Shown here: in pieces, positions 1 to 64,000 of the stretch | How the letters are laid out: each line of letters opens with the position of its first letter | Position numbering within the stretch: the first letter of the stretch is position 1 | Source of the DNA: Candidatus Undinarchaeota archaeon | GTDB taxonomy: Archaea > Undinarchaeota > Undinarchaeia > Undinarchaeales > JALTGF01 | Assembly (NCBI GenBank): GCA_964574035.1 | Contig: CAZNLD010000001.1 | Coordinates: 16,220 to 80,219, forward strand | Reading direction: 5' to 3' | DNA length: 64,000 nt | Notes under the pieces: generated by a model | The model's input: only the letters and a program-made list of their open reading frames with translations | What the model was told of the DNA's origin: nothing | The model's database searches: none | Program-made: the position numbers and the translations under genes

Positions 1-1
1 C

Positions 2-1354
2 AGCCAGCCAAACCCACTCAAAGCATTTCATATCGGACATGTGAGAGGAACTACTTTAGGAGAAAGCCTTTCAAGAATTCTAGATTACAGCGGATATGAT
101 ACCATTAAAGCCAATTATTACAATGATATGGGAACCCATGTTGCAAGAGTTTTATGGAATTATATGGAGAATCATGAAGAGGAAAAACCAGGACATGAAG
201 TAGGGAAATGGTTTGCTAAGCTTTATACTGAAGCCTCCAAAAAAGTAGAGGAAGACCCTGAAGCCAAAGAGAAAGTGAGTGAAATTTTAAAAAAACTGGA
301 AAAAGAAGATGAAAAAATTTCTAAAATCTGGAAAACCTTAAGAGATTTGTCAATCAAAGAATTTGAAAGAATCTATAAAGAATTGGGTATTGAATTTGAT
401 GAAATTTTTTATGAAAGCGAAGTAGCTGAGAGAGGCAAAGAAATCGTTAAAGAACTTAAGAAGAAAAAGATTGCAGAGAAAAGTGAAGGAGCTATAATTG
501 TTGACCTTGAAAAATACGACCTAGGGACCCTTCTTTTAGTAAAATCAGACGGTACAATGCTTTACTCTGTAAAAGATTTGGCTCTGGCTGAAAAGAAACT
601 TAAAGAATTTGATGTTGATAAATCTATTTATGTCGTTGGAGTAGAACAGAGGCTCTATTTCCAGCAGCTTTTCAAGACTCTTGAGTTGATGGGCATAAAA
701 AAAGCAAAGAAATGCGAACATTTAGCTTATGAACTTGTAAATCTTGCTTCTGGTAAGAAAATTTCAAGCAGAGAAGGAACTGCAATTCTTTATGAAGATT
801 TGAAAAAGAAAATGATTGATAAGGCTCTTGAAGAACTTCTTGAAAGAGATCCGGAACTTGATCCGTTTATGCAGAAAGAAATAGCAAAACAGATATCCTT
901 CGGAGCTATGAAATTCAGCATGCTGAATATTGGAAATAATAAAACAATTTTCTTTGACTGGGATAAAGCCCTTGAATTTGAAGGAGAAACCGGACCTTAT
1001 ATTCAATACGCAGGCGTCAGAGCAAAGAGGATACTTGAACAGGTTGATGATACGCCCAATTTATCTAAATGTAAATTTAAAGAGATATGCGATGAAGAGC
1101 ACTTACTTCTTAAAAAAATAGCCAAATTCCCTCAGATTTTAGAAGATTCTGCTGAACATCAAAGACCTTATGAAATTGCAAATTATGTTTACGAACTTGC
1201 CGAAAAATTTAATACATTTTATAATAAGTGCAGAGTTTTAGATGCAGATGAAAAAGGTATCGGAAATATGAGGATTAGAATAGTATCCGCAACATTTAAT
1301 ACCTTGAAAACCTGCTTGTATTTACTGGGAATAGACGTTCCTGAAAGAATGTAG
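2..1354 (+). CDS. argS: Arginine--tRNA ligase, 5'-truncated by the window edge. The HIGH motif (AFHIGHVRG) is at the start of the window, followed by the anticodon-binding DALR-type C-terminal region.
   Basis: HIGH motif in-frame upstream of the listed ORF. Characteristic ArgRS C-terminal sequence (YIQYAGVRAKRIL). The ORF runs off the 5' edge. Confidence 0.85.
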   Translation, partial: SQPNPLKAFHIGHVRGTTLGESLSRILDYSGYDTIKANYYNDMGTHVARVLWNYMENHEEEKPGHEVGKWFAKLYTEASKKVEEDPEAKEKVSEILKKLEKEDEKISKIWKTLRDLSIKEFERIYKELGIEFDEIFYESEVAERGKEIVKELKKKKIAEKSEGAIIVDLEKYDLGTLLLVKSDGTMLYSVKDLALAEKKLKEFDVDKSIYVVGVEQRLYFQQLFKTLELMGIKKAKKCEHLAYELVNLASGKKISSREGTAILYEDLKKKMIDKALEELLERDPELDPFMQKEIAKQISFGAMKFSMLNIGNNKTIFFDWDKALEFEGETGPYIQYAGVRAKRILEQVDDTPNLSKCKFKEICDEEHLLLKKIAKFPQILEDSAEHQRPYEIANYVYELAEKFNTFYNKCRVLDADEKGIGNMRIRIVSATFNTLKTCLYLLGIDVPERM

Positions 1355-1447
1355 GCACCGGTAGCCTAGTCTGGATAAGGCATCGGCCTCCTAACGATGT
1401 TAAAGGGAGAGAGCCGGGAATCGCGCGTTCGAATCGCGCCCGGTGCA
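1355..1447 (+). tRNA. tRNA-Arg (anticodon CCU) with an intron of about 18 nt at the canonical 37/38 position. No encoded CCA.
   Basis: Hand-folded cloverleaf. Acceptor GCACCGG/CCGGTGC, D-stem GCCT/AGGC, anticodon stem TCGGC/GCCGG, loop CTCCTAA interrupted by about 18 nt, T-arm GCGCG-TTCGAAT-CGCGC, discriminator A. Starts 1 nt after the argS stop codon. Confidence 0.6.
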
Positions 1448-1472
1448 CTCAAACTATTAAAATACGGAGTTG

Positions 1473-1544
1473 GCCCTCGTAGTCTAGTGGATAGGATGCA
1501 AGCTTGCGGAGCTTGAGACCCGGATTCAAATTCCGGCGGGGGCA
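1473..1544 (+). tRNA. tRNA-Arg (anticodon GCG), no intron.
   Basis: Acceptor GCCCTCG/CGGGGGC with one G-U pair. Anticodon stem CAAGC/GCTTG. Loop TTGCGGA. T-arm CCGGA-TTCAAAT-TCCGG. Discriminator A. Confidence 0.6.
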
Positions 1545-1631
1545 TTTTTATATTTAATTAATTCTTTTCCATATAGACAATAATTAGTCAAAATCCTTAA
1601 ATAGTTAAAAAAGAGTTTAATTCTTGATAAA

Positions 1632-1808
1632 ATGCACAAACTACTGAAAAAATTAGGTATAAGCGAAACTATTGCAGCAGTATTAATGGTGGTACTTGGG
1701 ATTATAATAGTACTGTTTGAAATAAATGATGTAACTCTGCTTTCATACCTAATCGCACTATACTTAATAGTTGTAGGTCTACTGAAACTGCTTCCGGAAA
1801 AAGATTAA
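1632..1808 (+). CDS. Small (58 aa) two-TM membrane protein, DUF378-like. It is below the ORF-track length cutoff.
   Basis: ATG at 1632 through TAA at 1806. Translation is MHKLLKKLGISETIAAVLMVVLGIIIVLFEINDVTLLSYLIALYLIVVGLLKLLPEKD, two hydrophobic helices. Confidence 0.35.
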   Translation: MHKLLKKLGISETIAAVLMVVLGIIIVLFEINDVTLLSYLIALYLIVVGLLKLLPEKD

Positions 1809-1815
1809 GCAGAAA

Positions 1816-3297
1816 TCACTCTGGTTTCTTTTCTGTCTTTTTCTTGTATTCTTTATGCCAGAAATATTCTTTTATATCTCTTCTTTTAAGATAAACTACG
1901 ATTAATAAAACAGCCGTTATCAGTATAATTATGCTTAGAGTACCGTCCATTTTAAATTCAAATGGTTGTTTTCTTTCAAGGAGCGTTATTTCTTTTTTAT
2001 CTGAACTAGAAAGTTTTTCCTCATCTACAATTACTGAAGCATATAAATCATGGCTTCCTACTTCCCCAGATGCTTCCCATTCGGTTTCAATAGTTTTCTT
2101 GCTTCCTCTTTCAACTGAAAATGCGCTTTCCTTTACTTTGTCATTATCCAAATAAAGTTCAATCTCTCCGGACAAATCAACATTCCCGGTATTATCTAAT
2201 ACATAAGTAAGATTGAGTGACTCGCCCTGATAAACAGCGGTTTTGTTCAAGCTTAATGAAGCACTTATTTTCCTGATTACACCGACTTCCAAAGTATGCT
2301 CATCTCTTCCGACATTTTCAAAAGAATCATTTGTTACTATTTCAAGAGGATACTTGCCGGGCGGAGCTCTTTCCGGAAGTTTAACTGTAAAGGCAAACTT
2401 TCCATTTGAATCTGATTTTTCAGAATATTTAACTGCACTTTCTTCATTAGGTACAGTTAGAAAAGCGTAAACTTGTAATCCCTGAACCGAATCTCCTCTT
2501 ATATCTTCAACAGTTCCAGTTACAATAACAGAATCGCCTGGTTCAAGTTCATATTTCTGAGGAGAACTTTCAAGTGCAAGTGCGCTACTTAAAATAAGAT
2601 TAGTTATTGAAAATGAATCGCTATTTCCATCTGTATCATTTAGTTCAACTAAAACAGTATAATTTCCTGGAACAGCAGATGAGTTAAACTGATAAGAATA
2701 CTGAAGATAGCCATTAACTACAGCAGATTCTGCTGAGAAAACAAGACCGTATGTTTCTTCTTCTACGTAAATATCTGCAATTCCGTCAACCGGCTGTTTT
2801 CCTGCATCTAGAATAGTTCCTCCCAAAACTAATTCGTGGCCGAAATTAAACATATCCGAATTGACTCCTGCAACTATGGACAATTTATCTGTTATATTGA
2901 AAGACTTAGATGAAAATTCAGTTAAAGTTCGGGTATTCTTTTTGACTTCTATATTAATCTTCCATTCTGAACCTTTCTTAATATTAGAAGGTACCTTCCA
3001 GCTTAAAGTTCCTTTATTTATTTGAGAGAAAGTTGCAGGAACGCCTTTTGTAAAAGTATAATATTTTTCAGCAATTTTAATTGATTCGTCCAGATTTTCA
3101 TTTTCTGCAGAAAAAATGACTTTTGCAGCTTTTGCATCCTCCTCTAAAGTGATATAACCGTTTAGGTGGATAGTGTCGCCTAAATTGTAGGAGTCGCCTG
3201 CAGACGGATTTATTACTTCATCTGCAAAAACAGCAGGAGCCAATAAAAAAGTAAACAAAAATATGCTTATTAGGATTAAACTAAGTTTGTTTTTCAT
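1816..3297 (-). CDS. Secreted cell-surface protein with an N-terminal signal peptide and a C-terminal TM anchor followed by a basic tail. Repeated beta-rich domains (CARDB-like).
   Basis: Signal peptide MKNKLSLILISIFLFTFLLAPAVFA. C-terminal LSIIILITAVLLIVVYLKRRD. Confidence 0.5.
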   Translation of the reverse strand: MKNKLSLILISIFLFTFLLAPAVFADEVINPSAGDSYNLGDTIHLNGYITLEEDAKAAKVIFSAENENLDESIKIAEKYYTFTKGVPATFSQINKGTLSWKVPSNIKKGSEWKINIEVKKNTRTLTEFSSKSFNITDKLSIVAGVNSDMFNFGHELVLGGTILDAGKQPVDGIADIYVEEETYGLVFSAESAVVNGYLQYSYQFNSSAVPGNYTVLVELNDTDGNSDSFSITNLILSSALALESSPQKYELEPGDSVIVTGTVEDIRGDSVQGLQVYAFLTVPNEESAVKYSEKSDSNGKFAFTVKLPERAPPGKYPLEIVTNDSFENVGRDEHTLEVGVIRKISASLSLNKTAVYQGESLNLTYVLDNTGNVDLSGEIELYLDNDKVKESAFSVERGSKKTIETEWEASGEVGSHDLYASVIVDEEKLSSSDKKEITLLERKQPFEFKMDGTLSIIILITAVLLIVVYLKRRDIKEYFWHKEYKKKTEKKPE

Positions 3298-3343
3298 TCT
3301 CCCACGCTATCGTATAAATAAATTTAATTTAAATACTTTCAGG

Positions 3344-5308
3344 TTAAGAGTTATTTTTCTTTTTGACCTTTTCTTTTATTTCTTCAACAATTTCAGGATT
3401 TTTTAAAGTAGATAAATCGCCTATTTCTTTTCCCTGTTCAAGTGATTTTAGAACTCGTCTCATTATTTTCCCGCTTCTTGTTTTTGGGAGGTCAGGAACG
3501 AACATAATTTCAGAAGGCTTTGCAATGGGTCCAATTTGATCTCCTACATGCGCCCTTAATTTTTCTTTTAACTCACCTGATTCTTTTTGACTTTCTCTTA
3601 AAATGACAAATGCTTTTATTTCTTCCCCTTTTACATCATGTGGAACTCCGACAACCGCTGCTTCTGCAACTGCAGGATGGCTTACGAGCCCGCTTTCCAC
3701 TTCAGCAGAGCCGATTCGGTGTCCTGCAACATTTAATACATCATCGGACCTTCCCTGTATCCAGAAATATCCGTCTTCATCCTTTCTAGCGACATCTCCT
3801 GCAAGATATGCATCATCATATTCTTTCCAGTAAGTTTCTTTGTATCTTTCAGGATTCCTGTAAAGTGTTTTAAGCATTGCCGGCCAGGGTGTATTTATTA
3901 CAAGATGTCCTCCTTTATCAGTAATTGGTCCTCCTTCTTCATCATAAACATCTGCTTTAATTCCCGGGAAAGGATAAGTTGCAGAGCCCGGTTTTAAAGG
4001 AAGAACTGGAACAGGCGTTATCATAAACATTCCAGTTTCGGTCTGCCACCAGGTATCCATTATAGGACATTTTTCATTGCCGATATATTTGTAATACCAT
4101 ATCCATGCTTCCGGATTTATCGGCTCTCCGACAGAACCAAGCAGCCTTAATGTTTTGAGACTGCAGTTCTTTAGAACATCTTTTCCGTATTTCATATAAA
4201 GTCTGACTAAGGTAGGGGCGCAGTAAAATACAGTTACTTTGTATTTGTCAACAAGCTTCCAGACGTGATCTTTTTCAGGATAATTTGGAGCCCCTTCATA
4301 CATTACAGAAGTAACTCCGTGCATCAAAGGAGCATAAACAATGTAGCTGTGTCCGGTTATCCAGCCGATGTCGGCGGCGCACCACCAAATGTCGTCAGGT
4401 TTTAAATCAAATACAAATTTGAGAGTTGCATAAGTTCCTACAGAATATCCCCCGTGGTCGTGAATCACTCCTTTTGGCTTTCCTGTTGTCCCTGAAGTGT
4501 AAAGTATGAAAAGAGGATCATTTGAATCCATGATTTCTGTTTCGCACTCTTCAGACTGGCCCTTGGTTATATCATGCCACCAAACTTCTTTTTCTTTCTT
4601 TAAATTGACTTTATTCTTAATTCTTTGAACAACAATTGTTTTTTCAAGGGTTTTACAATTTGAAGTAATTTTGTCTGCTTTTTCTTTTAGAGGAACTACA
4701 TTTCCTCTTCTGTAAAAGCCGTCGACCGTGATCAAGACTTTTGCCCTTGCATCTTTAATTCTAGTTTCAAGAGCTTTTGAAGAATAACCTGAAAATACAA
4801 CTGAATGAATTGCACCAATTTTTGCGCAGGCGAGCATTGAAATTGGAAGCTCAGGAATCATTGGAAGGTAAACAGCAACCCTGTCTCCTTTTTCTACACC
4901 AAGTTCTTTAAGAGAGTTTGCGAATTTGTTTACCTTTTTATATAATTCAAGATAGGTAAATTTTCGTTCTTCTCCGTCCTCTCCTTCCCAATAGTAAGCA
5001 AGTTTATTTTTATTTTCTCCAAGAGCATGTTTGTCAAGACAATTCTGAACTATATTTGTTTTAGCTCCTTTAAACCATTTTGAAAACGGACGGTTCCATT
5101 CTAAAACGTTGTCCCATTTCTTTTCCCAGTCAAGTTCTTCAGCCAGCTCCCCCCAGAACCATTCCGGATCTTTTTTTGCTTTCTCCAAAAGTTCATCATA
5201 AGAGGAAACATCTCGGGCTTCCATCCACTTTTTAATATTTGAATTTTTTACAATTTCTTTACTGGGTTTAAAAATTCTTTTTTCATTTAAAAGAGATTCA
5301 ATTTTCAT
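3344..5308 (-). CDS. acs: Acetyl-CoA synthetase (AMP-forming acetate--CoA ligase).
   Basis: 654 aa. AMP-binding motif [19 protein letters not shown] and C-terminal ACS-type region. Confidence 0.85.
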
Positions 5309-5342
5309 AAAAAAAACATATGTGTTAATCCTTTAAATAAAT

Positions 5343-6248
5343 TTAGTTCCTGAAGAGTTCGGTTCCTGCTTTTCCTTCTAATGCATCTTTAATTTTATCA
5401 ATGGAGGTTATAATTGCTTTTTCCCCGCCAGATTCTAGAAAATTAATTACTGCTTGAATTTTAGGACCCATGCTTCCTTCTGGAAAATGCCCTTCTTTCA
5501 AGTACTTTTTTGCTTCTGAAATTGAAAGTTTATCTAAATCCTTTTGGTTTTCTTTACCATAGTTCAATGAAACCTTTTCAATGTCTGTTACAATTAATAG
5601 GATGTCTGCATTAATCTGTTCTCCCAGCTTTGCACTTGCAAGGTCTTTATCTATTACTGCTTCAATTCCTTCAAAAGAGGAATTTTCTTTAATTGCTGGA
5701 ATTCCGCCTCCTCCGCAGGTAACTACAATAAATCCTGTGTCCAGTAGTTTTTTAACTTTATACGCACCAACTACTTTTATTGGTTTTGGCGAAGGAACGA
5801 CCTTTCTCCACCCTTTTGCAGTTTTTACAAAACCAGGCGCTGACTGTTCATAAAGGGGTCCAACTGGTTTTGTAGGCTTTTCAAGAGCAGGGTCCTTTTT
5901 ATCAACCTGAACATATGTTACAAGAGTAGACAGCAATGGTTTCATTTCTCCTATTTTCATAAACTCATTATCAAGTGTTTTCTCTATCATATATCCAATC
6001 TGCCCCTGGGTCATTGCAACAAGAATTTCAAGAGGCATATTTGGAACTTCTTTACAGGCTCCCTGCTGGAGCAAAAGATTTCCAACCTGCGGGCCGTTTC
6101 CGTGCGTTATTACTATCTTATAGTTCTCTGCAAGGCGAACTACTTGACTTATAGGTCTTTCTAGGTTCCTCATCTGCTCATAAGCAGTTCCTTTTTGCCC
6201 TTCTTTAATGAGTGCATTTCCTCCGAAAGCAATAACTAGTGTTTTCAT
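5343..6248 (-). CDS. arcC: Carbamate kinase.
   Basis: 301 aa. N-terminal MKTLVIAFGGNAL amino-acid-kinase fold. Carbamate-kinase-like throughout. Confidence 0.8.
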   Translation of the reverse strand: MKTLVIAFGGNALIKEGQKGTAYEQMRNLERPISQVVRLAENYKIVITHGNGPQVGNLLLQQGACKEVPNMPLEILVAMTQGQIGYMIEKTLDNEFMKIGEMKPLLSTLVTYVQVDKKDPALEKPTKPVGPLYEQSAPGFVKTAKGWRKVVPSPKPIKVVGAYKVKKLLDTGFIVVTCGGGGIPAIKENSSFEGIEAVIDKDLASAKLGEQINADILLIVTDIEKVSLNYGKENQKDLDKLSISEAKKYLKEGHFPEGSMGPKIQAVINFLESGGEKAIITSIDKIKDALEGKAGTELFRN

Positions 6249-6272
6249 AATGCCCTCGCTTAGCTTTTTTAA

Positions 6273-6953
6273 TTAATAAGAATTTCGGTTATCTGCGTTT
6301 GTTCTATTTTGCAATATTTCGTATGCTGTCATTGCGTCCTTTTCTTCAAGAATTAACATCTTGTCAGTGTAGCAAGAAATTACTTCTACTAGGTTTATAT
6401 CATTTTCAGCTAAAAGGCCCGTAATATATTGAACAAAACCCGGTATGCCTTCTACTGATGAATCAGTAATAAGTGAAATTTCTACTAAGTTTTTTCTAAT
6501 TTCAAGTGCGTTATTCATGTTTATTTTGTCTATGTCATTCTGGTCAATTATTAAAACATCAACATTTGTTCCACTAAGCGTATGAATGGGTGTTGCTGAA
6601 TTTTCAGGAAGTTGGCCTTTTTTAAAAGTTATATCTGCAATTTTATTTCTAATGCTTATATGAGAATTTTTAAGTAATTTTAACAGTTCTTTTTCCCGCG
6701 AAACACTTGTTTTTTTGAGCCCCTCTGCATACCTTCTTATTGAAATTGCAATTGCATCATGGCTAACATCTCGTCCGATTCTGTCTTTAACTTCGTTTTG
6801 TATTTTTTTTGCTAATGCAGAATAGTTTACCACACCAATTTCAAGGCCGTACTTGCAATAGGGTTTTGTTTCTAAAATCTCTCGGACTATCTTAGCCAGC
6901 GATTTTCCCATAAAACTTAGTTGCATTTTTATAGTTATATATTTTTGTTTCAA
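6273..6953 (-). CDS. Hypothetical protein with a C-terminal ACT-like regulatory domain.
   Basis: 226 aa. The C-terminal segment (GIPGFVQYITGLLAENDINLVEVIS...) resembles an ACT fold. No catalytic motifs recognised. Confidence 0.3.
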   Translation of the reverse strand: MKQKYITIKMQLSFMGKSLAKIVREILETKPYCKYGLEIGVVNYSALAKKIQNEVKDRIGRDVSHDAIAISIRRYAEGLKKTSVSREKELLKLLKNSHISIRNKIADITFKKGQLPENSATPIHTLSGTNVDVLIIDQNDIDKINMNNALEIRKNLVEISLITDSSVEGIPGFVQYITGLLAENDINLVEVISCYTDKMLILEEKDAMTAYEILQNRTNADNRNSY

Positions 6954-7035
6954 TATCTTGGAAATAAAACAAAAATCAAGTAAATCTGTTCCAGTTCATG
7001 CAGAGGCTTCATATATTCAGTAATCAACAATTACT

Positions 7036-7278
7036 TTGAAAATGAAACAGTCATGTGTGATCTTAACTAAAGTAAAAACAGGCACTGAAATTAAAATTCA
7101 AAAGGAACTTTTAAAGTTGAAAGAAGTTAAAGGCGCTTATTTAGTATATGGGAATTATGACATGTTAATAGAGATGGATACGGAAAATCTAGATAATCTA
7201 AATAATTTACTTACTGGTAGAATACGAAAATTCCCCGGAGTTATCTCTTCAAAAACATTTTTAATTTCATCTGCTTAA
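7036..7278 (+). CDS. Stand-alone Lrp/AsnC-type RAM (ligand-binding) domain protein.
   Basis: 80 aa. VKGAYLVYGNYDMLIEMDTENLDNLNNLL...RKFPGVISSKT matches the C-terminal RAM domain of Lrp/AsnC regulators. There is no HTH. Confidence 0.55.
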   Translation: MKMKQSCVILTKVKTGTEIKIQKELLKLKEVKGAYLVYGNYDMLIEMDTENLDNLNNLLTGRIRKFPGVISSKTFLISSA

Positions 7279-7326
7279 TTTTTAAATAACATTTAGTTTA
7301 GTAATTCTTACTTAAAGTATATTTAT

Positions 7327-8277
7327 CTAAAACTTTCCCATTAAAAATAACATAATTGACTTCTGCGCATGCAGTCTGTTTTCTGCCTGGTCAAATATTA
7401 TTGAATCCGGATGGTCAATTGCATCTCTTGTTATTTCATAACCAATATGACAGGGCATACAGTGCATTATTTTTGCACTGCTGTTGTTTTTGTCAAGTAA
7501 ATCCTTACTTAATTGATAAGGCATGAATTTTTTCTTTCTCTGTTCAAACTCTGTTTTAAATTTAGTTATTACGTGTCCTTCCTCGTTAAAATACTCCATA
7601 TTCATCCAGGTATCAGTATAAACAAAATCTGCAGTCTCAACACAACTTGTGTCATTAGTTTCTGTATATAAACCTGTATTTTTAACCTGTTCAATTAATT
7701 CATCGTCAACAGACGTCGGGTCTTTTTCAGGAACGCAAAGAGTAAACTTTGCACCCAGTTTGGTGCAGATTTGAGATAATGAATTACTGACATTGTTCCC
7801 AATACCGAGGTAAACAACGCGTTTACCTCTTAAATCCTCTACTTTTCCTCCGCTCTTTTCAATCATAGTTAAAGCATCTCCAAATGCCTGGCATGGATGA
7901 TATTTTTCACAAAGAGCATTAATCACAGGGATTTTTGCAACCTTTTTTGCTTCTTCTAAACTTTCATGTTTTAAGGGCCGGTACATTAAAATGTCGCCGA
8001 ATTGCATGGTTGCCCTAATTTCATCAACAAAATCAGACATTTTAAACTGCGTGGTTCTCCAGTCAAGAAAAATTCCGTGCCCTCCGAGCTGAGTCATACC
8101 TGCCTCGAAAGAAAGTCTTGTCCTTGTAGAAGTTTTCTGGAAAAGCATTACAAGTGTCTTGTCCTTTAAAGCAGAAGTGTATTCTTTTTTGTTGTTCTTA
8201 ATTTCAATTGCCTTGTCTAGGGTTTTCTTTATTTCTTCCGTTGTGAAATCTGATATTTTTAATAAATGCCTTGTCAT
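7327..8277 (-). CDS. argF: Ornithine carbamoyltransferase. A catabolic role is possible given the adjacent carbamate kinase.
   Basis: 316 aa. STRTRLSFE carbamoyl-phosphate binding motif. HCMP motif near the C-terminus. Confidence 0.8.
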   Translation of the reverse strand: MTRHLLKISDFTTEEIKKTLDKAIEIKNNKKEYTSALKDKTLVMLFQKTSTRTRLSFEAGMTQLGGHGIFLDWRTTQFKMSDFVDEIRATMQFGDILMYRPLKHESLEEAKKVAKIPVINALCEKYHPCQAFGDALTMIEKSGGKVEDLRGKRVVYLGIGNNVSNSLSQICTKLGAKFTLCVPEKDPTSVDDELIEQVKNTGLYTETNDTSCVETADFVYTDTWMNMEYFNEEGHVITKFKTEFEQRKKKFMPYQLSKDLLDKNNSSAKIMHCMPCHIGYEITRDAIDHPDSIIFDQAENRLHAQKSIMLFLMGKF

Positions 8278-8433
8278 TTTTTCCTCTATTTACATCTGAT
8301 AATCCACAAGGGTATAAAAAGTTTTTTGGACCTAAGAGAACAGATGTTGGGGTTCTTTGTTCTATCTCATACAAACTGCATTAATTCTGAATTCTATAAC
8401 TATAAAAATAATCTCGTTCATAATAGGAGTAAG

Positions 8434-8946
8434 ATGAAGCAAATTGATGAAGATAAATGGGAAATAAGCAAGTCAGGAGAGTCAGAAGAGTTTCTGGCTG
8501 AAGGGATTTATCAATGCTTGGTTGTAATTTTATTCGATGTTAAGGGAGAAATTGGTGCAATTTACCACGCACCTGAAAGTGGTCTTTTCAGGGCAAAGAA
8601 AGTTAATAACCACAGGGTTGAAAATGCAATTTTTAAATTAAATACAATTCTTAATGGATTTAAGGAGATGGGGGCTGATTACAAAAATTTGAAAGCAGTT
8701 ATTAGCGGAGGGTTGGAAAAAGGAATAGATGTAACGGTCAGCAAAACCCTTGAAGACATAAAGAAGTTGTTCATGGAAAATGGAATAGAAATAGTATATG
8801 AAGATACCGGGGGTTCAGCTATTAGGAGAGATATTACCTTTAAACTTCCGGAAGGAAAAATAAAAATTTTAAAAAGAGCTGAAAAAAGGAGATTGAAAAG
8901 AGAAATTCTGATTTCAATTCCACAGGAGAAAGTACAAACCAGATAA
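8434..8946 (+). CDS. Hypothetical protein. The likely true start is the internal ATG at 8434; the longer ORF overlaps the OTC start.
   Basis: 170 aa from MKQIDEDKW. The Cys/His segment GIYQCLVVILFDVKGEIGAIYHAPESG is reminiscent of CheD-like deamidase folds. Very tentative. Confidence 0.3.
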   Translation: MKQIDEDKWEISKSGESEEFLAEGIYQCLVVILFDVKGEIGAIYHAPESGLFRAKKVNNHRVENAIFKLNTILNGFKEMGADYKNLKAVISGGLEKGIDVTVSKTLEDIKKLFMENGIEIVYEDTGGSAIRRDITFKLPEGKIKILKRAEKRRLKREILISIPQEKVQTR

Positions 8947-8962
8947 CTATTAAGGCATTCTT

Positions 8963-10306
8963 ATGACTAAAAAGAAAATTGTAATAATCGGCGCATTGGG
9001 CATGGATTTCCATACATTCAATACTGTTTTTAAGAATAATTCTGAATATGAAGTTCTGGCATTTACAATTGCAGGGGAGCAGAATGTAGGAACTACAGAA
9101 GAAGCAAAAAGAGTTTATCCAGCCGAGCTTGCCGGAGATTTATATCCGGAAGGGATACCAATGATTCCGGAGACTGAACTTGAAAATTTCGTAGCTGATA
9201 ATGAAGTTGATGAAGTTGTTTTCGCATATTCAGATGTTTCTCATTTGGAAGTAATGCACAAAGCATCAAGAGCTTTGGCTTCCGGAGCAGATTACAGACT
9301 GATAAGCGGAAAAAATACAATGGTTAAAGCAAACAAACCGGTAATTTCAGTCTGCGCAGTCAGAACCGGATGCGGAAAAAGTCAGGTTTCAAGGGCTGTT
9401 TATAGGTATTTAAAAGAGAAAGGCTACAAGGCTGTTGCAATAAGAGAACCGATGCCTTACGGCAACTTGGTGGAGCAGGAAGTTATGAGGTTTGAAACAT
9501 ATGAAGACCTTGACAAGTACAACTGCACTGTTGAAGAAAGAGAAGAATATGAACCCTATATTGAACAAGGACTTGTTGTTTATTCAGGAGTTGACTATGA
9601 AAAAATTGTTAGGCAGGCAGAAAAGGAAGCAGATGTTATAATTTTTGACGGAGGGAATAATGAAATTTCTTTCTACAAACCGGATCTTCTTTTTGTAGTT
9701 GCAGACCCCCTAAGACCGGGGCATGAACTGAAATATCATCCTGGAGAAGTTAATGCAAGAACTGCAGACGCCGTAATTATAAACAAGATTAACAGTGCAA
9801 GACCGGAAGATATTGAAAAGGTAAAAAGAAATATAGAAAAAATTAATCCGGAGGCAGAGATAATTAAAACCAAATCTGTGGTTTCAGTTGAAACCCCTGA
9901 AAAAATAGAGGGTAAAAAAGTTATTGTTGTTGAAGATGGACCTACCTTAACTCACGGAGGAATGTCATACGGAGCAGGATATGTGGCAGCTAAAAAACAC
10001 AGGGCAGAAATTGTCGACCCCAAACCCTACTTGAAAGGAAGTATGAAGGAAACTTTTGAAGAATTTCCTCATATTGATAAAATAGTTCCTGCAATGGGAT
10101 ATAATGAAGAGCAGGTAAAAGACCTTGAAGGAACCATTAACTCGGCAGAAGCAGATATAGTCATTGACGGAAGTACTATCGACCTTGAAAAAGTAATAGA
10201 CAGCAATAAGGAAATTGTCAGAGTAAACTATGATATTGAGCCGGGAAAGGGAACACTTTCAATTGATGAAATGCTTGACAAATTTGAAGAAAAGTATTTG
10301 AAATAA
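8963..10306 (+). CDS. P-loop NTPase of the COG2403 / cyclic 2,3-diphosphoglycerate synthetase-like family (tentative).
   Basis: 447 aa. N-terminal Rossmann-like KKIVIIGALG. Walker A-like VRTGCGKSQVS. Walker B-like VIIFDGGNNE. Confidence 0.4.
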   Translation: MTKKKIVIIGALGMDFHTFNTVFKNNSEYEVLAFTIAGEQNVGTTEEAKRVYPAELAGDLYPEGIPMIPETELENFVADNEVDEVVFAYSDVSHLEVMHKASRALASGADYRLISGKNTMVKANKPVISVCAVRTGCGKSQVSRAVYRYLKEKGYKAVAIREPMPYGNLVEQEVMRFETYEDLDKYNCTVEEREEYEPYIEQGLVVYSGVDYEKIVRQAEKEADVIIFDGGNNEISFYKPDLLFVVADPLRPGHELKYHPGEVNARTADAVIINKINSARPEDIEKVKRNIEKINPEAEIIKTKSVVSVETPEKIEGKKVIVVEDGPTLTHGGMSYGAGYVAAKKHRAEIVDPKPYLKGSMKETFEEFPHIDKIVPAMGYNEEQVKDLEGTINSAEADIVIDGSTIDLEKVIDSNKEIVRVNYDIEPGKGTLSIDEMLDKFEEKYLK

Positions 10307-10348
10307 AATGCAAAAACATTTAAGCAGACTGAAGTTCTTTCTAGTAAT

Positions 10349-10999
10349 ATGAAACTTGAAATGCATGTCCATTCAACTTATTCAGACGGTTTAATGTCTG
10401 TCAGAGAAATCGCTGAAAGGATTAAAAGAATTGGTTTGGATGGGTTTGCTCTTACTGACCATAATACAGTAGAAGGCCACTCTGAAGCAAAAGAAATCGC
10501 AGATGAAATAGATTTAAAATTTATCCCTGGAATTGAAATTTCAGCAAAAGAAGGACATGTTATTGGTTTGGGAACTAGTAAAAAGATTAAGAGAAACCTA
10601 AGTGCTGAAAAAACTGTTGAAAAAATAAAAAAAGCAGGAGGAATTTCTGTTGCAGCGCATCCATATGACCCTTTCAGGCACGGCGTAGGAGATTTAGTTA
10701 AAGAGATAGAATTTGATTATATTGAAAGTTTTAATTCAAGATCTTATTTTCCCTGGTACAACTGGAAAGCCTCCAAAGAGGCGAAAAAACTAAGAATTCC
10801 AGAAATTGCAGGTTCAGATGCCCATACTTTATCTGGAATTGGGATGGCAGTTACAGAAACAGACAGTTTAAAGGCGCTATACTACGGAAATTCCAGGACA
10901 TGCAAAACTAAATGGGTAGGCACGCCTGTAATAACGCTTGGCGCGTTGAAGAGAAAAATGATTAAATACAGTAATCCGGACAATCTGCCTTTTTTATGA
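10349..10999 (+). CDS. PHP-domain metal-dependent phosphoesterase.
   Basis: MHVHSTYSDG...LTDHN motifs of the PHP family (COG0613-like). Confidence 0.7.
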   Translation: MKLEMHVHSTYSDGLMSVREIAERIKRIGLDGFALTDHNTVEGHSEAKEIADEIDLKFIPGIEISAKEGHVIGLGTSKKIKRNLSAEKTVEKIKKAGGISVAAHPYDPFRHGVGDLVKEIEFDYIESFNSRSYFPWYNWKASKEAKKLRIPEIAGSDAHTLSGIGMAVTETDSLKALYYGNSRTCKTKWVGTPVITLGALKRKMIKYSNPDNLPFL

Positions 11000-11008
11000 A
11001 GCAAGCGA

Positions 11009-11230
11009 TTACATTAACTGCTCTATTTTTCTGACGATTGGTACCATAAAGAGCAGCAGTCCCAGCCATACTACGAAGATTACCAGAACAAATACTGACC
11101 AGAATCCATCTGTTCCAAGTGCGTTTGATAACAGCATTATACCGAAGGTCAATACTAAAGCTCCGATAAAACTGAGAACTACTTCTTCCATAGCAAACAT
11201 TAACCGCTTGTTTGAGTTTTTCTTTGCCAT
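11009..11230 (-). CDS. Small membrane protein (two TM helices).
   Basis: 73 aa, two hydrophobic segments. Confidence 0.4.
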   Translation of the reverse strand: MAKKNSNKRLMFAMEEVVLSFIGALVLTFGIMLLSNALGTDGFWSVFVLVIFVVWLGLLLFMVPIVRKIEQLM

Positions 11231-11276
11231 GATTTGGAATAAACTCTGCCTTATTAAATACCTTTCTATTTAGAAA

Positions 11277-11915
11277 TTAAAGAGTAATAATGTAGATATG
11301 CGGACTGTGAAGTTGAATTCCAAACAAAGAGGAGTATGCCCTTGAAGTTCCTATTGAAAATCTGACTTCTCCTGAAATATTGTAGGGAATGTTTTCAAAC
11401 ATTATGTAGCCTTCTCTTTCTTCGCCTGGCTCTATGTTTTCTCCGTTGAATTGAGTATAAGTTACATTATATGTTTGATTTGGGATTTTTTGAATGAATG
11501 CATTATCTTCCTTAAAATTTTCAATAGAGTTTCCTGCATTTCTTACCCATATATCAGCCCTGAATGCAATTTCATCTAAGCCTTCTTCCGGATTTTTATA
11601 CCAACCGATTCTTACCAACTTTGTTTCAAACAAACCGAAATCGTGGCTTAAATTCAGATACCTGGATCCTTCAATATAGTCCTGCTCATGGTCAATCTTT
11701 TCCTGTTTTTCCGATTCAATTTCAGGCGCTTCCTCAGGTAGTTCAGGTCCAGAACCTGTTTCTGATTCTTTTATCTGGAATTTAGGAAGCATAAATTCAA
11801 AATCTACCGGTTTTGAAGAAACTAAAACTTCTTCATAATTGGTTATGAAAACAACAGATGAAACTAATAAAGCCATTGCTACCAGCACAACAAAAGATGC
11901 ATGTTCCTTTTCCAT
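11277..11915 (-). CDS. Hypothetical secreted or membrane-anchored protein.
   Basis: N-terminal hydrophobic segment FVVLVAMALLVSSVVFIT. The start is probably the internal Met (MEKEH). No recognisable domain. Confidence 0.4.
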   Translation of the reverse strand: MEKEHASFVVLVAMALLVSSVVFITNYEEVLVSSKPVDFEFMLPKFQIKESETGSGPELPEEAPEIESEKQEKIDHEQDYIEGSRYLNLSHDFGLFETKLVRIGWYKNPEEGLDEIAFRADIWVRNAGNSIENFKEDNAFIQKIPNQTYNVTYTQFNGENIEPGEEREGYIMFENIPYNISGEVRFSIGTSRAYSSLFGIQLHSPHIYIITL

Positions 11916-11968
11916 ATTAAAGAGTATGTGCAAATAGTATTTAAAGTTTTAAACTAAATAAATATAAA

Positions 11969-12676
11969 ATGGTCAAACTAAGAAAACCGCCAGCAATAAT
12001 ACCCTCTTTAGACTTAAATTTAGAGGGTGCAACTGACTTATTAGGAGAGCTTGCTGATGTCGAAGAGAAAATAGCCGCATACAAAATGAGTTCTCTTCAA
12101 ATTATGGAAAAAGGCCTTGAAGAAGTTGTTGAAGAAATCAGAGCATATACCAATCTTCCGCTTATTTATGATCACCAAAAAGCATGCACTGACATTCCAC
12201 CGATTGTTAAAAATCAGGTCGATGCAGTTGCCTCCCTTGGAATTGATTCATTTATTGCTGTTCCACAGGGAGCAGGTTCAAAAAGTCTGGAAAGTTTTGT
12301 TAAGGCTAGCAAGGAAAATAAAATAATCCCAGTCGTCCTTTTGGAAATGACTCATCCGGGCGCTAACGATTACCTAAAAAAGAATACGCCGAGCAAGGTT
12401 TTTGACAGGGCAGTTAAACTTGGAGTTAAACATTTTGTAGTTCCAGGAAATAAAACTGAAAAAATAAATCAGTATAGGTGCTGGGCGGACAAAGAAGACA
12501 AGAAAATAAAATTATTAAGTCCGGGCATTGGTGCTCAGGGCGGAACTGCTGAAAGTGCAGTTAAAACAGGAGTTGATTACCCAATTATTGGAAGAGCAAT
12601 TTATACTTCTGAAAAACCCGCTGAGGCGGTTGAAAAAATATATGATGCTTGTAAAAAAGGATATTCTAAAAGATGA
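11969..12676 (+). CDS. pyrF: Orotidine 5'-phosphate decarboxylase.
   Basis: 235 aa. OMPdecase-like TIM barrel (DHQKACTDIPP). Translationally coupled to pyrE. Confidence 0.65.
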   Translation: MVKLRKPPAIIPSLDLNLEGATDLLGELADVEEKIAAYKMSSLQIMEKGLEEVVEEIRAYTNLPLIYDHQKACTDIPPIVKNQVDAVASLGIDSFIAVPQGAGSKSLESFVKASKENKIIPVVLLEMTHPGANDYLKKNTPSKVFDRAVKLGVKHFVVPGNKTEKINQYRCWADKEDKKIKLLSPGIGAQGGTAESAVKTGVDYPIIGRAIYTSEKPAEAVEKIYDACKKGYSKR

Positions 12677-13299
12677 ATAAAAAAGAAACTGCAGAAATTC
12701 TGCTTGATATCGCAGCAGTTATTTTAAGACCAAAAAAGCCATTTATTTTTACTTCTGGAATTAAGAGTCCCATTTACTGTGACAATAGAATTTTAATGAG
12801 CCATGTTGAAGAAAGAAGGAAAATTATTGAATCTTTTGAAGAACTTTTGAAGGAAAAAGGAGTCGATTTTGAGGTAATTGCCGGAACTGCAACAGCAGGA
12901 ATTCCTCATGCAGCTTGGCTTGCGGAAAAAGAGAACTCTAAAATGATATATGTAAGAAGTTCAAAAAAAGGGCACGGAAAGGAAAATAAAATTGAAGGAG
13001 TTTTAAAGGAAGGCCAGAAAGTCCTCATTGTTGAAGATTTAGTAAGTACCGGAGGAAGTTCAATTGAAGCAGTTCAAACTGTAAGAGGTGCAGGAGGAAT
13101 TGTTGATTACTGCATAGCAATATTTACCTACGGCCTTGAAAAGGCAGAGAAAAGATTTGAAGAAGCTGACTGTAAATTAATTACATTAACTGATTTTGAA
13201 ACACTAATTGAAACTGCCGAAAAAAGAGGAGATATTACTGAAGAAGAAAAGAGAGAACTTGAGAAGTGGCAGGCTGATCCGGATAATTGGATGAAATAG
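12673..13299 (+). CDS. pyrE: Orotate phosphoribosyltransferase.
   Basis: 208 aa. PRTase motif LIVEDLVSTGGS. Confidence 0.75.
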   Translation: MNKKETAEILLDIAAVILRPKKPFIFTSGIKSPIYCDNRILMSHVEERRKIIESFEELLKEKGVDFEVIAGTATAGIPHAAWLAEKENSKMIYVRSSKKGHGKENKIEGVLKEGQKVLIVEDLVSTGGSSIEAVQTVRGAGGIVDYCIAIFTYGLEKAEKRFEEADCKLITLTDFETLIETAEKRGDITEEEKRELEKWQADPDNWMK

Positions 13300-13347
13300 A
13301 GGATGTACCATTAACTATCTACCATAAACCATTCACTATTAATTGAG

Positions 13348-13469
13348 CGCCCCCAGCAGGAGTTGAACCTGCGACCTTCCGGTCTCTGTCACTCCGCTTC
13401 GCTTCGTGAATAGCCACAAAGCAAGCTTTGTGATAACAGCCGGATGCTCTTCCACTAAGCTACAGGGGC
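13348..13469 (-). tRNA. tRNA-Asn (anticodon GUU) with an intron of about 50 nt after position 37.
   Basis: Folded from the reverse complement. Acceptor GCCCCTG/TGGGGGC. D-stem GCTT/GAGC. Anticodon stem TCCGG/CCGGA separated by CTGTTA plus about 50 nt. T-arm GCAGG-TTCAACT-CCTGC. Discriminator G. Confidence 0.55.
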
Positions 13470-13533
13470 ATTTGAGGTATAATATAATGCTTTAAGGAAT
13501 TTATAAAGTTAGTTGTTTGCAGGAATATTTATT

Positions 13534-14622
13534 CTAGTCCAAGAACTGCTCGTTTTCTATCTTCTCAGGAAGATATTCTTTTGCAACGAAGTCAAGACTC
13601 TTGTTTGCAAGAGCCTGCTGTTCAATTCTGACTCCCATATCCAGCATCTTTTTGAGCTGTTCAATCCATTCCTGATTATGTTTAAACCAAGGATAATCCA
13701 TTTCTTCCTTTATTCGTTTTTTGTCAGTATCCTTGAGTTTTTCAGTAACATTTTCCAGCTCATACTTTTCAATATCGCCCATAGTCATTCCTACATATTT
13801 GCTCTTCGGAACTGCATATCTTTCTGAGAGATGTGCAAGCTCAATTGAACCATATTTCAAAACGGAATAAATGTAGAAACCATACGGATCGCCGTCTACA
13901 AAAGCAACAACGGGCAAATCCAGTTCGTCTGAAAGTATTTTCGTAAATCGTCTTACTCCCCTCGGAAACATCCCTTCTCCCGTAATCATTAAGCAGTCAA
14001 GGTTTTTCCACACCTCTTCCTGAATAAGACGAGACATCATAGCATCGTTCTCTATTGCCAGAATAAACTCTGCATCATGGTTTACAACTTCAACATCTTC
14101 TACATAACCAGGAATAGCCCACCCTCCTCTTCCGAGCTTGCTGCAGTCAAACGTATCTCCTGTCTGTTTAAGAGTTATGTTTCCATAGATAGAGCCTCTT
14201 GCTTTTGCCTCAACATGAAGTCTTTCTCTTAAAATACCAAGTGAGGCTTCAAGGTCGTTCAAAGTTTTTCCGCTTTCAGTATCATCTTCAAAAGTATTTT
14301 CCTTCGAATTAGGAAGAGAGTGCTTCAAATTGTAATACAATTCTCGTTTTCCTACTGTTCTGTCGTCTTCAATATAACTTTTGCAAGCAGCCGCGATTAA
14401 CATAGACTGCATGAACTTCCTCGTGTGAGAAACATTCAGGAATTTTCTTGTTGATTTTCGGTCCCCTAGTTCGAGTAGTTTCTTGTTCTCATTAAAAGAA
14501 ACATTTGACCTTGTTCTTGTAGGCATTTTGAAGTTTGGGCCTACTCCTTTCTCAACGAGATTGGTCATATTCTCTCCGAATTCTTCTATTTTTTTGATTG
14601 ATTCTTTGCTTGGCTTATCCAT
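13534..14622 (-). CDS. top6A: DNA topoisomerase VI subunit A (Spo11-like).
   Basis: 362 aa. Toprim-containing Spo11/TopoVIA architecture. Immediately downstream of top6B on the same strand. Confidence 0.8.
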   Translation of the reverse strand: MDKPSKESIKKIEEFGENMTNLVEKGVGPNFKMPTRTRSNVSFNENKKLLELGDRKSTRKFLNVSHTRKFMQSMLIAAACKSYIEDDRTVGKRELYYNLKHSLPNSKENTFEDDTESGKTLNDLEASLGILRERLHVEAKARGSIYGNITLKQTGDTFDCSKLGRGGWAIPGYVEDVEVVNHDAEFILAIENDAMMSRLIQEEVWKNLDCLMITGEGMFPRGVRRFTKILSDELDLPVVAFVDGDPYGFYIYSVLKYGSIELAHLSERYAVPKSKYVGMTMGDIEKYELENVTEKLKDTDKKRIKEEMDYPWFKHNQEWIEQLKKMLDMGVRIEQQALANKSLDFVAKEYLPEKIENEQFLD

Positions 14623-14624
14623 CT

Positions 14625-16259
14625 TTACTCTTCTTCAGGCTCTGGTATTTCTTCATATGCAGCCTGTTCTTCCTCCTCGTCTTTTTTTATTTCTTCTTCT
14701 TTAAAAAGTTCGCTAAATCTTTCCCTCACAATTTCATCCAACCCTTTTTCTATTTTCTTTTCATCTCCCCCGGTTATTCTTGCAATTGCTTTTGCTGTTT
14801 CAGGTACGTATTTTTCAAAGGCTTTTTTCTTTTCCTTCTGCTCCTTAAGGCGCCTCTTTCCTGCCAGGAATTTCTTTAATTTTCTTCCAATCTGCATTAG
14901 AGCATATCTCATTTCGTCAAGAATTTCTTCCTCTTTTGCTATTGCCTGCTTTCCTGCAGAAGTGTAAGGAACGTGAGTTGAAATTAAATTTATGAATACT
15001 GTTACAGGAGCATTGTCCAGATCAGAAATATTGTATCTTTTCCAGTCAACTGTTTTCATGGCCTCAGTAGTTACACATGCGCCTCTATCAAACAAAAGAG
15101 GGGCCCTGTTTGCAAATCTCATTAATTCTACCTTCTTTCCTCCGCCATTTGAACTTGTTTCCCTTCCTGCATTTCCTCCATAGGCAATTGCAACTTCAAC
15201 AAGGAATGGTATGCCTCCCTGATAAACAGTAGGTTTTCTTGTTATTGCCTCAACAAAATCAGGCGCCAGCAGGCTTTCAAGAGCTTTTTCAACAGTATCT
15301 TCTCCTATTGGAACAAGTCCCGAAGTAGGAGGTGCCATGAAATCTGCTTTTTTGAAAGCATCTGTAAGTTTCTCGGCTTTTTCCCAGTCAAGTCTTTTCG
15401 GGCTCACCTTTAAATCATAACCAACTTCTTCCTGAACTTCCTTTACTCTCTTTGAACTTACTCTTGAAAGTTCATTTTTAAGCATGGAACTTATTGATCT
15501 GGAATTTGTTTTGTGAGCAATATCAAGTAAATCATGGGTTTCAAGTCCTTCTGGATGGGGCTGAATTTCTTCAGGAGTTTCAGGAACTTCGTCAATAACT
15601 CTTTCAAAAACAATTTCAGAATCCATGTCTTTGAACTTAATTGTAGCATGAGGATTTGCTGCAGCAGTCCATCTGACATATTCAAAAGGACCCTGTCTGC
15701 CTTTAGTATACATTACATTTTTAAATTCAAGTTCAACAATTGTTCCTCTCCAGGTGTCATTTAATACTTCTTTTTCAACAATCTCCGGCTTATTTTTCTT
15801 TATATCCATCTTAACTTTGGCGTCAATTATCTTGCCACTGCCGGTTCCAGATTTGATCCTGGTTGGTTTGCCAGTAGTTACCTGAGAAAATAGAACTGCC
15901 CCACTTACACCAAGCCCCTGCTGTCCTCTAAGCTGAATATTTCTATGGAATTTGGTTCCTGTAAGGAGCTGTCCAAAAACTTTTTCTAAATGATTTATTG
16001 GAATTCCAGGGCCATTGTCCTGTACTTTGACTCTGTAATGGTTGTCCCCGACTTCTTTTATTGCAACTTTAATAACAGGCAGAATACCTGCCTCTTCACA
16101 CGCATCAAGACTGTTTGTAACTAGCTCATGGATTACAGTCGTGAGACTCTTTATTTTTCCAACATATCCGAGATACTGCTTGTTCTTTCTAAAAAATTCT
16201 GAGAGAGGTACTTCTTTGAATTCTTTGAAGAGTGTATCTGCAGTTACTTCTTTTACCAT
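14625..16259 (-). CDS. top6B: DNA topoisomerase VI subunit B (GHKL ATPase).
   Basis: 544 aa. Bergerat-fold motifs IHELVTNSLDA and DNGPGI. Confidence 0.85.
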   Translation of the reverse strand: MVKEVTADTLFKEFKEVPLSEFFRKNKQYLGYVGKIKSLTTVIHELVTNSLDACEEAGILPVIKVAIKEVGDNHYRVKVQDNGPGIPINHLEKVFGQLLTGTKFHRNIQLRGQQGLGVSGAVLFSQVTTGKPTRIKSGTGSGKIIDAKVKMDIKKNKPEIVEKEVLNDTWRGTIVELEFKNVMYTKGRQGPFEYVRWTAAANPHATIKFKDMDSEIVFERVIDEVPETPEEIQPHPEGLETHDLLDIAHKTNSRSISSMLKNELSRVSSKRVKEVQEEVGYDLKVSPKRLDWEKAEKLTDAFKKADFMAPPTSGLVPIGEDTVEKALESLLAPDFVEAITRKPTVYQGGIPFLVEVAIAYGGNAGRETSSNGGGKKVELMRFANRAPLLFDRGACVTTEAMKTVDWKRYNISDLDNAPVTVFINLISTHVPYTSAGKQAIAKEEEILDEMRYALMQIGRKLKKFLAGKRRLKEQKEKKKAFEKYVPETAKAIARITGGDEKKIEKGLDEIVRERFSELFKEEEIKKDEEEEQAAYEEIPEPEEE

Positions 16260-16260
16260 T

Positions 16261-16794
16261 TTAAAGTTCTTTTGCTTTCTCCTTTAATTCTTTTTCCATT
16301 GATTTAAACACTGCGCCGTGCATTGCTCCATTTATCAGCTTTTCAACGGCCCTCATAGCTATTTCAAGACCGATTGGGAAACCGATTATAGCGACAGTAT
16401 GTCCATGTATGACTATATCAGTATTAGTCAGGTCCTGTATTTTCTTTTTTGATTTTCCTTCTTTTCCGATTATCCTTCCTTTAATTCTGACCTGAGTTGA
16501 TTTATTTTTCCCCAGATAATCTTTTAAATTGATTATCTTGAGATCAGCATTTTCTTCTAGTATTCGATAAGCTTTCTTTGAGGAAAAACCTCTGCCAATT
16601 GCTTTTATGACATCACGAGCTTTCCATAAAAGGAAAGGGTCTGACTCATCAGTTTCAGAAATCATGACCTCATTGAGCTCACTGTCAATTTTGACCTTGG
16701 TTTTTGTTTCCCGTTCAATTCGCTTTATTATTTTTGCATCATCTGCAAGAAGGTACTTAATCCTCTTGGCAGGAATTTTCAAGTATTCAACCAT
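16261..16794 (-). CDS. KH-domain RNA-binding protein (Dim2/Pno1-like).
   Basis: 177 aa. Two KH-like modules (IPAKRIKYLLADDAKIIKRIERETKTKVKID and a GKNKSTQVRIKGRIIGKEG element). Confidence 0.5.
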   Translation of the reverse strand: MVEYLKIPAKRIKYLLADDAKIIKRIERETKTKVKIDSELNEVMISETDESDPFLLWKARDVIKAIGRGFSSKKAYRILEENADLKIINLKDYLGKNKSTQVRIKGRIIGKEGKSKKKIQDLTNTDIVIHGHTVAIIGFPIGLEIAMRAVEKLINGAMHGAVFKSMEKELKEKAKEL

Positions 16795-16897
16795 TATGAT
16801 TTTGTATTATATATAAGGCTTTTCCTTTATTTAAAGGTAACGGCTTGCTTGTTGTTGATTTTGGGTTTATTCGGTCTTAATTTTAAGAACGCTCAAT

Positions 16898-17260
16898 CTA
16901 TATCTGTTGTTCTTCTATAAAATCTCTTGTAATATATCCTCTTTTAATTAATTCATTTACCTGGTTTTTCTTGTAAAAATACAGATAGTCTCCTTTTTCG
17001 TCGCTTTGAATATCCCATTTCTTTACAAGAACAACGTAGCCAGGTTTTACTCTTAGCTTATATCTGATTTTGCCCGGAATCCTACAGCTTCTGGTATGTC
17101 CATCCGTGCATCTTACAAGCAGTTTTGAACCGTAATGTTCTTCAACTACTCCAAGAAGTTCATTTTTTGACTTCTTTGGTATTCTGACTCTGACATAGCC
17201 TCCAGACTGCTGATTTCCTTTCTTTCCTTTTTTCTTATTTTTATTCTGAGGCATACCCAT
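16898..17260 (-). CDS. eif1a: Translation initiation factor 1A (aIF-1A).
   Basis: 120 aa. S1/OB core: VRVRIPKK...LLVRCTDGHTRSCRIPGKIRYKLRVKPGYVVLV. Confidence 0.8.
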   Translation of the reverse strand: MGMPQNKNKKKGKKGNQQSGGYVRVRIPKKSKNELLGVVEEHYGSKLLVRCTDGHTRSCRIPGKIRYKLRVKPGYVVLVKKWDIQSDEKGDYLYFYKKNQVNELIKRGYITRDFIEEQQI

Positions 17261-17350
17261 TTACTTGAATACTGCGGTTTATTAAGGTTTTGTAATTGCT
17301 AGCTTATAAAAATATAAATAGAAGATAGTAGAAAGGATTATTGAGTAAAA

Positions 17351-18337
17351 ATGAGTGTCAGGCCTCTATACGAAACAGTAATTGAGAAGCAGAAGGGAGA
17401 TGTTTTTGCCATGTGGCCGTATTTTGCTTTTCCGGGTAGTGAATTTGATAGAAAGAGAAAAGAATATTATGGTTCTGAAAGAGGGGATCATGTAGAACTT
17501 AAATCCGCAATGAAGGGTTTTGATACTAGGATTATACTTAATGCCGGAAATGAACCAGCCGGGATACCAAGATGGATATATACGGAACTCTGGGAGAAAG
17601 GTTACAAGTGGGATTTTGACCTGATCATAGCAGCTTCTAACATGTACAACTCTCACTTGCCGGAGCTGTCCGGAAAGAAAGTTGCATTTAAAGACGGAAT
17701 AGACAGATCAAAACCAATTAAATTCATCAAATCAAAAAAAGGCATAATTGGAGTTCAAACTAAAGAAATGTACGCCGACTATGAAAAAAGAGAACTAGGA
17801 GTTATAATACCAAAAGAAGTGCTTCCCGAAGATTATAAGATTCCTGCAATTACGCATGAATATTGCTCAAATATAGGAATGTATGGATTCGTAGCGAGTA
17901 ATGAAATAGGACTGTTAAATAAATATAGAGGTGGTTTTTCCAACCCTCCAACGGATGAGTTGTTAGAAAAGGGAGGCAAAGATCTTGTTGACAAGTACAG
18001 CGAGAAGGTATTCAAAAAACTCTTGGAAACTACTTTTGAACTCGCAAAAATTGCGAAAAAGGAGGGCAAAGGCGACCAGTTTGTTTTTGCAGCCGCGGAT
18101 GAAAGTTCTCAATTTGGTTTAGTAGGTGCCAATACTATCCCATTCGTTGATGGGATTGAAAAGGCTATGAAGGATAAATTTAATTATGTTTATGAAGCTA
18201 AATGGCTGAGTGCGGGTGAAGCATTAAATAAATGGGGAATGGAAAAAAAGGACATCCGGCAATTAATAGGTACTTTTAAAAAATTAAAAACACAAAAGCC
18301 GGAGTGTAAAATGGAAATAGAGTTGAATGAACTATAG
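17351..18337 (+). CDS. Hypothetical protein (328 aa), no recognised domain.
   Basis: Long ORF with no internal stops and coding-like composition. Confidence 0.4.
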   Translation: MSVRPLYETVIEKQKGDVFAMWPYFAFPGSEFDRKRKEYYGSERGDHVELKSAMKGFDTRIILNAGNEPAGIPRWIYTELWEKGYKWDFDLIIAASNMYNSHLPELSGKKVAFKDGIDRSKPIKFIKSKKGIIGVQTKEMYADYEKRELGVIIPKEVLPEDYKIPAITHEYCSNIGMYGFVASNEIGLLNKYRGGFSNPPTDELLEKGGKDLVDKYSEKVFKKLLETTFELAKIAKKEGKGDQFVFAAADESSQFGLVGANTIPFVDGIEKAMKDKFNYVYEAKWLSAGEALNKWGMEKKDIRQLIGTFKKLKTQKPECKMEIELNEL

Positions 18338-18370
18338 AAGATTAAGGTTTTTTACATTAAAAATTAATCA

Positions 18371-18443
18371 ATAACTATCTACTATCCACCACCCACAACC
18401 TACTGCCCACTACTCTCTACCCACCATCTTCCACCCACAACCT
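18371..18443. repeat. C-rich degenerate heptanucleotide tandem array (about 10 units, NNNCYAC periodicity; G-rich on the other strand).
   Basis: ATCTACT ATCCACC ACCCACA ACCTACT GCCCACT ACTCTCT ACCCACC ATCTTCC ACCCACA ACC, read directly from the sequence. Confidence 0.6.
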
Positions 18444-18476
18444 TTATATAACTAAACCACGCTTTATAATGCTACT

Positions 18477-18722
18477 ATGTATCCGGAAAACAAACTTACA
18501 AGATTTGAAAGAGCAAGAATTATTGGTGCAAGAGCTCTGCAGATTGCGATGGGCGCGCCGATATTAATAGACATTCCTGAAGAATTAGTTGACCCTACAG
18601 AAATTGCTGTTCTTGAATTTAAAGAAAGAAGTGTTCCAATGACAGTTGTTAGAAGAGCTAAAAACAAGCCGGCTATCACTATAGATATTAAAAATATAGA
18701 TCTTGAAAAAAAGAGATATTAA
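18477..18722 (+). CDS. rpoK: DNA-directed RNA polymerase subunit K (Rpb6/omega homologue).
   Basis: 81 aa. LTRFERARIIGARALQIAMGAP is the hallmark RpoK/RPB6 motif. Confidence 0.85.
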   Translation: MYPENKLTRFERARIIGARALQIAMGAPILIDIPEELVDPTEIAVLEFKERSVPMTVVRRAKNKPAITIDIKNIDLEKKRY

Positions 18723-19012
18723 AGTTTCAGCACCTGTGCATGCGGAACATCTTGTATTTTAACTATTGAATCTTTAAGAACTAATCCCAGTTCTACTGCC
18801 TTGTTTACTGTCTTTTTTCCTACCAAATTAGAAATTTGGGCCTTTTCAAGAAGCTCTCCAAATTTCTCCAGTTCAATTTTATCTCCGCCATAAAAAGACT
18901 CAGATACTTCTAATTTTAAATTCCCTTCAGAAAAGGTTTTTCCGAGCAGTTCTTCATCGCAGGCGGCTAAAATCTGATCTGCTCCTCCACCCTGAATTTT
19001 TACAGATATCAT
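18719..19012 (-). CDS. Conserved hypothetical protein downstream of aIF2-beta. The start is probably the internal ATG (MISVKIQ), which overlaps the eIF2-beta stop by 1 nt.
   Basis: About 97 aa from the internal Met. No recognised motif. Confidence 0.35.
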   Translation of the reverse strand: MISVKIQGGGADQILAACDEELLGKTFSEGNLKLEVSESFYGGDKIELEKFGELLEKAQISNLVGKKTVNKAVELGLVLKDSIVKIQDVPHAQVLKL

Positions 19013-19419
19013 TAAACTTCCCTTACCGTATATTTTGCACTGCAGGCCTTGCATTTAATCCGAGGAACTCCGCCTTCCTGTCTTATCTCTGTGTCAGGTT
19101 TTCCGCATTCCTTGCAGAATACAAATTTATTAATATAGTCTTTGAGTTTTGAATCTAAAATCCTCTTATTTTTTCTGCCTTTCAAAATAAGTCTGTGTCC
19201 GGACAGGTCGCCTGATGTTCCTGTTTCTCCTAAAATGAATTTCATTAAATGTTTAGGGTCCCGGTGAAGTTTTCTTGAAACCTCCAAAAAGTTTTTAATT
19301 ATTGTTTTAGGGCCCTGTGTAAAAGACTTGAATTTGGGAAAATTAAATCTCTCTTTTTCTTTCTCCTGTTTAGGTAGGTCACTTCTTCCTCTTTCCAAAA
19401 GCTTTTTGTAATCGTTCAT
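19012..19419 (-). CDS. eif2b: Translation initiation factor 2 beta subunit (aIF-2 beta).
   Basis: 135 aa. C-terminal zinc ribbon FVFCKECGKPDTEI...KCKACSAKYTV. Confidence 0.8.
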   Translation of the reverse strand: MNDYKKLLERGRSDLPKQEKEKERFNFPKFKSFTQGPKTIIKNFLEVSRKLHRDPKHLMKFILGETGTSGDLSGHRLILKGRKNKRILDSKLKDYINKFVFCKECGKPDTEIRQEGGVPRIKCKACSAKYTVREV

Positions 19420-20021
19420 TCTATTGGCTTTAAAACTCCTTTTTTGGGTTCAAAGAGCTCTCCTTTAAACATGAGCTCTCTTACTGTATCTATGACTTTC
19501 TTGTCTTCATATGTATTTAATTCTTTTAATAGCTTTTCAAGGCTTGCTCCTTCCTCTGAATCCATTTTCTTTATTTTTTTCATGACTAAATCAGAAATAT
19601 CCACATCAGGCTTGGACTCGCTTTCTTCGGCTCCTTTTAGTTCAAGATTTCTTAAAAGCTCCCAGTTTGGATTTTTTATTTCCTTTACAATTTTAGGATT
19701 TACATATAATTCTTTCCTATACATTCCTACATAACCGATTGAATCAATTATATCTCCTTTGTTTAGTTTTTTGAGCTTGGAAAGATCTTCTTTGAAAAAA
19801 GTAAGTCTTATTGTTTCTGTGGAATCATCAAGTACTGCAAAACCATAATTTTTCTCTTCTGAAATAAATTTATCAACAATAGTTCCCAGAATCCTTACTT
19901 TTGAAACTTTGCCCCTTTTAGTTTCAACAAAAGAAGTTTTACCTTCTTCTTTATACTCTCCATTAACTAAATCTTCCGCCGATACCTTAACAGCTGTTTT
20001 TAATCTTTTTTTGTCATTCAT
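19416..20021 (-). CDS. Hypothetical protein with a probable OB-fold (possible nucleic-acid binding).
   Basis: 201 aa. The segment KVRILGTIVDKF...GFAVLDDSTETIRLTFF resembles RPA/SSB-like OB folds. Confidence 0.3.
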   Translation of the reverse strand: MNDKKRLKTAVKVSAEDLVNGEYKEEGKTSFVETKRGKVSKVRILGTIVDKFISEEKNYGFAVLDDSTETIRLTFFKEDLSKLKKLNKGDIIDSIGYVGMYRKELYVNPKIVKEIKNPNWELLRNLELKGAEESESKPDVDISDLVMKKIKKMDSEEGASLEKLLKELNTYEDKKVIDTVRELMFKGELFEPKKGVLKPIE

Positions 20022-20022
20022 T

Positions 20023-20904
20023 TTATAGAATAAAATTTGAAATCAGGAAGAAAAGAACTGAAAAGCCCGCAATTGGAGGAAGAGCAGGTATTGCTTCAAA
20101 TTTTCCACTCATTAAAAGTGAGTGGACTAAAATAAGTCCAATGAATGCTCCTGAAATTACTGCAAAAGAATTAATTAAACCGGTTTGTATAACTGAAACT
20201 GCAAGAATTATTGGAAATGCCAGATCCCCTGTTCCAAGCATCAAAAATTTTCCCTCTCCGGGCTTTGTCTTCTTTATCTCTGCTTTTACATGCTTAATTT
20301 TTTCGGGAATAATTACAGTAAATGGGGCTCCTTTTTCGTACATTCCTTTGAACATTGAAACCATATGCTTTGTTTTAAAAACAGCTATAAAATCATATAT
20401 TGAGAGGACTGCGAGCAAAATTATTACTCCATAAATTGGCAGCTCGCTTCCTATCATTGCACTGATTCCTGCAATGGCGATCATCATAGCTAAATTCTGG
20501 GTCAATATGTTTGCTATTTTAAATCTTAATGCAACTAAAATAATTGCCAATACCATTGCAATTAAATCAGGAATAAATACAGAAAAAACAACCCAGCTTC
20601 CGTAAAAAACAAGAAATGCCATTAAACCTTTGAATATTGAACCTCCTTTTAAATATTTTAAACCGAAAATTATTAAGACCGTTGCTATTGAAAATGAAAC
20701 TAGAAAAGGCCATATATAATTAATTGTTTCAACTGCAGTTGTTGTCTGAGGAGCGATATATCCAAGAGAAGCCAGTTTTATCCCTACATAAAGACCTAAA
20801 AATTGAGTCAGAAGAAAAATTACAGACTCTGAAACGAATGCCCTCGGCCTAAAACCATGTCTACGCTTTTTGGATGAATCCCGGCTTCGGCTCAAACAAA
20901 TCAC
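20023..20904 (-). CDS. Presenilin / signal-peptide-peptidase-like intramembrane aspartyl protease (A22 family).
   Basis: Polytopic membrane protein carrying YD (LSIYDFIAV), GxGD (LGTGDLAFP) and PAL (IPALPP) motifs. The annotated start overlaps the mcm 3' end by about 44 nt, so the true start is uncertain. Confidence 0.7.
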   Translation of the reverse strand: MICLSRSRDSSKKRRHGFRPRAFVSESVIFLLTQFLGLYVGIKLASLGYIAPQTTTAVETINYIWPFLVSFSIATVLIIFGLKYLKGGSIFKGLMAFLVFYGSWVVFSVFIPDLIAMVLAIILVALRFKIANILTQNLAMMIAIAGISAMIGSELPIYGVIILLAVLSIYDFIAVFKTKHMVSMFKGMYEKGAPFTVIIPEKIKHVKAEIKKTKPGEGKFLMLGTGDLAFPIILAVSVIQTGLINSFAVISGAFIGLILVHSLLMSGKFEAIPALPPIAGFSVLFFLISNFIL

Positions 20905-22948
20905 CCTTTTTCTTCAGTTTTTTAATTAATTCCATTGCTGAATTGCTGTCTATTCCTTTGTCATCGGCTGCTTCAAGAATTTCTTTGATGTCTATGCTTT
21001 TATCTTCCTCTTCGGTTTCTTCTGCAAGATTATCGATAATATCAAGCATGGTGTAGATTTTTCCCCTCTGTGAAGAACTGATTCCAATATCAATCCTATC
21101 AATATCAATTTTGCCAGTTTCAGGCTCTTTGCCAAGGGATTTGAGAGCGTATTCTAATAAATGGATTGCTCTTCTTGCATCATCCGGCTCTACCATTTCA
21201 CTGAGTCTGACTCTGGCGGACGCCTCTGAAAGTCTGATAAGGGCTTCAAGTTGTCTTGGGGTTAAAGAAACAGTACTTTCAGCCTCATTTACATATTTTC
21301 CTCTCCAGGTAATGTAAAAATTCTTTATCAGGTCTTTTGCATCCTCGGTAAGTTTGGGACTGCAATGAGTTCTTGCATACGCTACGTATTTTCTGATAAG
21401 CTCTGCATCAACTTCCGGTTCAATCGTTTTTGGCTTGGTTAATGAATTCAGAACATGGCCAGCCAGCTCCGTATCCCTGTCAACATTGGGAATATCTCTG
21501 ATTGGGAACTTCAAATCAAATCTGCTTAAAACGACAGGGCCGATGTCTATCTGGTCTGCAAGAGGTTTATACTGATCGAATCTTCCGTATTTTGGGTTTG
21601 CAGCTGCAAGAACGGCAGCATTTGCTCTAAGAGTAGTTACGATTCCTGCCTTTGCCACAGAAACAGTTCCCTGCTCCATTGCCTCCAGCATTGCAGAAAC
21701 ATCTTCATCTCTCATTTTGTCAAATTCGTCTACTGTTGCAATACCATTATTTGCAAGAACCATTGCTCCTGCTTCCAAAGTCCAGCCAGAGAATTCATCT
21801 CTGACTACGGCAGCTGTTAAACCAGCACCAGATGCTTTTTTACCTGAAACAAATCTTCCTTTTGGCGAAAGGTCTGAAACATATCTCAACAATTGTGATT
21901 TTCCAACAGCAGGATCTCCAATTAAAAATAGATGAATATTTCCTCTGATTCTGGTTCCATCCGGCTGTGTTTTTGAAACTCCTCCAAAAAGCTGGAGAAG
22001 TATTGCCTCTTTAATTTCCTCGTATCCGTAAATGGACGGAGCCATACTTTTTATGAGAGTTTCATAAACTTTTTCATTGCTTGCGAGTTCCTTAATTTTA
22101 GCTATGTCTTCCTCTTCAAGTTCAATTTCTTCAAATTCTCTCTGGATAGTTTCAATGTAATTGGCATAAACGTATAAATCATATCTTGTTGACCTGCTTC
22201 CTCTCCTTGAAGTATTAGGCATTTTTTTCAGAATACCGACTGCATTAATTCTATTACCAGGCATCACTTTTTTTCTTTCATGAGGAGAGGTTAAATCGTT
22301 CGAAAGGACAATATATAGTTCAGAGGGTTGCTCCCCTCCTACGATTGTTTCAGGAGGCTCCTGAATTTTTATTCTTTGAATGTCGACAAGTTCCACATCA
22401 ATCTCTTTGAAGTGCCCTCTTGCACCGCAGGTTGGGTCGTCGCACATTCTTGGTTTTCTGATTTTCTTTTTGTCCTGAATCATTACTATATTTTTACCGC
22501 ATTCCGGACATTGATAAGTTATTTTTGTTGCTTCCGGTCTTACTTCTGAAGCACTTTTTACAATCCCGTCAATTGTTATTAACTGTTCAAGATCTTCTGA
22601 ACGAATATCTCTTATATTGACTACTTGAGATTCAGGAAGATTAAAAAATCGAACATTAATTGAATAATCGCCGTCTATTGATAATTCTATTTCTTCTAAG
22701 GAATCCTCTGCTGCTTTAATCACTTCTTCAGGGTTGGATATCAGCTGGTCGGCAACCCTTGGATCGAATTTATCTAACTCATTAAAGTCAACATCAATAG
22801 ACTGCCTATCAGGGTAATTGCCTGCAAGCTCCAAAAGTTCATCCATATAATTTTCTCTGAAAAAAGTTTCAAATTTTTCCAATAAATCGAACTCAGTGCT
22901 TTCTACAAAAGTTTGTTTTGAGAGAGTGCTCCCTCTTTCTGATGCCAT
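20861..22948 (-). CDS. mcm: MCM replicative helicase.
   Basis: 695 aa. IYGYEEIKEAILLQLFGG. Walker A GDPAVGKSQLL. Zinc finger CPECG...C. Arginine finger region. Confidence 0.9.
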   Translation of the reverse strand: MASERGSTLSKQTFVESTEFDLLEKFETFFRENYMDELLELAGNYPDRQSIDVDFNELDKFDPRVADQLISNPEEVIKAAEDSLEEIELSIDGDYSINVRFFNLPESQVVNIRDIRSEDLEQLITIDGIVKSASEVRPEATKITYQCPECGKNIVMIQDKKKIRKPRMCDDPTCGARGHFKEIDVELVDIQRIKIQEPPETIVGGEQPSELYIVLSNDLTSPHERKKVMPGNRINAVGILKKMPNTSRRGSRSTRYDLYVYANYIETIQREFEEIELEEEDIAKIKELASNEKVYETLIKSMAPSIYGYEEIKEAILLQLFGGVSKTQPDGTRIRGNIHLFLIGDPAVGKSQLLRYVSDLSPKGRFVSGKKASGAGLTAAVVRDEFSGWTLEAGAMVLANNGIATVDEFDKMRDEDVSAMLEAMEQGTVSVAKAGIVTTLRANAAVLAAANPKYGRFDQYKPLADQIDIGPVVLSRFDLKFPIRDIPNVDRDTELAGHVLNSLTKPKTIEPEVDAELIRKYVAYARTHCSPKLTEDAKDLIKNFYITWRGKYVNEAESTVSLTPRQLEALIRLSEASARVRLSEMVEPDDARRAIHLLEYALKSLGKEPETGKIDIDRIDIGISSSQRGKIYTMLDIIDNLAEETEEEDKSIDIKEILEAADDKGIDSNSAMELIKKLKKKGDLFEPKPGFIQKA

Positions 22949-23041
22949 TTTTATTTTAAAAATATGGAAGCAGGTTCCCTTTCGGAAACCCCTCCACCTC
23001 CTGTTTGTTCTGTTAAGATATAGGTTGTATTTAACAGTTAT

Positions 23042-23059
23042 TTAACTTTCGGCAGTTAA
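23042..23059 (-). terminator. Perfect 6-bp stem / 6-nt loop hairpin (TTAACT ttcggc AGTTAA) overlapping the tbp stop codon.
   Basis: Inverted repeat read directly from the sequence. Its function as a terminator is not established. Confidence 0.2.
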
Positions 23060-23619
23060 ATTGCTTTTGCCTTCTTAAGTTCCTTTACAAGACGTTCAAC
23101 GCCCCGCTTTACGTCAACCTTTTTCTTTGCACCGGTGCAAACGATTTTTCCGGACCTGAACAACAGAAATACGACCTTCGGATCAAATATTCTGAAAACA
23201 AGTCCCGGGAACTGCTCCGGTTCAAACTCCGCGTTGTCAAGTGAAAATGCAATCTCGTCCAGATTTAGTTCGACTCCTAAATCGGATGATGCTACAATAT
23301 TTTGAACAGTTATTGTTGCTTTTCCCTTGACTTTTAAACCAACGCTTCTAATCTGTTTTACGGTTTTTTCAATTGCCTTTTTGATTAACTTTGGTTCTTT
23401 AGTTCCCGTGCAAACCATCTTGCCGGATGTGAAAACAAGAATTGCTGATTTTGGTTCGTCTAATCTGAGAACCAAACCAGGGAACTGCTCTGGTTCATAC
23501 TCTGCATTTGGAAGAGCTGAAGCGAGCCTGTCAAGGTCAATCTCAGCGTCAATTGAAGCAGAAGCCACTACGTTTTCAATTTTAATACGTGGTGTCTTTG
23601 CTTTTGATTTTTTTGCCAT
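23056..23619 (-). CDS. tbp: TATA-box binding protein.
   Basis: 187 aa. Two imperfect direct repeats (ENVVASASIDAEIDLDRLA / QNIVASSDLGVELNLDEIA, each followed by EQFPGLV). Confidence 0.9.
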   Translation of the reverse strand: MAKKSKAKTPRIKIENVVASASIDAEIDLDRLASALPNAEYEPEQFPGLVLRLDEPKSAILVFTSGKMVCTGTKEPKLIKKAIEKTVKQIRSVGLKVKGKATITVQNIVASSDLGVELNLDEIAFSLDNAEFEPEQFPGLVFRIFDPKVVFLLFRSGKIVCTGAKKKVDVKRGVERLVKELKKAKAI

Positions 23620-23689
23620 TCTATATTACCTCCTTGAGTAGAATTTTTTAGGGTTTAAATATATATTTAAAGGAGTATTTAAATGCTGG

Positions 23690-23842
23690 GTTTATAAAGG
23701 GAAAAGGGTGTTCGATGTTAAGATGTTCGATAAGTGATAGTAGATTATGCATAGTCGGCAGCTGCTGGTAGGTATTTATCAATTCTTACAGTTTGTCTAA
23801 CTGTCGATTGTCTATTGTCTAATATCAATTGTCCATTATCGA
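23690..23842. repeat. Copy A of the dispersed intergenic repeat. It has an imperfect palindromic core CGGCAGCTGCTGGTAG (23756-23771) flanked by degenerate heptamer arrays (GATNNNN on the left; ATTGTCT-type on the right).
   Basis: Direct sequence comparison with the copies at 30466-30565 and 56296-56400. Confidence 0.6.
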
Positions 23843-25093
23843 TTACGTTCCTTCTTCCCAGCTTGACAGATATTTCTTCTGCTCTTTAGAAAGTTCGTCA
23901 ATTTCCATTCCCATCGTTTTCAGCTTCATTTCCGCTATTCTTTCGTCAATTTTTCTTGGTACTGAATAAACTCTGGGCTCCATATCAGAATGGTTGTTTA
24001 AAATATATTCAGCCATTAAAGATTGATTCGCAAAACTCATATCCATTACTTCGCACGGATGCCCTTCCGCAGCCGCCAAATTTACAAGTCTTCCTTCAGC
24101 CAGCAGATAAATTTTCCTGCCGTCCTTTAAAGTATATTCCTTCGTATTATTTCTGATTTCTCTTGAATTTTTGCTTAATTTTTCAAGCTCAGGGATATTA
24201 ATTTCATTATTGAAATGACCTGAATTTGCCAGAACTGCACCATCCTTCATCTTTTTAAAATGCTCTTTTGTAATTATGTTCTTATCTCCAGTTGCTGTAA
24301 CAAATATATCTCCGATTTTGGATGCTTCAGACATTTTCATTACTGTGAAGCCGTCCATTGCCGCTTCAAGTGCTTTTACAGGGTCAACCTCAGTCACAAA
24401 TACTCTGGCACCCATTCCTTTTGCTCTCATGGCAATTCCCCTGGAACACCAGCCATAGCCTGCAACAACAAAATTACTTCCTGCAATCATTACAGAAGTT
24501 GCCCTTAGAATTCCATCAATTGTGGACTGCCCAGTTCCGTATCTGTTGTCAAACAAATGCTTTGTCATTGCATCATTTACTGCAACAACCGGGAACTTCA
24601 GAACATTGTCCTTTTCCATTGCTCTAAACCGAATTACTCCGGTTGTGGTTTCTTCAGTTCCTCCCAAAACATTTGGAATTAAATCTTCCCTTTTTGAGTG
24701 TAAGGTGGCAATTAAATCTCCACCGTCGTCCATTGTTATTTTTGGTTTGCCGTCTAAAACCTTATTTACACACCAATAATATTCTTCTTCAGAAACGCCT
24801 CTCCAGGCAAAAACATTTATTCCATCTTTGGCGAGCTGCGCAGCTACATCATCCTGCGTACTTAATGGATTTGAACCGCATAAATAGACATCCGCTCCTC
24901 CTGCTTTTAGAGTTCTCATTAAAATTCCGGTTTCTTTTGTTACATGCAGGCAGGCGCCAAGTGAACTTCCTTCAAGCGGCTTCTCTTTCTTAAATCTCTT
25001 TCTTATTTCCTGAAGAACCGGCATGTGATCTTCAGCCCAGTCAAGTTTTAATTTTCCTTTTTCAGCTAAATTTTTGTCTTTTACTTTACTCAT
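23843..25093 (-). CDS. ahcY: Adenosylhomocysteinase (SAH hydrolase).
   Basis: 416 aa. NAD-binding [15 protein letters not shown]-type fold throughout. Confidence 0.85.
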
Positions 25094-25622
25094 TTTTATC
25101 GTATTTTACAAGTGAATAAACACCATAGTCGCTTATTTTTTCCCTTCCGTTTAAATCTGAAAGTTCAACTACGAATGCAATTCCCTGTACTTTACCTCCT
25201 GCTTTTTCTACTAATTTTGCTGCAGCTTCCATTGTTCCGCCAGTTGCCAAAAGGTCGTCAACCAGCAAAATATTTTGGCCTGCAACAAATGCATCTTTAT
25301 GAACTTCTAAAGCATCTACGCCGTATTCAAGCTCATATTCTTCTTTGAAAACATCAAAGGGGAGTTTTCCCGGTTTTCTGGCAATTGCAAATTCTTTTCC
25401 CATTGCATAAGCCAGAGCTGCTCCGAAAATGAATCCTCTGCTTTCTATTCCAAGAATTACATCAATATCTTTTTCTTTATAATGGTCCGCCCAGTGGTCA
25501 ATTACAAACTGAAAAGAAGCAGGGTCCTGAATTAAAGTAGTAATGTCTCTGAAAATAATTCCTTTCTTTGGAAAATCAGGTATGTTTCTGATTTTTTCTT
25601 TTAAATTTTCTATTGAGTCCAT
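25086..25622 (-). CDS. apt: Adenine phosphoribosyltransferase.
   Basis: 178 aa. PRTase motif [13 protein letters not shown]. Confidence 0.8.
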
Positions 25623-25686
25623 TCTCCAATTGATTAACTAAATACGACATCTTTTATATATTTAGGTGTTAATTAGTATTAGGAAA

Positions 25687-26478
25687 ATGGTAAAAGCAAA
25701 AATAGGTATTATTGGAGGGACTGGGGTTTATGACTCCAAAATGCTGAAAAATTCAAAAGAACTTGAGATGAAAACTCCTTATGGAGATCCTTCGGATAAA
25801 ATTACAGTCGGGAAATTTGAAGACACAGAGATTGCATTTCTTCCAAGACATGGAAAAGACCATACCATTCCACCTCACAAGATAAACGGCAGGGCAAACA
25901 TTTATGCTTTGAAAGAGCTTGGAGTTGAAAGAATTCTGGCTCCGCAGGCAGTCGGCTCCTTAAGAGAAGAAATGAAACCGGGCGATATTGTTTTTCCAGA
26001 CCAGTTTATTAACAGAACCTGGGAGAGACTTGAAACATTTTATGATGAAGATCAGGTATGCCATATATCAATGGCGGACCCTTTTTGTATTGAATTGAAA
26101 GAAAAATTAATTAAAAATTCCAAAGGTAAGGATTTTGACTTTCATGAGGGAGGAACATATGTATGCATTCAGGGACCGAGATTTTCAACTCGGGCTGAAT
26201 CAAACATGTATCGGCAGTGGGGCGCAGACATAATTGGAATGACTTTGGTTCCCGAAGTTGTTTTAGCAAGAGAAGCAGAAATCTGCTATTCTTCGATTGC
26301 AACTATTACGGATTATGACTGCTGGAAGGAAACTGCTGTTTCTTTGGATGACGTGGTTAAGACAATGAAGAAAAATCAGGAAAAGGTTAAGGACATTTTA
26401 AAAACAGTTGTTCCTGAAATACCAGAAGAGAGAGGAAACTGCGAATGCGGAAATGCGCTGAAAGGCGCACTAATCTAA
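25687..26478 (+). CDS. mtnP: 5'-methylthioadenosine / purine nucleoside phosphorylase.
   Basis: PNP/MTAP family (KIGIIGGTG...). The start is chosen at the internal Met MVKAKIGIIGG. Confidence 0.75.
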   Translation: MVKAKIGIIGGTGVYDSKMLKNSKELEMKTPYGDPSDKITVGKFEDTEIAFLPRHGKDHTIPPHKINGRANIYALKELGVERILAPQAVGSLREEMKPGDIVFPDQFINRTWERLETFYDEDQVCHISMADPFCIELKEKLIKNSKGKDFDFHEGGTYVCIQGPRFSTRAESNMYRQWGADIIGMTLVPEVVLAREAEICYSSIATITDYDCWKETAVSLDDVVKTMKKNQEKVKDILKTVVPEIPEERGNCECGNALKGALI

Positions 26479-26482
26479 CTAA

Positions 26483-27745
26483 ATGAAAGTTTATATTGAA
26501 ACATACGGCTGTTCAGCTAATTTTTCTGACTCTGAAATAATGTCAGGTCTTTTAAAAGAAGCAGGGCATGAACTTGTTGATTCTGAAAAGAAAGCAGATG
26601 CGGTAATTCTTAATTCCTGTTATGTTAAAGATCCAACAGAAAGAAAAATGAAAAAGAGGATTAAAAAATTAAAGAATAAAAAGCTGATTGTTGCCGGCTG
26701 TTTTCCTGAATCAGACAGAGCTGGAATAGAAGAAATTGCTCCTTCTGCTTCTTTAATTGGGCCAAGAAATATACAGAACATTGTTGAAGTTGTTGAATCA
26801 GATGAAAAAATAGTTGAACTTGGAGGACCGGGCGTAGAAAAATCTAAGCTTCCTAAAAAGAGAAAAAATCCAGTAGTAAATATTGTTCAGATAAATGAGG
26901 GCTGTTTATGTGAATGCTCCTTTTGCATAACAAAACATTCCAGAGGAAGACTGCAGAGCTATTCAATTGGAGCAATTATAAATGATGTAAAAAAATCGCT
27001 GGAAGAGGGATGCAAAGAAATATGGCTAACTTCTCAAGATACTGGAGCATACGGGCTGGACTTTAACAGAAATCTGGCTGAGCTCCTGAATAAAGTTTCA
27101 GAAATTAAGGGAGATTTCAAAACTAGAATTGGAATGATGAATCCAATACACGCCATAAGAATTCTACCTGAATTAATTGCTTCTTACAAAAGTGAAAAGA
27201 TATTCAAGTTTCTGCATTTGCCAATTCAATCCGGCTCTGACAGAATTTTAGATAAAATGAAAAGAGGAAACTCTGTTCAGGAATTTGAAACGATTATTGA
27301 AAAGTTCAGAGAAGCATTCCCAAAGCTTGCATTAAGTACAGATGTAATTGTTGGTTTTCCTTCTGAAACTGAATCTGATTTTCAGAAAACTCTTGACTTA
27401 ATTGAAAGGATTAAACCAGATATTGTAAATATTTCAAGATACGGCGCCAGACCAGGAACTGAAGCCGCTGAATTTGAACAAATTTCCGGCTGGAAGAAAA
27501 AAGAGAGGAGCAGGAAGTTGACTAAACTTGTTAAAAAAGTCGGGCTTGAGAAAAATAAAGAATGGCTGGACTGGACCGGAGAAATTTTGATAGATAAAAA
27601 AGGAAAACCCGGAAGCTGGATTGGAAGAAATTTTGCATACAAACCAATTGTTGTTAGGAGTAAAGAAAATCTTCTTGGAAAGAGGCTGAAAATTAAGATA
27701 ATAAAAGCTAAACCAACTTATTTGATTTCAGAAATCCAGGACTAA
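26483..27745 (+). CDS. mtaB: Radical-SAM methylthiotransferase (MiaB/MtaB family; archaeal tRNA t6A37 MTTase-like).
   Basis: 420 aa. N-terminal MTTase domain (YIETYGCSAN). Radical-SAM Cys cluster CxxxCxxC (CECSFC). TRAM-like C-terminus. Confidence 0.75.
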   Translation: MKVYIETYGCSANFSDSEIMSGLLKEAGHELVDSEKKADAVILNSCYVKDPTERKMKKRIKKLKNKKLIVAGCFPESDRAGIEEIAPSASLIGPRNIQNIVEVVESDEKIVELGGPGVEKSKLPKKRKNPVVNIVQINEGCLCECSFCITKHSRGRLQSYSIGAIINDVKKSLEEGCKEIWLTSQDTGAYGLDFNRNLAELLNKVSEIKGDFKTRIGMMNPIHAIRILPELIASYKSEKIFKFLHLPIQSGSDRILDKMKRGNSVQEFETIIEKFREAFPKLALSTDVIVGFPSETESDFQKTLDLIERIKPDIVNISRYGARPGTEAAEFEQISGWKKKERSRKLTKLVKKVGLEKNKEWLDWTGEILIDKKGKPGSWIGRNFAYKPIVVRSKENLLGKRLKIKIIKAKPTYLISEIQD

Positions 27746-27746
27746 A

Positions 27747-29342
27747 CTACTTCTTTTTTACTTTCTTAACCAGCTTCTTAACTTCTTTTTTCCTGATCTT
27801 TTCAAGCTCTTTCTTTTCTTTCTTGGTAAGCTTGCCTTCTTCCTCAAGCTTTTCAAGCTTTTCAAATGCCGATTCTGCTTCCTGTTTAGGTTTCTCTTTC
27901 TTTTTCCATTCAGATTTTGTAAGCTCCGGATGAGGATAACTTGGGACAGGATATCTCTTCAGATAGTCTTGAAGAACGTACAAGAGAGCATACCCGGGGC
28001 CCATGAATATCAAAACCAGGAGACTTCCTAAAATTATTGAAAGACCCCATGTTGCTGTTATAAAGGAGTAGATAGTTCCTCCTGTAATTAGCAGAAGCAG
28101 AGCCCAGATGTATGAAGGCCTTAAAACTAAATGATAATTCCACCAGAGTGAAGCAATTCCATATGTTAACTTTCTCATTGTTTTTACATATTTGTCTCTT
28201 CCAAGAAGTCTGATAAGAGATTTTTCCATATAGAAATAAATTATGTCTCTCTTGAAGCGGTATAAATCGTAAGCATTGAAAATATCTCCGTAAACGGCGC
28301 TCATTTTGAATCCGCTCCATTCAGTATCCTCCCACGCATTCTTTACAATGGGTCTATAGAAGTAATGGAACTTCCACCAAGGATAATAAATTAATTCTCT
28401 TCCAGTAATTACAATATCTTCCGGTTTGCATTTTTCAACGTAGGATATCCACTGGATTGCTGCAAGTTTTGCTTCATGTTTTTCCATGGCAGGCCTGTAA
28501 ACAACAAAATTTACTCCTGCAGGCAATTTTGGTTTCTTTATTTTTACTCTTGGAACCATGTGTGTTGATTCCACTGTGTGAATTGCTTCAACTCCAAAAT
28601 AAGCTTCTTTTAATGGTTTAGTGGTGTCCATTTCAGGTTTTATGTCTGTCCAGGAGTCAACCTGACCTGTCAAGGCATTTAAACCGAAATAGCCCTGCTT
28701 CATTTCTGTTTCTCCTTTTTTGGGAGTTACATAATATGAAATTTTCCAGTAAGGTTCATATGCAAGCTCTTTGTTTAAAAACCAAACAGCATCATAATTT
28801 ATGAAAAGCATCTTCTCGAACCACCACTTCAGCTTCCACCTTACTTTTTCGTAATCCCAGTAAACAGGATAAGCAGGAGAGTTGAACCACCATTTGTCCT
28901 TTGTCATGGCTTTTCCGAGGAGTTCCTGTACTTTGCCGGGAGTCATGATATTTACATTTGCAGGAACACCTGCTTCATGAGCCTCCGGTGTGGCTCCGGT
29001 AACTGTAAGTAAAAGTGCAGAGTGGGCGTTAGACTGCTCCCTGATTTGTCCCAAATGTTCAACATCAGAAGGCGTTACTGGTTCGTTGCCTCTTTTATAT
29101 CTTACAATAATTCTTCCGAAAGGTCTTTCAATATCCTTCTTTTCGGCTAAAACATCAACTTTATAAACAATTCCTTCCTCTTCCTTCTTGGGCATTTTTG
29201 CAAGCTCATCAAGTTTGCCAGTTTCCCTTTCAAGAGGAGCAGTGGTTATCTTTCCCCCGACAATCCCTACATTCCTCCTGGTTTCGTACCCGTACATGTT
29301 CAGGAGCTCTTCGGTGAAGTCGAGAAGTGTATTGATATCCAT
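27747..29342 (-). CDS. Membrane protein with an N-terminal Mrr-like restriction-endonuclease-fold domain, a W/Y-rich central region, C-terminal TM helices and a Lys-rich coiled tail.
   Basis: N-terminus FTEELLNMYGYE...GIVYKVDVLA...RIIVRYKRGNEPVTPSDVEHL...LLLTVTGATPEA matches the Mrr_cat pattern. Two to three TM segments near residues 410-470. KK/EE-rich tail. Confidence 0.5.
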   Translation of the reverse strand: MDINTLLDFTEELLNMYGYETRRNVGIVGGKITTAPLERETGKLDELAKMPKKEEEGIVYKVDVLAEKKDIERPFGRIIVRYKRGNEPVTPSDVEHLGQIREQSNAHSALLLTVTGATPEAHEAGVPANVNIMTPGKVQELLGKAMTKDKWWFNSPAYPVYWDYEKVRWKLKWWFEKMLFINYDAVWFLNKELAYEPYWKISYYVTPKKGETEMKQGYFGLNALTGQVDSWTDIKPEMDTTKPLKEAYFGVEAIHTVESTHMVPRVKIKKPKLPAGVNFVVYRPAMEKHEAKLAAIQWISYVEKCKPEDIVITGRELIYYPWWKFHYFYRPIVKNAWEDTEWSGFKMSAVYGDIFNAYDLYRFKRDIIYFYMEKSLIRLLGRDKYVKTMRKLTYGIASLWWNYHLVLRPSYIWALLLLITGGTIYSFITATWGLSIILGSLLVLIFMGPGYALLYVLQDYLKRYPVPSYPHPELTKSEWKKKEKPKQEAESAFEKLEKLEEEGKLTKKEKKELEKIRKKEVKKLVKKVKKK

Positions 29343-29388
29343 TTACAGTATCTTTAAGTATGTTCTTGATATTTATATTTTAGTAAAG

Positions 29389-30465
29389 ATGAAAAAGGTA
29401 GAGGAAAAAGAAATAAAACTGAAAATTCCGGAAAACCACAGGAAGCCGGAAAAATCAGAAGTTTTTTATAATCCAGAGATGGAAATGAATCGGTCTCTTT
29501 CTGTCGCTTCTGCTAAAGTTTATTTTGAGAATAAGAAAATTAAAATTCTGGATCCTTTTTCTGCAACCGGAATCAGGGCCATTAGGTATGCAAAAGAGCT
29601 GGAAGGAACAGTTCTTGCTTCTGATATAAGTCAAAAGGCAGTAGATTTGACTGAAAAAAATGCATATCTGAATGGTGTTGAAATTGAAACAGAAAGAGAA
29701 AAAGCAAATGTAATTCTTAACAGAGCTTATTTCGATTTGATCGATATTGATCCTTTTGGAAGTCCGGCTCCTTTTTTGCAGGCGGCTTCCAAAGCGCTTA
29801 AAAATAATGGGATGCTTGGAATTACTGCAACAGATGCAACTGCTTTATGCGGAGTTTATCCAAAAGTTTGTCTTAGGAACTATGGGGCTGTTCCTTTAAG
29901 AACTGAATACTGCCACGAAATCGCAATGAGAATTTTAATTGGATATACTGTGAAAGAAGCGGCTGTTTATGAAAAAGCAGTTGAACCACTGCTGGTTTTT
30001 AATGACAAACATTATTTCAGACTTCAGCTGAAAATAAGAAAAGGAGCAAAAAGAGCAAATAACTGTCTTGATAAAATTGGTAATATCTACCACTGTTTTA
30101 ACTGCGGAGCAAGGAAAATGGAAAAAGGCAGATTTGTAAAAAAAGAAAAATGTAAATGCGGGGAGAAATTTGAAATTGGCGGACCGGTCTGGACCGGAAA
30201 ATTATTCGATCCTAAGTTTTGTAAGAAGATTTTATTTGAAGTTGAAGGAAATAAAGAACTTGAAAAGCAGACTAGATTGATGATTGAAGAAGCAGGGCAT
30301 GAGCCTCTTTTTTATGATGTTCATGAAGTTTTTAGAGGAAGTTCAATTCCAAAACTTGAAAAAATTATTGAAAAACTGAAAGAAAAAGGATTTAAAGCAA
30401 GCAGAACTCACTTTTCGCCGGTCGGAATTAGAACGGATGCAGAAATATCAGATATTAGATGCTAG
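29389..30465 (+). CDS. trm1: tRNA (guanine26-N2)-dimethyltransferase Trm1.
   Basis: TRM1 family. DPFGSPAPFL motif and a Cys-cluster insertion. The start is the internal ATG (MKKVEEK); the upstream part of the ORF overlaps the divergent gene. Confidence 0.8.
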   Translation: MKKVEEKEIKLKIPENHRKPEKSEVFYNPEMEMNRSLSVASAKVYFENKKIKILDPFSATGIRAIRYAKELEGTVLASDISQKAVDLTEKNAYLNGVEIETEREKANVILNRAYFDLIDIDPFGSPAPFLQAASKALKNNGMLGITATDATALCGVYPKVCLRNYGAVPLRTEYCHEIAMRILIGYTVKEAAVYEKAVEPLLVFNDKHYFRLQLKIRKGAKRANNCLDKIGNIYHCFNCGARKMEKGRFVKKEKCKCGEKFEIGGPVWTGKLFDPKFCKKILFEVEGNKELEKQTRLMIEEAGHEPLFYDVHEVFRGSSIPKLEKIIEKLKEKGFKASRTHFSPVGIRTDAEISDIRC

Positions 30466-30565
30466 ATAATCGATATAAATGGACAATCGATAATAGATGA
30501 TAGAACATCGATAATCGACAGTTAGACAAGTTGTAGTGTTAATAAACATCTACCAGCAGCTGCCA
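30466..30565. repeat. Copy B of the dispersed repeat, in inverted orientation relative to copy A. About 90 bp are alignable, including the core CTACCAGCAGCTGCC (30550-30564), with AATCGAT-type heptamers on the left.
   Basis: The reverse complement of 23760-23850 aligns with 30470-30565 (…atcgacagttagacaaRYtgtaR…ataaaYaYctaccagcagctgcc). Confidence 0.6.
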
Positions 30566-30593
30566 GCTCAACCATTTTCCCTTGGCCAATACT

Positions 30594-30722
30594 ACCAGTT
30601 CAAATAATTCAAATAATCCGTACCACCCGTCCAAATTATCCGGCGAATTCACACTGCCAGTTCAAATTACTTGAATAGCTCAAAACACCAGCTCGAATTA
30701 CTCAGCGAGCTCAAACTACCTA
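30594..30722. repeat. Degenerate direct repeats (units CAGTTCAAATAATT / CAGTTCAAATTACT / CAGCTCGAATTACT / GAGCTCAAACTACC), including two tandem 31-bp copies at about 30658-30720.
   Basis: Read directly from the sequence, in the convergent intergenic region between trm1 and tfb. Confidence 0.5.
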
Positions 30723-30725
30723 CCT

Positions 30726-31634
30726 TCAAATAGCTTCTTCCATCTTTTCTTTCATACCGAGCTCATCAATTAATTCCTTATATCTATTCCTGATTGTAAC
30801 TTCGGTAACTCCAGCTACTTCTGCAACTTCTCTCTGCGTTCTCTTTTCTCCAGTTAGTGTAGAAGCAACATAGATTGCTGCTGCAGCTACGCCTGTCGGT
30901 CCCCTGCCGGAAACTAAATCTTTGTCCTGAGCATCTTTTAAAATTTTAATTGATTTCTGCTGGGTTTCAGGACTTAGTTTAAGTTCAGAAGCAAATCTTG
31001 GTAAATAATCAATTGGCGAAGTTGGCAATAATTTAATGCCGAGTTCTCTGGTAATAAATCTGTAAGTCCTTCCGACTTCTCTTTTCTTAACATTAGAAGC
31101 TTCTGCAATTTCATCCAAGGTTCTTGGAACCTTATGTTTTCTGCATGCTGCATATAAAGCAGCTGCAACAACTGATTCCATTGACCTTCCTCTTACCAAC
31201 CCTTTAGTAACTGCTTTTCTGTAGATTAAAGCAGTAGTCTCTCTAATGTTTTTAGGAAGTCCTAAGGCGGATGAAATCCTGTCAAGTTCTGAAAGCGCGT
31301 ATCTTAAATTTCTTTCAGTAGCTGTTGAAACCTGACTGTGCCATCTTTTTAATCTATAGAAAGAAGCTCTTTTTGAAGGTGAAAGTTTGTAAAGTGAAGA
31401 ATAGCCGTGGCTTCCGATAGAAGTTGAAAGTCCTTTGTCGTGTCTTGTATAAGTTAAGAAAGAACCCGTTCTGTCTCTTTTCTTTTTCTGTTCATAGTTG
31501 AATGCTCTCCATTCCTGGCTTCTGTCAATCTGCCTCTCTTCAAGAACCAAACCACACTTTGCACAGATCTTTTCAGCTCGTCTTGGATCTGTCTTGAACT
31601 TTTTTGAACCGCATTCAGGACAAGTGTCCGCCAT
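30726..31634 (-). CDS. tfb: Transcription initiation factor IIB (TFB).
   Basis: 302 aa. N-terminal zinc ribbon CPECG...CAKCG. Two cyclin-like repeats. C-terminal HTH. Confidence 0.9.
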
Positions 31635-31885
31635 TATTCTTCCTCTTTTAAGTAAAGTTCTTTGCCTTTGGTTTTCTTTAAATTAGATTTTACCGGTTTT
31701 ACTGACAAATATGGTTTTTTAACCGGTCCGAAAACATCTTTGACTAGACCGACTTTCTGTAATTTTTCATCTACCAATTCTTTATTAACAAAATTGACTG
31801 CCTTCTGAAGCTCAAAATGAGAGTCAGCCTCTAGAATTAAGTCTTTGCCCTTTGAAGAATTGATAATTTTGCCTACTTTTTCCAT
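31634..31885 (-). CDS. gar1: H/ACA RNP component Gar1.
   Basis: 83 aa. [22 protein letters not shown]-type Gar1 barrel. The gar1-tfb gene order is conserved in archaea. Confidence 0.55.
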
Positions 31886-31975
31886 GAGATTTATATATGA
31901 GTAAAAAAAGTGATATATAAATGTTTTGGTTTTATGAATTCTTTTCCATATAGTAAATAAATAAGCTTTTTAAAT

Positions 31976-34900
31976 TTATCTGTTTCTAACCCTGACAACA
32001 TACCAGCCGCCTATGAGCGAAATAAAACCTAAGATTGCTACTAGATAGCCGTAAATTTTACCTGCTCCAAAAGCAGTTAAAAACCCGGTTGGACCTTCTT
32101 CAGTTTGGTTTTCTCCCTGATTTTCCTCTTCTGCTGGAGTGGTCTCCGACTCTTCTGAGGACGGTTCCTCTGGCTCGGTTCCAGCAGACTGGGTAGAGTT
32201 TGTCTCTTCCTCTTCTACTGGTTCTTCTTCACTAAAACTTCCTGAATAGCCTCCTCCTCCTCCGCCACCGGAGCTTCCGCTTCCACTTGAACCGCCATTG
32301 TTTGAAGAATCGCCGTCCTCGGCGTTATTTTCTTCTTCAGACGTGTTGATAAGTAAAGAATAGTTACTGCTTTTAACAAAATTCTTCCCGTCGACTGCCT
32401 CAATCCAGTAGGAGTAAATGCCATCAGTTAAATTCAAACTTTCTGGAATAATAAGCTTTGAAAGAGTGCTGTTTTTAATGCTATTATTCAAAGAAACATT
32501 GGTTCCATTCAGGAAAAGAACAGCTGAAAGAGTTCCCTGTTCTTCATCAATTAATTTGAATTTTATTTCAGCTGATGTCTTGTTAGTAGTTATGTTAGTT
32601 GTATTCATTTCAATTACAGGCGGGTTGTTTTTAACTCGGAATAAATGCCTTGGATAAGTATGAACCATTTTTCCGTCGTCTATTTCAAACCAATAGGAAT
32701 GATTTCCGGCTGAAAGATTTATAAGATTGAATTCGGCCGGAGTTCCATTTTCTGCAGTTAAATTTAAGCTTGAATTTTCTCCATCTAAAAATAAAGTGAC
32801 ATTGAACTCTCCATCATCCTTATCAGTAATTTTGAAACCCAGAGTTATATTTTCATAAGTTATAGTAGAGTTATTAACCATACTTATATTCAGTTCAGGA
32901 ACTGAACAAATCGTAATTAGACGTATTGGTGAAACTGAATTGTTAATTCTGTCGCCTGCTTTTATCCAAAAAGAATATCTGCCCGGTTCCAATCCCTCTC
33001 TTGGAATTAATGAAACGGAAGTATTGTTTGGAATTGTTTCATCTGAATCAACAGAAGAATTATTGAACAAAAGCTCAGCAGAAAGAGTTTCATTTTCTAT
33101 GTCCGAAAGCTTGAAAAATATTTCAGGAGTTGAATTTGAGGTAATAGTATTATTTTCTGTTTCAATTTGTATTTCTGGCGGGTCATTTATTACTTCAAAA
33201 GAATATCTCTCTGAAACGCCAGTTAAATCGGAATCATCTGCTTCAATCCAGTAAAAGTGTTTTCCTAATGAAGCAGATGCGGATATGTTTGCTTCAGTGT
33301 TGTTTTTAATTGAAGCCCTGCTCCCTTTTTCTTTGCCGTCTATGAAAAGAACAGCATCAGTAATATTTTGCTCTAGGTCAACTACTTTAAAATCAAATGA
33401 ATTTTCTTTTGAATGAGTTTTAGTTTCGTTTTCCTCTAAAATTTCGATTTCCGGTGCAGTATTAATTAATCTGTACTTTCCTGAAATTTCATAAAGGATT
33501 GGAGTTGAATTTCCATTTCCCTTGAAATTAATTTTAATTTTAAAAGGGCCGGTTACATTGTCAAAACTTCCAGAAGTCAAATCCGGATTTTTTATAGATA
33601 GATTATTTCCATTAACCAAATCATAGGAATACTCTGCAAGAAGCTCTTCTGAGGTCGAATTTACAAATTTAACTGATGAAATAAAATTCTCATAATCCCC
33701 TGAATATTTAAAAGTAGATTCAAGGAGTTTCATTTCATCCGGAACATTAAGTTCAGAGGAAGTCCATTCCCCGCTTTCCATATAAATAAGAGGAGGGTCT
33801 GAAATTTGAGCGTTCTTTATCAGATAATTTGAAAACCTAGCACCAGGGCCGTCTGCTCTTTTGGGAGACCTATATGAAAATTCAATTTTTCCTTCGCCAT
33901 TTGAACCCGTATCTGAAATATTTCCAATTATTTTCCAAGAATTGTTGTTTATCTTGTAATAACCGAAAAAATCATCTTCCTTTCTTTCTATTTTCAAAAA
34001 GAGTTTATCCCCATTGAATATTTTATTTGGATAAATCAATTTACTCTTTTTCTCAGTATTAAAACCGTCCCTTACAGTCATTTGAACATGTGTTCTATTA
34101 TATGAAACAGCTGAAAAACTCATTCTGCCTTCAGTAAATATCAATCCAGCTTGATAATCTGAAAGTTCATTTGGGTCAGGAGGAGGGAATATCGGTACAG
34201 GAGCCAGCGAGATGAAGCCTGAAATTTTTGCCATTGACAATAAATTATTTGGAGCTGAAAATACTCCTTTAAGAATTGAACTGGCCCTGCTAATATTTGA
34301 TTCTGCAAACGGTTCATTGCCTGTGCACATCTGAGCTGGGCTTGATGATGCAGTTGCAGTGGATGTTTTTCCATTTGGGCTTTTTAAAATCCAAACTACT
34401 GCTCCTCTTTCAAAGTAAACTGAAAAATTTCCCCTCACTCTTCCAGGAGCAAAATATTCCGGCTGGCCCGCATTTTGTCCGTTTGTCTGCCCTGCAAATC
34501 GGTTGTCTATGCCAATTGGAATATAGGCAGTGCAGTTATCATTTCTGTTATAATAACCAAAATGAGCGGTATATGTTCCGTTTTCATTATGTTCAACACA
34601 CTCAAGGACAGGACTTATTTTTTTAGGAGGATCTATACAATTAGATTCATTCTCATGAGATTCGTTTTCTTCCCCATAAGGATTGTAAAATGTCCATTCA
34701 GGAATCTCGGTCTGAATGGAAAAATTACCTGAAAATTTAGATTTTAATTCTACGGAAACTGTTTTTCTATTTCGAGTAGTGTTTAAAATCAGTAAATTAT
34801 TTTCAATTCGTGTCTCTGAAAACCGCTCTTCACCACCATCATTTAGTTTCCATGTAGACATATTGTCTGTTTTAAAAGTAAAACTACTTCCCATCCTACC

Positions 34901-35104
34901 GGCGAGCTGAAGCTGATTTTTAGCTATTGAAGGGTTGTCGGTAAAAGTTTCAACTTCAAAAATGTTTGAAGAATTTGATTTAAAACCGGAATCAAAATCA
35001 GCAGTCCTGGAAATATTGAATTCTTCTTCTCCTGTTTCAGCAAGGACCGGAACTGCTAAAAATAAAAAAATAAACAACAGCACCGATATTACTTTTGACC
35101 TCAT
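31976..35104 (-). CDS. Large (1042 aa) secreted surface protein. It has a signal peptide, many NxS/T sequons and repeated beta-rich domains, then a Gly/Ser-rich linker, an acidic region and a C-terminal TM anchor.
   Basis: Signal peptide MRSKVISVLLFIFLFLAVPVLA. C-terminal ...GGSSGSGSSGGGGGGGYSGSF...LVAILGFISLIGGWYVVRVRNR. Confidence 0.6.
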   Translation of the reverse strand: MRSKVISVLLFIFLFLAVPVLAETGEEEFNISRTADFDSGFKSNSSNIFEVETFTDNPSIAKNQLQLAGRMGSSFTFKTDNMSTWKLNDGGEERFSETRIENNLLILNTTRNRKTVSVELKSKFSGNFSIQTEIPEWTFYNPYGEENESHENESNCIDPPKKISPVLECVEHNENGTYTAHFGYYNRNDNCTAYIPIGIDNRFAGQTNGQNAGQPEYFAPGRVRGNFSVYFERGAVVWILKSPNGKTSTATASSSPAQMCTGNEPFAESNISRASSILKGVFSAPNNLLSMAKISGFISLAPVPIFPPPDPNELSDYQAGLIFTEGRMSFSAVSYNRTHVQMTVRDGFNTEKKSKLIYPNKIFNGDKLFLKIERKEDDFFGYYKINNNSWKIIGNISDTGSNGEGKIEFSYRSPKRADGPGARFSNYLIKNAQISDPPLIYMESGEWTSSELNVPDEMKLLESTFKYSGDYENFISSVKFVNSTSEELLAEYSYDLVNGNNLSIKNPDLTSGSFDNVTGPFKIKINFKGNGNSTPILYEISGKYRLINTAPEIEILEENETKTHSKENSFDFKVVDLEQNITDAVLFIDGKEKGSRASIKNNTEANISASASLGKHFYWIEADDSDLTGVSERYSFEVINDPPEIQIETENNTITSNSTPEIFFKLSDIENETLSAELLFNNSSVDSDETIPNNTSVSLIPREGLEPGRYSFWIKAGDRINNSVSPIRLITICSVPELNISMVNNSTITYENITLGFKITDKDDGEFNVTLFLDGENSSLNLTAENGTPAEFNLINLSAGNHSYWFEIDDGKMVHTYPRHLFRVKNNPPVIEMNTTNITTNKTSAEIKFKLIDEEQGTLSAVLFLNGTNVSLNNSIKNSTLSKLIIPESLNLTDGIYSYWIEAVDGKNFVKSSNYSLLINTSEEENNAEDGDSSNNGGSSGSGSSGGGGGGGYSGSFSEEEPVEEEETNSTQSAGTEPEEPSSEESETTPAEEENQGENQTEEGPTGFLTAFGAGKIYGYLVAILGFISLIGGWYVVRVRNR

Positions 35105-35153
35105 TAAAAGTATATTCTAAATTAAGATATTTAAATATACCTAAAAATAAGAA

Positions 35154-35477
35154 CTACTTCTTTTTCTTTGGCTTAAGAAGTTTATGTCTTACAAAGTTTC
35201 CTTTTTTTGTTAATGCAAGTCCGGTAATATTTCCATACTTTTTGTTGTATTTTTCAACATATTCACAGGTCTTGATTAAGCCCAATTCACCAAGCTTTTT
35301 TAAAGCTGTTGAAGTATTCGCCCATGTATATCTTAATTTCTTGGCTAAAAGAGAAGTATAATAGATATTCTCCGAATCCATATGTTTTAGAATACGAAAC
35401 ATAAGCTCACTGCTACTGTCATCTAATTCATCGGCCAGTTTTTTTACATCCAACCTTTTTAGTTTTTTAATATTCAT
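35154..35477 (-). CDS. Small winged-helix transcription regulator.
   Basis: wHTH segment YTSLLAKKLRYTWANTSTALKKLGELGLIK. The start is chosen at the internal Met MNIKKLKRL; the long ORF extends to 35537. Confidence 0.45.
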   Translation of the reverse strand: MNIKKLKRLDVKKLADELDDSSSELMFRILKHMDSENIYYTSLLAKKLRYTWANTSTALKKLGELGLIKTCEYVEKYNKKYGNITGLALTKKGNFVRHKLLKPKKKK

Positions 35478-35590
35478 AGATACTACCATTCGGGCAAATA
35501 AAATAAAAACCCTTTTTATAAAATAGACAATTTCCATTTATAAGTATTTCGGAGGCAGAAATTTCGGGAAAAGCACGCGTGGAATCTTAT

Positions 35591-36049
35591 TTAGCAGCTG
35601 CCGGTAGTGCATGTGAATGAAAAGGTCTTCTCTGCTGTCGATTCGTCAGATGTAATTTTTATTGTCTTTGTTGAGGTTACATAGTTAGTGCAGTCAACTG
35701 TTGCATTAAAGTTAGTTATAGTACCTGGATCTAAACTTGAATTAGACATACCAGGCTGTATTGCATCATCAATATATATCTGCAAGTTCTTTGCTTTCTC
35801 AGTTCCTGCATTTCTTACACTGATTGTCAAATTTGAACTTCCGGCATTACAACCTAAATTATATCCTTCCACCCTTAATTGGACTTTTAAGCTCCCTAAA
35901 AGTCGTTCTGTAGTGTTTTCAGTGCTCGTTTCAATTGATGCCTGGGTCCTCTGAAGCCAGGTATAAGCTAAACCGGCAATAGAGATAGTCATCATTAAAA
36001 GGAGTATTACAGAAATTACTGGAGTTATACCTTTGTTGTTAAATAACAT
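35591..36049 (-). CDS. Archaeal type IV pilin-like protein with a class III signal peptide (DUF1628-type N-terminus).
   Basis: N-terminus MLFNNKGITPVISVILLLMMTISIAGLAYTWL (a KG-cleavage-type prepilin signal). Cys-rich C-terminus (FTCTTGSC). Confidence 0.65.
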   Translation of the reverse strand: MLFNNKGITPVISVILLLMMTISIAGLAYTWLQRTQASIETSTENTTERLLGSLKVQLRVEGYNLGCNAGSSNLTISVRNAGTEKAKNLQIYIDDAIQPGMSNSSLDPGTITNFNATVDCTNYVTSTKTIKITSDESTAEKTFSFTCTTGSC

Positions 36050-36050
36050 T

Positions 36051-36536
36051 TTAAGAGCATGAGCCTGAAGAACAGGTTATTTCAAATAATGTCTCTGAAG
36101 TTACCTGGTCGGAAGTTACTTTAATTGTTCTCGTCCTGTTTATCCAATCGGTGCAGGTTCTATTTCCTAAGTCAAATGAAGTAGTATTTCCTGGTCCTAA
36201 AGAAGTGTAATTCGATACATTAATTAGCGCATTATCTGCATAAAGCCGGAGATTCTTAACTTTTTTAGTTCCGCTGTTCCGTATATAGAAGGTCATTTCA
36301 ACATCTGAAGTTCCGCTATAACATTTTGCTTTATAGCCGTCAATACTCAGCTGAGCTTTGAAACCAGTCATTAGCTCTTCAGTAGTGTTTTCAGTACTTG
36401 ACTGAATAGATGCTTCCATCCTTTGAAGCCAGGTATAAGCAAGTCCTGCAATAGCGATCGTCATCATTAAAAGAAGAACAACTGAAATAATAGGAGTTAT
36501 TCCTTTTCTGTTCCTCAAAAAACTTCTTCTGCTCAT
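36051..36536 (-). CDS. Archaeal type IV pilin-like protein, a paralogue of the adjacent gene.
   Basis: N-terminus ...RNRKGITPIISVVLLLMMTIAIAGLAYTWL. C-terminus EITCSSGSCS. Confidence 0.65.
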   Translation of the reverse strand: MSRRSFLRNRKGITPIISVVLLLMMTIAIAGLAYTWLQRMEASIQSSTENTTEELMTGFKAQLSIDGYKAKCYSGTSDVEMTFYIRNSGTKKVKNLRLYADNALINVSNYTSLGPGNTTSFDLGNRTCTDWINRTRTIKVTSDQVTSETLFEITCSSGSCS

Positions 36537-36742
36537 AATCTCTGCTCAAACAGCTCCGTCATTTCTTCTATCATGTAGAGTATTGCAAGAAGGATTATAA
36601 TTTGTAAAGTTGTCAGGAAAATCAAGCCCATTAGAAAGCTCCCTGTTTTATAGGCTATATATGCAACGATAATCCCAAATACAAATGCAAGTATTACTGC
36701 ACCCTGTATGACTACTTTCCTATCTTGTCTATGGCTTTTCAT
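36533..36742 (-). CDS. Small two-TM membrane protein, translationally coupled to the pilin genes.
   Basis: 69 aa. ATGA overlap with the downstream pilin gene. Confidence 0.4.
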   Translation of the reverse strand: MKSHRQDRKVVIQGAVILAFVFGIIVAYIAYKTGSFLMGLIFLTTLQIIILLAILYMIEEMTELFEQRL

Positions 36743-36749
36743 TGTTTAA

Positions 36750-37415
36750 TTATGAGGGAGGGAACGGAGGCGGTGGTAATTCTCCTTCTTCTAATTCAGG
36801 TCTTTTTCTTGCCGGCGCTCTCTGCTGTTGAGGAGCGGTTCTCTCACTCCTTGGTTCAGGTCCTCTTCGTTGAGCCGGAGCTCTGCTCGACGTCTTTTTG
36901 GACTGTGTTCTTAAATCCTTTTCTATTAATTTAAGTAAATGTTGAGTCTGCTTGTTTTGTTCAATAGTTGCTTGGAGAGCACTTCTGATTCCGTTCATCT
37001 GTTTTGAAATTATTTCTCCAACCTCTGTTTCTTCAGCGCCTTCAATCTCTGCTGCCTGAGAAAAATAATCAAGAATTTTAGTAAGTTTATTTGAAAGTAG
37101 CTTGTTAGTTTTGTTCATTGAATCCAAAGCTTCTTGAAGTTTAGATGAAAGCTCCTTGTTAGTTCTTGAAACTTCCTTTACCATTTTCTGAGAGTTTTTG
37201 AGGAGTTCCATAACTTTCGGCATGAATTCTTCGACTGTTTTTCCAAACTTTGAAGCCCCCACTGAACCTCTAATTGCATTTCTGATTTCGTCAATTTCCT
37301 TTTCAAGATTTTCGCTTTTTTCTTCTGATTTAGAATATGTTTCTGTGGGAACTATCTCATAATATTCGTCCTCGTTTTTTGTTTGCTTTGGCATACTCTG
37401 GTTTAAAGAATACAC
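36750..37415 (-). CDS. Coiled-coil protein with a basic/Pro-rich C-terminus. First gene of the pilin operon.
   Basis: 221 aa. Predicted long alpha-helical coiled coil. C-terminal ...ELPPPPFPPS. Confidence 0.4.
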   Translation of the reverse strand: MYSLNQSMPKQTKNEDEYYEIVPTETYSKSEEKSENLEKEIDEIRNAIRGSVGASKFGKTVEEFMPKVMELLKNSQKMVKEVSRTNKELSSKLQEALDSMNKTNKLLSNKLTKILDYFSQAAEIEGAEETEVGEIISKQMNGIRSALQATIEQNKQTQHLLKLIEKDLRTQSKKTSSRAPAQRRGPEPRSERTAPQQQRAPARKRPELEEGELPPPPFPPS

Positions 37416-37419
37416 ATAT

Positions 37420-37570
37420 TTAAAGTTTGCTTAAAGGATGGACGTTAGATATTAGACAATAGACAATGGAGATGTGGCTAGTAGCAGTTAATGAGCACTA
37501 CTGACTTTGATGTCTATCATCCATTATCGATTGCCTATTGTCGATGCTCTATCGTCGATTGTCTATACAA
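37420..37570. repeat. Variant copy C of the dispersed repeat. AGACAAT heptamers lie on the left and an eight-unit TGTCNAT array on the right (37511-37568). The centre has a hairpin-like AGTAGcagttaatgagcaCTACT in place of the CAGCTG core.
   Basis: The heptamers share the consensus of copies A and B (TGTCTAT CATCCAT TATCGAT TGCCTAT TGTCGAT GCTCTAT CGTCGAT TGTCTAT). Confidence 0.55.
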
Positions 37571-39238
37571 TCACATCATGCCAGGCATTCCGGCAGGCAT
37601 TCCGCCTCCGCCTGGTCCTGGTGGAGCGCCGCCTCCGCCGCCGTCGCCTTTGCCAAGTTCTTTGGCTGAAATGATATCATCGATTCTCAAAATCATTTCT
37701 GCAGCTTCAGATGCGCTTTTGATAGCCTGAGTTTTAATTTTCAAGGGTTCAACTACACCGTCCTTGAACATGTCTCTTATTTCTCCCTTGAGAACATCCA
37801 GACCATACCACTTATTGCTTTTCTTCTCATGTGCATTTCTCATTTCAACAAGTTTGTCAATTGGGTCAAGACCTGCGTTTTCAGCTAGACTTCTTGGAAT
37901 TATTTCAAGTGCGTCTGCGAATGCTGACAGTGCAAGCTGTTCCCTGCCTTCGACTTTTTCAGCTTCGGCTCTCACTCTTTTTACAAGTTCTACTTCAACT
38001 GCGCCTCCGCCTCCGACAACCTTGCCGGTCGTGATAGCTACTGAAACGCCTCCTATTGCGTCTTCAAGTGCTCTTTCAACTTCATCAACAACATGGTCTG
38101 TTCCTCCTCGGATAAGGACTGAGACTGCTTTTGGACTCTTACAGTCGGTTACGAAAACCATTTCGTCTCCAGCAACCTTCTTTTCTTCAACTATTCCTGC
38201 CTTTCCAAGGTCAGCTTCTGAAAGGTCGTCCAGGCTCGAAATAACCTTTCCGCCTGTAGCTCTTGCAAGCTTCTGCATGTCGCTTTTCTTTACCCTTCTG
38301 ACTGCAAAAATTCCCTGCTTGGCAAAATAGTGCTGAGCTAAATCACCTATTCCTTTCTGGCAGAAAAGTACATTTGCTCCGGTTTTCTTAACCAAGTCAA
38401 CCATTTCTTTCAGCATTCCCTCTTCCTGACTTAAGAAATCCTTGAGTTTTGCAGGATCGGTTATCTGAATTTCTGCTTCAGTTTCAGTCTCCTTGATTTC
38501 AATTGCGGAGTCAACAAGAGCGATTTTTGCGTTCTTCATATGTTTAGGCATAGAAGAGTGGACTCTTTCTTTGTCTATGATAAGTCCTTTTATTAGTTTA
38601 GAATCGTCTATGCTTCCTCCGTCTCTTTTTTCAAGTTTTATGTTATCTGTATCGACTTCGAATTTACCTCCATCTTTTTCAGCTACAAGTGAAACTGCTT
38701 CTACCGCGAGATTTGCAAGCATGTCTCTTGCTCTCTCCGCTGATTTTCCAGTCATTGCAGTCATTGCAACTTTTTCAAGTAGTTCTTTGTCTTCTGGAGA
38801 AATCGTTTCGGAAAGCTCTTCCAGAATTTCCTGAGCTTTTTCATTCGCCATTCTGTAACCGTGAACGATTACCGTTGGGTGAATGTTCTGCTCAAGAAGT
38901 TCTTCTGCTTTCTTAAGAAGTTCTCCTGCAATTACTACTGCAGAAGTTGTTCCGTCTCCAACTTCTTCTTCCTGCGCCTGGGAAACTTCAACCAGCATCT
39001 TAGCTGAAGGATGCTGAATATCCATTTCTCGTAAAATAGTGGCGCCGTCATTAGTGATTACGATATCACCAAGATTATCAACAAGCATCTTGTCCATTCC
39101 TTTTGGACCAAGAGTTGTTCTTACTGACTCGGCTACTATTCTTCCGGCCAGTATGTTCATTCTCTGCGCGTCACGGCCCATAGTCCGCTGCGCCTGATCT
39201 GACATAACTACAACAGGTTTTCCTGTTAATTGTGCCAT
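37571..39238 (-). CDS. ths: Thermosome (group II chaperonin) subunit.
   Basis: [14 protein letters not shown]-binding GDGTTS. C-terminal GGM-type tail ([22 protein letters not shown]). The start is reassigned to [11 protein letters not shown], which is preceded by GGAGGTG. Confidence 0.9.
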
Positions 39239-39400
39239 AAGATACACCTCCAAATTTAATAATTTTAAGTGTGAATAATCTATTAGAGGTAATATATAAG
39301 TGTTTCTATTTTGTGCATTATTTAAGGTCATAGAATAGATGAGTACTGTTCTTTGTGAAGTTATCTAAAAACCTTTATATAAAGTGATAGCGGTTAATAA

Positions 39401-39898
39401 ATGATGAAAAGAAAAAAGAAAGAAACCATAAATCCAATTATTTTAGCAATAAGCGTAATAACATTATTTGTGTTCATAATTTCTTTTGCCGTATTTTATG
39501 CAAAAGAAACGTTTTCTCCAGTCTGTGGATGCACACTTCCGATATGGGTCATACTTATTTCAATTGCATCATTTGGAATGTTTACCGGCTCGCTGGTATA
39601 TTATTTGCTTAATAAAAATGTATTGGACCTACTAATAGATGTTAATAAAACAGAAAAACCTATCAATAAACTTTTAAACTTTTTAGAAGGAGATGAAAAA
39701 AATATTTTAGAATTTATTATAAATAATTCCGGAGAGGTTAATCAAAGTAGAATATCAAAAGAGTTGGATACAGATAGAGTTAAAACGTCCAGAGTAATAA
39801 GTAAACTAGAGAAAAAAGGAATCGTTAAAAAAGAAGAAAAGGGAATGACCAATCGGATAACACTAGATGGAGATTTAAAAAAGTTCTTTAAGAAATAG
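39401..39898 (+). CDS. Membrane-anchored winged-helix (MarR/TrmB-like) transcription regulator.
   Basis: Two N-terminal TM helices containing PVCGCTLP. C-terminal wHTH (ILEFIINNSGEVNQSRISKELDTDRVKTSRVISKLEKKGIV). Confidence 0.5.
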   Translation: MMKRKKKETINPIILAISVITLFVFIISFAVFYAKETFSPVCGCTLPIWVILISIASFGMFTGSLVYYLLNKNVLDLLIDVNKTEKPINKLLNFLEGDEKNILEFIINNSGEVNQSRISKELDTDRVKTSRVISKLEKKGIVKKEEKGMTNRITLDGDLKKFFKK

Positions 39899-39954
39899 TT
39901 GTTTCAAAATATGAAACCAACATTTATAAAGAGTTTCAGATCATTAAAGAATCA

Positions 39955-41187
39955 ATGAACAAGTTATTGACTGCAATAATATTGGTATTCTTTTTAACCA
40001 GCCTTGTTGCTCCAATCAGTGCAGAGCAGTTTAGTTCTGTAGAAAACAATTTTAGTTCTGTAGAGGATAATGAAAATCTGACGGAAGAAAATGAAGTTAT
40101 AATTAATTATTTTTATCAAAGCGGATGTCCTTATTGTAGTAAACAGGAAGTTTTTTTTGAAGAGCTTGAAGAAAAATATCCGGAAATAACTATTTATAAG
40201 CATGACATTGCAAAAAGAAGTTCAATAGAAAAACTAGATGTCCTCATAGAAGCATATGAGCTGGAATTAGATAGAGTAGGGGTCCCGATGACATTTATTG
40301 AAGGTGAATTCTTCATGGGCTATCATTCGTCTATTGGAGAAGAAATTGAAAATATTGTTGAAAATAAACTCGGAGAACCAGTTGAAAATGAAGAGATAAA
40401 TGAGGGAACAAAAGAAGATTTAGAGAAAGAAGAGGATAAAACACACCTCCCAATTATAGGAGAGATTGATCTTTCAAGATTTTCGCTGCCAGCCATAACA
40501 TTCACTCTTGGTTCGCTGGACGGCATGAATGTATGCAGTATAGGAGCGCTGATTTTAATTCTTGCAATTGTTGTTAAGTTCGATTCAAGAAAGAAGATAC
40601 TGCTCTACGGAGGACTATTCATATTAACCACTGCAATAGTGTATGGCTTGCTTGTTTTTGCCTGGTATGGGATCATAAAATCACTTTTTGCATATATATC
40701 CTTCTTAAGTCTTTTAATTGGACTGGCGGGCATCATAGGAGGAATCTATTTTTTCAAAATGTTTTTAACATTTTACAAATACGGGCCTACCTGTAAAGTT
40801 AAGAAAAATAAATACATCACTGCAATTCAGAAAAAAGTTAATTCAGTTCTTGAGGATCCTGAAAAAGGGTTCTTTGCGGTAGCCAGTGTCTTAATTATTT
40901 TTGCCATTGCCGTTACAATAATTGAACTCCCGTGTTCATTTGCACTTCCCTTAATCTTTTCAGGGATTTTAGCAGATGCTGCACTGCCTGCGATATCATC
41001 TATATTCTACATTATCACTTACTTGTTCTTTTACATGCTTATTGAAATAATAATATTCCTTGGAGCAGTTTATACAAAAGAACTCTGGTACGGTCCGGGA
41101 AAATCAGTTACATGGGTTACACTTCTTGCATCCCTCATTTTATTTGGACTCGGCTTTTACTATATTTCTCATCTTCTTCCGGTTTAA
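39955..41187 (+). CDS. Fusion of a secreted thioredoxin-fold domain (CPYC) and a CcdA/DsbD-type thiol-disulfide transporter domain.
   Basis: Signal peptide. Redox motif YFYQSGCPYCSKQ. Polytopic C-terminal domain with the two conserved TM cysteines (MNVCSIGAL and ELPCSFALP). Confidence 0.55.
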   Translation: MNKLLTAIILVFFLTSLVAPISAEQFSSVENNFSSVEDNENLTEENEVIINYFYQSGCPYCSKQEVFFEELEEKYPEITIYKHDIAKRSSIEKLDVLIEAYELELDRVGVPMTFIEGEFFMGYHSSIGEEIENIVENKLGEPVENEEINEGTKEDLEKEEDKTHLPIIGEIDLSRFSLPAITFTLGSLDGMNVCSIGALILILAIVVKFDSRKKILLYGGLFILTTAIVYGLLVFAWYGIIKSLFAYISFLSLLIGLAGIIGGIYFFKMFLTFYKYGPTCKVKKNKYITAIQKKVNSVLEDPEKGFFAVASVLIIFAIAVTIIELPCSFALPLIFSGILADAALPAISSIFYIITYLFFYMLIEIIIFLGAVYTKELWYGPGKSVTWVTLLASLILFGLGFYYISHLLPV

Positions 41188-41228
41188 GAATCTCTTAAAA
41201 ACCATTTTAATCAGTTATTGAAGGTATA

Positions 41229-41873
41229 TTGGAAATGCTTAAAAATAAGAAGGAGCACAAACTAGTTATGAGTAAAAAAATAATAGGGATCGGACTTGTA
41301 ATTGTAATAGCGCTATTTTTAATTCTGCTAAATAAACCACCATTAACGGATCATATCACGACATCTCCCGATAGTTTGGAAAATGAAATGAAACTGGGCT
41401 ACTGCCCTACGGTGAAAGAAGAAGCCATTGCTCTTTCAAAGGAAAAGAATTATGAATTAATGGAATTGAACTCTGCATCTGAAGTATTAGCTCTATTAAA
41501 TAAAAAAGAAATTGATGCTGTTTTAATTGGAAGAAAAGCTGTCCAGTTTGAGATTACAGAAGAAGTAAAAGAAACAATAATCAAACCAGGACACACACTA
41601 ATTTCAAAGGAAAAGGCAATTATTGACTATTCAAACCTGCAAGGTATCGAGATACATACTTATTTAACTAAGGAAACTGCTGAATCAATCATTCCTGAAT
41701 ATGCTCAAATAATCTATCATTCAACAAAGGAAGAAGCAATAAGCAAAACCCTTGAAGAAGAAGTTGTTTTGATTTCCTGGGACGATTGGAAAGATGATTT
41801 TGGACTATTGGTTGTTATGAATAAAAATGAAAAAGTTAAGGATTTTAGAGGCGTCTTTTTATATGAAAATTAA
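41229..41873 (+). CDS. Hypothetical membrane-anchored protein. The start is possibly the internal Met MSKKIIG.
   Basis: N-terminal TM IIGIGLVIVIALFLILL. No recognised domain. Confidence 0.4.
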   Translation: MEMLKNKKEHKLVMSKKIIGIGLVIVIALFLILLNKPPLTDHITTSPDSLENEMKLGYCPTVKEEAIALSKEKNYELMELNSASEVLALLNKKEIDAVLIGRKAVQFEITEEVKETIIKPGHTLISKEKAIIDYSNLQGIEIHTYLTKETAESIIPEYAQIIYHSTKEEAISKTLEEEVVLISWDDWKDDFGLLVVMNKNEKVKDFRGVFLYEN

Positions 41874-41885
41874 AAAAGTTATAAA

Positions 41886-42107
41886 TCACGTCTTTTCGGC
41901 ATAGCCGAGCCGTTTGGTTTCTCGGGCAAACCGTTCTAAGTCTTGTGGTTCTCCCGCAACCCGCATTTTGCAGTCAAAATTTCCTTTTATATCCAGCTTT
42001 AGATCGTCTTTCACTATAGAAAGACCGACCTGCTTGTACTTTCTTTCAATTAAGTCCAGAACATCCTGCTTTCTGAACTTTTTAACGTGTATTTCTTTGC
42101 TTACCAT
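41886..42107 (-). CDS. Small hypothetical protein (73 aa).
   Basis: ORF only. Confidence 0.3.
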   Translation of the reverse strand: MVSKEIHVKKFRKQDVLDLIERKYKQVGLSIVKDDLKLDIKGNFDCKMRVAGEPQDLERFARETKRLGYAEKT

Positions 42108-42130
42108 AAATTCAAATAGGCTTTCCAGAT

Positions 42131-43048
42131 TTAATAATCTTCCTCAAACTCTTTTAAGATTTTCAAAAGTTCTTTCGATGAAACTACATCTTCAAACTCT
42201 TCTGTTTTAAAAACCGGCACTCCTGAAAGTATCTTTCTTTTTACTTTTTGAAGAACGAACATTCCATGCTGGTCCAGTGTTTTTCTTGCCCTTTGTATAT
42301 CTCCGGCTTTCTTTTCAACTGCTTTTGAATTTGTACCGGTAAGAAGAATATCTTGTTTATTCCTACCTATTACTTTGAAAGACGCTTTTCTTACAATCGT
42401 TGTCTTAAACCCAAGTTCACCTAGATGTTTAGTTATCTGTTTTTCCTCTTCCAGAACATTATGCGATTCAACTTCTCTCTCTTTCGGCTTAAAAATATCA
42501 ATTGTTTCAAGAAGAATATCCCCAATAGCGTCCTGAAGTCTCATAATATTATCAATTTCTGCGCCTTTGCCCCTTTCATATTTTATAATTGAGGATTTTG
42601 AAACTCCTGCTTCTCTTGCTAAATCTCCAAGTGAAAGATTTTTCTTGGACCTGATTTCTTTCAGGAAGTCTGAATCAATAGTTGCATAATATCCTCCTTT
42701 CTTTGCATAAACAAAAGGAAACTTTTTACTGACAATTGTTTCAGAAAATGTTTCAAAGTTAACAGCAGGAATTGAATGTCTCTCATACATCGTCTTTTCC
42801 TTCATATAATTTCCACTCGCCATTAATCCGACAATTAAAGGAGCTGCATCCATCACATTTGCAACTCTTTTCATATCTTCAGCCTGCTCAGGATAAAAAG
42901 AATCAATATTTGTTAAAACCTTAATTAGTAAAACTTCTTTTCCTTTTGCAAGAACATCAAAGCACCCTGGGCAGAACTGCTGGGCTACTTCAAATCCGGA
43001 TTCTTCCAGCAAATTTATTACCTTTTCAAGCAGTTTATCTCTAAGCAT
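42131..43048 (-). CDS. Archaeal putative transcription regulator with a central XRE-type HTH (COG1395-like).
   Basis: 305 aa. HTH_3 segment KKNLSLGDLAREAGVSKSSIIKYERG. Confidence 0.5.
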   Translation of the reverse strand: MLRDKLLEKVINLLEESGFEVAQQFCPGCFDVLAKGKEVLLIKVLTNIDSFYPEQAEDMKRVANVMDAAPLIVGLMASGNYMKEKTMYERHSIPAVNFETFSETIVSKKFPFVYAKKGGYYATIDSDFLKEIRSKKNLSLGDLAREAGVSKSSIIKYERGKGAEIDNIMRLQDAIGDILLETIDIFKPKEREVESHNVLEEEKQITKHLGELGFKTTIVRKASFKVIGRNKQDILLTGTNSKAVEKKAGDIQRARKTLDQHGMFVLQKVKRKILSGVPVFKTEEFEDVVSSKELLKILKEFEEDY

Positions 43049-43076
43049 ATTTGAAATGTAAGAAAACTCCTATTAA

Positions 43077-43715
43077 TTATTTTTGCACGACTATACACAT
43101 GTGGTCTTTTTCATACGGATTCAATTTTATCTTTTCTTTAACTTTGAAATCAACTGAAAGGTCTGCAATAACTTTGTTGAAAACTTTCTGGGGTTCTTTT
43201 GTCACATCTATACTTCTTGCCTTAACCATAAGATAGCCAATTCCATCTTTTTTCAGGAATTTTTCTGCATTCTTTTTAAAAATATCAACCTGGAATGACT
43301 GAGCAACATCTTCATATAAAACATCTGCTTTGGAAACTCTGCCTGCATATTCCTCCGGATTATTTGCATCTGCCAGAATCGGCATTAAATTTTTCCTTTC
43401 CTTTGAAACTGCATGTAAATCAATAACTGCTCTTGGTGAAAACTCAACGCAGTAAATCTGTCCTTTCGTACAGATATCCGATAAATGAGATGCAGTCGTT
43501 CCGTTCCCTGCTCCTAAATAAAGAACAGAAGTATCTTCTTTGAAAGAAAAGGTTCTGAGATTTTTTACTAATGCAGTTCCTAGTTTTGACCGGTATGGAT
43601 TCCAGATTCGGTATTCTTTTCCGCTTTTCTTTGCAGTTCTTTCTCCGTAAACTTTCTTTCCTGGATTTAAGTTAAGTGTTCCATATTGTTTTCCAAATTT
43701 TTCTAATTTTTTCAT
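43077..43715 (-). CDS. flpA: Fibrillarin (rRNA/tRNA 2'-O-methyltransferase).
   Basis: 212 aa. SAM-binding VLYLGAGNGTTASHLSDI. Adjacent to nop5. Confidence 0.85.
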   Translation of the reverse strand: MKKLEKFGKQYGTLNLNPGKKVYGERTAKKSGKEYRIWNPYRSKLGTALVKNLRTFSFKEDTSVLYLGAGNGTTASHLSDICTKGQIYCVEFSPRAVIDLHAVSKERKNLMPILADANNPEEYAGRVSKADVLYEDVAQSFQVDIFKKNAEKFLKKDGIGYLMVKARSIDVTKEPQKVFNKVIADLSVDFKVKEKIKLNPYEKDHMCIVVQK

Positions 43716-44614
43716 TTTTTCCTCAATTTTTTAACTTCTTCATTCAATTCTTTTCTAAGAGCTTTACCCATGAACTTTCCTTCAAAATAATCTCTTCTTA
43801 TTGCAATTGCTATTTTGCCTGCAATTTTTCTTGCAACTTTTCCCCTCAAATGTTTTGGCGCCATCTGAAGTAAAGGATGATTCAAAATTATGCCATGTTT
43901 CGGCGGTTTTGTTCCTTCTTTTAAATGTCTGAAAAGAGCTTTTTCAGCTCCCAAAACTTGTATAGTGCTTGAAGGAAGTCTTGCAAGCCTCTTTGCAGAG
44001 CCGACCGCTGCAAGTAGTTCCGCCCCTACTTTGGCTCCAGCAACTGCATTTAAATTTTTGAAATTCTGCTGCATTAATGATTCAAGATAGTTTGCAAGGT
44101 CGTCTTTTGCCTTGTAAGAATTTTTTACAAACTTTGCAAATCGCTTGAGTTCTTTTTCATCCTGTTCATTGAAATCCCCTGCAACAGTATCCTTTGGCTT
44201 CTCCTGAACAGCTACTTTTGCAAATGAAGAATGATTTGAAACCTGCATGCTTAATTCAGGATAGTAAAGATTATACCACTCTCTCAATCTTTCAGAATAC
44301 AAATTCAAAGATTCTTCAAGCTCATCCAAAGCATTTGAAACCTGAATAATTTTGAAATCTGGTTTTGACAAAGCTTCCTTTAAATCAAGTTTTGTAAGCT
44401 CCATATTGAATTTATGCATAAAATCAGAAAAATTAAATCCGTATTTTGAAAATAAATTTTGAAGCTCCTGTTTAGATAAAACCTCGCCTGTTTGTTCTTT
44501 ATTTTTGAATTGTTCTGCTGCTTTCTCCGGATTCTTCGAAAATGCTTCTTTTTTTACTAAATTGCCGTCTTTTTTCTCAAAAACTCCTATCGGAGTTATT
44601 ATTTTAATGGCCAT
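43712..44614 (-). CDS. nop5: Nop5 (Nop56/58 homologue) of the box C/D sRNP.
   Basis: 300 aa. Nop domain LNAVAGAKVGAELLAAVGS...LAR. Short coiled-coil type. Confidence 0.8.
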   Translation of the reverse strand: MAIKIITPIGVFEKKDGNLVKKEAFSKNPEKAAEQFKNKEQTGEVLSKQELQNLFSKYGFNFSDFMHKFNMELTKLDLKEALSKPDFKIIQVSNALDELEESLNLYSERLREWYNLYYPELSMQVSNHSSFAKVAVQEKPKDTVAGDFNEQDEKELKRFAKFVKNSYKAKDDLANYLESLMQQNFKNLNAVAGAKVGAELLAAVGSAKRLARLPSSTIQVLGAEKALFRHLKEGTKPPKHGIILNHPLLQMAPKHLRGKVARKIAGKIAIAIRRDYFEGKFMGKALRKELNEEVKKLRKK

Positions 44615-44672
44615 TGCCTGTTAATAATGAACAGTAAGACTTAAATGCTTTACTTTGGTATTAGAAAGTGAT

Positions 44673-44897
44673 ATGGGAAATATTAAACATACCTTCATAA
44701 AAAGAACCGGAAATGAAATATATGAAAAATATACTGAAAGAGTCAGCGACGACTTTGATAAGAATAAAGCGCTATTAAATGAGCTAATTGAAAGCGGAGT
44801 TCTTGAATGCAGAAGTAAAACTCTCAGAAATAAATTAGCCGGATATTTATCAACAAAAGAAGGAGAAGGCGCCTCCTATATAAAAACAGCGTCGTAA
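44673..44897 (+). CDS. rps17e: Ribosomal protein S17e.
   Basis: MGNIKHTFIKRTGNEIYEKY...DFDKNK matches the S17e N-terminus. The start is chosen at the internal Met. Confidence 0.6.
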   Translation: MGNIKHTFIKRTGNEIYEKYTERVSDDFDKNKALLNELIESGVLECRSKTLRNKLAGYLSTKEGEGASYIKTAS

Positions 44898-44899
44898 AA

Positions 44900-45580
44900 A
44901 TGAAAGCAGTTCTGAAAATAGGCGGGTCCGTAATTGCAGAAGAGCCACTTAAATTAGATATAAAAAAACTTGTTCAATTTCTTAAAAAGTGGTCTAAAAA
45001 CCACGAACTGACCGTAGTTGTAGGCGGAGGAAGAACTTCAAGAGCTCTTGATACGGTAGCCAGAAGTTTTACTGACAAAGAAGAACTTTTAGACAATGTA
45101 GGAATTTATGCTTCAAGACTTAATGCTTCTGTTTTAATTGCAGCGCTGGATGGAAAAGCATGCAGTAAGATACCCAGAAATGAAAAAGAATTTTCAAAAC
45201 TTTCAGAGGACTTTAAAGGAAAGATTATTGTTTCAGGAGGATTCAGGCCAGGACAGAGAACAGATGCAGTTTCAGTTCAAATTGCAAAAACATGGGGAGC
45301 AGATACAGTTTTCAAATGCACAAATGTAGATTATGTTTATGATAAAGACCCTTTAACTAATCCGGACGCAAAACCAATTGAAAAAATGACTTTTAAGACA
45401 TTAAGAAAACTTGCGGATAAGACCGAAAAAGCGAATTCGCCTACAATTATGGATAAGGTTGCTGCAGATATGCTTTTAGAAGAAGATATAAAACTCATAG
45501 TCCTTGATGGAAGAAATCTTAGTAATATTGGAAAGGCTTTGAACGGGAAAGAATTCAGGGGAACCAAAATAGGATTTTAG
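44900..45580 (+). CDS. pyrH: Uridylate (UMP) kinase, archaeal type.
   Basis: 226 aa. Amino-acid-kinase fold MKAVLKIGGSVI, VVVGGGRTSR, GGFRPGQRTDAV, NVDYVYDKDP. Confidence 0.7.
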   Translation: MKAVLKIGGSVIAEEPLKLDIKKLVQFLKKWSKNHELTVVVGGGRTSRALDTVARSFTDKEELLDNVGIYASRLNASVLIAALDGKACSKIPRNEKEFSKLSEDFKGKIIVSGGFRPGQRTDAVSVQIAKTWGADTVFKCTNVDYVYDKDPLTNPDAKPIEKMTFKTLRKLADKTEKANSPTIMDKVAADMLLEEDIKLIVLDGRNLSNIGKALNGKEFRGTKIGF

Positions 45581-45867
45581 GATTTTATTTTAGGAATAGG
45601 GACATATTCCAATCTGGATCTCCCCAAATGCAGAGACGCTGAATAAAGAGCACTAACCGTTTCCTTAATTTCCCTATAATTTGAGAGATCCGAATAATGT
45701 CCCGGTAAGTTTATTTTAAAATCAATAGAATAGTTAATTTTCCTTTTTGGATTTAAATCCAATTTGCCTTCAATTAAGTTTTTGCCAGACTCACTTAAAA
45801 TATACTTCTGGCCCCGTTTAGTACTGCCGTGTTTTCTAACTGCACGTATTCCTTCAGTTATTTTCAA
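45577..45867 (-). CDS. Hypothetical small protein (96 aa), translationally coupled to the upstream gene.
   Basis: ATGA overlap with the 45864..46151 gene. Confidence 0.3.
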   Translation of the reverse strand: MKITEGIRAVRKHGSTKRGQKYILSESGKNLIEGKLDLNPKRKINYSIDFKINLPGHYSDLSNYREIKETVSALYSASLHLGRSRLEYVPIPKIKS

Positions 45868-46151
45868 GTGCCGTGATGTTGTACGATAAACCTGTGCTTG
45901 GAGTTTTTTGTAATTTTTGTTTGTTTTACTTCCTTTGAACGTTTCAATTTTCTAAGAAATATAAAAGAATCTAAAACCTTCTCTGAAATTTTGGTAAATG
46001 TATAATGTTCATCTTCTAAATACAATATTGTCAAAAAGGCAGAAGGAAATGCAAACTGGTATTCTCCCTGCTTTGCAATGGGCTTTAAATATGAAATACA
46101 GTTCTTAACTACCTGCGGCCAGATTTTAAGATATTTATTTGGTTCAACCAT
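45864..46151 (-). CDS. Hypothetical small protein (95 aa) ending in an Rx4H motif (RFIVQHHGT), which is HEPN-like.
   Basis: The C-terminal R-x4-H resembles the HEPN (DUF86) catalytic motif. Weak evidence. Confidence 0.3.
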   Translation of the reverse strand: MVEPNKYLKIWPQVVKNCISYLKPIAKQGEYQFAFPSAFLTILYLEDEHYTFTKISEKVLDSFIFLRKLKRSKEVKQTKITKNSKHRFIVQHHGT

Positions 46152-46221
46152 AAAGTAATTATTGTTAAATTACTATAAAATATTTAGGAAAGAAATATGA
46201 GTAGTTGAAAACAAAAAAAAC

Positions 46222-46779
46222 ATGATGGAATTAGATACTAAAATTAAATTTGATAAAATTGACTTAGCTTTTCTTGTAAGTCCTATTGAATATAGAAGTG
46301 CATTTTTTACAACAGTTGATAAAGAACTTGTAGAAAAGGTCAACTTTGTTTTAAAGCAATTAGAAAAGAATGATGTAAAAGTTATTGTAGTGGAAGGCGG
46401 GGCAAATGAGGTAGGGATTAACCTCCGGAAAAATACAATTAAAATTGAAAGCATATATTTTAATAAAAAAACAACAAAGCACATAAGAAAAATTGCAGAA
46501 AAGAAAAAACCCAGAATACTAATTTTCGGCGGTCTGCTTGGACTTCATCGTGAGAAAAAAGAAATAGATGAGAATAAAATTTTAGGAGGCTGTGTTCCTG
46601 CTGCAGCAATAAGGGTGTTTGAAATATTAGAAAAATATAAACCTGAAATTTTCATTATTCCAGAATTATCGATAATTAGTTCAAATGACATAGACCTAAA
46701 AAGGAAATACAAAGTGATAGGCCGATACATAGAAGAAACAGACAAAGAATTGAACCTGACAATTGCAAAAAAGATTTAA
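46222..46779 (+). CDS. Hypothetical protein (185 aa), possibly with a Rossmann-like nucleotide-binding fold.
   Basis: KVIVVEGGANEV and RILIFGGLLG strand-Gly motifs. No confident family assignment. Confidence 0.3.
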   Translation: MMELDTKIKFDKIDLAFLVSPIEYRSAFFTTVDKELVEKVNFVLKQLEKNDVKVIVVEGGANEVGINLRKNTIKIESIYFNKKTTKHIRKIAEKKKPRILIFGGLLGLHREKKEIDENKILGGCVPAAAIRVFEILEKYKPEIFIIPELSIISSNDIDLKRKYKVIGRYIEETDKELNLTIAKKI

Positions 46780-47453
46780 TTAATTAGGCTTGTTTTGTTA
46801 ATTACTAATTCCCCGCTGTTTCCTTTCCATTTCTTTTCAGATTTTTCAATTTTTATTTTCTTTTCAAAAATAGGGCCATCTAAAACAAAGGTTTCGTACT
46901 CTCCTCCTTCCCCTGCAATATGAACTCCGTATTTTTCATTCAGCTCCCTTAATTCTTCCAACAGATTTTTGTCAACTTTCCTTCCGAGCCAGCTTTCATC
47001 CAAACCTTCTGCTGCAGCTCCAGTAATAATAACTTCAAACCCAGCAGAAATTAATTCATCCATATATTCTTCAGGGTCTTTTTTCCAGTACGGAGAAAAA
47101 CAATTTAAGTCAAATTTTTTGCATATCTTTTCAACCCTTGATTTTTGATATTCGGAAGCAATAGCTCCTGTTGCTATCCCCTCAATTCCGTATTTTTCCT
47201 TTGCTTTCTTTACTGCTTTCTCTAAATCAAGAAGTTCTTTTTCTTTAATTCCAGATGTTTTTTGAAAAATCAATGGTAAATTTAGAGCTTCCGCCTGAAC
47301 TTTAACTAAATCAATATTCGGAATATGAAACATGTAAGAGTCGTCTCTTTCTGATTTTAGAGAAATTAAAACTTCGGGTTTATGATTCTGTTCAGCCCAA
47401 TAAAGAGCCATTGCAGAATCTTTCCCTCCGGAAAAAAGAATACCTATTTTCAT
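46776..47453 (-). CDS. dph6: PP-loop ATP pyrophosphatase of the MJ0570 / diphthine--ammonia ligase (Dph6) family.
   Basis: 225 aa. PP-loop MKIGILFSGGKDS. Confidence 0.55.
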   Translation of the reverse strand: MKIGILFSGGKDSAMALYWAEQNHKPEVLISLKSERDDSYMFHIPNIDLVKVQAEALNLPLIFQKTSGIKEKELLDLEKAVKKAKEKYGIEGIATGAIASEYQKSRVEKICKKFDLNCFSPYWKKDPEEYMDELISAGFEVIITGAAAEGLDESWLGRKVDKNLLEELRELNEKYGVHIAGEGGEYETFVLDGPIFEKKIKIEKSEKKWKGNSGELVINKTSLIN

Positions 47454-48184
47454 TTATTTTTAACTTCAAAACCTTTTACAGCATCTATAATTTCAGCAAC
47501 TTTGCTATATACTTTTTCAATTACTGTACCAGTAACAATAACATCCGCTCCCGCCTTCATTTTATTAATTGCTGTAACCGGACCGTTTATTCCTCCTCCT
47601 ACAATCAGAGGGATGTCAATTTCTTTCTTGACTTTTCTAATAGTATCAACAGGCACGGACTTCTGAGCCCCTGAACCCGCCTCCAAATAAACTAAACCCA
47701 TTCCAAAATACTGAGCTGCGAGGGCATTTGAAACAATTTCTTTTGGAGTAAGCTGCTGTATCTGCGCCACTTTCTCAACCGCAGTTGGTTCTCCTGTATT
47801 AACTACAACATAGCCCATTCCAATTGGTTCAAGACCGTACTTTTTAACTAAAGGAGCTCCTTTGACCTGCTCTCCAACCAAATACTGCCTCTTGTTTGAA
47901 TTAAGAAGGCTCATGAAAAAGATTGCATCTGCATGTTCTGAAACTGCCTTTGCAGAATTAGGAAAAAGAATTACAGGAATGTCAACTGCTTCGTGGATCG
48001 CTTTTGTAAATTTATCAACTGAGCCTGTGGTTGAACCGCCAATCATAATTGCGTCAGTTCCGAACTCTTCAGATTTTGAAGCAAGTTCTGCTGCCTTTTC
48101 TGGGTTCATATTTTCAGGATCAAACAGACTAAAATGGAGCTTTTCTTTCTTCATTTTTTTCAGAAGTTTTTGATAGAGGGTCAT
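47450..48184 (-). CDS. Geranylgeranylglyceryl phosphate synthase (GGGPS).
   Basis: 244 aa. HFSLFDPE, AIMIGGS and IVGGGI hallmarks of the PcrB/GGGPS TIM barrel. Confidence 0.8.
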   Translation of the reverse strand: MTLYQKLLKKMKKEKLHFSLFDPENMNPEKAAELASKSEEFGTDAIMIGGSTTGSVDKFTKAIHEAVDIPVILFPNSAKAVSEHADAIFFMSLLNSNKRQYLVGEQVKGAPLVKKYGLEPIGMGYVVVNTGEPTAVEKVAQIQQLTPKEIVSNALAAQYFGMGLVYLEAGSGAQKSVPVDTIRKVKKEIDIPLIVGGGINGPVTAINKMKAGADVIVTGTVIEKVYSKVAEIIDAVKGFEVKNK

Positions 48185-48230
48185 TCTCTTAAATTACTAT
48201 GAGAGAGAAGTTAAAATATTTATCTACTAA

Positions 48231-49310
48231 TTATTCAATTACGCCTGTTTTTTTGGCAAGTTTTTCAGCAGCTTCTTTTGACAGGCCGTTCCTTCCGAAA
48301 ACCGTATATCTGTCTCTTAGAGTATGGGCAGTGGTTAATGCTTTGATTACTTCTTCACCTGGAATTCCAAGTTCTTTTGCATTGATTGGAGCTCCAATTT
48401 TTTTCAGGGCGTCTCTGAATTTTTCCCAGTCAAGTTTATGCAAATAAGCAGTTAAAATAGTTCCGACCCCGCACTGTTCTCCGTGCATTGCCGGCTTCTC
48501 TGCAATTCTATCTAAAGCATGTGAAAATAAATGTTCAGCTCCTGAACATGGCCGGCTGTTTCCTGCTATACACATCGCAGTTCCTGAACTGAGAAGACTC
48601 TCAACTACTAAGTTTATACTTGTTTCAAGATTTTCTTTGATCACATCTGAATTTTCAAGAATAACTTCTGCACTCATAACTGAAAGGGCTGCAGCATAAT
48701 CTCCAAAATACTCTCCTTTTAATTTGTGGGCAAGCTTCCAGTCTTCAACTGCAGTATAATTTGAAATTAAATCGGCGCATCCGGATGCAGTCATTCTATA
48801 TGGAGCTGTCTTAATTATACTTGTATCTGCAACAATTGCAATCGGCGCCCTTGTAGGATAAGAAGTGTACTTGCCTTTTTCTTTTTTGTCGTGAATTGCT
48901 GCAATAGGACTCCCCATTCCATCATGGCTCGCTGCCGTAGGAACTGAAATAAGAGGGATTTTTTCTCTGGTAGAGCTTAGTTTTGCAATATCAATTGGAG
49001 TTCCTCCGCCTACACCCAAAGCAATATCTGCATTAGTTTCTTTTATTAACTTCTGAGCTCCTTTTACATTCTCTTCAACTGCGAAATCACCAATATAAGT
49101 TTCAACATTAAAACCAGCGTCTTCAAGCTGGTCTTTTGCAGTATTTCCGGCGATTTTAATTGTTTTGGGGCCTGCAACAATAACTGCATTCTTTCCCTGA
49201 GAAAGCTGGCTGGCTACATCTCCTATTTCCTCTATGCTTCCTCCTCCAACCAGGACTAATCTTGGAAGTTCAATTTGATTTATTTTGCTTGTCATTCTCT
49301 CACAATTCAT
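48231..49310 (-). CDS. egsA: Glycerol-1-phosphate dehydrogenase.
   Basis: 359 aa. Fe-ADH/DHQS-like fold (VLVGGGSIEEIG). Adjacent to GGGPS. Confidence 0.75.
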   Translation of the reverse strand: MNCERMTSKINQIELPRLVLVGGGSIEEIGDVASQLSQGKNAVIVAGPKTIKIAGNTAKDQLEDAGFNVETYIGDFAVEENVKGAQKLIKETNADIALGVGGGTPIDIAKLSSTREKIPLISVPTAASHDGMGSPIAAIHDKKEKGKYTSYPTRAPIAIVADTSIIKTAPYRMTASGCADLISNYTAVEDWKLAHKLKGEYFGDYAAALSVMSAEVILENSDVIKENLETSINLVVESLLSSGTAMCIAGNSRPCSGAEHLFSHALDRIAEKPAMHGEQCGVGTILTAYLHKLDWEKFRDALKKIGAPINAKELGIPGEEVIKALTTAHTLRDRYTVFGRNGLSKEAAEKLAKKTGVIE

Positions 49311-49383
49311 ATTAATTCTTACTTAAATAAGTTTTTACAGTATCAAAATAAATATAAACTCAAGAATACACTTAAAAAGTACA

Positions 49384-50187
49384 ATGAAAAAATTGCTGAT
49401 AGGTGGGATCATTGCTTTGATTATAGTAGCGCTTCTCACAGTTGGTGCCAGAGCTCAATTTGTAGGCGACTACTGTACTGTAGGAACGGTAGATATTGAA
49501 AATAGTGTCGTAAGTTCAGGAGTTCATACTAAAATGAGTTATAGCTTTACCTGTTCCGGAGCAGCTTCATATTCGGGACAAATTACAAAAATGCTGATTA
49601 AGATCCCATTTACAGGAATTGAAAATCTTGAAGCTTCTGACTCATACGGGACACTTGATGTTCTTGAAGGACCGGAATATGTAGGAAAAACAGAAAGCGA
49701 AACAGAATCTACAATAGGAGTTATATTTAGAAAAGGTCTTTTAATCGAAAACAAAACTAATTCATACACTCTTACTCTTGAATTTGATACAAATACATTA
49801 ATTTCAACAAGCGAAAATGGAATTTCAACGGTAAAACCAGATGGATTGGGTCCATCTCCTAAAATCACAATTGTTTCAAAAGGGATAACCGAAACAACAT
49901 TATCAGTAGATAAAAACAATTATAATTTAGAACTTCCAGAAGGAGCTTCAATACAGAAAACAACCAAAGGATGTAATATTGACGGTGGAACAATTGTTTG
50001 CACCGGATTGACCCCAAAAGAATTGAACTCAGTTGAAGTACAGTGGGAGGGCGGTTCAGGAGAAACAGATATTTCTCTTGAAACCATCCTTAATAAGCTG
50101 TTAAATAAAGGAAAAGAATCGGCTCCGAGCATAGTAAACTTAGTTAAAAATCTGGTTAAAAGAGGAATGAGTGAAATTTCAGAATAA
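49384..50187 (+). CDS. Hypothetical secreted protein.
   Basis: Signal peptide MKKLLIGGIIALIIVALLTVGARA. Confidence 0.4.
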   Translation: MKKLLIGGIIALIIVALLTVGARAQFVGDYCTVGTVDIENSVVSSGVHTKMSYSFTCSGAASYSGQITKMLIKIPFTGIENLEASDSYGTLDVLEGPEYVGKTESETESTIGVIFRKGLLIENKTNSYTLTLEFDTNTLISTSENGISTVKPDGLGPSPKITIVSKGITETTLSVDKNNYNLELPEGASIQKTTKGCNIDGGTIVCTGLTPKELNSVEVQWEGGSGETDISLETILNKLLNKGKESAPSIVNLVKNLVKRGMSEISE

Positions 50188-50190
50188 ACA

Positions 50191-50523
50191 ATGTATAAAC
50201 TGGCTTTTTTTATAGGCATAAGTGCAACAACAGCAGTTCTGTCTTATCTTATTTTAGGGAAAGAAAAAGCATCCGAAATGAAAAAAGCAATAAAAATCAA
50301 TATTCCGATCTCAATAGCTAAACCCTCATCGAAAAAACCTAAAATTAGCTCAGGATTTGAAATACAAAAACCTGAAGCACCTAACTATGGAACCAGTACT
50401 CCTGTAAGCAGTCTCTGCGGGCAGTGTGGGAAACAGACAACTATGCCTTTTAGATGCAGAAGATGCGGCGGGCTGTTCTGTTCCGAACACAGGCTTCCAG
50501 AAGCCCACAACCGTGGACAATAA
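50191..50523 (+). CDS. Membrane-anchored AN1-type zinc-finger protein.
   Basis: N-terminal TM. C-terminal CGQCGKQTTMPFRCRRCGGLFCSEHRLPEAHN fits the AN1 pattern C-x2-C-x9-C-x2-C-x4-C-x2-H-x5-H. Confidence 0.5.
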   Translation: MYKLAFFIGISATTAVLSYLILGKEKASEMKKAIKINIPISIAKPSSKKPKISSGFEIQKPEAPNYGTSTPVSSLCGQCGKQTTMPFRCRRCGGLFCSEHRLPEAHNRGQ

Positions 50524-50603
50524 ATTTGTTTTAAAGGAACCACTACATTTATATACTACTTCTTACCACTATATAGTAGTGAACTTGGGAGAGATGGTTT
50601 AAA

Positions 50604-51455
50604 ATGGTCGTATGGATGCTCTTTGCAGTGCCGGTAATTATGGTTTTCGGAGCCATGGGACTGGCTATTAAATATCCCCATAATTTAATTATAGGTAAAA
50701 TTATTTTTGAAATAAAACAGTACGAAAAAGCAGTTGTTTACCGTTTAGGTAAATATCACAGAACACTAGAACCCGGCTGGCGTATTGTTATTCCAATTAT
50801 TGAAAGTTTTGTCAACTATGATTTAAGAACGGAGGCACTTGACGTTGCTGCTCAAGAAGTTATTACAAAGGACGGAATTAAGCTTTTAATTGATGCAATT
50901 ATTTACCTGAGGGTTGAAGATGTTGTAAAAGCGGAGCTTGAAGTTGAAGAAGACTATAGAAAAGCAATTGAAGCCCACGTAAAAGGTCGTATCAGAAATA
51001 TTGCAGGTACGGTTGATATTAATGAACTTTATGCTAATATTGGAGATATTAACAAGCAGTTAGAAAAAGAAACACAGGAGCTTGTAAGATCATGGGGTGT
51101 TGATATTGTTAACATGGAACTTCAGACAATTAAACCGCCTGAAGATGTTGTTGATGCTCTGCAGGCCAGAGAAATTGCAGAGAGATATAAAGAAGCTGCA
51201 AAGGAAGAAGCTCAGCAGACAAAAATTAGAATTGATGCTATTGAAGCTGCTGCAGGAAAACTTTCTGAACCTGCATTAAACTATCTTTATCTGCAGACCC
51301 TGAAAGATGTTGCCGACGGACAGTCAAGCAAGATAATCTTCCCGCTTGAATTCAGCAAGCTTGCTGAAAAGATTGGAAAAGGAGTAGGCGGAGGACTGGA
51401 TAAAGAAGGCCTCGAAAGTCTCGCAAAAAAGTATCTGGGTTCTGCAGCAAACTAA
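50604..51455 (+). CDS. SPFH / band-7 (stomatin/prohibitin-like) membrane protein.
   Basis: N-terminal TM then the band-7 core (YEKAVVYRLGKYHRTLEPGWRIVIPIIE). Confidence 0.75.
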   Translation: MVVWMLFAVPVIMVFGAMGLAIKYPHNLIIGKIIFEIKQYEKAVVYRLGKYHRTLEPGWRIVIPIIESFVNYDLRTEALDVAAQEVITKDGIKLLIDAIIYLRVEDVVKAELEVEEDYRKAIEAHVKGRIRNIAGTVDINELYANIGDINKQLEKETQELVRSWGVDIVNMELQTIKPPEDVVDALQAREIAERYKEAAKEEAQQTKIRIDAIEAAAGKLSEPALNYLYLQTLKDVADGQSSKIIFPLEFSKLAEKIGKGVGGGLDKEGLESLAKKYLGSAAN

Positions 51456-51463
51456 AATAAGAA

Positions 51464-51697
51464 GTGACAATCATGAGAAGTGAAGAAATTTTAAGAAGTA
51501 AAACAGATGTTGGAAAAATTTCTGAAAGAACTAAGGTTCTTCGGGTAGACTGCGGTCTGGAAAAGAAAGATGCAGTTGACATTATGAAAAGATGTAGAAC
51601 CCTGAAAGAGGTTGTATTCGAATATAATGCATTTAATCATACCGAAGAGGAAGCCCTGGAATACCTGAATAGATGGGTTTATCTTGAAAGAGAATAG
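51464..51697 (+). CDS. Small hypothetical protein (77 aa), a paralogue of the N-terminal module of the next gene.
   Basis: Shared module: L-[RT]-V-[DN]-C-x-L...A..I...CR.L..V.F...AF..T..E..EYL. Confidence 0.35.
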   Translation: MTIMRSEEILRSKTDVGKISERTKVLRVDCGLEKKDAVDIMKRCRTLKEVVFEYNAFNHTEEEALEYLNRWVYLERE

Positions 51698-51738
51698 ACT
51701 GAGTAAAATATATACTAATAAACCTACTATTTTTCTTT

Positions 51739-52155
51739 ATGGAAGAACTTCATGAATATACTCTGGAACATAAAGAAGATGTATGGAAACTTCCATCTGA
51801 AACAAGAATTCTTACTGTAAACTGCAGATTAAACCTTCATTTGGCTAAAAAAATAATTGAAAACTGCAGAGAGCTGGAATTTGTAAAATTTTCACCGCAC
51901 GCCTTTGAAATAACCGACAAGGAAACAGTTGAGTATTTAGAAGACCTTATTTTTGTTCAGATTGTTGGAAAGAAAATAAAACAAGATATTGATGAAAAAA
52001 CAAGGAAAAGAATAAGGAACCTCTGGAATTTAGGAGATCACAGTACAGAACATTTATCCGAGAAATTTAATATATCAAAAGATGTAGTTTATCAGATAGT
52101 TCATGAGAAAGCTCCGGAGCACGCAAAGGAGGAGAAGCATAAACATGGCAGATAA
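51739..52155 (+). CDS. Hypothetical protein (138 aa) with the same N-terminal module plus a C-terminal HTH-like segment.
   Basis: Paralogy to 51464..51697. The C-terminus LGDHSTEHLSEKFNISKDVVYQIVHEK is HTH-like. Confidence 0.35.
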   Translation: MEELHEYTLEHKEDVWKLPSETRILTVNCRLNLHLAKKIIENCRELEFVKFSPHAFEITDKETVEYLEDLIFVQIVGKKIKQDIDEKTRKRIRNLWNLGDHSTEHLSEKFNISKDVVYQIVHEKAPEHAKEEKHKHGR

Positions 52156-52570
52156 ATATCCAAAACTGGCAGTAGACATTTTAGTTGAAGAAAACGGAAA
52201 AATCCTTTTAATTAAGAGAAATTTTGAACCTTTTAAAGGAAAGTGGGCTCTGCCCGGCGGATTTGTCGAACTCGGAGAAACTGTTGAACAGGCTGCAGTC
52301 AGAGAAGCTGAAGAAGAAACAGGACTTGAGGTCGAACTTGAAGGCATATTAGGAGTTTATTCTGATCCGGAAAGAGATCCAAGGGGGCACATAATTTCAA
52401 TAGTATTTTTTGGCAGTAAAAAGGATGGAAAAGAGAAGGCAGGAAAGGAAATTCAGGACATCAAATGGACAAACTTTAACAAAACTGAAGGTATTGATTT
52501 TGCTTTTGATCACGCAACTATTGTTGGGGACTATAAAATTATTAAAATGGACATGGATATGCAGAGGTAA
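52145..52570 (+). CDS. NUDIX hydrolase.
   Basis: Nudix box GGFVELGETVEQAAVREAEEETGL. The start is chosen at the internal Met MADKYP. Confidence 0.75.
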   Translation: MADKYPKLAVDILVEENGKILLIKRNFEPFKGKWALPGGFVELGETVEQAAVREAEEETGLEVELEGILGVYSDPERDPRGHIISIVFFGSKKDGKEKAGKEIQDIKWTNFNKTEGIDFAFDHATIVGDYKIIKMDMDMQR

Positions 52571-52606
52571 AAACATAAATAAGCCCGGTGCAATTATTCT
52601 TTAAAA

Positions 52607-54340
52607 ATGAAACTATTACTGCAACACGTTGACTATGTCAATTTCAAAGTAACGAAAAAGACAAAGTTAGCCCGTAAACTGTCAGAAAAAGAAAAAAAAG
52701 GAGAGATGAAAGACTGTCTTTTTGTTAGATTTGCTTCCGAAAAAGAAGATGAAGCCGATGAAGACAAAATTGCAGAAAAAACAGTAAAAAACATACTTGA
52801 TGTTGCATCTGAAATTAAAGTTAAAAAAGTAGTTCTCTATCCTTATGTTCATTTGCTTTCAGGTTCAGATCCATCTGGAGTTAAAACAGCACTTCATATT
52901 CATAAAAAGATGAAGACCCTTCTTGAAAAGGAAGGATTTGACGTTCTTAATGCTCCTTTCGGCTGGTACAAACAATTTGAAATGAAATGTAAAGGCCACC
53001 CGATGAGCGAGCTGAGCAGAGTTGTTAGCTTAGAAGGTAAGAAAAAGAAAAAAGAGGAAAAAAAAGCTCCGGAGAAGCCAAAAGACGAAGAAGATGAAGG
53101 AGAAGTTAAACTTGGCAAACAAACTGTTCATTTGGACAGGGAAAAACTAAGCGAGAACGATCATAGAATTATCGGACAAAACCTGGACTTATATTCATTC
53201 CAAAAAGTAGGACCAGGCATGGTTTTCTTCCATTCAAAAGGATGGACAATTAGAAACCAAATGATTAAATTTATGAGAGAAAAACTTAATGAAGCCGGCT
53301 ATGAGGAAATAAATACGCCGATTATTCTTGATAAAAAACTCTGGAAAGTTAGCGGGCACTGGGATCATTACAAAGACCATATGTTCTTTACAAAAGTAGA
53401 TGACAGGGATTTCGCAGTTAAACCAATGAACTGTCCAGGAGGAATTCTGGTTTACAAAAATGAGAGCAGAAGTTATAATGACCTTCCAATGAGAATGTCA
53501 GAATTCGGACTGGTAAGCAGAGATGAATTAAGCGGAGTCCTTTCAGGTTTGTTTAGATTGAGGACATTTACGCAGGATGATGCCCATATTTACTGCACTG
53601 AAAAACAAATGGAAAAAGAGCTTGAAGATTTAATTGAACTTATTGACGATATTTACAAAACATTTGGATTTAAGTACAAGGTTGAGCTTTCAACAAGACC
53701 AGAAGATGCAATGGGCGATAAAAAAATCTGGGACCAAGCCGAAAAAACTCTGAAAAAAGCTCTTGAAAAAAAGAAAATTAAATATAAAATCAATGAAGGA
53801 GACGGAGCATTTTACGGCTCCAAAATTGACTACCATGTTACTGATTCATTAGGAAGAGACTGGCAGTGCGGAACGGTTCAGCTTGATTTCTTAATGCCGG
53901 AAAGATTTGAACTTACATATATTGATTCAAACGGAGAGGAAAAAAGACCTGTAATGATACATAGAGCAATATACGGAAGCCTTGAAAGGTTTTTAGGGGT
54001 TTTAGTTGAGCACTATAAAGGAAAATTCCCGCTCTGGCTTTCTCCTGAACAAGTTACTGTACTAACAATGAATGAGGACAGCATTGACTACGCTAAAAAA
54101 GTAGTTGAAAGATTGAAAAATGAAGGATTCAGAGTTACCCATAATTATGACGCTGAAACGATTGAAAGTAAGATAAGGGATGCCCAGCTTCAGCATGTTA
54201 ATTATACGATTGTTGTAGGAGATAAGGAAATTGAAAGTAAAACCATTGCTGTCAGAAACAGAAAAGGCAAGGTCAAATACAAGGTCAAATTAGATGACTT
54301 TGTAAATAAAATGAAAAAGGAAATTAAAGAAAGGAAATAA
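52607..54340 (+). CDS. thrS: Threonine--tRNA ligase, archaeal type with the N-terminal DTD-like editing domain.
   Basis: 577 aa. Class II motifs (FRLRTFTQDDAHIY). Archaeal N-terminal editing domain. A K/E-rich insertion (KKKKKEEKKAPEKPKDEEDEGE). Confidence 0.85.
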   Translation: MKLLLQHVDYVNFKVTKKTKLARKLSEKEKKGEMKDCLFVRFASEKEDEADEDKIAEKTVKNILDVASEIKVKKVVLYPYVHLLSGSDPSGVKTALHIHKKMKTLLEKEGFDVLNAPFGWYKQFEMKCKGHPMSELSRVVSLEGKKKKKEEKKAPEKPKDEEDEGEVKLGKQTVHLDREKLSENDHRIIGQNLDLYSFQKVGPGMVFFHSKGWTIRNQMIKFMREKLNEAGYEEINTPIILDKKLWKVSGHWDHYKDHMFFTKVDDRDFAVKPMNCPGGILVYKNESRSYNDLPMRMSEFGLVSRDELSGVLSGLFRLRTFTQDDAHIYCTEKQMEKELEDLIELIDDIYKTFGFKYKVELSTRPEDAMGDKKIWDQAEKTLKKALEKKKIKYKINEGDGAFYGSKIDYHVTDSLGRDWQCGTVQLDFLMPERFELTYIDSNGEEKRPVMIHRAIYGSLERFLGVLVEHYKGKFPLWLSPEQVTVLTMNEDSIDYAKKVVERLKNEGFRVTHNYDAETIESKIRDAQLQHVNYTIVVGDKEIESKTIAVRNRKGKVKYKVKLDDFVNKMKKEIKERK

Positions 54341-54691
54341 TCAAAATTTAATATGTTTTTTTAACTTTTTCTTATCATGCTTCCTTAAACCGCCGGTGAA
54401 ATTTTTAGGTATATGCCTTAATTCATGAATTAAGACTTCGTCCTGCTTTTTCTTGTTCAGATTGTCAAATCTTTCAGACAGGACCTCAATGACGTATCTT
54501 GGCTCCATGAAAAGGGCCTGCTGCCATATTTTAGGAAAGGACCAAATCCTTGCCAGAATGCTTTCAGACTTAGAACCCTCCGACCTGAAGCAGTAAATTT
54601 TGCTTGAATCAACGTTTGAAAAACCGTTGGAATCGACTAATTCAATAATTCTTTTTTTGATGTCGGGAGCTCTGAAATATTTGATTGCCAT
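54341..54691 (-). CDS. Small HExxH zinc-metallopeptidase-like protein (SprT/WLM-like).
   Basis: 116 aa. HELRH motif near the C-terminus. Confidence 0.4.
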   Translation of the reverse strand: MAIKYFRAPDIKKRIIELVDSNGFSNVDSSKIYCFRSEGSKSESILARIWSFPKIWQQALFMEPRYVIEVLSERFDNLNKKKQDEVLIHELRHIPKNFTGGLRKHDKKKLKKHIKF

Positions 54692-54788
54692 AGTTTAATT
54701 AAGGACTAGATTCTTTTTATCACTTGTGAAACGCAAAAGCTGCATAAATAGATTCTGCTTTTGTGAGCATTTATGGATAAAGGGTGAA

Positions 54789-55538
54789 ATGCAAATGAAA
54801 GTTCTATACTGGAAAGACGACAAAGCTGGAAAGAATATAGCTGAAAATCTGGTGGAAATTGGACTGGAGCATCTTTTAATTGAGTCAGAAAAATCTCTCT
54901 TATATTCTGAAGAGCTGGATATTGAAACTGATCTGTTTGTAGTTGCTTCAACGCATAGAAGTAAAACAAATAAACCCAGCCTTACGGTCCATCCAACAGG
55001 AAACTGGGGCTCTGCAGATGTCGGAGGAAACGAACATGAACTTTCATATACTAGTCCGGAAGCTCTGGCTGTCGGCTTGAGGGCAATTAATAAAAGAGAA
55101 ACAGAAGGGTTTGATGTAAGTATGGAGGCGACTCATCACGGCCCTACCGGCTGGAAAACTCCCCTGATATTTATTGAGATTGGAAGTAGGGAAAAAGAAT
55201 GGAAAAATAAAGAAGCAGGAAGAATTATTGCTGAGGCAATTTCTGAAATAAATGATTCTAAACAGACGTTTGAAAACTATGTCGGCTTCGGCGGGATACA
55301 CTACTGCCCTTACTTTACTAAAAGAGTTCTTGAAAATGAAGGGATTGCAATAGGACATGTTGCTCCTAAATATGCCTCAGAAGATTTGGATAAACAAATA
55401 ATCAAAGAGGCATTTGAAAAGAGCAATGCTGAAAAAGCTCTCTTTGACTGGAAAGGATTGAGAAGTAAGGAAAGAAACAAAATTTTAAATATTCTGGAAG
55501 AGTTAGGAATAGATTACAAGAGGGCGAGAGATATATGA
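54789..55538 (+). CDS. dtdA: D-aminoacyl-tRNA deacylase, archaeal type (DtdA/DTD2).
   Basis: ASTHRSKTNKPSLTVHPTGNWG, MEATHHGPT, FIEIGSREKEW and DWKGLRS match the DTD2 family. The start is at the internal ATG pair (MQMKVLY). Confidence 0.75.
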   Translation: MQMKVLYWKDDKAGKNIAENLVEIGLEHLLIESEKSLLYSEELDIETDLFVVASTHRSKTNKPSLTVHPTGNWGSADVGGNEHELSYTSPEALAVGLRAINKRETEGFDVSMEATHHGPTGWKTPLIFIEIGSREKEWKNKEAGRIIAEAISEINDSKQTFENYVGFGGIHYCPYFTKRVLENEGIAIGHVAPKYASEDLDKQIIKEAFEKSNAEKALFDWKGLRSKERNKILNILEELGIDYKRARDI

Positions 55539-56167
55539 GGAAACTATTTTGGAAAGATCCGTATAAAAAAGAATGCAGAGCAAAAGTTAAAAAAATTGAC
55601 GGCAGGAAAGTTGTATTAAATCAGAGTATTTTCTTTGCTTTTTCCGGAGGGCAGACATCCGATAAAGGAACAATTGGAGGAATCGAAGTTGAAAAAGCAG
55701 AAAAGGACAAGGACATAGTTTATACTTTGAAAGAAGAACCAACTTTTTCAGAAGGAGAGGAAGTTGAAGTAAAAATTGACTGGGATTTCAGATACAAATT
55801 AATGAAACTTCATTCCGCTGCCCATATTGTTTATGAAATATTCAAAGAAACAGCTGGCAGGAAAAAGATTATTGGCTCAAATATTTCAGGTAAAAAAGGA
55901 AGAATTGATTTTGAAATGGATGAAAACCTGAATGAATACCTGCCTCAAATTCAGAAAAAAACGAATGAATTAATTCAGAAAAATTTGAAGATTGAAACTT
56001 ATGAAGATGAAATTGAAAAAGGAAAAAGATGGTGGGAAATTCCTGGGAAGTGGAAAATGCCCTGCGGAGGAACTCATGTTAAAAAAACATCTGAAATAGG
56101 AGAAATTGAATTAAAAAGAAAGAATATTGGAGCAGGGAAGGAAAGAGTTGAAATTTACTTAAAATAG
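55535..56167 (+). CDS. alaX: Alanyl-tRNA editing protein AlaX (AlaX-M type).
   Basis: 210 aa. N2-like FFAFSGGQTSDKG. HxxxH (HSAAHIVYE). CGGTHV zinc-binding motif. Confidence 0.8.
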   Translation: MRKLFWKDPYKKECRAKVKKIDGRKVVLNQSIFFAFSGGQTSDKGTIGGIEVEKAEKDKDIVYTLKEEPTFSEGEEVEVKIDWDFRYKLMKLHSAAHIVYEIFKETAGRKKIIGSNISGKKGRIDFEMDENLNEYLPQIQKKTNELIQKNLKIETYEDEIEKGKRWWEIPGKWKMPCGGTHVKKTSEIGEIELKRKNIGAGKERVEIYLK

Positions 56168-56222
56168 TTCAGCGAAAGTGTATTTAATAAGCTTGCAGAT
56201 AAAATTAAAGATACATAAATTT

Positions 56223-56295
56223 AGCCCCGTAGTGTAGCGGTCAAGCATAGCAGGCCCTGGACCTGCTGACAGCAGTTCGAATCTGCTCGGGGCTA
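56223..56295 (+). tRNA. tRNA, most likely tRNA-Gln (anticodon CUG). It has an A1-U72 pair and discriminator A. The anticodon loop CCCTGGA has C at position 33.
   Basis: Acceptor AGCCCCG/CGGGGCT. Anticodon stem GCAGG/CCTGC. T-arm AGCAG-TTCGAAT-CTGCT. The numbering fits the canonical 73 nt. Confidence 0.5.
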
Positions 56296-56400
56296 CTAAA
56301 AAATGGTAGATGGTAAATAGTAGATCGTAAATGGTAAAGATCACCCAGCAGCTGCCGGCTACGCATAGAATCATTAACTATTAACTATAAACGATTAACC
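56296..56400. repeat. Copy D of the dispersed repeat. The core is CCCAGCAGCTGCCGGCTACGCATAG (56345-56369), flanked by RATNGTA heptamers (56303-56340) and YATTAAC heptamers (56362-56399).
   Basis: The core matches copy A (reverse complement) at 20 of 22 positions (CCAGCAGCTGCCGaCTAtGCAT versus CCAGCAGCTGCCGgCTAcGCAT). Confidence 0.6.
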
Positions 56401-57060
56401 ATGAAAAAATACATCGGATTTGACCTGGACGGAACATTAGCAACGCTCGATTTTGACGAAAGAATTTGGCTGGAAGAAATTCCTAAACTGTATGCTGAAA
56501 AAAATAATTTGGAATTGAAAGAAGCAAAAGACAAACTGTATGCAACTTATTTTAGGTCCTGGATGATTGAAAAAGTAAAGGACTGGACTGACATTGAATA
56601 CTGGTTTGACCGGCTTGACCTAGAAAACTGGCAGAAATTAATTGAAGATATGAAAGATGAAATTTATTTGTATGAAGATGCAGTTCCTGCTCTTGAAAAA
56701 CTGAAAAAGGACTATAAATTAATTGTAATTACAAATTCAAACAGAAAATTCCTAAACATAAAAATAGAAAGTGAAGGATTAAAAGAATATTTTGAAAAAA
56801 TTTATTCAGTAAATTCAGACTTAGGTTTCGGAAAAAAAGAACCAGCGGTATATCAAAAAATCTGCAATGAGCTAAAAATAAAACCAACGGAGATGGCACA
56901 TATAGGAGACGACTACATAAGAGACTACATGATTCCTCGCTCAATTGGAATAGATTCATATTATCTAGACAGAAGAGATGCATCAGGACACGAAGAAAAT
57001 AAAGTTACTAATTTAAAAGAATTTGTTAAAAAAATAAAAGAAAATGAAAGAAGAAATTGA
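56401..57060 (+). CDS. HAD-superfamily hydrolase.
   Basis: Motif I FDLDGTL, motif II VITNS and a DD motif near the C-terminus. Confidence 0.7.
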   Translation: MKKYIGFDLDGTLATLDFDERIWLEEIPKLYAEKNNLELKEAKDKLYATYFRSWMIEKVKDWTDIEYWFDRLDLENWQKLIEDMKDEIYLYEDAVPALEKLKKDYKLIVITNSNRKFLNIKIESEGLKEYFEKIYSVNSDLGFGKKEPAVYQKICNELKIKPTEMAHIGDDYIRDYMIPRSIGIDSYYLDRRDASGHEENKVTNLKEFVKKIKENERRN

Positions 57061-58147
57061 AGCACTCTGGAATAAATTTAATTTAAATGAAAAGGTCAGG
57101 AAGCACCTGACTGCAGTCCATGGAAAGGCTATTTCAATTGCAGAGAAGCTGAAAAGAGATGGAATTCAAGTTAATATTGATTTAGTTGAAAAGGGCTCCC
57201 TACTCCACGATATTGGAAGAAGTAAAGAGCATACAATTAATCACGGAATAATTGGATATAAACTTCTAAAAGAAGAAGGTTTTTCTGAAGAAATTTGTAA
57301 AATTGCAAAAAATCATGTCGGAGCAGGAATTGATAAAGAAGAGGCAGTTAAATTGGGACTGCCTGCTGAAGACTTTATTCCGGAAAACCTTGAAGAAAAA
57401 ATTGTCAGCTATGCAGACAACCTTGCTGCAGGCGATAAAATAAGAACCTTTGAAGAAACTCTTAACATTTGGGAGGAGAAATTCGGACCAGATTCAAAAC
57501 AAGTTGAGCTTTTCAAACTGGAACATTCCGAACTTATGGAATATATTACAGCAGAAGAAATGGAGAAACTTGATAAAAATGCTGTTAAAAAAGGTATCTC
57601 TGTTTCAGAATTAATGGAGAATGCCGGAAGAGAAACAGCGGGATTAGTTGAAGAGAACTTTGAAATGGTCGGAAGAAAAATATACATTTTTGCAGGAGCC
57701 GGGAACAACGGCGGGGATGGGCTGGCTGCAGCATATTATCTTAAAAAAGGGGGATTTGATGTTCAGGTTCTTTTATTTGGAAAACCAAAAGGAAAAGAAA
57801 GTATGGAAAAACTCAACAAATCTTCAAAGGCAGGAGTTCCTATCTCAAAAGTAGAAAATCCAGAAGAATTTTCAGGAATTTCAGGAGATATAGCAGTTGA
57901 TGCTCTCTTGGGAACTGGTATTGAGGGGAAAATAAAGGAACCAATTGCTTCCGGGATTAAAAAAATAAATGAATTTAAAAATGTTGCATCAATTGACATT
58001 CCAAGCGGAATTCATCCGGATACGGGAAAGGAATCGAATTCTTCAGTTAAACCCAATTTAGTTATTACATTTCATAAATTTAAGAAGGGCTTGGTTGGAA
58101 AATATGAGCTGGGCCTTGTAAATGTGGCCGACATTGGGATAAAATAA
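57044..58147 (+). CDS. Fusion of an N-terminal HD-domain phosphohydrolase with a C-terminal YjeF-N (NAD(P)H-hydrate epimerase-like) domain.
   Basis: HD motif LLHDIGR...NH. YjeF-N motif FAGAGNNGGDGLAAAYYL. Confidence 0.6.
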   Translation: MKEEIEALWNKFNLNEKVRKHLTAVHGKAISIAEKLKRDGIQVNIDLVEKGSLLHDIGRSKEHTINHGIIGYKLLKEEGFSEEICKIAKNHVGAGIDKEEAVKLGLPAEDFIPENLEEKIVSYADNLAAGDKIRTFEETLNIWEEKFGPDSKQVELFKLEHSELMEYITAEEMEKLDKNAVKKGISVSELMENAGRETAGLVEENFEMVGRKIYIFAGAGNNGGDGLAAAYYLKKGGFDVQVLLFGKPKGKESMEKLNKSSKAGVPISKVENPEEFSGISGDIAVDALLGTGIEGKIKEPIASGIKKINEFKNVASIDIPSGIHPDTGKESNSSVKPNLVITFHKFKKGLVGKYELGLVNVADIGIK

Positions 58148-58849
58148 TTATTTGGCTTTTTCTTCTTTTTCTTTTGGAATGACAAACAGCTCTTCAAAAA
58201 ATTTTTTCTGTTCTAAATCAATTTTTCTGTTGTTTGCTAAATGGAGTAAAGGAAGCAAGGTGTCAATTACTTCTCCTCTGCTTCTGTTTTTTATCAGTTT
58301 TGAAAAAGCAATTTTATCTAAGTGGGATTTAAGAATTTTAGCATAAATTTCATCTATTTTTTTAGAAATATCAATTTCCTCCAGTTTTAACTCAAATTCT
58401 TCCGGTTCATACTCCGGCGGCTTTTCTTCTTTCTTTTCTAACGCCTTCTGCAAGTTTGTAACTAAATCGCCGAGAGTTACCTTTCTTACCGGCTTTCTTT
58501 TTACCCTTAAATCGAGCATTGAAGGCTCTTCACCTTCTTCATATTCTTCTTCAAGTTCTTCGTCATAGAAGAGTTCTTCAAACATTTCAGTATCTTCTTC
58601 AGTCATTACTAATTCATCAGACTGCATCTTTAAAAGAATAGCTGCTGCAAGAATTAATCTGGCAGGGATTCTTAAGTCCAGAGACTTCATTTTTTTTATT
58701 CTTTTTGTATAATTCTCAGTAAGTTTAGTTATATCAATGTCCCAGGGGTCCAATTCTTCGGATTCTACAATGTCAAGGAGAATATATTCCCATGCTCTTT
58801 CCGACTGCAAAACCTGTTCTATATTAACTTTCATTTTCTTTTTCTCCAA
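58148..58849 (-). CDS. scpA: Segregation and condensation protein A (kleisin ScpA).
   Basis: 233 aa. N-terminal ScpA domain (EYILLDIVESEELDPWDIDITKL). Immediately downstream of smc. Confidence 0.7.
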   Translation of the reverse strand: MEKKKMKVNIEQVLQSERAWEYILLDIVESEELDPWDIDITKLTENYTKRIKKMKSLDLRIPARLILAAAILLKMQSDELVMTEEDTEMFEELFYDEELEEEYEEGEEPSMLDLRVKRKPVRKVTLGDLVTNLQKALEKKEEKPPEYEPEEFELKLEEIDISKKIDEIYAKILKSHLDKIAFSKLIKNRSRGEVIDTLLPLLHLANNRKIDLEQKKFFEELFVIPKEKEEKAK

Positions 58850-61322
58850 CTACTGATTCAAAATCGGATAAATTCATGCCCACTACTTTTGACACCCCGC
58901 CGGGCCCCATTGACACTCCAAAGAGTGAATCAGCCTCCTTTACAACAGTATGATTATGACTTATTACTAACAACTGAGCTTCTTCTACACTTTCTTTTAA
59001 AAGTTCAACAAATCTCATTGAATTTTTCTGGTCTAATGCTGCATCTACTTCATCCAGCAGATAGAAAGGAGCCGGTTTAAATCTCTGCAAAGCAAATAGG
59101 AATGCAAGAGCAGTAATTACTTTTTCTCCTCCGCTTAATGCCTCCATACTTGAAACATTTTTTCCCCTGGGGCTTGCATTTATGAAAAGGCCTCCTGAAA
59201 GAGGATCTTCCTCGTCTTCAAGTACCAGCTCAGCGCTTCCATTTGGTGAAAGTCTAGGAAACAATTCAGAGAAATACTCTGAAACTGGATTAAAGACTGA
59301 ATAGAAAACATCTTTCTTTTTATTTTCAATTTCTTCAATAAATTCAATAACTGAATTTCTTTCTTCTTTAAGCTTGTCAAATTTTTCTTTGAATTCCGAA
59401 TATTCTTTCATTTCTTCCTCGTATAAATCAATAGCTTTCATGTTTACTGGCTCTAGAGAATGCAGTTTCTGTTTAACATTTTCAAGGCTCTTTTCCATCT
59501 TGTCAATGTCGCCTTTTTTGAAATCTTTATCCTTGAGATTGTCAATATTTATTTTGATATCAACAATTCTGGAATCAACTTTTGCTTTTTCAATTCTTAT
59601 ATCTCCAACCTTTCTTTGAAGTTCGTCATGCTTTGATTTTACTTTTTCTTTTGATTCTCTGAGTTTCTTGATCTCTTCCTGAATGTTATCCCTTTTCCCT
59701 TCTAAGCTTTCAAAATCAGCTCCAAGTTTCTGAGCTCTTTTCTTTTCTTCCCCCAGTTTTCTTTTGAGGTCTTCAATTTCAAGGTTCAACTCTTCAATTT
59801 CATCAAGAAGTTTGTCTCTTCTTTTAACCTGCTCATTAATTTCGCTCTTTTTGCTTGATTTTCTTTTTGTGTATCCTCCACGCATAGCTCCGCTTTTCTC
59901 TGCAATATCTCCATCTTTTGAAACCATTCGGAATTTTCCGATTAAACTTTTTACCTTTTTCAAATCTTCAACAATGTAAGTGTTTCCAAAAACATAGGAA
60001 AAAGCAGTTTCATACTTTTTGTCGTAGTCAACCAAACTGATTGCAAGACCGATAACTCCTTTTCCTCTCATTGGCTTCCTTTTTGGACCTTTAATTTTAT
60101 TCAACGGCAGAAAAGTTGCCCTTCCAAGTTTATTGCTTCTTAAAAATTTAATACATTTCAAAGCAGTGTCATCGTTGTCGACTACGATATATCTTTTTCT
60201 GGCTCCAAGAGCGGCATCAATTGCAGTTGAATACTTTGGATCTACTCTTACAAGCTCCCCGATTGAACCGTAAACTCCTTCAATATTATCTTTAAGTTTG
60301 CTTGATTTCTTCATGCCTTTTTCTCCAATCATATCCTGCATCTTGCTTATCATGGAGTCCAGGCTACTTATTTCAGATCTTTTTGACTCAATCTTGCTTT
60401 CATTAATAGAAATTCTGCCCTGAAGTCTTTCAACCTCATTTTTTGAAGCAAGCTGATCTCTTCCGCCTTCTTTAATTAATTTATCGTCAAGCTTGCTGAG
60501 CTCATTTTCCTTCTGTTCTACTTTCTTTTCTATTTCTTCAAGCTCTTTCTTTACATCTTTGCTCTTGTTTTCTTTTTTCTGGAGCCTTTCCTCAATTTCT
60601 TCCTGTTTTTCTTGTATGTCTTTATATTTTGTATATTCAAGATTTGCAGAAAGCTTCTTTTTCTTCTCTTCAAGTTCCTTGTATTTTTCAGCGTCTTCTT
60701 TTTCTGACTCAAGCACTTCAACACGCTTTTTTCTTTCGGACATTACAATTACGAGCTCTTTAATTCTGTCTTCAACAACTTTCAGGTCTTTCTCCCCCTT
60801 CGCTTTCTTGTCATCATATTCAGAAATACCGCTCATGTCGTCAATAATTTTTCTTCTTTCAATAGGGTCCATTTTTATGAAAGAAGTAATCTCTTCCTGA
60901 GGAACAATATTATGCCCGGTTGCAGTCAGCTGAGCGCTTTTTAAAAATTCAAGAAGTCTTGAAAGAGTACATCTTTCACCGTTCAGCTTGTATGTCATGG
61001 TTCCATTTCGAGTAAGCCTCCTGGTTATAGTAACTTCATCGGTATCAAAAGGATATTTTCTTTTTTTGTTGTCTAAAATAAGTGAAACTTCAAGATGTTT
61101 TGCCGGAGGCTTTCCATTTCCACCGTTATAAATTAAATGAGTAAGCACTTTTGCCCTCATTGTCTGGGCTGACGTCCGCCCTAAAACAAAAGAAATTGCA
61201 TCGCAGATATTTGATTTTCCGGAGCCGTTCGGCCCTACAATAGCCGTAAATCCTTCAGAAAGCGGAATAGAAACTTTCTTTCTAAATGACTTAAATCCTT
61301 CCATTTCAAGTCGTTTTATCAT
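58824..61322 (-). CDS. smc: SMC chromosome-segregation ATPase, compact (832 aa).
   Basis: Walker A GPNGSGKSN. Hinge domain. ABC signature LSGGEKVITALAFLFAL. Walker B LLDEVDAALD. Confidence 0.85.
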   Translation of the reverse strand: MIKRLEMEGFKSFRKKVSIPLSEGFTAIVGPNGSGKSNICDAISFVLGRTSAQTMRAKVLTHLIYNGGNGKPPAKHLEVSLILDNKKRKYPFDTDEVTITRRLTRNGTMTYKLNGERCTLSRLLEFLKSAQLTATGHNIVPQEEITSFIKMDPIERRKIIDDMSGISEYDDKKAKGEKDLKVVEDRIKELVIVMSERKKRVEVLESEKEDAEKYKELEEKKKKLSANLEYTKYKDIQEKQEEIEERLQKKENKSKDVKKELEEIEKKVEQKENELSKLDDKLIKEGGRDQLASKNEVERLQGRISINESKIESKRSEISSLDSMISKMQDMIGEKGMKKSSKLKDNIEGVYGSIGELVRVDPKYSTAIDAALGARKRYIVVDNDDTALKCIKFLRSNKLGRATFLPLNKIKGPKRKPMRGKGVIGLAISLVDYDKKYETAFSYVFGNTYIVEDLKKVKSLIGKFRMVSKDGDIAEKSGAMRGGYTKRKSSKKSEINEQVKRRDKLLDEIEELNLEIEDLKRKLGEEKKRAQKLGADFESLEGKRDNIQEEIKKLRESKEKVKSKHDELQRKVGDIRIEKAKVDSRIVDIKINIDNLKDKDFKKGDIDKMEKSLENVKQKLHSLEPVNMKAIDLYEEEMKEYSEFKEKFDKLKEERNSVIEFIEEIENKKKDVFYSVFNPVSEYFSELFPRLSPNGSAELVLEDEEDPLSGGLFINASPRGKNVSSMEALSGGEKVITALAFLFALQRFKPAPFYLLDEVDAALDQKNSMRFVELLKESVEEAQLLVISHNHTVVKEADSLFGVSMGPGGVSKVVGMNLSDFESVVGEKENES

Positions 61323-61384
61323 GGAATGACCCCTTTAACAGAATACGTATTATGATGGAGCCCCTTATTTAACTTTTTAGAAAA

Positions 61385-62578
61385 CTACTTGCCTAAGAGA
61401 GTCTTAACATGTCTTAAAAGGGATGGTTTTTTGGTGAGTATTTTTACAAGAGAGGAATATTTTTTGCCCATTGCAAGTTCAATTATTTTTTCGCCTTTCA
61501 GTTCTTTTGCTAAGAAATCAAGCTCTTTATCGCTTAAACTTTCAATGACTTTCCTTAAATTTACAAGCTTTTTCAATTTCTTTCCACCCTCTTCGAACCA
61601 TTCTTCTGAATAAGTTTTCAGGAAATCATTTGTAAAGTTTTCTGTTTTGACTGCTTCTGCGCCCTTTTTTCCCGCAATCTTTCCGGCGAGCATTGCTTCG
61701 CCTATTCCTCCGCCGTGAATTGCATTTACCTGATGAGCTGCGTCTCCTACAATCATAAAATTGTCCAGAGTTATTTCTTCCAGCGGACTGCCTACCGGAA
61801 CTGCCCCGCCGTTTACTTCAAGAACCGAGCCTTTTTTAAGACCCGACTTGCTTTTTACAAAATCTTTTAGATACTCCATTGCACACTTATCTTCTGTATC
61901 TCTAATTCCAATACCGACATTTGCCGTTTTCTCTCCTTTTGGGAAAACCCAAATGTATCCTCCTGGTGCAATTTCATTTCCCATGTAAAATTCAAGCATT
62001 CCTGAATCTTTGAAATCTATATTTGCCATTTCAAACTGATAACCGGAGCATGTTTCTTTTGGAAGATGCTGGGATTTGATTCCGGCCCACCTTGCAACCA
62101 TACTTTCAACTCCGTCCGCTGCAACCACAATATTTGATTTAATATCAAGAGCGTTGTTTTCCTGGTCAATTACTTTGACGCCTGTAATTTTTCCATTTTC
62201 TTTAATTAGGTCAATAACTGAACAACCTGCTCTGACTTCTGCTCCTGCTTCAGCTGCTTTTCTTGCAAGTATTTTATCGAACATTTTTCTTTCAATTGCA
62301 TAGCCCATTTTTTCAGGATACCTTGCTTCAACTTCCGTTCCTGACGGACTGTATACATAAGCACCGTTAATTTTGTTTAATGCCCAGCTTGGATCTGGTT
62401 TGATTTCACCTTTGTTCATTGCACTGACACTCAAACCTTCTCCGCACCTTTTTGGAGCTCCAATTTCTGGTCTTTTTTCTAAAACTAGAACATCGGCTCC
62501 GTTTTTTGCGGCAAACCTTCCGGTAGTAGAACCACCAGGCCCTGCTCCAACAACAATTATATCATATTCAGACTTCAT
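61385..62578 (-). CDS. Geranylgeranyl reductase (digeranylgeranylglycerophospholipid reductase).
   Basis: 397 aa. FAD-binding YDIIVVGAGPGGSTTGRFAAKNGADVLVLEKR. Confidence 0.85.
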   Translation of the reverse strand: MKSEYDIIVVGAGPGGSTTGRFAAKNGADVLVLEKRPEIGAPKRCGEGLSVSAMNKGEIKPDPSWALNKINGAYVYSPSGTEVEARYPEKMGYAIERKMFDKILARKAAEAGAEVRAGCSVIDLIKENGKITGVKVIDQENNALDIKSNIVVAADGVESMVARWAGIKSQHLPKETCSGYQFEMANIDFKDSGMLEFYMGNEIAPGGYIWVFPKGEKTANVGIGIRDTEDKCAMEYLKDFVKSKSGLKKGSVLEVNGGAVPVGSPLEEITLDNFMIVGDAAHQVNAIHGGGIGEAMLAGKIAGKKGAEAVKTENFTNDFLKTYSEEWFEEGGKKLKKLVNLRKVIESLSDKELDFLAKELKGEKIIELAMGKKYSSLVKILTKKPSLLRHVKTLLGK

Positions 62579-62769
62579 TTTTCTTTCTTTTCTTTATTTT
62601 TTAGATAAGGCGCCCTGACCGGACAAAATTTTACGCACTGACCGCACTCAATACACTTTTCTTTATCTACAAATATCTGACCGCCTTCGTATTTTAATGC
62701 ACCTACAGGGCAGATTCCAACACAGCCCGTGCATTTTATACATTTATTATGATCTATTTTTACAGCCAT
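62575..62769 (-). CDS. 2x[4Fe-4S] ferredoxin.
   Basis: 64 aa. CIKCTGCVGICP and CIECGQCVKFCP motifs. Coupled to the GGR gene. Confidence 0.8.
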   Translation of the reverse strand: MAVKIDHNKCIKCTGCVGICPVGALKYEGGQIFVDKEKCIECGQCVKFCPVRAPYLKNKEKKEK

Positions 62770-62820
62770 CTCTTTCCTTTTGATAAATTTAAAGAGTTTT
62801 AAATGTTTCTATGAGAAAAA

Positions 62821-64000
62821 TCATGGATGAAGTCTTTTCAAATCTCTCGGAAACAGAACTGCTTCCCTTATGTTTTCGACTCCTGCAATTGCCATTGTTA
62901 ACCGGTCAAGACCGATAGCCCAGCCGGCATGCGGTGGCATTCCTAATTTATAGAATTCAGCTGTATCTTTGAAATTGTCAGGGTTTAAACCTTTTTTCTT
63001 GACCATTTTCATATATAATTCAGGGTCATGGATTCTCCTTCCGCCGGATGCAATTTCTACTCCTTCATGTATTAAATCAAAACCATAACTTAATTTATCA
63101 TCCTTTGGATGAATGTAGTATGCTTTTAAATCCATGGGCCATTCATAAACAATGGTAGGTTTCCCATACATTTTAGTTATTTTTTCTTCTCCTTCCGGAG
63201 GAATATCATCTCCAAACTTTAAATCAAGTTTATCAATTACCTCTGAATAACTAACTTTTTTAAAAGGTGTTTTTAATTTGTCAAGTTTTCTTCCTAATGT
63301 TTTCAGTTCTGAACTGCAGTCCTTTCTTACTTTTTTATAAATATGCTCCAACGTTCCTTCTAAAATACTCCAAGTATCTTTCTCGTCTGAAAAACCCATT
63401 TCAATGTCCATCTGAACAATTTCAGCCAGGTGCTGTCTTGTATCAGACGGTTCTGCTCTGAAAACGGGCCCGATTTCGTATACTTTCTCAAAACAACTGG
63501 TCATTAGTTCCTTGTAAATCTGAGGACTTTGTCTCAGATACGCTTTTTCTTCAAAATAATCTACTGAAAATAAATCTGCGCCCCCTTCTGTTGCTGCTGC
63601 AATGATTTTAGGAGTTTCTATTTCAATAAATCCCTCTTTTTCTAAATATTCTCTGGCAGAAGTCAATATTTTATCCCTGATTTTGAAAACTGCAACATTT
63701 TTGGGCTTTCTTAAATCCAGAACTCTGGCATTTAATCTAGTATCAAGGTCCGCCGGTGTTTTTTCATCAACATCTAATGGAAGAGGAGTTTTTGATTTAT
63801 TTAAAATTTTCAAATCAGAAACTAAAACTTCAACGCCTCTCTTTGATTTATCTGTTTTCTGAATTTTTCCCTTAACTGCAATAACATCTTCCCTGTTTAA
63901 GTTCTCAGCTTTTTTAACCAGCTTGTCGTCTTTTATAATTAACTGAGCATCCCCGCCTCTGTCTGCAAGAATGATAAATGCAAGTTTGCCATGAAGCCTG
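62821..64000 (-). CDS. aspS: Aspartate--tRNA ligase, archaeal type. The 5' end (N-terminal OB domain) runs off the window edge.
   Basis: Class II motifs (GPVFRAE, GGRRIHD, GLDRL). The in-frame upstream translation (RLHGKLAFIILADRGG..., OB fold) continues to position 64000. Confidence 0.8.
   Translation of the reverse strand, partial: RLHGKLAFIILADRGGDAQLIIKDDKLVKKAENLNREDVIAVKGKIQKTDKSKRGVEVLVSDLKILNKSKTPLPLDVDEKTPADLDTRLNARVLDLRKPKNVAVFKIRDKILTSAREYLEKEGFIEIETPKIIAAATEGGADLFSVDYFEEKAYLRQSPQIYKELMTSCFEKVYEIGPVFRAEPSDTRQHLAEIVQMDIEMGFSDEKDTWSILEGTLEHIYKKVRKDCSSELKTLGRKLDKLKTPFKKVSYSEVIDKLDLKFGDDIPPEGEEKITKMYGKPTIVYEWPMDLKAYYIHPKDDKLSYGFDLIHEGVEIASGGRRIHDPELYMKMVKKKGLNPDNFKDTAEFYKLGMPPHAGWAIGLDRLTMAIAGVENIREAVLFPRDLKRLHP

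Follow-up and report, generated by a model that had tools for sequence, protein, structure and literature searches.

REP sequences are imperfect palindromes of 20-40 nt with a conserved GTAG/CTAC head that occur extragenically in high copy number, and integron attC sites are imperfect palindromes of 57-141 nt found directly past the ORFs of gene cassettes. A 7-nt register is seen in the RNA site of the ring protein HutP, in which UAG triplets stand four nucleotides apart, and in the omega site, whose unit has the consensus WATCACW. To our knowledge, omega of pSM19035 offers the only well-studied 7-bp tandem period that serves as a protein-binding code. For omega/ParB of pSM19035, a minimum of four adjoining heptads, direct or inverted, is reported as the requirement, and heptad sites of both orientations are an established protein-binding architecture (PMC9499535).

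Here we analyse heptad arrays in 64 kb of DNA (the window) from a genome of the Undinarchaeales (DPANN), with a syntenic relative at about 84% DNA identity for comparison. Our best reading is an insertional repeat family resembling MITE or REP elements. We put at roughly 0.55 the probability that short non-coding repeats of a lineage-specific family, 45-140 nt long, carry the arrays as their arms.

Like omega sites, these elements (el1 to el5 and solo arrays, below) are made of contiguous degenerate 7-bp units, direct and inverted, with four or more per site; each arm is a run of 4-10 contiguous in-phase units, at or above the omega-type minimum, and the arms converge. By contrast, the unit here is [A/G]TnG[A/T]nn, a core separates the arms, omega/delta-like genes were not found, the scanned ORFs hold no RHH or ParA domain of a linked RHH ParB/ParA system, and the elements lie behind chromosomal genes, whereas omega sites lie upstream of plasmid promoters. 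HutP sites also place a short conserved motif every 7 nt in transcribed non-coding sequence, but the motif differs, here the arrays are inverted and of greater length, a HutP-like gene was not found, and binding is putative. With bacterial REP/BIME sequences and their RAYTs, the elements have in common palindromic units just 3′ of genes, mosaic combination, dispensability at single loci, and a possible 3′-UTR hairpin. Yet their core palindrome, at 8-12 nt, is far shorter than a REP, they consist mostly of an array with a 7-nt period, a RAYT gene was not seen, and the host is an archaeon.

Like MITEs, the elements are short intergenic sequences that encode nothing and contain no transposase; their arms are inverted, a genome has several related copies, and close relatives differ in which sites are occupied. 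Unlike in MITEs, terminal inverted repeats or a target-site duplication could not be defined, the copies (45-140 nt) form mosaics instead of resembling one another throughout, heptad tandems make up the arms, and no parent IS was identified. Where MITEs are recognized by near-identical full-length copies, we find only exact blocks of 11-20 nt and one 53-nt stretch at 85% identity. Microsatellites and minisatellites, mycobacterial MIRUs, and pneumococcal BOX elements likewise vary in unit number between relatives, show higher-order periods, occupy gene junctions, and interact with the stop codons nearby. The unit here is only 7 nt and under position-specific constraint, however, and the arrays form inverted pairs around conserved cores, with non-periodic blocks common to loci.

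A 7-nt period in intergenic spacers

By scoring autocorrelation at lag 7 (at least 25/42 matches), we find exactly eight array regions in the window: 13296-13344, 18347-18443, 23792-23858, 30445-30528, 37428-37490, 37508-37571, 56289-56354, and 56363-56422. At a threshold of at least 26/42, period 7 yields 94 windows, against no more than 26 for every other period from 4 to 15. This is an excess over the shuffled control that the earlier note had called for: 100 dinucleotide shuffles gave a mean of 0.27 period-7 windows and a maximum of 7. All eight arrays described in that note are present, with a fixed 7-nt phase and coordinates right to within about 10 nt; the two placed from 23801 and 56362 exist but begin at 23807 and 56372. 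Calling them pervasive was too strong. All of them lie in spacers, but only 8 of 51 spacers are occupied, and the lag-7 match fraction of all intergenic DNA pooled is 0.315 vs. 0.293 (z = 3.5). Because independent Logan assemblies of four runs carry identical array sequence, an assembly artefact is excluded as the source of the arrays.

A recurring RATAGTAGA had also been reported. It does recur, with four matches at 17324, 18378 (minus strand), 23736, and 56316, though not at the positions given for it. As a separate motif it is not significant alone: 1.04 matches are expected, and 6 of 100 shuffles reached the four observed.

The heptad, the arms, and the cores

A single heptad, [A/G]-T-n-G-[A/T]-n-n, underlies all arrays. 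T2 and G4 are retained in 59 of 60 units, n3 and n6 are close to random, and the majority fractions of the seven columns are 0.86, 0.98, 0.57, 0.98, 0.95, 0.67, and 0.69, figures that are slightly inflated because the heptad phase was picked per array. Conservation is heterogeneous across columns (chi-square 66.6, p = 2e-12). Higher-order periods of 14, 21, and 42 nt occur within arrays, as do perfect neighbouring duplicates such as ATTGTCT ATTGTCT.

Five elements consist of two arrays that point toward each other across a short core, and single-arm partial elements are also present; el2 and the arrays at 13305 and 18371 are without an inverted partner. Element length ranges from 45 to 140 nt, and composition is widely variable. 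The inverted arms of el1, el4, and el5 are 70-84% complementary, and arm ends are simply further heptads, so that no terminus common to the elements could be fixed. Most cores contain CCAGCAGCTGCC and/or CTAYGCATAG: three cores carry CCAGCAGCTGCC, three carry a CTAYGCATA-type palindrome, and the core of el4 is a different hairpin. The palindromic core had been said to stand next to arrays three times, and exact copies of CCAGCAGCTGCC indeed lie at 23757 (minus), 30553 (plus), and 56345 (plus), vs. 1.6 expected even when up to 2 mismatches are allowed. The palindrome proper is GCAGCTGC alone, inside the 12-mer core, with three copies in 64 kb. CTAC stands 5′ of the core in el1 and el2 (CTACCAGCAGCTGCC) and 3′ of it in el3 (CCGGCTAC).

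In folding, el4 (z = -4.9) and el5 (z = -5.1) form long hairpins far more stable than shuffled sequence, whereas for el1, el2, and el3 the gain over shuffles is not significant (z -1.3 to -1.7). Two other roles were considered and set aside. The TTTATCAA and TTTATTAA boxes beside the core of el1 and el2, candidates for an internal promoter, fell outside the top 400 sites under a PWM built from 16 of the genome's own TATA boxes. For a C/D-box sRNA, the UGAUGA/CUGA pair was not seen by eye.

Individual elements and their orthologous sites

The elements are placed at the first nucleotides past stop codons or tRNA 3′ ends. At 13300-13347 (minus), a solo array of type ATnGTnn (ATAGTGA ATGGTTT ATGGTAG ATAGTTA ATGGTAC) occupies the entire gap from the PRTase stop codon to the 3′ end of tRNA-Asn. 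This is a 45-nt insertion, as the PRTase stop codon abuts the tRNA-Asn end (0 nt) in locus L003 of the relative. The array has an 11-mer, TAACTATCTAC, in common with the 18372 array. That arrays adjoin tRNA genes twice proved correct, for tRNA-Asn (13348-13469, minus) and tRNA-Gln (56223-56296), in both cases at the 3′ end. Two more elements just beyond the window each adjoin a tRNA-Arg gene.

A strain-specific insertion at 17294-18350 (plus) carries ORF328 (17351-18337) and is flanked by an 11-bp direct repeat, ATTAAGGTTTT, at 17281 and 18341; the region measures 1147 bp in the window vs. 94 bp in L003. ORF328 is an ORFan with no homologue found and no match in Pfam, NCBIfam, or PDB, and its AlphaFold model (pLDDT 35) is too low for use. 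On these grounds it was rejected as the element's own protein. The longest array (18351-18443, minus; C-rich on the plus strand) lies between the stop codon of ORF328 and the promoter of rpoK, with 10-11 units of GTnGTGG/ATAGTAG, a lag-7 score of 30/42, and CCACCCACAACC repeated at a distance of 42 nt. At this site L003 has a seed of 2-3 units (ATAGTTG ATTGGTG).

Element el1 (23704-23842, minus) runs from directly past the AdoHcyase stop codon to the TBP promoter. Its arm A (23802-23843, minus) reads ATCGATA ATGGACA ATTGATA TTAGACA ATAGACA ATCGACA; the cores are GGCAGCTGCTGG at 23757-23768 and TATGCATAG at 23746-23754; and arm B (23704-23745) is degenerate and inverted, the two arms being 74% complementary. 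The site measures 138 bp in the window vs. 14 bp in L003, and el1 is inserted between the stop codon and a T-rich stretch that directly follows the stop in L003.

In el2 (30458-30565, plus), an array at 30466-30527 is followed by the conserved AATCGACAGTTAGACAA (30513) and the core CCAGCAGCTGCC (30553-30564). The array starts within the final codons of Trm1, whose TAG stop comes from the array. The inserted segment of el2 also includes a second repeat type at 30563-30725 (plus), five degenerate 31-nt units with the motif CCAGYTCAAATWAT starting at 30563, 30595, 30626, 30657, and 30688; this repeat family occurs outside the window as well, at 11829-11913 of locus L009 (TRF period 31). The ends of Trm1 and TFB stand 268 nt apart in the window and overlap by 8 nt in L003 (length comparison 268 vs. 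6). As the earlier note observed for several arrays, stop codons fall in all three frames, and this holds for both strands of every element. With a 7-nt period, which is not divisible by 3, and with TAG, TAA, or TGA in its units, each arm blocks every reading frame, so a single insertion could part the overlapping Trm1/TFB ends without harm.

Directly past the thermosome stop codon, el4 (37430-37570, minus) has an arm A of 8 units, ATAGACA/ATCGACA, with a 14-nt super-period (37511-37566), a hairpin core at 37478-37503, and an inverted arm B at 37438-37472. The inverted arms are complementary at 70% over 44 nt and 84% over 19 nt, and the element folds to -42.1 kcal/mol, with 0 of 200 shuffles as stable. 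Its sequence is identical in loci L001 and L002. Finally, el3 (56297-56400, plus) spans the entire space from the tRNA-Gln 3′ end to the HAD start codon. Arm A (56303-56337) reads ATGGTAG ATGGTAA ATAGTAG ATCGTAA ATGGTAA, the cores are CCAGCAGCTGCC at 56345-56356 and CTACGCATAG at 56359-56368, and arm B (56372-56399) is made of CATTAAC units; the element is identical in loci L010 and L011. The orthologous tRNA-Gln/HAD spacer has 13 nt in L143; in L142 it has 33 nt and includes four CATnAAC units, which gives unit numbers of about 1, 4, and 4+5 across orthologues. Arm A and core of el3 (about 72 nt) are specific to the window.

Taken across sites, the relative has no array at four orthologous positions and 2-4-unit versions at two more, and four array-bearing segments are clean indels against it. 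L003 and L004 gave no lag-7 or heptad matches, and the more distant relative L144 (27% GC) has T-rich low-complexity spacers only, with no heptads. The elements are shown to be insertions or expansions missing from a relative at about 84% DNA identity. The variation in unit number between related genomes that the earlier note had proposed looking for is present at two orthologous spacers. Given the short arrays of the relative there, in-place expansion rather than insertion may account for some arrays, or the relative may have lost arrays by deletion. Comparing filled and empty sites for the four insertions, we found no consistent target-site duplication, at most an ambiguous GAG at 13305.

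Shared blocks and database searches

Pairs of elements have exact non-periodic blocks of 11-20 nt in common, in a mosaic pattern (null maximum 9-12). From the sequence of el1, a 20-mer recurs in el4 and el5, a 17-mer in el2, and a 13-mer in el3; el1 and el2 are 85% identical over 53 nt. The 20-mer is present three times in about 76 kb of one genome, the span over which the family was examined; any genome-wide copy number is an extrapolation from it.

Cross-matches between elements are confined to the source genome, and exact element blocks are not common to relatives, viral contigs, or JGI metagenomes. A pattern search of genome contigs for the el1/el2 type, GTTAGACAAN{10,40}CCAGCAGCTGCC, returned two chance matches, both bacterial. 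In viral contigs the 20-mer had no match, and a six-unit ATNG pattern had >119 unrelated matches, being too loose to inform. In metagenomes the 20-mer matched 10 loci, all unrelated. Among these loci were a Flavobacteria-like lpxK promoter region and 18%-GC repeats, and another was a Bacteroidetes-like contig with perfect heptamer microsatellites. Rfam, searched at the gathering threshold and at E<=1, returned four tRNAs only and no element. The 64-kb window yielded no gene for a transposase, integrase, or RHH protein, nor does the annotation of the flanking loci L009 and L010 include one; RAYT (Y1 HUH transposase) and ParA/ParB-like genes were likewise absent among the scanned window ORFs.

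Origin of the arrays

The earlier note had proposed a mobile element, replication slippage, or an iteron-like binding array, and these alternatives fared differently. A mobile-element or insertion process is supported by the four clean indels and by the exact non-periodic blocks between loci. In the family reading, pre-formed element DNA would insert and copies would thereby spread; arrays would then exchange sequence by gene conversion or ectopic recombination, arms would lengthen and shorten in steps of 7, 14, or 21 nt, and in so compact a genome insertions would survive at gene 3′ ends only. Against this reading, no fixed termini and no target-site duplication could be defined, length and composition vary widely between elements, and neither the window nor the annotation of L009 and L010 supplied a transposase, integrase, or RHH gene. 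Slippage is supported as a secondary process, given the unit numbers that differ at two spacers and the 14-, 21-, and 42-nt periods. That the arrays arose wholly as independent microsatellites, by slippage in place from local 7-nt seeds with later decay and neither dispersal nor function, is quite improbable. The unit numbers (about 1, 4, and 4+5 at tRNA-Gln/HAD; 2-3 vs. 10-11 at rpoK), the super-periods, and the perfect adjacent duplicates would suit it, but slippage cannot account for the identical non-periodic cores and 17-20-nt blocks at separate loci, for a 45-nt array in a spacer that has zero length in the relative, or for the strongly non-uniform conservation over the heptad positions.

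The iteron-like proposal stands as far as position-specific conservation and converging arms go; no binding protein was identified in the window, and conservation of the arrays does not extend to orthologous sites. T2 and G4 are nearly invariant beside random n3 and n6, which suggests that each heptad would be recognized as a unit by a protein whose gene lies elsewhere in the genome, perhaps a transposase, recombinase, or another DNA-binding protein, and the satellite-like arms are probably reiterated units of this kind. Such an arrangement would work like the contiguous heptad sites of omega/ParB. The further proposal that the heptad is the recognition code of a dedicated archaeal DNA- or RNA-binding protein, which would polymerise from either of the converging arrays toward the palindromic core and meet there, is doubtful. 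We consider it unlikely that the arrays are host-functional (iteron-like, centromere-like, or architectural), with a host protein polymerising on heptads and so organising or segregating the chromosome or insulating transcription units. The heptad conservation, the 4-10 contiguous converging units, which match the pSM19035 minimum of four heptads, and the exactly kept 12-nt palindromic core all speak for such a role, yet the arrays are absent or vestigial at 6/6 orthologous sites in the closest relative, the heptad is unlike WATCACW, the window has no RHH, ParA, or ParB-like gene, and the sites are dispersed behind housekeeping genes rather than clustered. By the earlier note's own measure, which was presence in orthologous spacers, a conserved regulatory or architectural role at these loci fails.

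A role in RNA, with co-transcribed hairpins that serve to stabilise, end, or process the transcript in the manner of REP/BIME in E. coli, would explain why elements always begin a few nucleotides past a stop codon or tRNA 3′ end and upstream of the next promoter. The folding of el4 and el5 and the position of el1 ahead of its T-rich stretch are in keeping with such a 3′-UTR or tRNA-trailer element. We nevertheless have little expectation that it accounts for the arrays: the folding of el1, el2, and el3 is not significant, single arms are unable to fold into the hairpin, no 7-nt periodic motif with invariant T and G is required for one, Rfam matches none, and the relative does without the elements. 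A reading as integron attC sites or gene-cassette boundaries is hardly tenable. The elements do resemble such sites in length range, in imperfect dyad symmetry, and in lying immediately past stop codons, one array follows ORF328, itself an insertion, and the unit GTTAGAC agrees with GTTRRRY. The RYYYAAC...GTTRRRY pair at 40-140 nt, however, is absent from all elements on either strand, which largely refutes this reading; moreover, the neighbours are housekeeping genes and tRNAs rather than cassettes, intI was not found, and tandem heptad arrays are not an attC feature.

Implications

DPANN genomes are small and tightly packed, and a recent burst of 45-140-nt non-coding elements in one of them is therefore unexpected. 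It offers a view of how (semi-)selfish DNA persists under streamlining, only in the first bases past genes and with stops in every frame. The elements are sharp strain markers, given the complete difference between genomes at about 84% DNA identity, and they may mislead gene callers, as they add stop codons and lengthen spacers. The strict position-specific 7-nt code hints at a binding protein that would be experimentally identifiable. If the heptad were indeed a recognition code, the elements would constitute a protein-addressed module in a streamlined DPANN genome, whether mobile, centromere-like, or transcript-end-defining, and an archaeal counterpart of omega-type heptad sites, spread chromosome-wide.

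Periodicity and source of the arrays

The eight tandem arrays that the earlier note had reported in intergenic spacers are all present with a fixed 7-nt phase, and a sliding lag-7 autocorrelation (≥25/42 matches) recovered exactly these eight regions and no others. At ≥26/42 matches, period 7 yielded 94 scan windows and the remaining periods between 4 and 15 each yielded ≤26; 100 dinucleotide-preserving shuffles gave a mean of 0.27 and a maximum of 7 against those 94. For the 4.9 kb of intergenic DNA as a whole, the fraction of lag-7 matches was 0.315 vs. 0.293 (z = 3.5). The 7-nt signal is local, not genome-wide, and “pervasive” was too strong a description because only 8/51 spacers carry arrays. 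The motif RATAGTAGA does recur as first noticed, at positions 5–6 nt from those initially given, and its recurrence is not significant.

Identical arrays in independent Logan assemblies of four sequencing runs exclude an assembly artefact as their source. The organism is an archaeon, with a window GC of 36%, intron-bearing tRNAs, and genes including those for thermosome, TBP, TFB, RpoK, MCM, topoisomerase VI, fibrillarin/Nop5, and SMC/ScpA. Because the window adenosylhomocysteinase is 95% identical to its counterpart in an NCBI MAG that carries the label Candidatus Undinarchaeales, sequence identity places the source among the DPANN archaea, in the order Undinarchaeales. In total, ~76 kb of this one genome was covered. 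We note that the lengths of tRNA-Gly(TCC) (1355–1448, 94 nt) and tRNA-Asn(GTT) (13348–13469, 122 nt; found by Rfam only and missed by ARAGORN) indicate introns. A 116-aa ORF at 54341–54691, surrounded by housekeeping genes and conserved in the Logan contigs, matches Pfam PF18894, “putative phage metallopeptidase” (E = 1e-25).

Consensus, architecture, and location

Reading each array on the strand and phase of maximal column conservation, we found that every array reduces to [A/G]-T-n-G-[A/T]-n-n. Three flavours occur: ATnGAYA (ATAGACA, ATCGACA, ATGGACA) in the elements el1, el2, el4, and el5; ATnGTWn (ATGGTAA, ATAGTTA) in el3 and the array at 13305; and GTnGTGG in the C-rich array at 18371. 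Positions 2 (T) and 4 (G) are conserved in 59/60 units, and positions 3 and 6 are near random. Pooled majority fractions for positions 1–7 were 0.86, 0.98, 0.57, 0.98, 0.95, 0.67, and 0.69 (heterogeneity chi-square 66.6, p = 2e-12), figures slightly inflated by the choice of one phase per array. This column pattern is unlike the outcome of neutral decay from a perfect microsatellite.

Four elements, el1 (23704–23842), el3 (56297–56400), el4 (37430–37570), and el5 (just outside the window), consist of two facing arrays around a short core, and el2 (30458–30565) is one array followed by a core, with no inverted partner arm detected. The core CCAGCAGCTGCC has exactly three copies; in el1 and el3, a second palindrome, CTAYGCATA(G), comes after it, and el5 also contains this palindrome. 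The inverted arms are 70–84% complementary. Both el4 and el5 fold as long hairpins (−42 kcal/mol; z = −4.9 and −5.1), a stability equalled in 0/200 shuffles; folding of el1–el3 was not significantly above shuffles. The 13305 and 18371 arrays are solo arms sharing the 11-mer TAACTATCTAC, and TRF detected super-periods in 7-nt steps (7, 14, and 21 nt).

All elements start 0–10 nt from a stop codon (AdoHcyase, Trm1, thermosome, PRTase, ORF328, and, in L009, the same-genome locus left of the window, a pyridine-nucleotide oxidoreductase) or from a tRNA 3′ end (tRNA-Asn, tRNA-Gln, and two tRNA-Arg loci in L009). Their far ends meet the next promoter, a start codon, or a convergent gene end, and divergent spacers that hold only promoters contain no elements. 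Every element carries stop codons in 3/3 frames on both strands.

A second repeat class, of degenerate 31-nt tandem units with CCAGYTCAAATWAT, has five copies at 30563–30725, directly after the el2 core. The family recurs at L009 11829–11913, 8 kb left of the window, after another stop codon and, as in the window, adjoining a few heptads.

Comparison with relatives

Locus L003 of the syntenic Undinarchaeales MAG GCA_046483005.1, which also supplied L142, aligns to 12624–35375 at about 79–86% DNA identity, and the sole breaks are the array-bearing segments. The array at 13303–13347 occupies 45 nt vs. 0 nt in L003, where the stop codon abuts the tRNA; the segment with ORF328 and the C-rich array (17292–18438) spans 1147 vs. 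94 nt, el1 (23704–23841) 138 vs. 14 nt, and el2 with its 31-nt repeats (30458–30725) 268 vs. 6 nt. Trm1 and TFB overlap tail to tail by 8 nt in L003 and are separated by the insertion in the window, where the first el2 heptads (TTAGATG CTAGATA) now supply the Trm1 stop codon. This site shows directly why heptads that include TAG, TAA, or TGA do no harm where genes end.

Two orthologous spacers vary in length rather than presence. The spacer separating tRNA-Gln from the HAD start codon measures 13 nt in locus L143, 33 nt in L142 (1519–1551, with four CATnAAC units), and 104 nt in the window. In el3, the right arm is the counterpart of the L142 array, and the left arm and core (about 72 nt) are extra. 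Because HAD has no space for its own promoter in 3/3 genomes compared, it is probably co-transcribed with tRNA-Gln. The array upstream of rpoK counts ten to eleven units in the window; in L003, its place is taken by two to three (ATAGTTG ATTGGTG). Neither detector found arrays elsewhere in L003 or in L004 (another relative, ~72% identity), and a lag-7 scan found none in L143; lag-7 matches in a 27% GC relative (L144) were T-rich low-complexity sequence, not heptads. These comparisons, of the kind the earlier note had itself proposed for refuting its reading, rule out any conserved role, regulatory or architectural, at these sites.

ORF328 (17351–18337), which adjoins the longest array, is strain-specific and absent from the syntenic relative. 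This ORFan has no domain matches, a search of 5.8 billion protein clusters yielded no homologue, and its AlphaFold model was unusable (pLDDT 35). An exact 11-bp direct repeat, ATTAAGGTTTT, brackets it (17281, 18341) and is single-copy in the relative, so that 17281–18351 resembles a recently inserted gene with junction duplication or microhomology.

Origin and possible function

Separate elements share exact blocks well above chance (dinucleotide-shuffle null mean 7–8 nt, maximum 9–12 nt): the 20-mer ATTGTCTATTGTCTAATATC in el1, el4, and el5, a 17-mer in el1 and el2, core blocks of 12–13 nt in el1, el2, and el3, and a 16-mer in el4 and el5. This sharing is mosaic, the block differing by pair, rather than a uniform likeness of unit-length copies. 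In L009, a 61-nt direct repeat (59/61 identical; 5520–5585 and 6966–7026, 1.4 kb apart, outside the window) contains the final 17 nt of tRNA-Arg(TCG) together with half a heptad arm, so arm DNA can be copied along with its flank. The repeat is reminiscent of an att-like duplication or a segmental copy, and its two copies enclose tRNA-Arg(TCG) and a pair of paralogous ORFs for membrane proteins (193 and 200 aa).

No shared blocks were found in relatives or in IMG/VR, and ten JGI metagenome matches to the 20-mer were unrelated bacterial or AT-rich sequence. A search of one genome per GTDB species for the el1/el2-type core pattern gave only two matches, both chance bacterial. On the Bacteroidetes-like JGI contig Ga0209737_10251633 (1040–1215), a perfect (GGTTAAT)5 directly follows a stop codon and (ATTGTCT)n lies within the part of the next lipoprotein gene that encodes its signal peptide. 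Both heptads also occur in the archaeal arrays; on this unrelated bacterial contig they form clean microsatellites, possibly by coincidence.

Taken together, the sequence comparisons show the arrays as an apparently young, lineage-specific non-coding element family whose members probably arrive as insertions, with arms that also change length in place. Purely local slippage, one origin the earlier note had considered, is ruled out by the shared non-periodic cores and by the 45-nt array where the relative's spacer is empty. No transposase, integrase, RHH, or ParA/ParB domains were found in roughly 40 scanned window ORFs or in Pfam annotations of the remaining genes of the same-genome and orthologous loci. 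No fixed termini or target duplications could be discerned, and the elements are variable in length and mosaic in their similarity. These features argue against a classical MITE; they make it more likely that insertion was followed by ectopic recombination between arrays or by gene conversion, with arms slipping in 7-, 14-, and 21-nt steps. Compact-genome selection may then leave only copies directly after genes, positions that all-frame stops would make safe.

As to identity, Rfam gave no matches at E ≤ 1, an attC site is rejected because the core-site pair is absent, and a PWM from this genome's own promoters found no promoter-grade TATA box for an internal promoter. An RNA-level hairpin role would fit el4 and el5. 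By their T2/G4 constraint, contiguity, and converging orientation, the heptads look like reiterated protein-binding sites. The one well-studied example with 7-bp reiterated units, the omega/ParB array of pSM19035, requires four or more units in a row, whichever their orientation (PMC9499535). From these features and this precedent, we infer that each heptad is a putative recognition unit, bound by a protein whose gene lies elsewhere in the genome.

No account of heptad-repeat elements from Undinarchaeota, or from DPANN archaea more widely, emerged in full-text literature searches. The elements are best filed with known intergenic palindromic or MITE-like repeats, from which their tandem heptad arms and strict post-gene location distinguish them.

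What the first reader, a model, noticed from the sequence alone, without database searches (positions are those of the whole stretch)
23690..56400. Dispersed intergenic repeat family with an imperfect palindromic core CCAGCAGCTGCCGRCTAYGCAT
A shared core of about 22-25 bp appears in three intergenic regions. The copies are at 23756-23780 (seen in reverse complement), 30550-30564 and 56345-56369. The cores of copies A and D agree at 20 of 22 positions. The reverse complement of copy A and copy B share a further 70-90 bp to the left (…atcgacagttagacaaRYtgtaR…ataaaYaYctacc). All copies sit in AT-rich spacers and are flanked by tandem heptamers. A fourth region at 37420-37570 has the same heptamer flanks but a different centre. 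The core contains CAGCTG inside a 14-bp near-palindrome, which is the shape of a site for a dimeric DNA-binding protein or a recombinase. Positions relative to genes are inconsistent (upstream of tbp, between convergent trm1 and tfb, between a tRNA and a HAD gene). That argues against a simple promoter motif and for a mobile, recombinogenic or architectural element. I know of no described element that matches.
Basis: seen in the sequence. Interest (0 to 1): 0.7.

Follow-up and report, generated by a model that had tools for sequence, protein, structure and literature searches.

The report
Small intergenic repeats in an Undinarchaeales genome
A tiny-genome archaeon (Undinarchaeales, DPANN) carries a young, species-specific family of non-coding repeats, built from 7-base tandem units around a 22-base GC-rich centre; they fill spacers right after genes and tRNAs and are missing from the same spots in its sister species, so they look like small mobile or selfish DNA and not like a regulatory site.

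Summary
The 22-mer CCAGCAGCTGCCGRCTAYGCAT occurs at 23747-23768(-) and 56345-56366(+). Its first 16 bases recur at 30553-30568(+). Shuffles predict none. Copies A and B align over 99 nt at 78% identity. Heptamer periodicity is specific to lag 7, at six spacers.

The window comes from a Candidatus Undinarchaeales MAG. In a syntenic sister genome, elements A and B are absent (14 bp and 6 bp in their place). Element D is reduced to a 33-bp array. Locus C holds a different member of the family.

A fourth, diverged core copy lies about 0.5 kb left of the window, beside tRNA-Arg. The arms are degenerate T-N-G-A-Y-A-A heptamer arrays. They occur seven times in about 76 kb of this species and never in about 101 kb from relatives.

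The centre varies: the core in A, B, D and G, another hairpin in C. All four cores point the same way as the gene or tRNA that ends just upstream.

No known RNA family, viral match or transposase was found.

Best reading: a lineage-specific, non-autonomous MITE/REP-like repeat family whose arms resemble bacterial intergenic heptamer repeats. I rate it a new variant of a known kind, of moderate interest. The mechanism is inferred.

The parts
23704..23841 (-). Element A. A 138-bp block between the AdoHcyase stop and the TBP promoter. The sister genome L137 has 14 unrelated bp here.
   Evidence: blastn gap; alignment; identical in Logan contigs
23747..23768 (-). Core copy A: CCAGCAGCTGCCGACTATGCAT
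23802..23843 (-). Type-I heptamer arm of A (TCGATAA TGGACAA TTGATAT TAGACAA TAGACAA TCGACAG), starting at the AdoHcyase stop codon
   Evidence: TRF period 7; arm HMM E=6e-11; register
23704..23746 (-). Degenerate reverse-complement-type array of A (ATCTACT ATCACTT ATCGAAC ...), just upstream of the TBP promoter
   Evidence: (period 7 at 23709-23731)
30458..30725 (+). Element B. A 268-bp block between convergent trm1 and tfb. In the sister genome the two genes overlap and 6 bp stand in its place. The block replaces the last ~8 codons of trm1.
30479..30513 (+). Type-I heptamer arm of B. A further out-of-register array lies at 30440-30478.
30553..30568 (+). Core copy B: CCAGCAGCTGCCAGCT. The 5' half is conserved and the 3' tail has diverged.
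30570..30725 (+). Second, unrelated repeat family (units like GYTCRAAWTA / CCAGCTCAAA) forming the right part of B. A related copy lies at L235 11780-11993.
   Evidence: 73% mean column identity
37416..37570 (-). Element C. Two inverted type-I arms (37438-37472 + and 37507-37545 -) surround a different centre that contains the hairpin at 37478-37503. It fills the thermosome-stop to next-promoter spacer. It is the only element that folds better than shuffles (z = -2.7).
   Evidence: (I5); the sister has a different family member here
56297..56400 (+). Element D, between tRNA-Gln and the HAD start codon. It has a G-type arm TGGTARA x5 (56301-56338), then the core, then a C-type arm ATTAACY x4 (56373-56399). 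The sister genome has only a 33-bp C-type array.
56345..56366 (+). Core copy D: CCAGCAGCTGCCGGCTACGCAT
13306..13344 (-). Solo heptamer array. On the minus strand it reads TAGTGAA TGGTTTA TGGTAGA TAGTTAA, directly 3' of the intron-containing tRNA at 13348-13469(-).
   Evidence: D9
18354..18433 (+). Solo heptamer array (CCACCCA / CTACTGC type), between the orphan ORF 17351-18337 and the rpoK promoter. The sister has unrelated sequence here.

Best explanation
These are copies of a young, lineage-specific family of small non-coding repeats of the MITE/REP kind, in a Candidatus Undinarchaeales (DPANN) genome.

Anatomy. Each element has arms made of degenerate tandem heptamers: T-N-G-A-Y-A-A, with a sister type T-N-G-T-A-R-A. 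The arm on the far side is the reverse-complement type. The arms flank a short GC-rich centre. The centre is exchangeable. It is the 22-24-nt core CCAGCAGCTGCCGRCTAYGCAT(A) in A, B, D and G, and another hairpin in C.

Location. Elements occupy the interval between a stop codon or tRNA 3' end and the next promoter.

Shown:
- The family is real.
- It is multi-copy in this species.
- It is absent or different at the same sites in the sister species.
- It can overwrite a gene's 3' end (trm1).

Inferred:
- Copies spread between spacers either by a trans-acting enzyme encoded elsewhere or by recombination/gene conversion between heptamer arrays.
- Arms grow and turn over by replication slippage, as proposed for bacterial heptamer repeats.
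- Any effect on transcript 3' ends or promoter insulation is secondary.
For: 1. Non-chance repetition. Core. A/B align over 99 nt at 78%, about 20 sd above shuffles. The arm HMM finds 7 copies at E of 1e-6 or better at five loci of this species (A, B, C x2, G x2, H). It finds none in L137, L138, L230, L231, L236 or L237. The core HMM finds 4 loci in this species and none in relatives.

2. Insertion polymorphism against a syntenic sister genome (GCA_046483005.1; AdoHcyase 95% and thermosome 96% identical, genes about 80-86% nt identical). A is 138 bp against 14 bp. B is 268 bp against 6 bp, and trm1 and tfb overlap in the sister. D has about 70 extra bp. C holds a different element that shares a 19-mer with the window's D arm.

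3. Modularity. The same core sits in three arm contexts (A/B, G, D). The same arms surround another centre (C).

4. All sorts of neighbours (tbp, tfb, HAD, argS, tRNAs) and no requirement in the sister genome. This argues against a gene-specific regulatory role.

5. No known RNA family.

6. Literature on the same kind in bacteria: heterogeneous intergenic heptamer arrays that differ between close relatives and sometimes occur as inverted pairs (PMC4692102; PMC4679880), and REPINs as inverted doublets that behave as non-autonomous mobile DNA (PMC3116915).
Against: - No target-site duplication or sharp termini could be defined. The arms fade outward.
- No transposase, RAYT or integrase is encoded in the roughly 76 kb seen (gene tables).
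- Only C forms a hairpin better than shuffles. A, B and D do not.
- Within arms, variation is concentrated at positions 2, 5 and 6, while T1, G3, A4 and A7 are kept. This hints at sequence-specific constraint and therefore possibly function.
- The core orientation is 4/4 co-directional with the upstream gene. A purely selfish symmetric element need not show this.
- The whole genome could not be scanned.
Confidence: 0.55

Rival explanations
1. The 22-24-nt core is itself a very small mobile unit, like the cyanobacterial small dispersed repeats. It inserts into the dyad centre of pre-existing inverted heptamer arrays. The arms are only its preferred target.
For: The same core (20/22 between A and D; 17/22 for G against the D core) sits between three different arm types. 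The sister genome has an arm pair joined directly, without the core (CCATCTGCC at the junction). The core is absent from all relatives' loci. Its length matches the 21-27 nt reported for SDRs (from memory of Elhai 2008, which is not held). SDR5 is cited as inserting at HIP1 in PMC5861425.
Against: At D the window differs from the sister by arm plus core together, not by the core alone. A and B share about 85 nt of arm and spacer 5' of the core in addition to its first 12 nt, so the unit copied there was larger. There are only four copies.
Confidence: 0.2
2. Functional DNA site. A dimeric DNA-binding protein (regulator, chromatin or segregation factor) binds the near-palindrome, and the 7-bp arrays act as cooperative flanking sites.
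For: The core contains the near-palindrome CCAGCAGCTGCCGG. Heptamer positions 1, 3, 4 and 7 are conserved while 2, 5 and 6 vary freely. The elements show dyad organisation.
Against: The palindrome is broken in G (CAGCTT), and the tail is lost in B. The sister species expresses the same genes with 6-14-bp spacers and no element. The neighbours are functionally unrelated. C has the arms but another centre.
Confidence: 0.12
3. RNA-level element: a 3'-UTR or terminator module, or a small RNA made from the spacer.
For: All four cores are co-directional with, and 42-88 nt downstream of, a gene or tRNA 3' end. In distant relatives the thermosome gene is followed at the same place by a classical hairpin plus T-tract. 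The terminator scan flags the core hairpin, though on the opposite strand.
Against: No U-tract follows the core on the sense strand. The flagged hairpins lie antisense for A and D. Folding energies of A, B and D are no better than shuffles. There is no Rfam match. Orientation at 4/4 has a chance probability of only about 1/8 to 1/16.
Confidence: 0.1
4. Scars or att-like sites left by integrative elements that target tRNA and gene 3' ends (a core-type site flanked by arm-type repeats, as in lambda attP).
For: Four tRNAs are followed by arrays. A 66-nt direct repeat comprising an arm plus the last 17 nt of tRNA-Arg brackets a ~1.4-kb segment just left of the window.
Against: No integrase is present. 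A and B are inverted relative to each other and bracket genes that are fully syntenic in the sister genome. Cores do not occur as direct pairs around islands.
Confidence: 0.05

Closest known systems
Bacterial intergenic heptamer tandem repeats: STRR of Calothrix/Nostoc, (GGGANTN)n of Xanthomonas, GGGGAYT of Nostoc, TAACTGA of Beggiatoaceae/cyanobacteria/Bacteroidetes, (GATAGRA)n of Chloroflexus
   Same: Head-to-tail 7-nt units restricted to spacers. Units are heterogeneous at fixed positions. There is strong length and sequence turnover between close relatives, and relatives often have short repeat-free spacers. Some occur as inverted pairs or abut start codons (PMC4692102; PMC4679880; PMC6749651).
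   Different: These are in an archaeon; my literature searches found no archaeal report. The unit sequences differ. Here the arrays are short (4-8 units), are shared between loci as 35-50-nt homologous 'arms', and enclose a dispersed non-heptamer core.
REP / REPIN elements mobilised by RAYT (IS200/IS605-like Y1 transposases)
   Same: Short extragenic GC-rich imperfect palindrome placed after genes. Inverted doublets with a short spacer (C and G look like this). Non-autonomous, with no target duplication expected. On the opposite strand the core reads [G/A]TAG + CCGGCAGCTGCTGG, which recalls the GTAG-plus-hairpin layout of REPs (from memory). REPIN concept: PMC3116915.
   Different: The core occurs as singlets. 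Its stem is only about 5 bp. The inverted parts are AT-rich heptamer arrays, not REPs. No RAYT or TnpA was seen in 76 kb. RAYT systems are described in bacteria.
MITEs (miniature inverted-repeat transposable elements)
   Same: 100-270 bp, non-coding, multi-copy, inverted arms (C, G), and insertion polymorphism between sister genomes.
   Different: No defined terminal inverted repeat ends. No target-site duplication. No parent IS with matching ends identified. The centres are exchangeable.
   Same: A 21-27-nt unit, partly palindromic, found nested inside other repeats and absent from orthologous positions. The mechanism is unknown.
   Different: No sequence relation. A different domain of life. 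Only four copies are known here, and independent movement of the core is not demonstrated.

Membership tests
Heptamer simple-sequence repeat arrays (STRR-like) | Tandem head-to-tail units of 7 nt | tested here: met
   TRF period 7/14/21. The lag-7 signal is specific and far above shuffles. Register tables.
Heptamer simple-sequence repeat arrays (STRR-like) | Intergenic location and rapid turnover between close relatives | tested here: met
   All six window arrays are in spacers. They are absent or different in the sister genome.
MITE | Terminal inverted repeats with defined ends | tested here: inconclusive
   Inverted type-I arms occur in C and G. The outer ends are ragged, and A, B and D have unequal arms.
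MITE | Target-site duplication | tested here: not met
   No duplicated flank at A or B when compared with the empty sites in L137.
MITE | Autonomous parent element or transposase with the same ends | not testable with these tools
   None in the ~76 kb available.
REP/REPIN | A 20-40-nt imperfect palindrome with a conserved tetranucleotide (GTAG) at one end | tested here: inconclusive
   The opposite strand reads GTAG (D), ATAG (A, G) or TGAG (B), followed by a YYGGMAGCTGYTRR near-palindrome. The stem is only about 5 bp and does not appear in the MFE folds.
REP/REPIN | Inverted REP doublets forming a hairpin | tested here: not met
   The core is single in all four elements.
REP/REPIN | RAYT gene in the genome flanked by the REPs | not testable with these tools
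   None seen in the sequence at hand.
Tyrosine-recombinase att site | Direct repeats bracketing an island that encodes an integrase | tested here: not met
   A and B are inverted and bracket syntenic housekeeping genes. There is no integrase.
Intrinsic terminator | GC-rich hairpin followed by a T/U tract on the sense strand | tested here: not met
   The scan hits lie on the antisense strand for A and D. No T-tract follows the core on the sense strand.
Known structured RNA (Rfam) | Match to a covariance model | tested here: not met
   Only tRNAs match.

The most novel reading that the evidence does not exclude
The 22-24-nt core is an autonomous-looking 'nano-element' of an archaeon. It copies itself into the symmetry centre of inverted heptamer arrays by a structure-directed route (hairpin or cruciform, or single-stranded DNA at the fork), without any canonical transposase nearby. 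That would make it an archaeal counterpart of the unexplained cyanobacterial small dispersed repeats. The heptamer arms would be maintained by a sequence-specific factor, since T1, G3, A4 and A7 are conserved.
Probability: 0.15. Interest if true: 0.7.

Novelty: new variant of a known kind. Interest (0 to 1): 0.42.

Why it matters
DPANN archaea such as Undinarchaeota have very small, tightly packed genomes and are thought to carry little repetitive or selfish DNA. Here about 1.5% of a 76-kb stretch is recently gained non-coding repeat. It has expanded spacers from 6-14 bp to 138-268 bp and rewritten the end of a housekeeping gene (trm1). All of this happened since the split from a sister species.

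If the family proves genome-wide, it offers three things:
- A marker of very recent genome dynamics in an uncultivated symbiont lineage.
- An archaeal instance of the still unexplained over-representation of 7-nt repeats known from bacteria.
- A tractable case (empty and filled sites, exchangeable centres) for asking how transposase-less mini-elements spread.

It also has a practical side. Such repeats may break short-read assemblies of these MAGs: one Logan contig ends exactly at the edge of element A, although the cause of that break was not tested.

Tried and rejected
- Public scans with ANCNMCCAGCAGCTGCCRRCT, which matches all three window copies. The 40 genome hits and 93 metagenome hits are bacterial, GC-rich or coding, and lack heptamer flanks. 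Their number fits my rough estimate of what chance would give. A, B, D and the sister's element fold no better than shuffles. Only C is significant. The 'long hairpin' and structured-RNA ideas were therefore dropped as general explanations.\n- Restriction-site avoidance. CAGCTG is not avoided in the window (18 observed, 6.9 expected).\n- A fourth core-like site at 35591-35612 turned out to be the conserved 3' coding end of a pilin-like gene, also present in the sister genome. It is not a family member.\n- The orphan ORF 17351-18337 as a possible mobilising enzyme. It has no Pfam, NCBIfam, PHROG or PDB hit and no homologue among 1.84 billion representatives. Nothing links it to the repeats.\n- Look-ups with the two ORFs cut by the window ends failed.\n- The key SDR paper (Elhai 2008) is not held. 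Several literature searches were unproductive.\n- More distant relatives (L138, L236, L237) were fetched to test generality. They show no type-I arms or cores. L138 has one weak heptamer array.

Full report
**Observation**

The 22-mer CCAGCAGCTGCCGRCTAYGCAT is present exactly twice, at 23747-23768 on the minus strand and 56345-56366 on the plus strand. The 12-mer CCAGCAGCTGCC is present exactly three times, the third at 30553-30564. Dinucleotide shuffles give 0.00 and 0.10 matches. An unbiased repeat search returns these regions as its strongest inverted pairs: 58 nt at 78% for A/B, 39 nt at 79% for A/D and 33 nt at 88% for A/C. A local alignment of A (reverse complement) with B spans 99 nt at 78% identity. 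Its score is 51, against 11.7 +/- 2.0 for shuffles.

Tandem Repeats Finder reports period-7/14/21 arrays on both sides of the cores. A lag-k self-similarity scan is specific for k = 7. At the strict threshold there are eight segments at lag 7 and none at lags 4, 5 or 8-11. At the looser threshold there are 11 segments, against a mean of 1 in shuffles. The arrays lie in six spacers: 13306-13344, 18354-18433, 23796-23847, 30440-30524, 37431-37566 and 56294-56413. Only the coordinates of copy A were about 10 nt off.

**Source and comparison genomes**

The AdoHcyase, thermosome and NAD(P)H-hydrate epimerase of the window are 95%, 96% and 78% identical to proteins of a MAG labelled Candidatus Undinarchaeales archaeon (GCA_046483005.1). 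Exact copies occur only in one NCBI contig of 119 kb and in Logan assemblies of SRR7048218, SRR7048220 and SRR7048227. Those independent assemblies reproduce elements A and D base for base, so the elements are not assembly artefacts.

Three loci of the sister genome (L137, L230, L231) are collinear with window 12.6-39.3 kb and about 54.7-62.8 kb, at roughly 80-86% nucleotide identity in genes.

**Empty and different sites in the sister genome**

- Element A. Between the AdoHcyase stop and the TBP promoter, the sister has 14 bp where the window has 138 bp.
- Element B. In the sister, trm1 and tfb overlap tail to tail, and 6 bp correspond to 268 bp of the window. The insertion replaces the last ~8 codons of trm1.
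- Element D. After tRNA-Gln the sister has only a 33-bp array (CTAACTA ATTACCA TAAACCA ATAACCA). The window has in addition a G-rich arm and the core.
- Element C. After the thermosome gene both genomes fill the interval from stop codon to next promoter exactly, but with different members. The window has two inverted type-I arms around a private hairpin. The sister has a D-like pair of arms that shares the 19-mer TGGTAGATGGTAAATAGTA with window element D and has no core.
- A more distant relative (L138, AdoHcyase 80%) has one weak array.
- Two still more distant ones (L236 and L237, GC 48-49%) have none, and carry a classical hairpin plus T-tract after the thermosome gene.

**Anatomy**

When the spacers are written in register, the arrays fall into a 'G-type' and its reverse complement.
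- The type-I unit is T-N-G-A-Y-A-A. Information content at positions 1-7 is 1.69, 0.19, 1.49, 1.49, 0.39, 0.49 and 0.98 bits over 44 units.
- The D-type unit is T-N-G-T-W-N-A.

Elements therefore have dyad organisation: arm, GC-rich centre, inverted arm.

An HMM of the type-I arm finds seven copies (E from 6e-11 to 1e-6) at five loci of this species. It finds none in about 101 kb from relatives.

Fetching the contig to the left of the window (L235) revealed two more loci.
- Element G (L235 about 5455-5568) has two inverted type-I arms around TTAACAGCTTCCGGCTATGCAT. This is a fourth, diverged core (5 mismatches). It lies directly 3' of tRNA-Arg(tcg).
- Element H is a solo arm copied together with the last 17 nt of that tRNA.

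A core HMM finds only A, B, D and G. The core thus sits in three arm contexts: type I plus a 35-nt spacer in A and B, type I directly in G, and D-type in D. The same arms surround another centre in C.

In all four cases the core's strand is that of the gene or tRNA ending 42-88 nt upstream (AdoHcyase, trm1, tRNA-Gln, tRNA-Arg). In A, D and G the next gene's start lies 34-128 nt downstream.

**What it is not**

- No Rfam family matches, even at permissive thresholds.
- As single strands, A, B and D fold no better than shuffles. Only C does (z = -2.7).
- The terminator-like hits at the core are on the antisense strand for A and D, and no T-tract follows on the sense strand.
- The palindrome is not the conserved feature. 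G has CAGCTT and keeps the tail. B keeps the palindrome and loses the tail.
- A and B, although inverted, bracket fully syntenic housekeeping genes, so they are not att sites of an island or the ends of an invertible segment.
- No transposase, integrase or HUH enzyme is encoded in the roughly 76 kb available (gene tables).
- Scans of the genome, metagenome and viral collections with patterns matching all copies returned only hits that lack the heptamer flanks, in about the number I estimated for chance. The family is therefore confined, as far as can be seen, to this species.

**Interpretation**

Sequence identity between distant spacers (78-97% over 35-99 nt) cannot arise by local slippage alone. 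Together with the empty sites in the sister species, it requires copying between loci. The most economical reading is a young, non-autonomous, MITE/REP-like repeat family. Its arms are heptamer arrays that additionally evolve by slippage. Spread would occur either through an enzyme encoded elsewhere in the genome or through recombination/gene conversion between arrays. The exchangeable centres and the sister's core-less arm pair leave open that the core moves on its own.

The position-specific conservation within heptamers and the 4/4 orientation bias are not explained by a purely selfish model. They keep the functional rivals alive: a protein-binding array, or a 3'-end element.

**Relation to known systems**

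Intergenic heptamer arrays with fixed and free positions, rapid turnover between close relatives and occasional inverted pairs are documented in Xanthomonas and Nostoc (PMC4692102). They are also documented in Beggiatoaceae, cyanobacteria and Bacteroidetes (PMC4679880) and in Chloroflexus (PMC6749651). A polymerase-slippage explanation has been proposed for them. The two literature searches I ran on archaeal heptamer repeats turned up no archaeal example.

REPINs provide the precedent for inverted doublets acting as transposase-dependent mini-elements (PMC3116915). Small dispersed repeats of Nostocaceae are the precedent for 21-27-nt units nested in other repeats (cited; details from memory, because the paper is not held).

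The present elements fail the testable defining features of MITEs (target duplication) and REPINs (core doublets). I therefore class them as a new variant of the general kind, not as a member of either family.

**Verdict**

The 'recombinase or dimeric-protein site' option is not supported. Interest is moderate: an unexpected burst of non-coding repeat gain in a streamlined DPANN genome and an archaeal parallel to bacterial heptamer repeats. It is known from only about 76 kb of one uncultivated species, and the mechanism is only inferred.

Noticed in passing
window 17281-18351 (ORF 17351-18337): A 328-aa ORF lies between eIF-1A and rpoK. It is absent from the sister genome. It has no family or PDB hit and no homologue among 1.84 billion representative proteins. 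Its 1060-bp segment is bracketed by an 11-bp direct repeat ATTAAGGTTTT (17281 and 18341), which is single-copy in the sister. This looks like an insertion with a target duplication.
   Followed up: partly
L235 5525-5590 and 6974-7036 (about 0.5-2 kb left of the window): A 66-nt direct repeat (2 mismatches) made of a type-I arm plus the last 17 nt of tRNA-Arg(tcg). It brackets about 1.4 kb that holds two unannotated ORFs (193 and 200 aa). It could be a tandem duplication or the remnant of a tRNA-targeted integration.
   Followed up: partly
window 30570-30725; L235 11780-11993: A second, unrelated intergenic repeat family built from ~9-18-nt units (TTTGAGCTGG / TAATTTGAAC). The two loci show 73% mean column identity. 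One copy forms the right half of element B.
   Followed up: partly
window 13348-13469 (-) and 1355-1448 (+): Intron-containing tRNA genes. The first is found only by Rfam and is missed by ARAGORN. Like tRNA-Gln and tRNA-Arg(tcg), it is followed directly by a G-type heptamer array.
   Followed up: partly
window 35591-35612: TTAGCAGCTGCCGGTAGTGCAT resembles the core (16/22). It is, however, the conserved 3' coding end (…TCTTGSC*) of a type-IV-pilin-like gene and is also present in the sister genome. It is probably a coincidence.
   Followed up: yes
window 35591-36536: Two tandem paralogous pilin-like genes (152 and 161 aa) with class-III signal peptides. They share a 135-nt stretch at 79% identity (D1).
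   Followed up: no
L002 position 1 (= window ~23703): A Logan contig from SRR7048227 ends exactly at the promoter-side edge of element A. This is consistent with short-read assemblies breaking at these repeats, or with a variant that lacks the element.
   Followed up: no
L236 11594-11692; L237 11651-11855: In more distant Undinarchaeota-like genomes (GC 48-49%) the thermosome gene is followed by a GC-rich hairpin plus T-tract. This is the position occupied by heptamer elements in the window species and its sister.
   Followed up: no
window 54341-54691 (-): A 116-aa protein matches the 'putative phage metallopeptidase' family (PF18894, E = 1e-25). It sits among tRNA-synthetase-related genes.
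   Followed up: no

Follow-up and report, generated by a model that had tools for sequence, protein, structure and literature searches.

Mrr_cat domains are common in defence systems, and PepSY domains are typically extracytoplasmic, residing in secreted or periplasmic proteins. The known components of FtsZ-based division in archaea are few, comprising FtsZ1/2, SepF, the PRC-barrel CdpB proteins and, recently, CdpC, and to our knowledge almost nothing is known about division in DPANN archaea, which are not open to genetics. The Undinarchaeota, hosts of the gene described here, are tiny symbiotic archaea. SepF constitutes the membrane anchor of archaeal FtsZ (PMC8178401), and CdpC has been described as an FtsZ membrane anchor in haloarchaea (bioRxiv 10.64898/2026.07.16.738847). 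Undinarchaeota genomes encode two FtsZ paralogues and MinD (PMC7414124, supplement), and the import of DNA through pili, followed by its degradation by encoded nucleases, has been proposed for these organisms (PMC7414124). Finally, Makarova, Wolf & Koonin (2019) defined a DPANN-specific double PepSY-like cluster and regarded it as a likely protease inhibitor (PMC6393860).

The window, that is, the whole stretch of 64,000 nucleotides analysed, encodes on its minus strand a 531-aa protein, tentatively regarded as a scaffold, in which an Mrr_cat-type domain with an incomplete catalytic motif precedes a membrane-anchored body. The gene, its upstream region and the elements of its N-terminal domain are as follows:

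27747..29342, minus strand: complete gene of 531 codons, ATG start, with its stop codon at 27747-27749 (ORF list)
29343..29388, no strand assigned: divergent intergenic region shared with Trm1, 46 bp, AT-rich, with TATA-like stretches (sequence reading)
28902..29342, minus strand: Mrr_cat / PD-(D/E)xK-fold domain with incomplete catalytic motif, residues 1-147 (Pfam and Foldseek)
29169..29255, minus strand: family-specific insertion of ~25 aa between beta1 and beta2, residues 30-58 (alignment; pLDDT 49-60)
29154..29156, minus strand: codon of D63, the first catalytic Asp, on beta2 (invariant column)
29094..29102, minus strand: codons of R81-Y82-K83 at the (E/Q)xK position of beta3 (alignment)

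The start of Trm1 was reassigned to the ATG at 29389, and the 46-bp region separating the two genes may serve as a promoter. An earlier, sequence-only reading of this DNA had treated the stretch as a single ORF, and no sign of two genes emerged: the 37 homologues recovered are full-length (521-559 aa) and all align end to end, and codon differences to the 97%-identical relative L012 comprise 162 synonymous and 18 non-synonymous changes. The codon pattern is that expected of a gene under strong purifying selection. The same reading had described a single protein joining an Mrr-type fold, in which (E/Q)xK is degenerate, to C-terminal membrane helices and a Lys/Glu-rich tail, a combination borne out by Pfam, Foldseek, the family alignment and an AF2 model of the 531-aa protein (mean pLDDT 83.6). 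The family occurs only in Undinarchaeota-labelled MAGs, and the full architecture is restricted to this phylum. Identity between genomes tracks that of the neighbouring genes, and the 531-aa protein is better conserved (67-70% identity) than Trm1 (39-44%) when the same genomes are paired; inheritance of the gene is vertical, and its surroundings are housekeeping genes.

The Mrr_cat pattern that the sequence-only reading had noticed at the N-terminus is recognized by Pfam above the curated cutoff (PF04471, 26.3 bits against 21, E 8.6e-6, residues 61-140). A restriction-endonuclease-like fold is likewise found by Foldseek, in which the AF2 model retrieves PD-(D/E)xK folds, with 1y88/AF1548 as the best match (E 5e-5), followed by MspJI, VC1899, Can2, Cdn1 and the N-domain of Rpb5. 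A sequence-profile search of the family against the PDB returned nothing significant, and the profile of the inactive NA-iREase1 module (PF22722) scores 16.6 bits, below its cutoff of 27. The winged-helix DNA-recognition domain Mrr_N has no Pfam match, and the nuclease fold is itself N-terminal. D63 is invariant in 27 aligned sequences and corresponds to the Asp of 'IDILAE' and 'GVDII' in canonical Mrr_cat proteins. When aligned with the VECK or VQCK of canonical relatives, R81 takes the place of the E/Q and K83 that of the Lys, as the earlier description of R-Y-K replacing (E/Q)xK had proposed. Within the family, column 81 is occupied by R/I/H/M/L/N/G/S and column 83 by K/N/T, the Lys being replaced by N or T in at least six members, while the intervening Y82 is invariant. 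A (D/E/Q)xK motif is thus missing from beta3 both in the window protein, which carries R81, and among the family variants, none of which has D, E or Q at this position. Scored against canonical relatives, the active site retains its Asp, has lost a now variable E/Q and keeps the Lys in part; a canonical nuclease site is therefore unlikely on this alignment. An insertion of ~25 aa between beta1 and beta2, modelled with low confidence, is absent from the canonical Mrr_cat relatives in the alignment. The nuclease-like domain is nevertheless the best-conserved part of the protein between deep clades (49% identity), and its conservation despite a degenerate motif suggests that the domain still has a function, though not the canonical one. 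The database label 'restriction endonuclease' is probably misleading.

The remainder of the protein is organized into the following elements:

28638..28901, minus strand: module 1, residues 148-235, with a helix, a long beta-hairpin 'LAYEPYWK' and a strand 'NALTG' (AF2 sub-model, hhalign)
28500..28637, minus strand: inter-module linker, residues 236-281, with two short helices and invariant K270-P271...P274 (alignment, AF2 sub-model)
28245..28499, minus strand: module 2, residues 282-366, with a helix 'EKHEAKLAA', a beta-hairpin 'LIYYPWWK' and a strand 'SAVYG' (alignment, AF2 sub-model, hhalign)
28119..28244, minus strand: two juxtamembrane helices, residues 367-408, with invariant E373, G381, M389 and T393 (AF2, alignment)
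27954..28118, minus strand: TM helical hairpin, residues 409-463, with TM1 at 409-429, a short uncharged loop and TM2 at 433-463 (hydropathy, AF2)
27750..27953, minus strand: proline-rich exit segment and Lys/Glu-rich helical hairpin tail, residues 464-531, with invariant L505 in 'GKL' (composition, AF2)

Residues 146-395 (250 aa) contain 14 W, 23 Y and 30 K, in agreement with the W/Y/K-rich middle region described previously. This region is, however, not a low-complexity spacer but is predicted to consist of folded, duplicated modules: the AF2 sub-model of the pair reaches a pLDDT of 89 and a pTM of 0.85, and modules 1 and 2 match each other in hhalign with 91% probability. Invariant surfaces are formed by the 'EKKDIERPFGR' loop of the head and by the PYWK and NAxTG faces of the modules. 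The modules are followed by AF2 helices at 367-380 and 382-403, an amphipathic stretch (367-403) that precedes TM1. Of the 'two to three' TM helices suggested initially, two are recovered by hydropathy (peaks at 412-430 and 436-454, with hydrophobic peaks present in all family members) and by AF2, neither of which gives a third. In 27/27 aligned members, 3-5 K/R residues precede TM1, 0-1 lie in the loop and 6-9 follow TM2, and no N-terminal hydrophobic segment or signal peptide is present in the 531-aa protein. The hairpin is accordingly predicted to run in-out-in, with all soluble parts in the cytoplasm. The KK/EE tail is as described before, with 38% K and 23% E over residues 471-531 and two predicted helices (476-501 and 507-530). 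An assignment of this tail to SHOCT (PF09851) is not supported, one of five tails matching at 14.4 bits against a cutoff of 27 and the window tail not matching at all.

A profile comparison relates the central region to a family of ~250-aa DPANN proteins, here termed A3. Residues ~154-400 align with A3 over 209 columns (hhalign probability 99.7%, E 9e-26), and the juxtamembrane helices align with its post-module helix. In HMMER profile searches the ~250-aa proteins match the target family in two stretches; conversely, the A3 HMM matches every member of the target family, and in some the match runs through TM1. By these profiles, residues ~150-430 are homologous over the full length to a tail-anchored DPANN protein of ~250 aa, with two duplicated modules of weak PepSY similarity, a juxtamembrane helix and a TM segment. 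A3 itself is probably cluster cls.004634 of PMC6393860, to which it was matched by its published description.

The genomic context of A3 provides the link to division. In each of five members looked up individually, the ~250-aa gene lies directly downstream of sepF (5/5), and this gene order recurs in a sixth locus, which was located through a Micrarchaeota-labelled SepF (6/6 in total). The A3 and A4 alignments were too divergent for pattern-based scans; in a SepF-anchored scan of metagenome loci, the ~250-aa gene occurs downstream on the same strand in 55 of 58 loci, with a gap of at most 200 nt in 51; because these SepF loci were seeded from loci already carrying the ~250-aa gene, the resulting 95% describes one DPANN clade. 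The sepF-linked proteins come from Diapherotrites- and Micrarchaeota-labelled lineages, and no report of this linkage was found in the searchable literature. SepF is found neither in the window nor in 19 related Undinarchaeota-family loci (L001-L019), and no Undinarchaeota SepF occurs among the best 120 matches of a SepF profile search. The target gene is not adjacent to sepF, being fixed beside Trm1 and TFIIB instead. Its connection with division is one of guilt by association, carried over a homology of ~20% identity.

Taken together, we tentatively favour a reading of the 531-aa protein as a non-catalytic scaffold on the inner membrane face that would anchor DNA or a partner at the membrane or the divisome. 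The degenerate nuclease fold would act as a binding module, most plausibly for DNA, an activity assumed from the fold alone. The double module would provide a protein-protein interface inherited from a division-associated ancestor, and the basic tail would add affinity for nucleic acid or acidic lipid. Together, head, double module and tail would hold the chromosome, or a complex of partners, at the membrane or the division apparatus. Among the roles raised by the sequence-only reading, DNA tethering and a membrane-anchored sensor or scaffold are viable candidates, and uptake of external DNA does not fit because all soluble domains are predicted to be cytoplasmic. A bolder version, which we consider rather unlikely as it stands, takes the protein as an unrecognised archaeal divisome or nucleoid-segregation component. 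It would couple the chromosome, via the dead nuclease fold and the basic tail, to the FtsZ machinery, via the double module of the sepF lineage. In Undinarchaeota it would complement or stand in for either the ~250-aa protein associated with SepF or SepF proper. On this view, the ~250-aa family would act with SepF throughout DPANN and fill a gap in the minimal archaeal divisome.

The neighbourhood of the gene bears on a somewhat unlikely alternative, namely a housekeeping membrane scaffold apart from DNA and division, involved for example in the biogenesis of the envelope or of membrane proteins or in host-contact structures, with a purely protein-binding head. The window contains MCM, TBP, TFIIB and similar genes; both the divergent Trm1 neighbour and the Gar1-TFIIB-Trm1 synteny are present in 16/16 related loci having upstream sequence, and the conserved neighbours are transcription and tRNA genes, not division genes. 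That the target gene is not near sepF in Undinarchaeota fits this alternative, as does the protein-interaction role that inactive restriction-endonuclease folds serve elsewhere, given the Rpb5 N-domain among the Foldseek matches and the weak NA-iREase1 match. In addition, the gene for a related fusion protein, P0083, adjoins a Sec61-beta-like gene. These points are opposed by the tight sepF linkage of the homologous ~250-aa family, whose loci often lie near Cdc6, PolD and ScpB, and no finding indicates any specific alternative pathway. A gene for a coiled-coil protein of ~205 aa directly follows the target homologue in 14 loci, but neither the window nor the two loci most closely related to it, L012 and L004, has it. 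In sequence searches of Pfam and the PDB, this putative partner matches neither ESCRT-III or PspA nor any other described family.

An active membrane-bound nuclease with a rearranged site is improbable. Such an enzyme might, for instance, break down DNA taken in by an auxotrophic symbiont to salvage nucleotides, or cut or resolve DNA during segregation. Loss of the E/Q is no proof of inactivity: E67, K68, E72 and R73 are invariant in the beta2-beta3 loop beside the invariant D63, and E67, K68 and E72 could form a relocated catalytic site. Soluble relatives with the same module pair (P0045, P0059, P0062, P0079) retain a canonical ExK, and the uptake and breakdown of DNA proposed for Undinarchaeota (PMC7414124) likewise speak for this reading. 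In contrast, the variable E/Q position and the N or T found in place of the Lys form the pattern of a relaxed site, 'AEK' also occurs in canonical relatives and so offers no compensating novelty, and no second nuclease motif was found.

Lower still we rate a role in regulating or inhibiting a protease, either membrane-bound or cytoplasmic, of the kind suggested for DPANN 'double PepSY-like' proteins by analogy with PepSY propeptides. PepSY is the sole recurring Pfam signal among the ~250-aa relatives (7/33 members, best E 5.3e-5), and an inhibitory role has been suggested for the DPANN double PepSY-like cluster (PMC6393860). However, the target protein has no PepSY (PF03413) match in the Pfam search, no PepSY structure was matched by Foldseek, and no protease gene is conserved beside the target or the ~250-aa family. 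Moreover, in contrast to the usual location of PepSY domains, the target modules have no signal peptide; with a cytoplasmic N-terminal domain on one side and a K/R-flanked TM hairpin on the other, they are predicted not to be extracytoplasmic.

Two further ideas about the surroundings were rejected. One is a restriction-modification pairing, but the adjacent methyltransferase is the tRNA (m2,2G) enzyme Trm1 (PF02005, 370 bits) and not a DNA methyltransferase. The inverted repeats said to bracket the gene do exist (23757-23844 against 30478-30564), but they mark no mobile block and are irrelevant to the gene. Both belong to a degenerate intergenic element that recurs at a third site, 37438-37566; every copy closely follows the 3′ end of a gene and shares its orientation, the genes beside the two repeats being oppositely oriented, and an Rfam scan of the window identified four tRNAs only and nothing at the repeats. 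The enclosed 6.6 kb hold housekeeping genes (SAHH, APRT, MTAP, a MiaB-like enzyme and Trm1), and the TFIIB/Gar1 synteny extends past the right-hand repeat in at least ten genomes, which speaks against cargo of a mobile element. A role in defence had been suggested earlier, but an anti-virus or abortive-infection protein, with an Mrr-like sensor or nuclease coupled to a membrane-disrupting effector and possibly carried on an inverted-repeat mobile block, is very improbable and largely refuted by distribution. In its favour are the flanking repeats, the frequency of Mrr_cat domains in defence systems and weak PADLOC-DB matches covering the nuclease portion of PDC-S02 (E 1e-3 to 5e-5; a partial 16.5-bit match, none for the coiled-coil partner and paralogues). 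Against it stand vertical inheritance in an unchanging order of core genes throughout the phylum, strong purifying selection with conservation above Trm1, a neighbourhood free of defence genes, the recurrent 3′-end nature of the repeats and a degenerate catalytic motif.

Two observations are added here: a DPANN-specific 'dark matter' membrane protein family lies in an operon with sepF in ~95% of sampled loci, and one whole phylum has fused that ~250-aa body to a degenerate restriction-endonuclease fold that is kept under very strong selection. If the favoured scaffold reading is true, both proteins would be testable candidates for the connection between chromosome, membrane and Z-ring in minimal archaeal cells. 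Should the division inference be wrong, the fusion would still illustrate cleanly how a nuclease fold can be taken into service as a module without catalysis.

With Mrr_cat (PF04471) proteins, exemplified by AF1548 (1y88) and E. coli Mrr, the target shares a common fold over its N-terminal 147 residues and the beta2 Asp, and with the closer relatives also the strand 'D-[IV]-L-A-E-K'. It differs from them in its lost and variable E/Q, its partly kept Lys and the ~25-aa beta1-beta2 insertion. In contrast to Mrr, it lacks an N-terminal DNA-recognition domain, is fused to a membrane-anchored body and, whereas Mrr is a type IV restriction enzyme, resides in a housekeeping context and not in one of restriction-modification or defence. 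Inactive modules such as NA-iREase1 (PF22722) and the N-terminal domain of eukaryotic Rpb5 likewise combine a PD-(D/E)xK fold with degenerate catalytic residues kept under selection; compared with NA-iREase1, the target scores below the cutoff, has no NACHT/NTPase context and is joined to other partner domains.

The four soluble relatives named above have the same order of domains, an Mrr_cat domain followed by two LxYxP[FY][YW] modules, but no TM helices in addition to their canonical ExK. Their contigs carry bacterial-type neighbours such as EF-P and type IV pilin; the genomic context of these soluble relatives is uninformative. P0083 (339 aa), a shorter membrane version with this order of domains, has a degenerate motif and a C-terminal TM segment and matches the A3 profile. 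Neither P0083 nor any soluble form has the TM hairpin with basic tail or the ~25-aa insertion. Noc, which tethers the nucleoid to the membrane in bacteria, SepF and the haloarchaeal CdpC are analogues in the proposed logic only, in which a membrane-bound protein facing the cytoplasm would connect DNA or the Z-ring with the membrane. There is no relationship in sequence or fold, the analogy being drawn from which domains are present and from the association of the homologous ~250-aa family with sepF. Closest to the body of the protein is A3 itself, with which it shares the LxYxP[YFW]W and NAxTG motifs and two tandem modules followed by a juxtamembrane helix and a membrane anchor. In contrast to A3, whose sepF loci lack the coiled-coil gene, the target family usually has this partner gene of its own and is not found beside sepF. 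The nuclease-like head, the second TM helix and the long, basic helical tail have no counterpart in A3 and are additions that Undinarchaeota made to an A3-type body.

Full-length homologues of 521-559 aa align with the window protein from N-terminus to tail, which bears out the view of the sequence-only reading that the ORF is a single gene. From a word-index search, 37 of these homologues emerged, together with one 342-aa partial match; they are colinear from a common N-terminus, 'MD[IV]', through the basic tail, at 34-86% identity, and when one genome per species was scanned, 17 loci of the family came up. The complete architecture is confined to one phylum, Undinarchaeota, and is rare, since a HMMER profile run exhaustively against 1.84 billion cluster representatives yielded only about six full-length ones. 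Over 532 codons, the window gene and a 97% identical copy in a Candidatus Undinarchaeales MAG (L012, one of the 17 loci) differ at 162 synonymous and 18 non-synonymous positions; the gene is under purifying selection. In five loci of a deep clade, two paralogues with 34-41% identity to the window protein stand in tandem, followed by a gene for a coiled-coil partner; this arrangement suggests a hetero-oligomer in the deep clade and a homo-oligomer in the clade of the window protein. One of these pairs, accompanied by archaeal TFIIB and Trm1, lies on a 5.6-kb contig of a 'Sulfurovum sp.' MAG (L015, JAIVYC010000049.1), a label that is probably wrong. In MAG UBA55 (L018:8001-9594), the sole such case among the loci, the gene is found in two pieces, 8001-8765 and 8818-9594, whether by frameshift, as a pseudogene or through faulty assembly.

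Features in the window and in related loci
27747-29342, minus strand: gene of the window protein, ATG start, 531 aa (ORF list)
29188-30465: mechanical Trm1 ORF with a TTG start, overlapping the above gene at its 5' end
29343-29388: divergent intergenic region, 46 bp
23757-23844: repeat copy, just past the 3' end of SAHH (minus strand)
30478-30564: repeat copy, just past the 3' end of Trm1 (plus strand)
37438-37566: repeat copy, just past the 3' end of gene 37571-39331 (minus strand)
31976-35104, minus strand: 1042-aa protein, just beyond Gar1
13348-13469, minus strand: tRNA gene, 122 nt
1355-1447, plus strand: tRNA gene, 93 nt
1473-1544 and 56223-56295: two further tRNA genes
L001:11434-12057, L002:9674-10291, L009:2705-3370 and 11 other loci: coiled-coil partner gene
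L001:8001-11418, L002:6325-9671, L015:1985-5254, L016:4836-6730, L017:8001-11254: tandem paralogue pairs
L021-L025 and L029-L109 (e.g., L022:4615-5786, L109:4001-5125): sepF followed, in 55 of the 58 loci with enough downstream sequence, by an A3 gene (tail-anchored double-module protein of about 250 aa), on Diapherotrites- or Micrarchaeota-labelled DPANN contigs

The gene sits in the order Gar1, TFIIB, Trm1 (divergent) and target, among neighbours that also include MCM, TBP, SAHH, APRT, MTAP and a MiaB-like radical-SAM enzyme. All 16 related loci with upstream sequence, down to 35% identity, have a divergently transcribed Trm1 on the upstream side, and in 14 of them TFIIB was detected beyond it. 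Between the window and a closer genome group (L003, L005-L009, L018), identity amounts to 67-70% for the target, 84-86% for TFIIB and 39-44% for Trm1, so that the target has diverged less than Trm1 across these genome pairs; its identity tracks that of the neighbour genes, consistent with vertical inheritance. The conserved Trm1 start is the ATG at 29389, giving a 358-aa protein (PF02005 at 370 bits) and leaving the 46-bp intergenic region, which is AT-rich, contains TATA-like stretches on both strands and may serve as a promoter. Directly downstream of the family in 14 Undinarchaeota loci is the partner gene, encoding an all-helical coiled-coil protein of about 205 aa with a conserved N-terminus ('ME[LF]PGIR'), for which Pfam and PDB searches gave no relatives. 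It is missing downstream in the window, L012 and L004, has no homologue within the 64-kb window and was not found in any sepF locus examined; in the window and in L012, a convergent MiaB-like gene abuts the target stop codon.

The sequence-only reading had also placed the gene inside a block bracketed by inverted repeats. The repeats exist, yet they delimit no mobile block: the two arms and a third locus are copies of one degenerate intergenic element, composed of short 'ATTGTC/ATCGAT'-type units and a 26-nt flanking arm (GGCAGCTGCTGGTAGGTATTTATCAA), and two of them look mutually inverted because each copy is oriented with its adjacent gene. Rfam gave no match at the copies, which could act in termination, or in regulation or protein binding at the 3' end. 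Elsewhere in the window, an N-terminal signal-like segment, several repeated units of about 90 aa with abundant N-x-S/T sequons, a stalk rich in Gly, Ser and Glu, and a C-terminal TM make the 1042-aa protein beyond Gar1 a likely surface or S-layer-type glycoprotein; of the four tRNA genes, the 122-nt and 93-nt ones are unusually long, which suggests introns.

The proposed Mrr_cat assignment of the N-terminal domain holds: the Pfam profile matches residues 61-140 with 26.3 bits, above the curated cutoff of 21 (E 8.6e-6), while NA-iREase1 stays under its cutoff. An AlphaFold2 model built from a 27-sequence family alignment (mean pLDDT 83.6) retrieves PD-(D/E)xK folds as top Foldseek matches in the PDB—AF1548/1y88 (E 5e-5), MspJI, VC1899, Can2, Cdn1 and the Rpb5 N-domain. 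When the family was aligned with canonical Mrr_cat proteins from the profile search, D63 fell on the beta2 Asp column, where it is invariant, and 'V-R81-Y82-K83' on the canonical 'V-E/Q-C-K'. The earlier reading of R-Y-K in place of (E/Q)xK was thus right. Family-wide, column 81 (R/I/H/M/L/N/G/S) and column 83 (K, N or T) vary around an invariant Y82, a pattern that points to a lost canonical catalytic site. The domain further carries a family-specific insertion of about 25 aa (residues 30-58, low model confidence) and a nearly invariant family-specific beta2-beta3 loop, 'EKKDIERPFGR'. Since it is the most conserved part between the two deep clades (49% identity) despite its degenerate motif, it is presumably functional, though probably not as a classical nuclease. 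NCBI annotates family members as 'restriction endonuclease', probably a misleading name.

The middle region had been singled out for its composition, which is confirmed by counts of 14 W, 23 Y and 30 K across residues 146-395. Modelled alone, residues 148-366 (pLDDT 89.3, pTM 0.85) form two copies of a unit made up of a helix, a long beta-hairpin and a further strand, so that a folded domain rather than a spacer is predicted. The two modules, with the motifs 'LAYEPYWK...NALTG' and 'LIYYPWWK...SAVYG', are homologous (hhalign 91%, E 1e-6). As for the anchor, two of the claimed 'two to three' C-terminal TM helices stand and the third does not: two adjacent hydrophobic helices occur in every family member (409-429 and 433-463 in the model). 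There are 3-5 K/R in the 24 residues preceding TM1, 0-1 in the inter-helix loop and 6-9 past TM2, and the N-terminus has no signal peptide but an acidic helix that belongs to the nuclease fold; from these features we infer an in-out-in topology with every soluble domain cytoplasmic. The tail is as Lys/Glu-rich as stated (residues 471-531, 38% K and 23% E) and is predicted by AlphaFold2 as a helical hairpin. A resemblance of the tail to SHOCT was not supported by the Pfam SHOCT profile.

The profile search also uncovered distant relatives. Dozens of proteins of about 250 aa, each matching in two stretches, carry a C-terminal TM helix besides two modules and the conserved helix 'ETLxELxxPxxW', have no signal peptide and hence look tail-anchored; the few named members of this A3 family are labelled Candidatus Diapherotrites, and PepSY is their sole recurring Pfam signal (7 of 33 members, best E 5.3e-5). 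Residues ~154-400 of the window protein align with A3 over 209 columns, spanning both modules and the juxtamembrane helices (hhalign 99.7% probability, E 9e-26), and the A3 HMM matches every family member, reaching through TM1 in some. On these matches, the window protein reads as a full A3-type body with additions, namely a degenerate Mrr_cat, a second TM and a basic tail. In a single protein, P0083 (339 aa), two modules stand between a degenerate Mrr_cat and a C-terminal TM; it is named as from a 'bacterium', probably wrongly, as its neighbours on contig L020, NMD3, Alba, RadA and S8e, are archaeal, and a 52-aa Sec61-beta-like gene comes after it. Soluble proteins of 330-410 aa join a canonical Mrr_cat to two modules. 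Two that retain ExK (L026:5001-6026, L028:5001-6206) have bacterial-type neighbours, EF-P and type IV pilin N_methyl, so the two modules are not confined to DPANN and can accompany a nuclease predicted to be active.

The main functional clue is the linkage of A3 to sepF, whose product is the established archaeal FtsZ membrane anchor (PMC8178401). All five A3 members looked up individually directly follow a co-oriented sepF, and such loci are often near Cdc6, PolD, ScpB or Hel308-type helicase genes. Conversely, 80 metagenomic loci were collected with a SepF 49-76% identical to those of the five; an A3-family gene follows on the same strand in 55 of the 58 with at least 800 nt downstream, a figure that describes one DPANN clade, not all archaea, because the SepF seeds came from A3-bearing loci. 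The gap is at most 200 nt in 51 loci, typically 11-30 nt, and one Micrarchaeota-labelled MAG shows the same arrangement. The sepF context has been termed 'variable', with no mention of an A3 neighbour (PMC8178401), and no report of a sepF-A3 linkage or operon was found in the searchable literature. According to the supplement of PMC7414124, Undinarchaeota genomes contain MinD and two paralogues of FtsZ.

On the favoured, though tentative, reading, the window protein may act as a scaffold or tether, in which the nuclease fold would have a non-catalytic binding role with DNA as its ligand, and whose function would be tied to division or nucleoid-membrane coupling. A housekeeping scaffold without relation to DNA or division is rather unlikely. 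That the protein is an active nuclease with a rearranged or relocated catalytic site is improbable, the canonical site appearing degenerate throughout the family. It is a shade more improbable that it regulates a protease. A role in defence is very hard to credit, the PADLOC match being weak and partial and the distribution that of a core gene.

Under the scaffold or tether reading, the protein would offer a concrete and testable way into the archaeal divisome, of which little is known so far. Its domain types are already known; new are its architecture, the recognition that it elaborates on a membrane protein found across DPANN, and how strongly this DPANN protein is linked to sepF. By description only, A3 matches cls.004634, a DPANN-specific cluster in 34 of 67 DPANN genomes, described there as a double PepSY-like protein and possible protease inhibitor (Makarova, Wolf and Koonin, PMC6393860).
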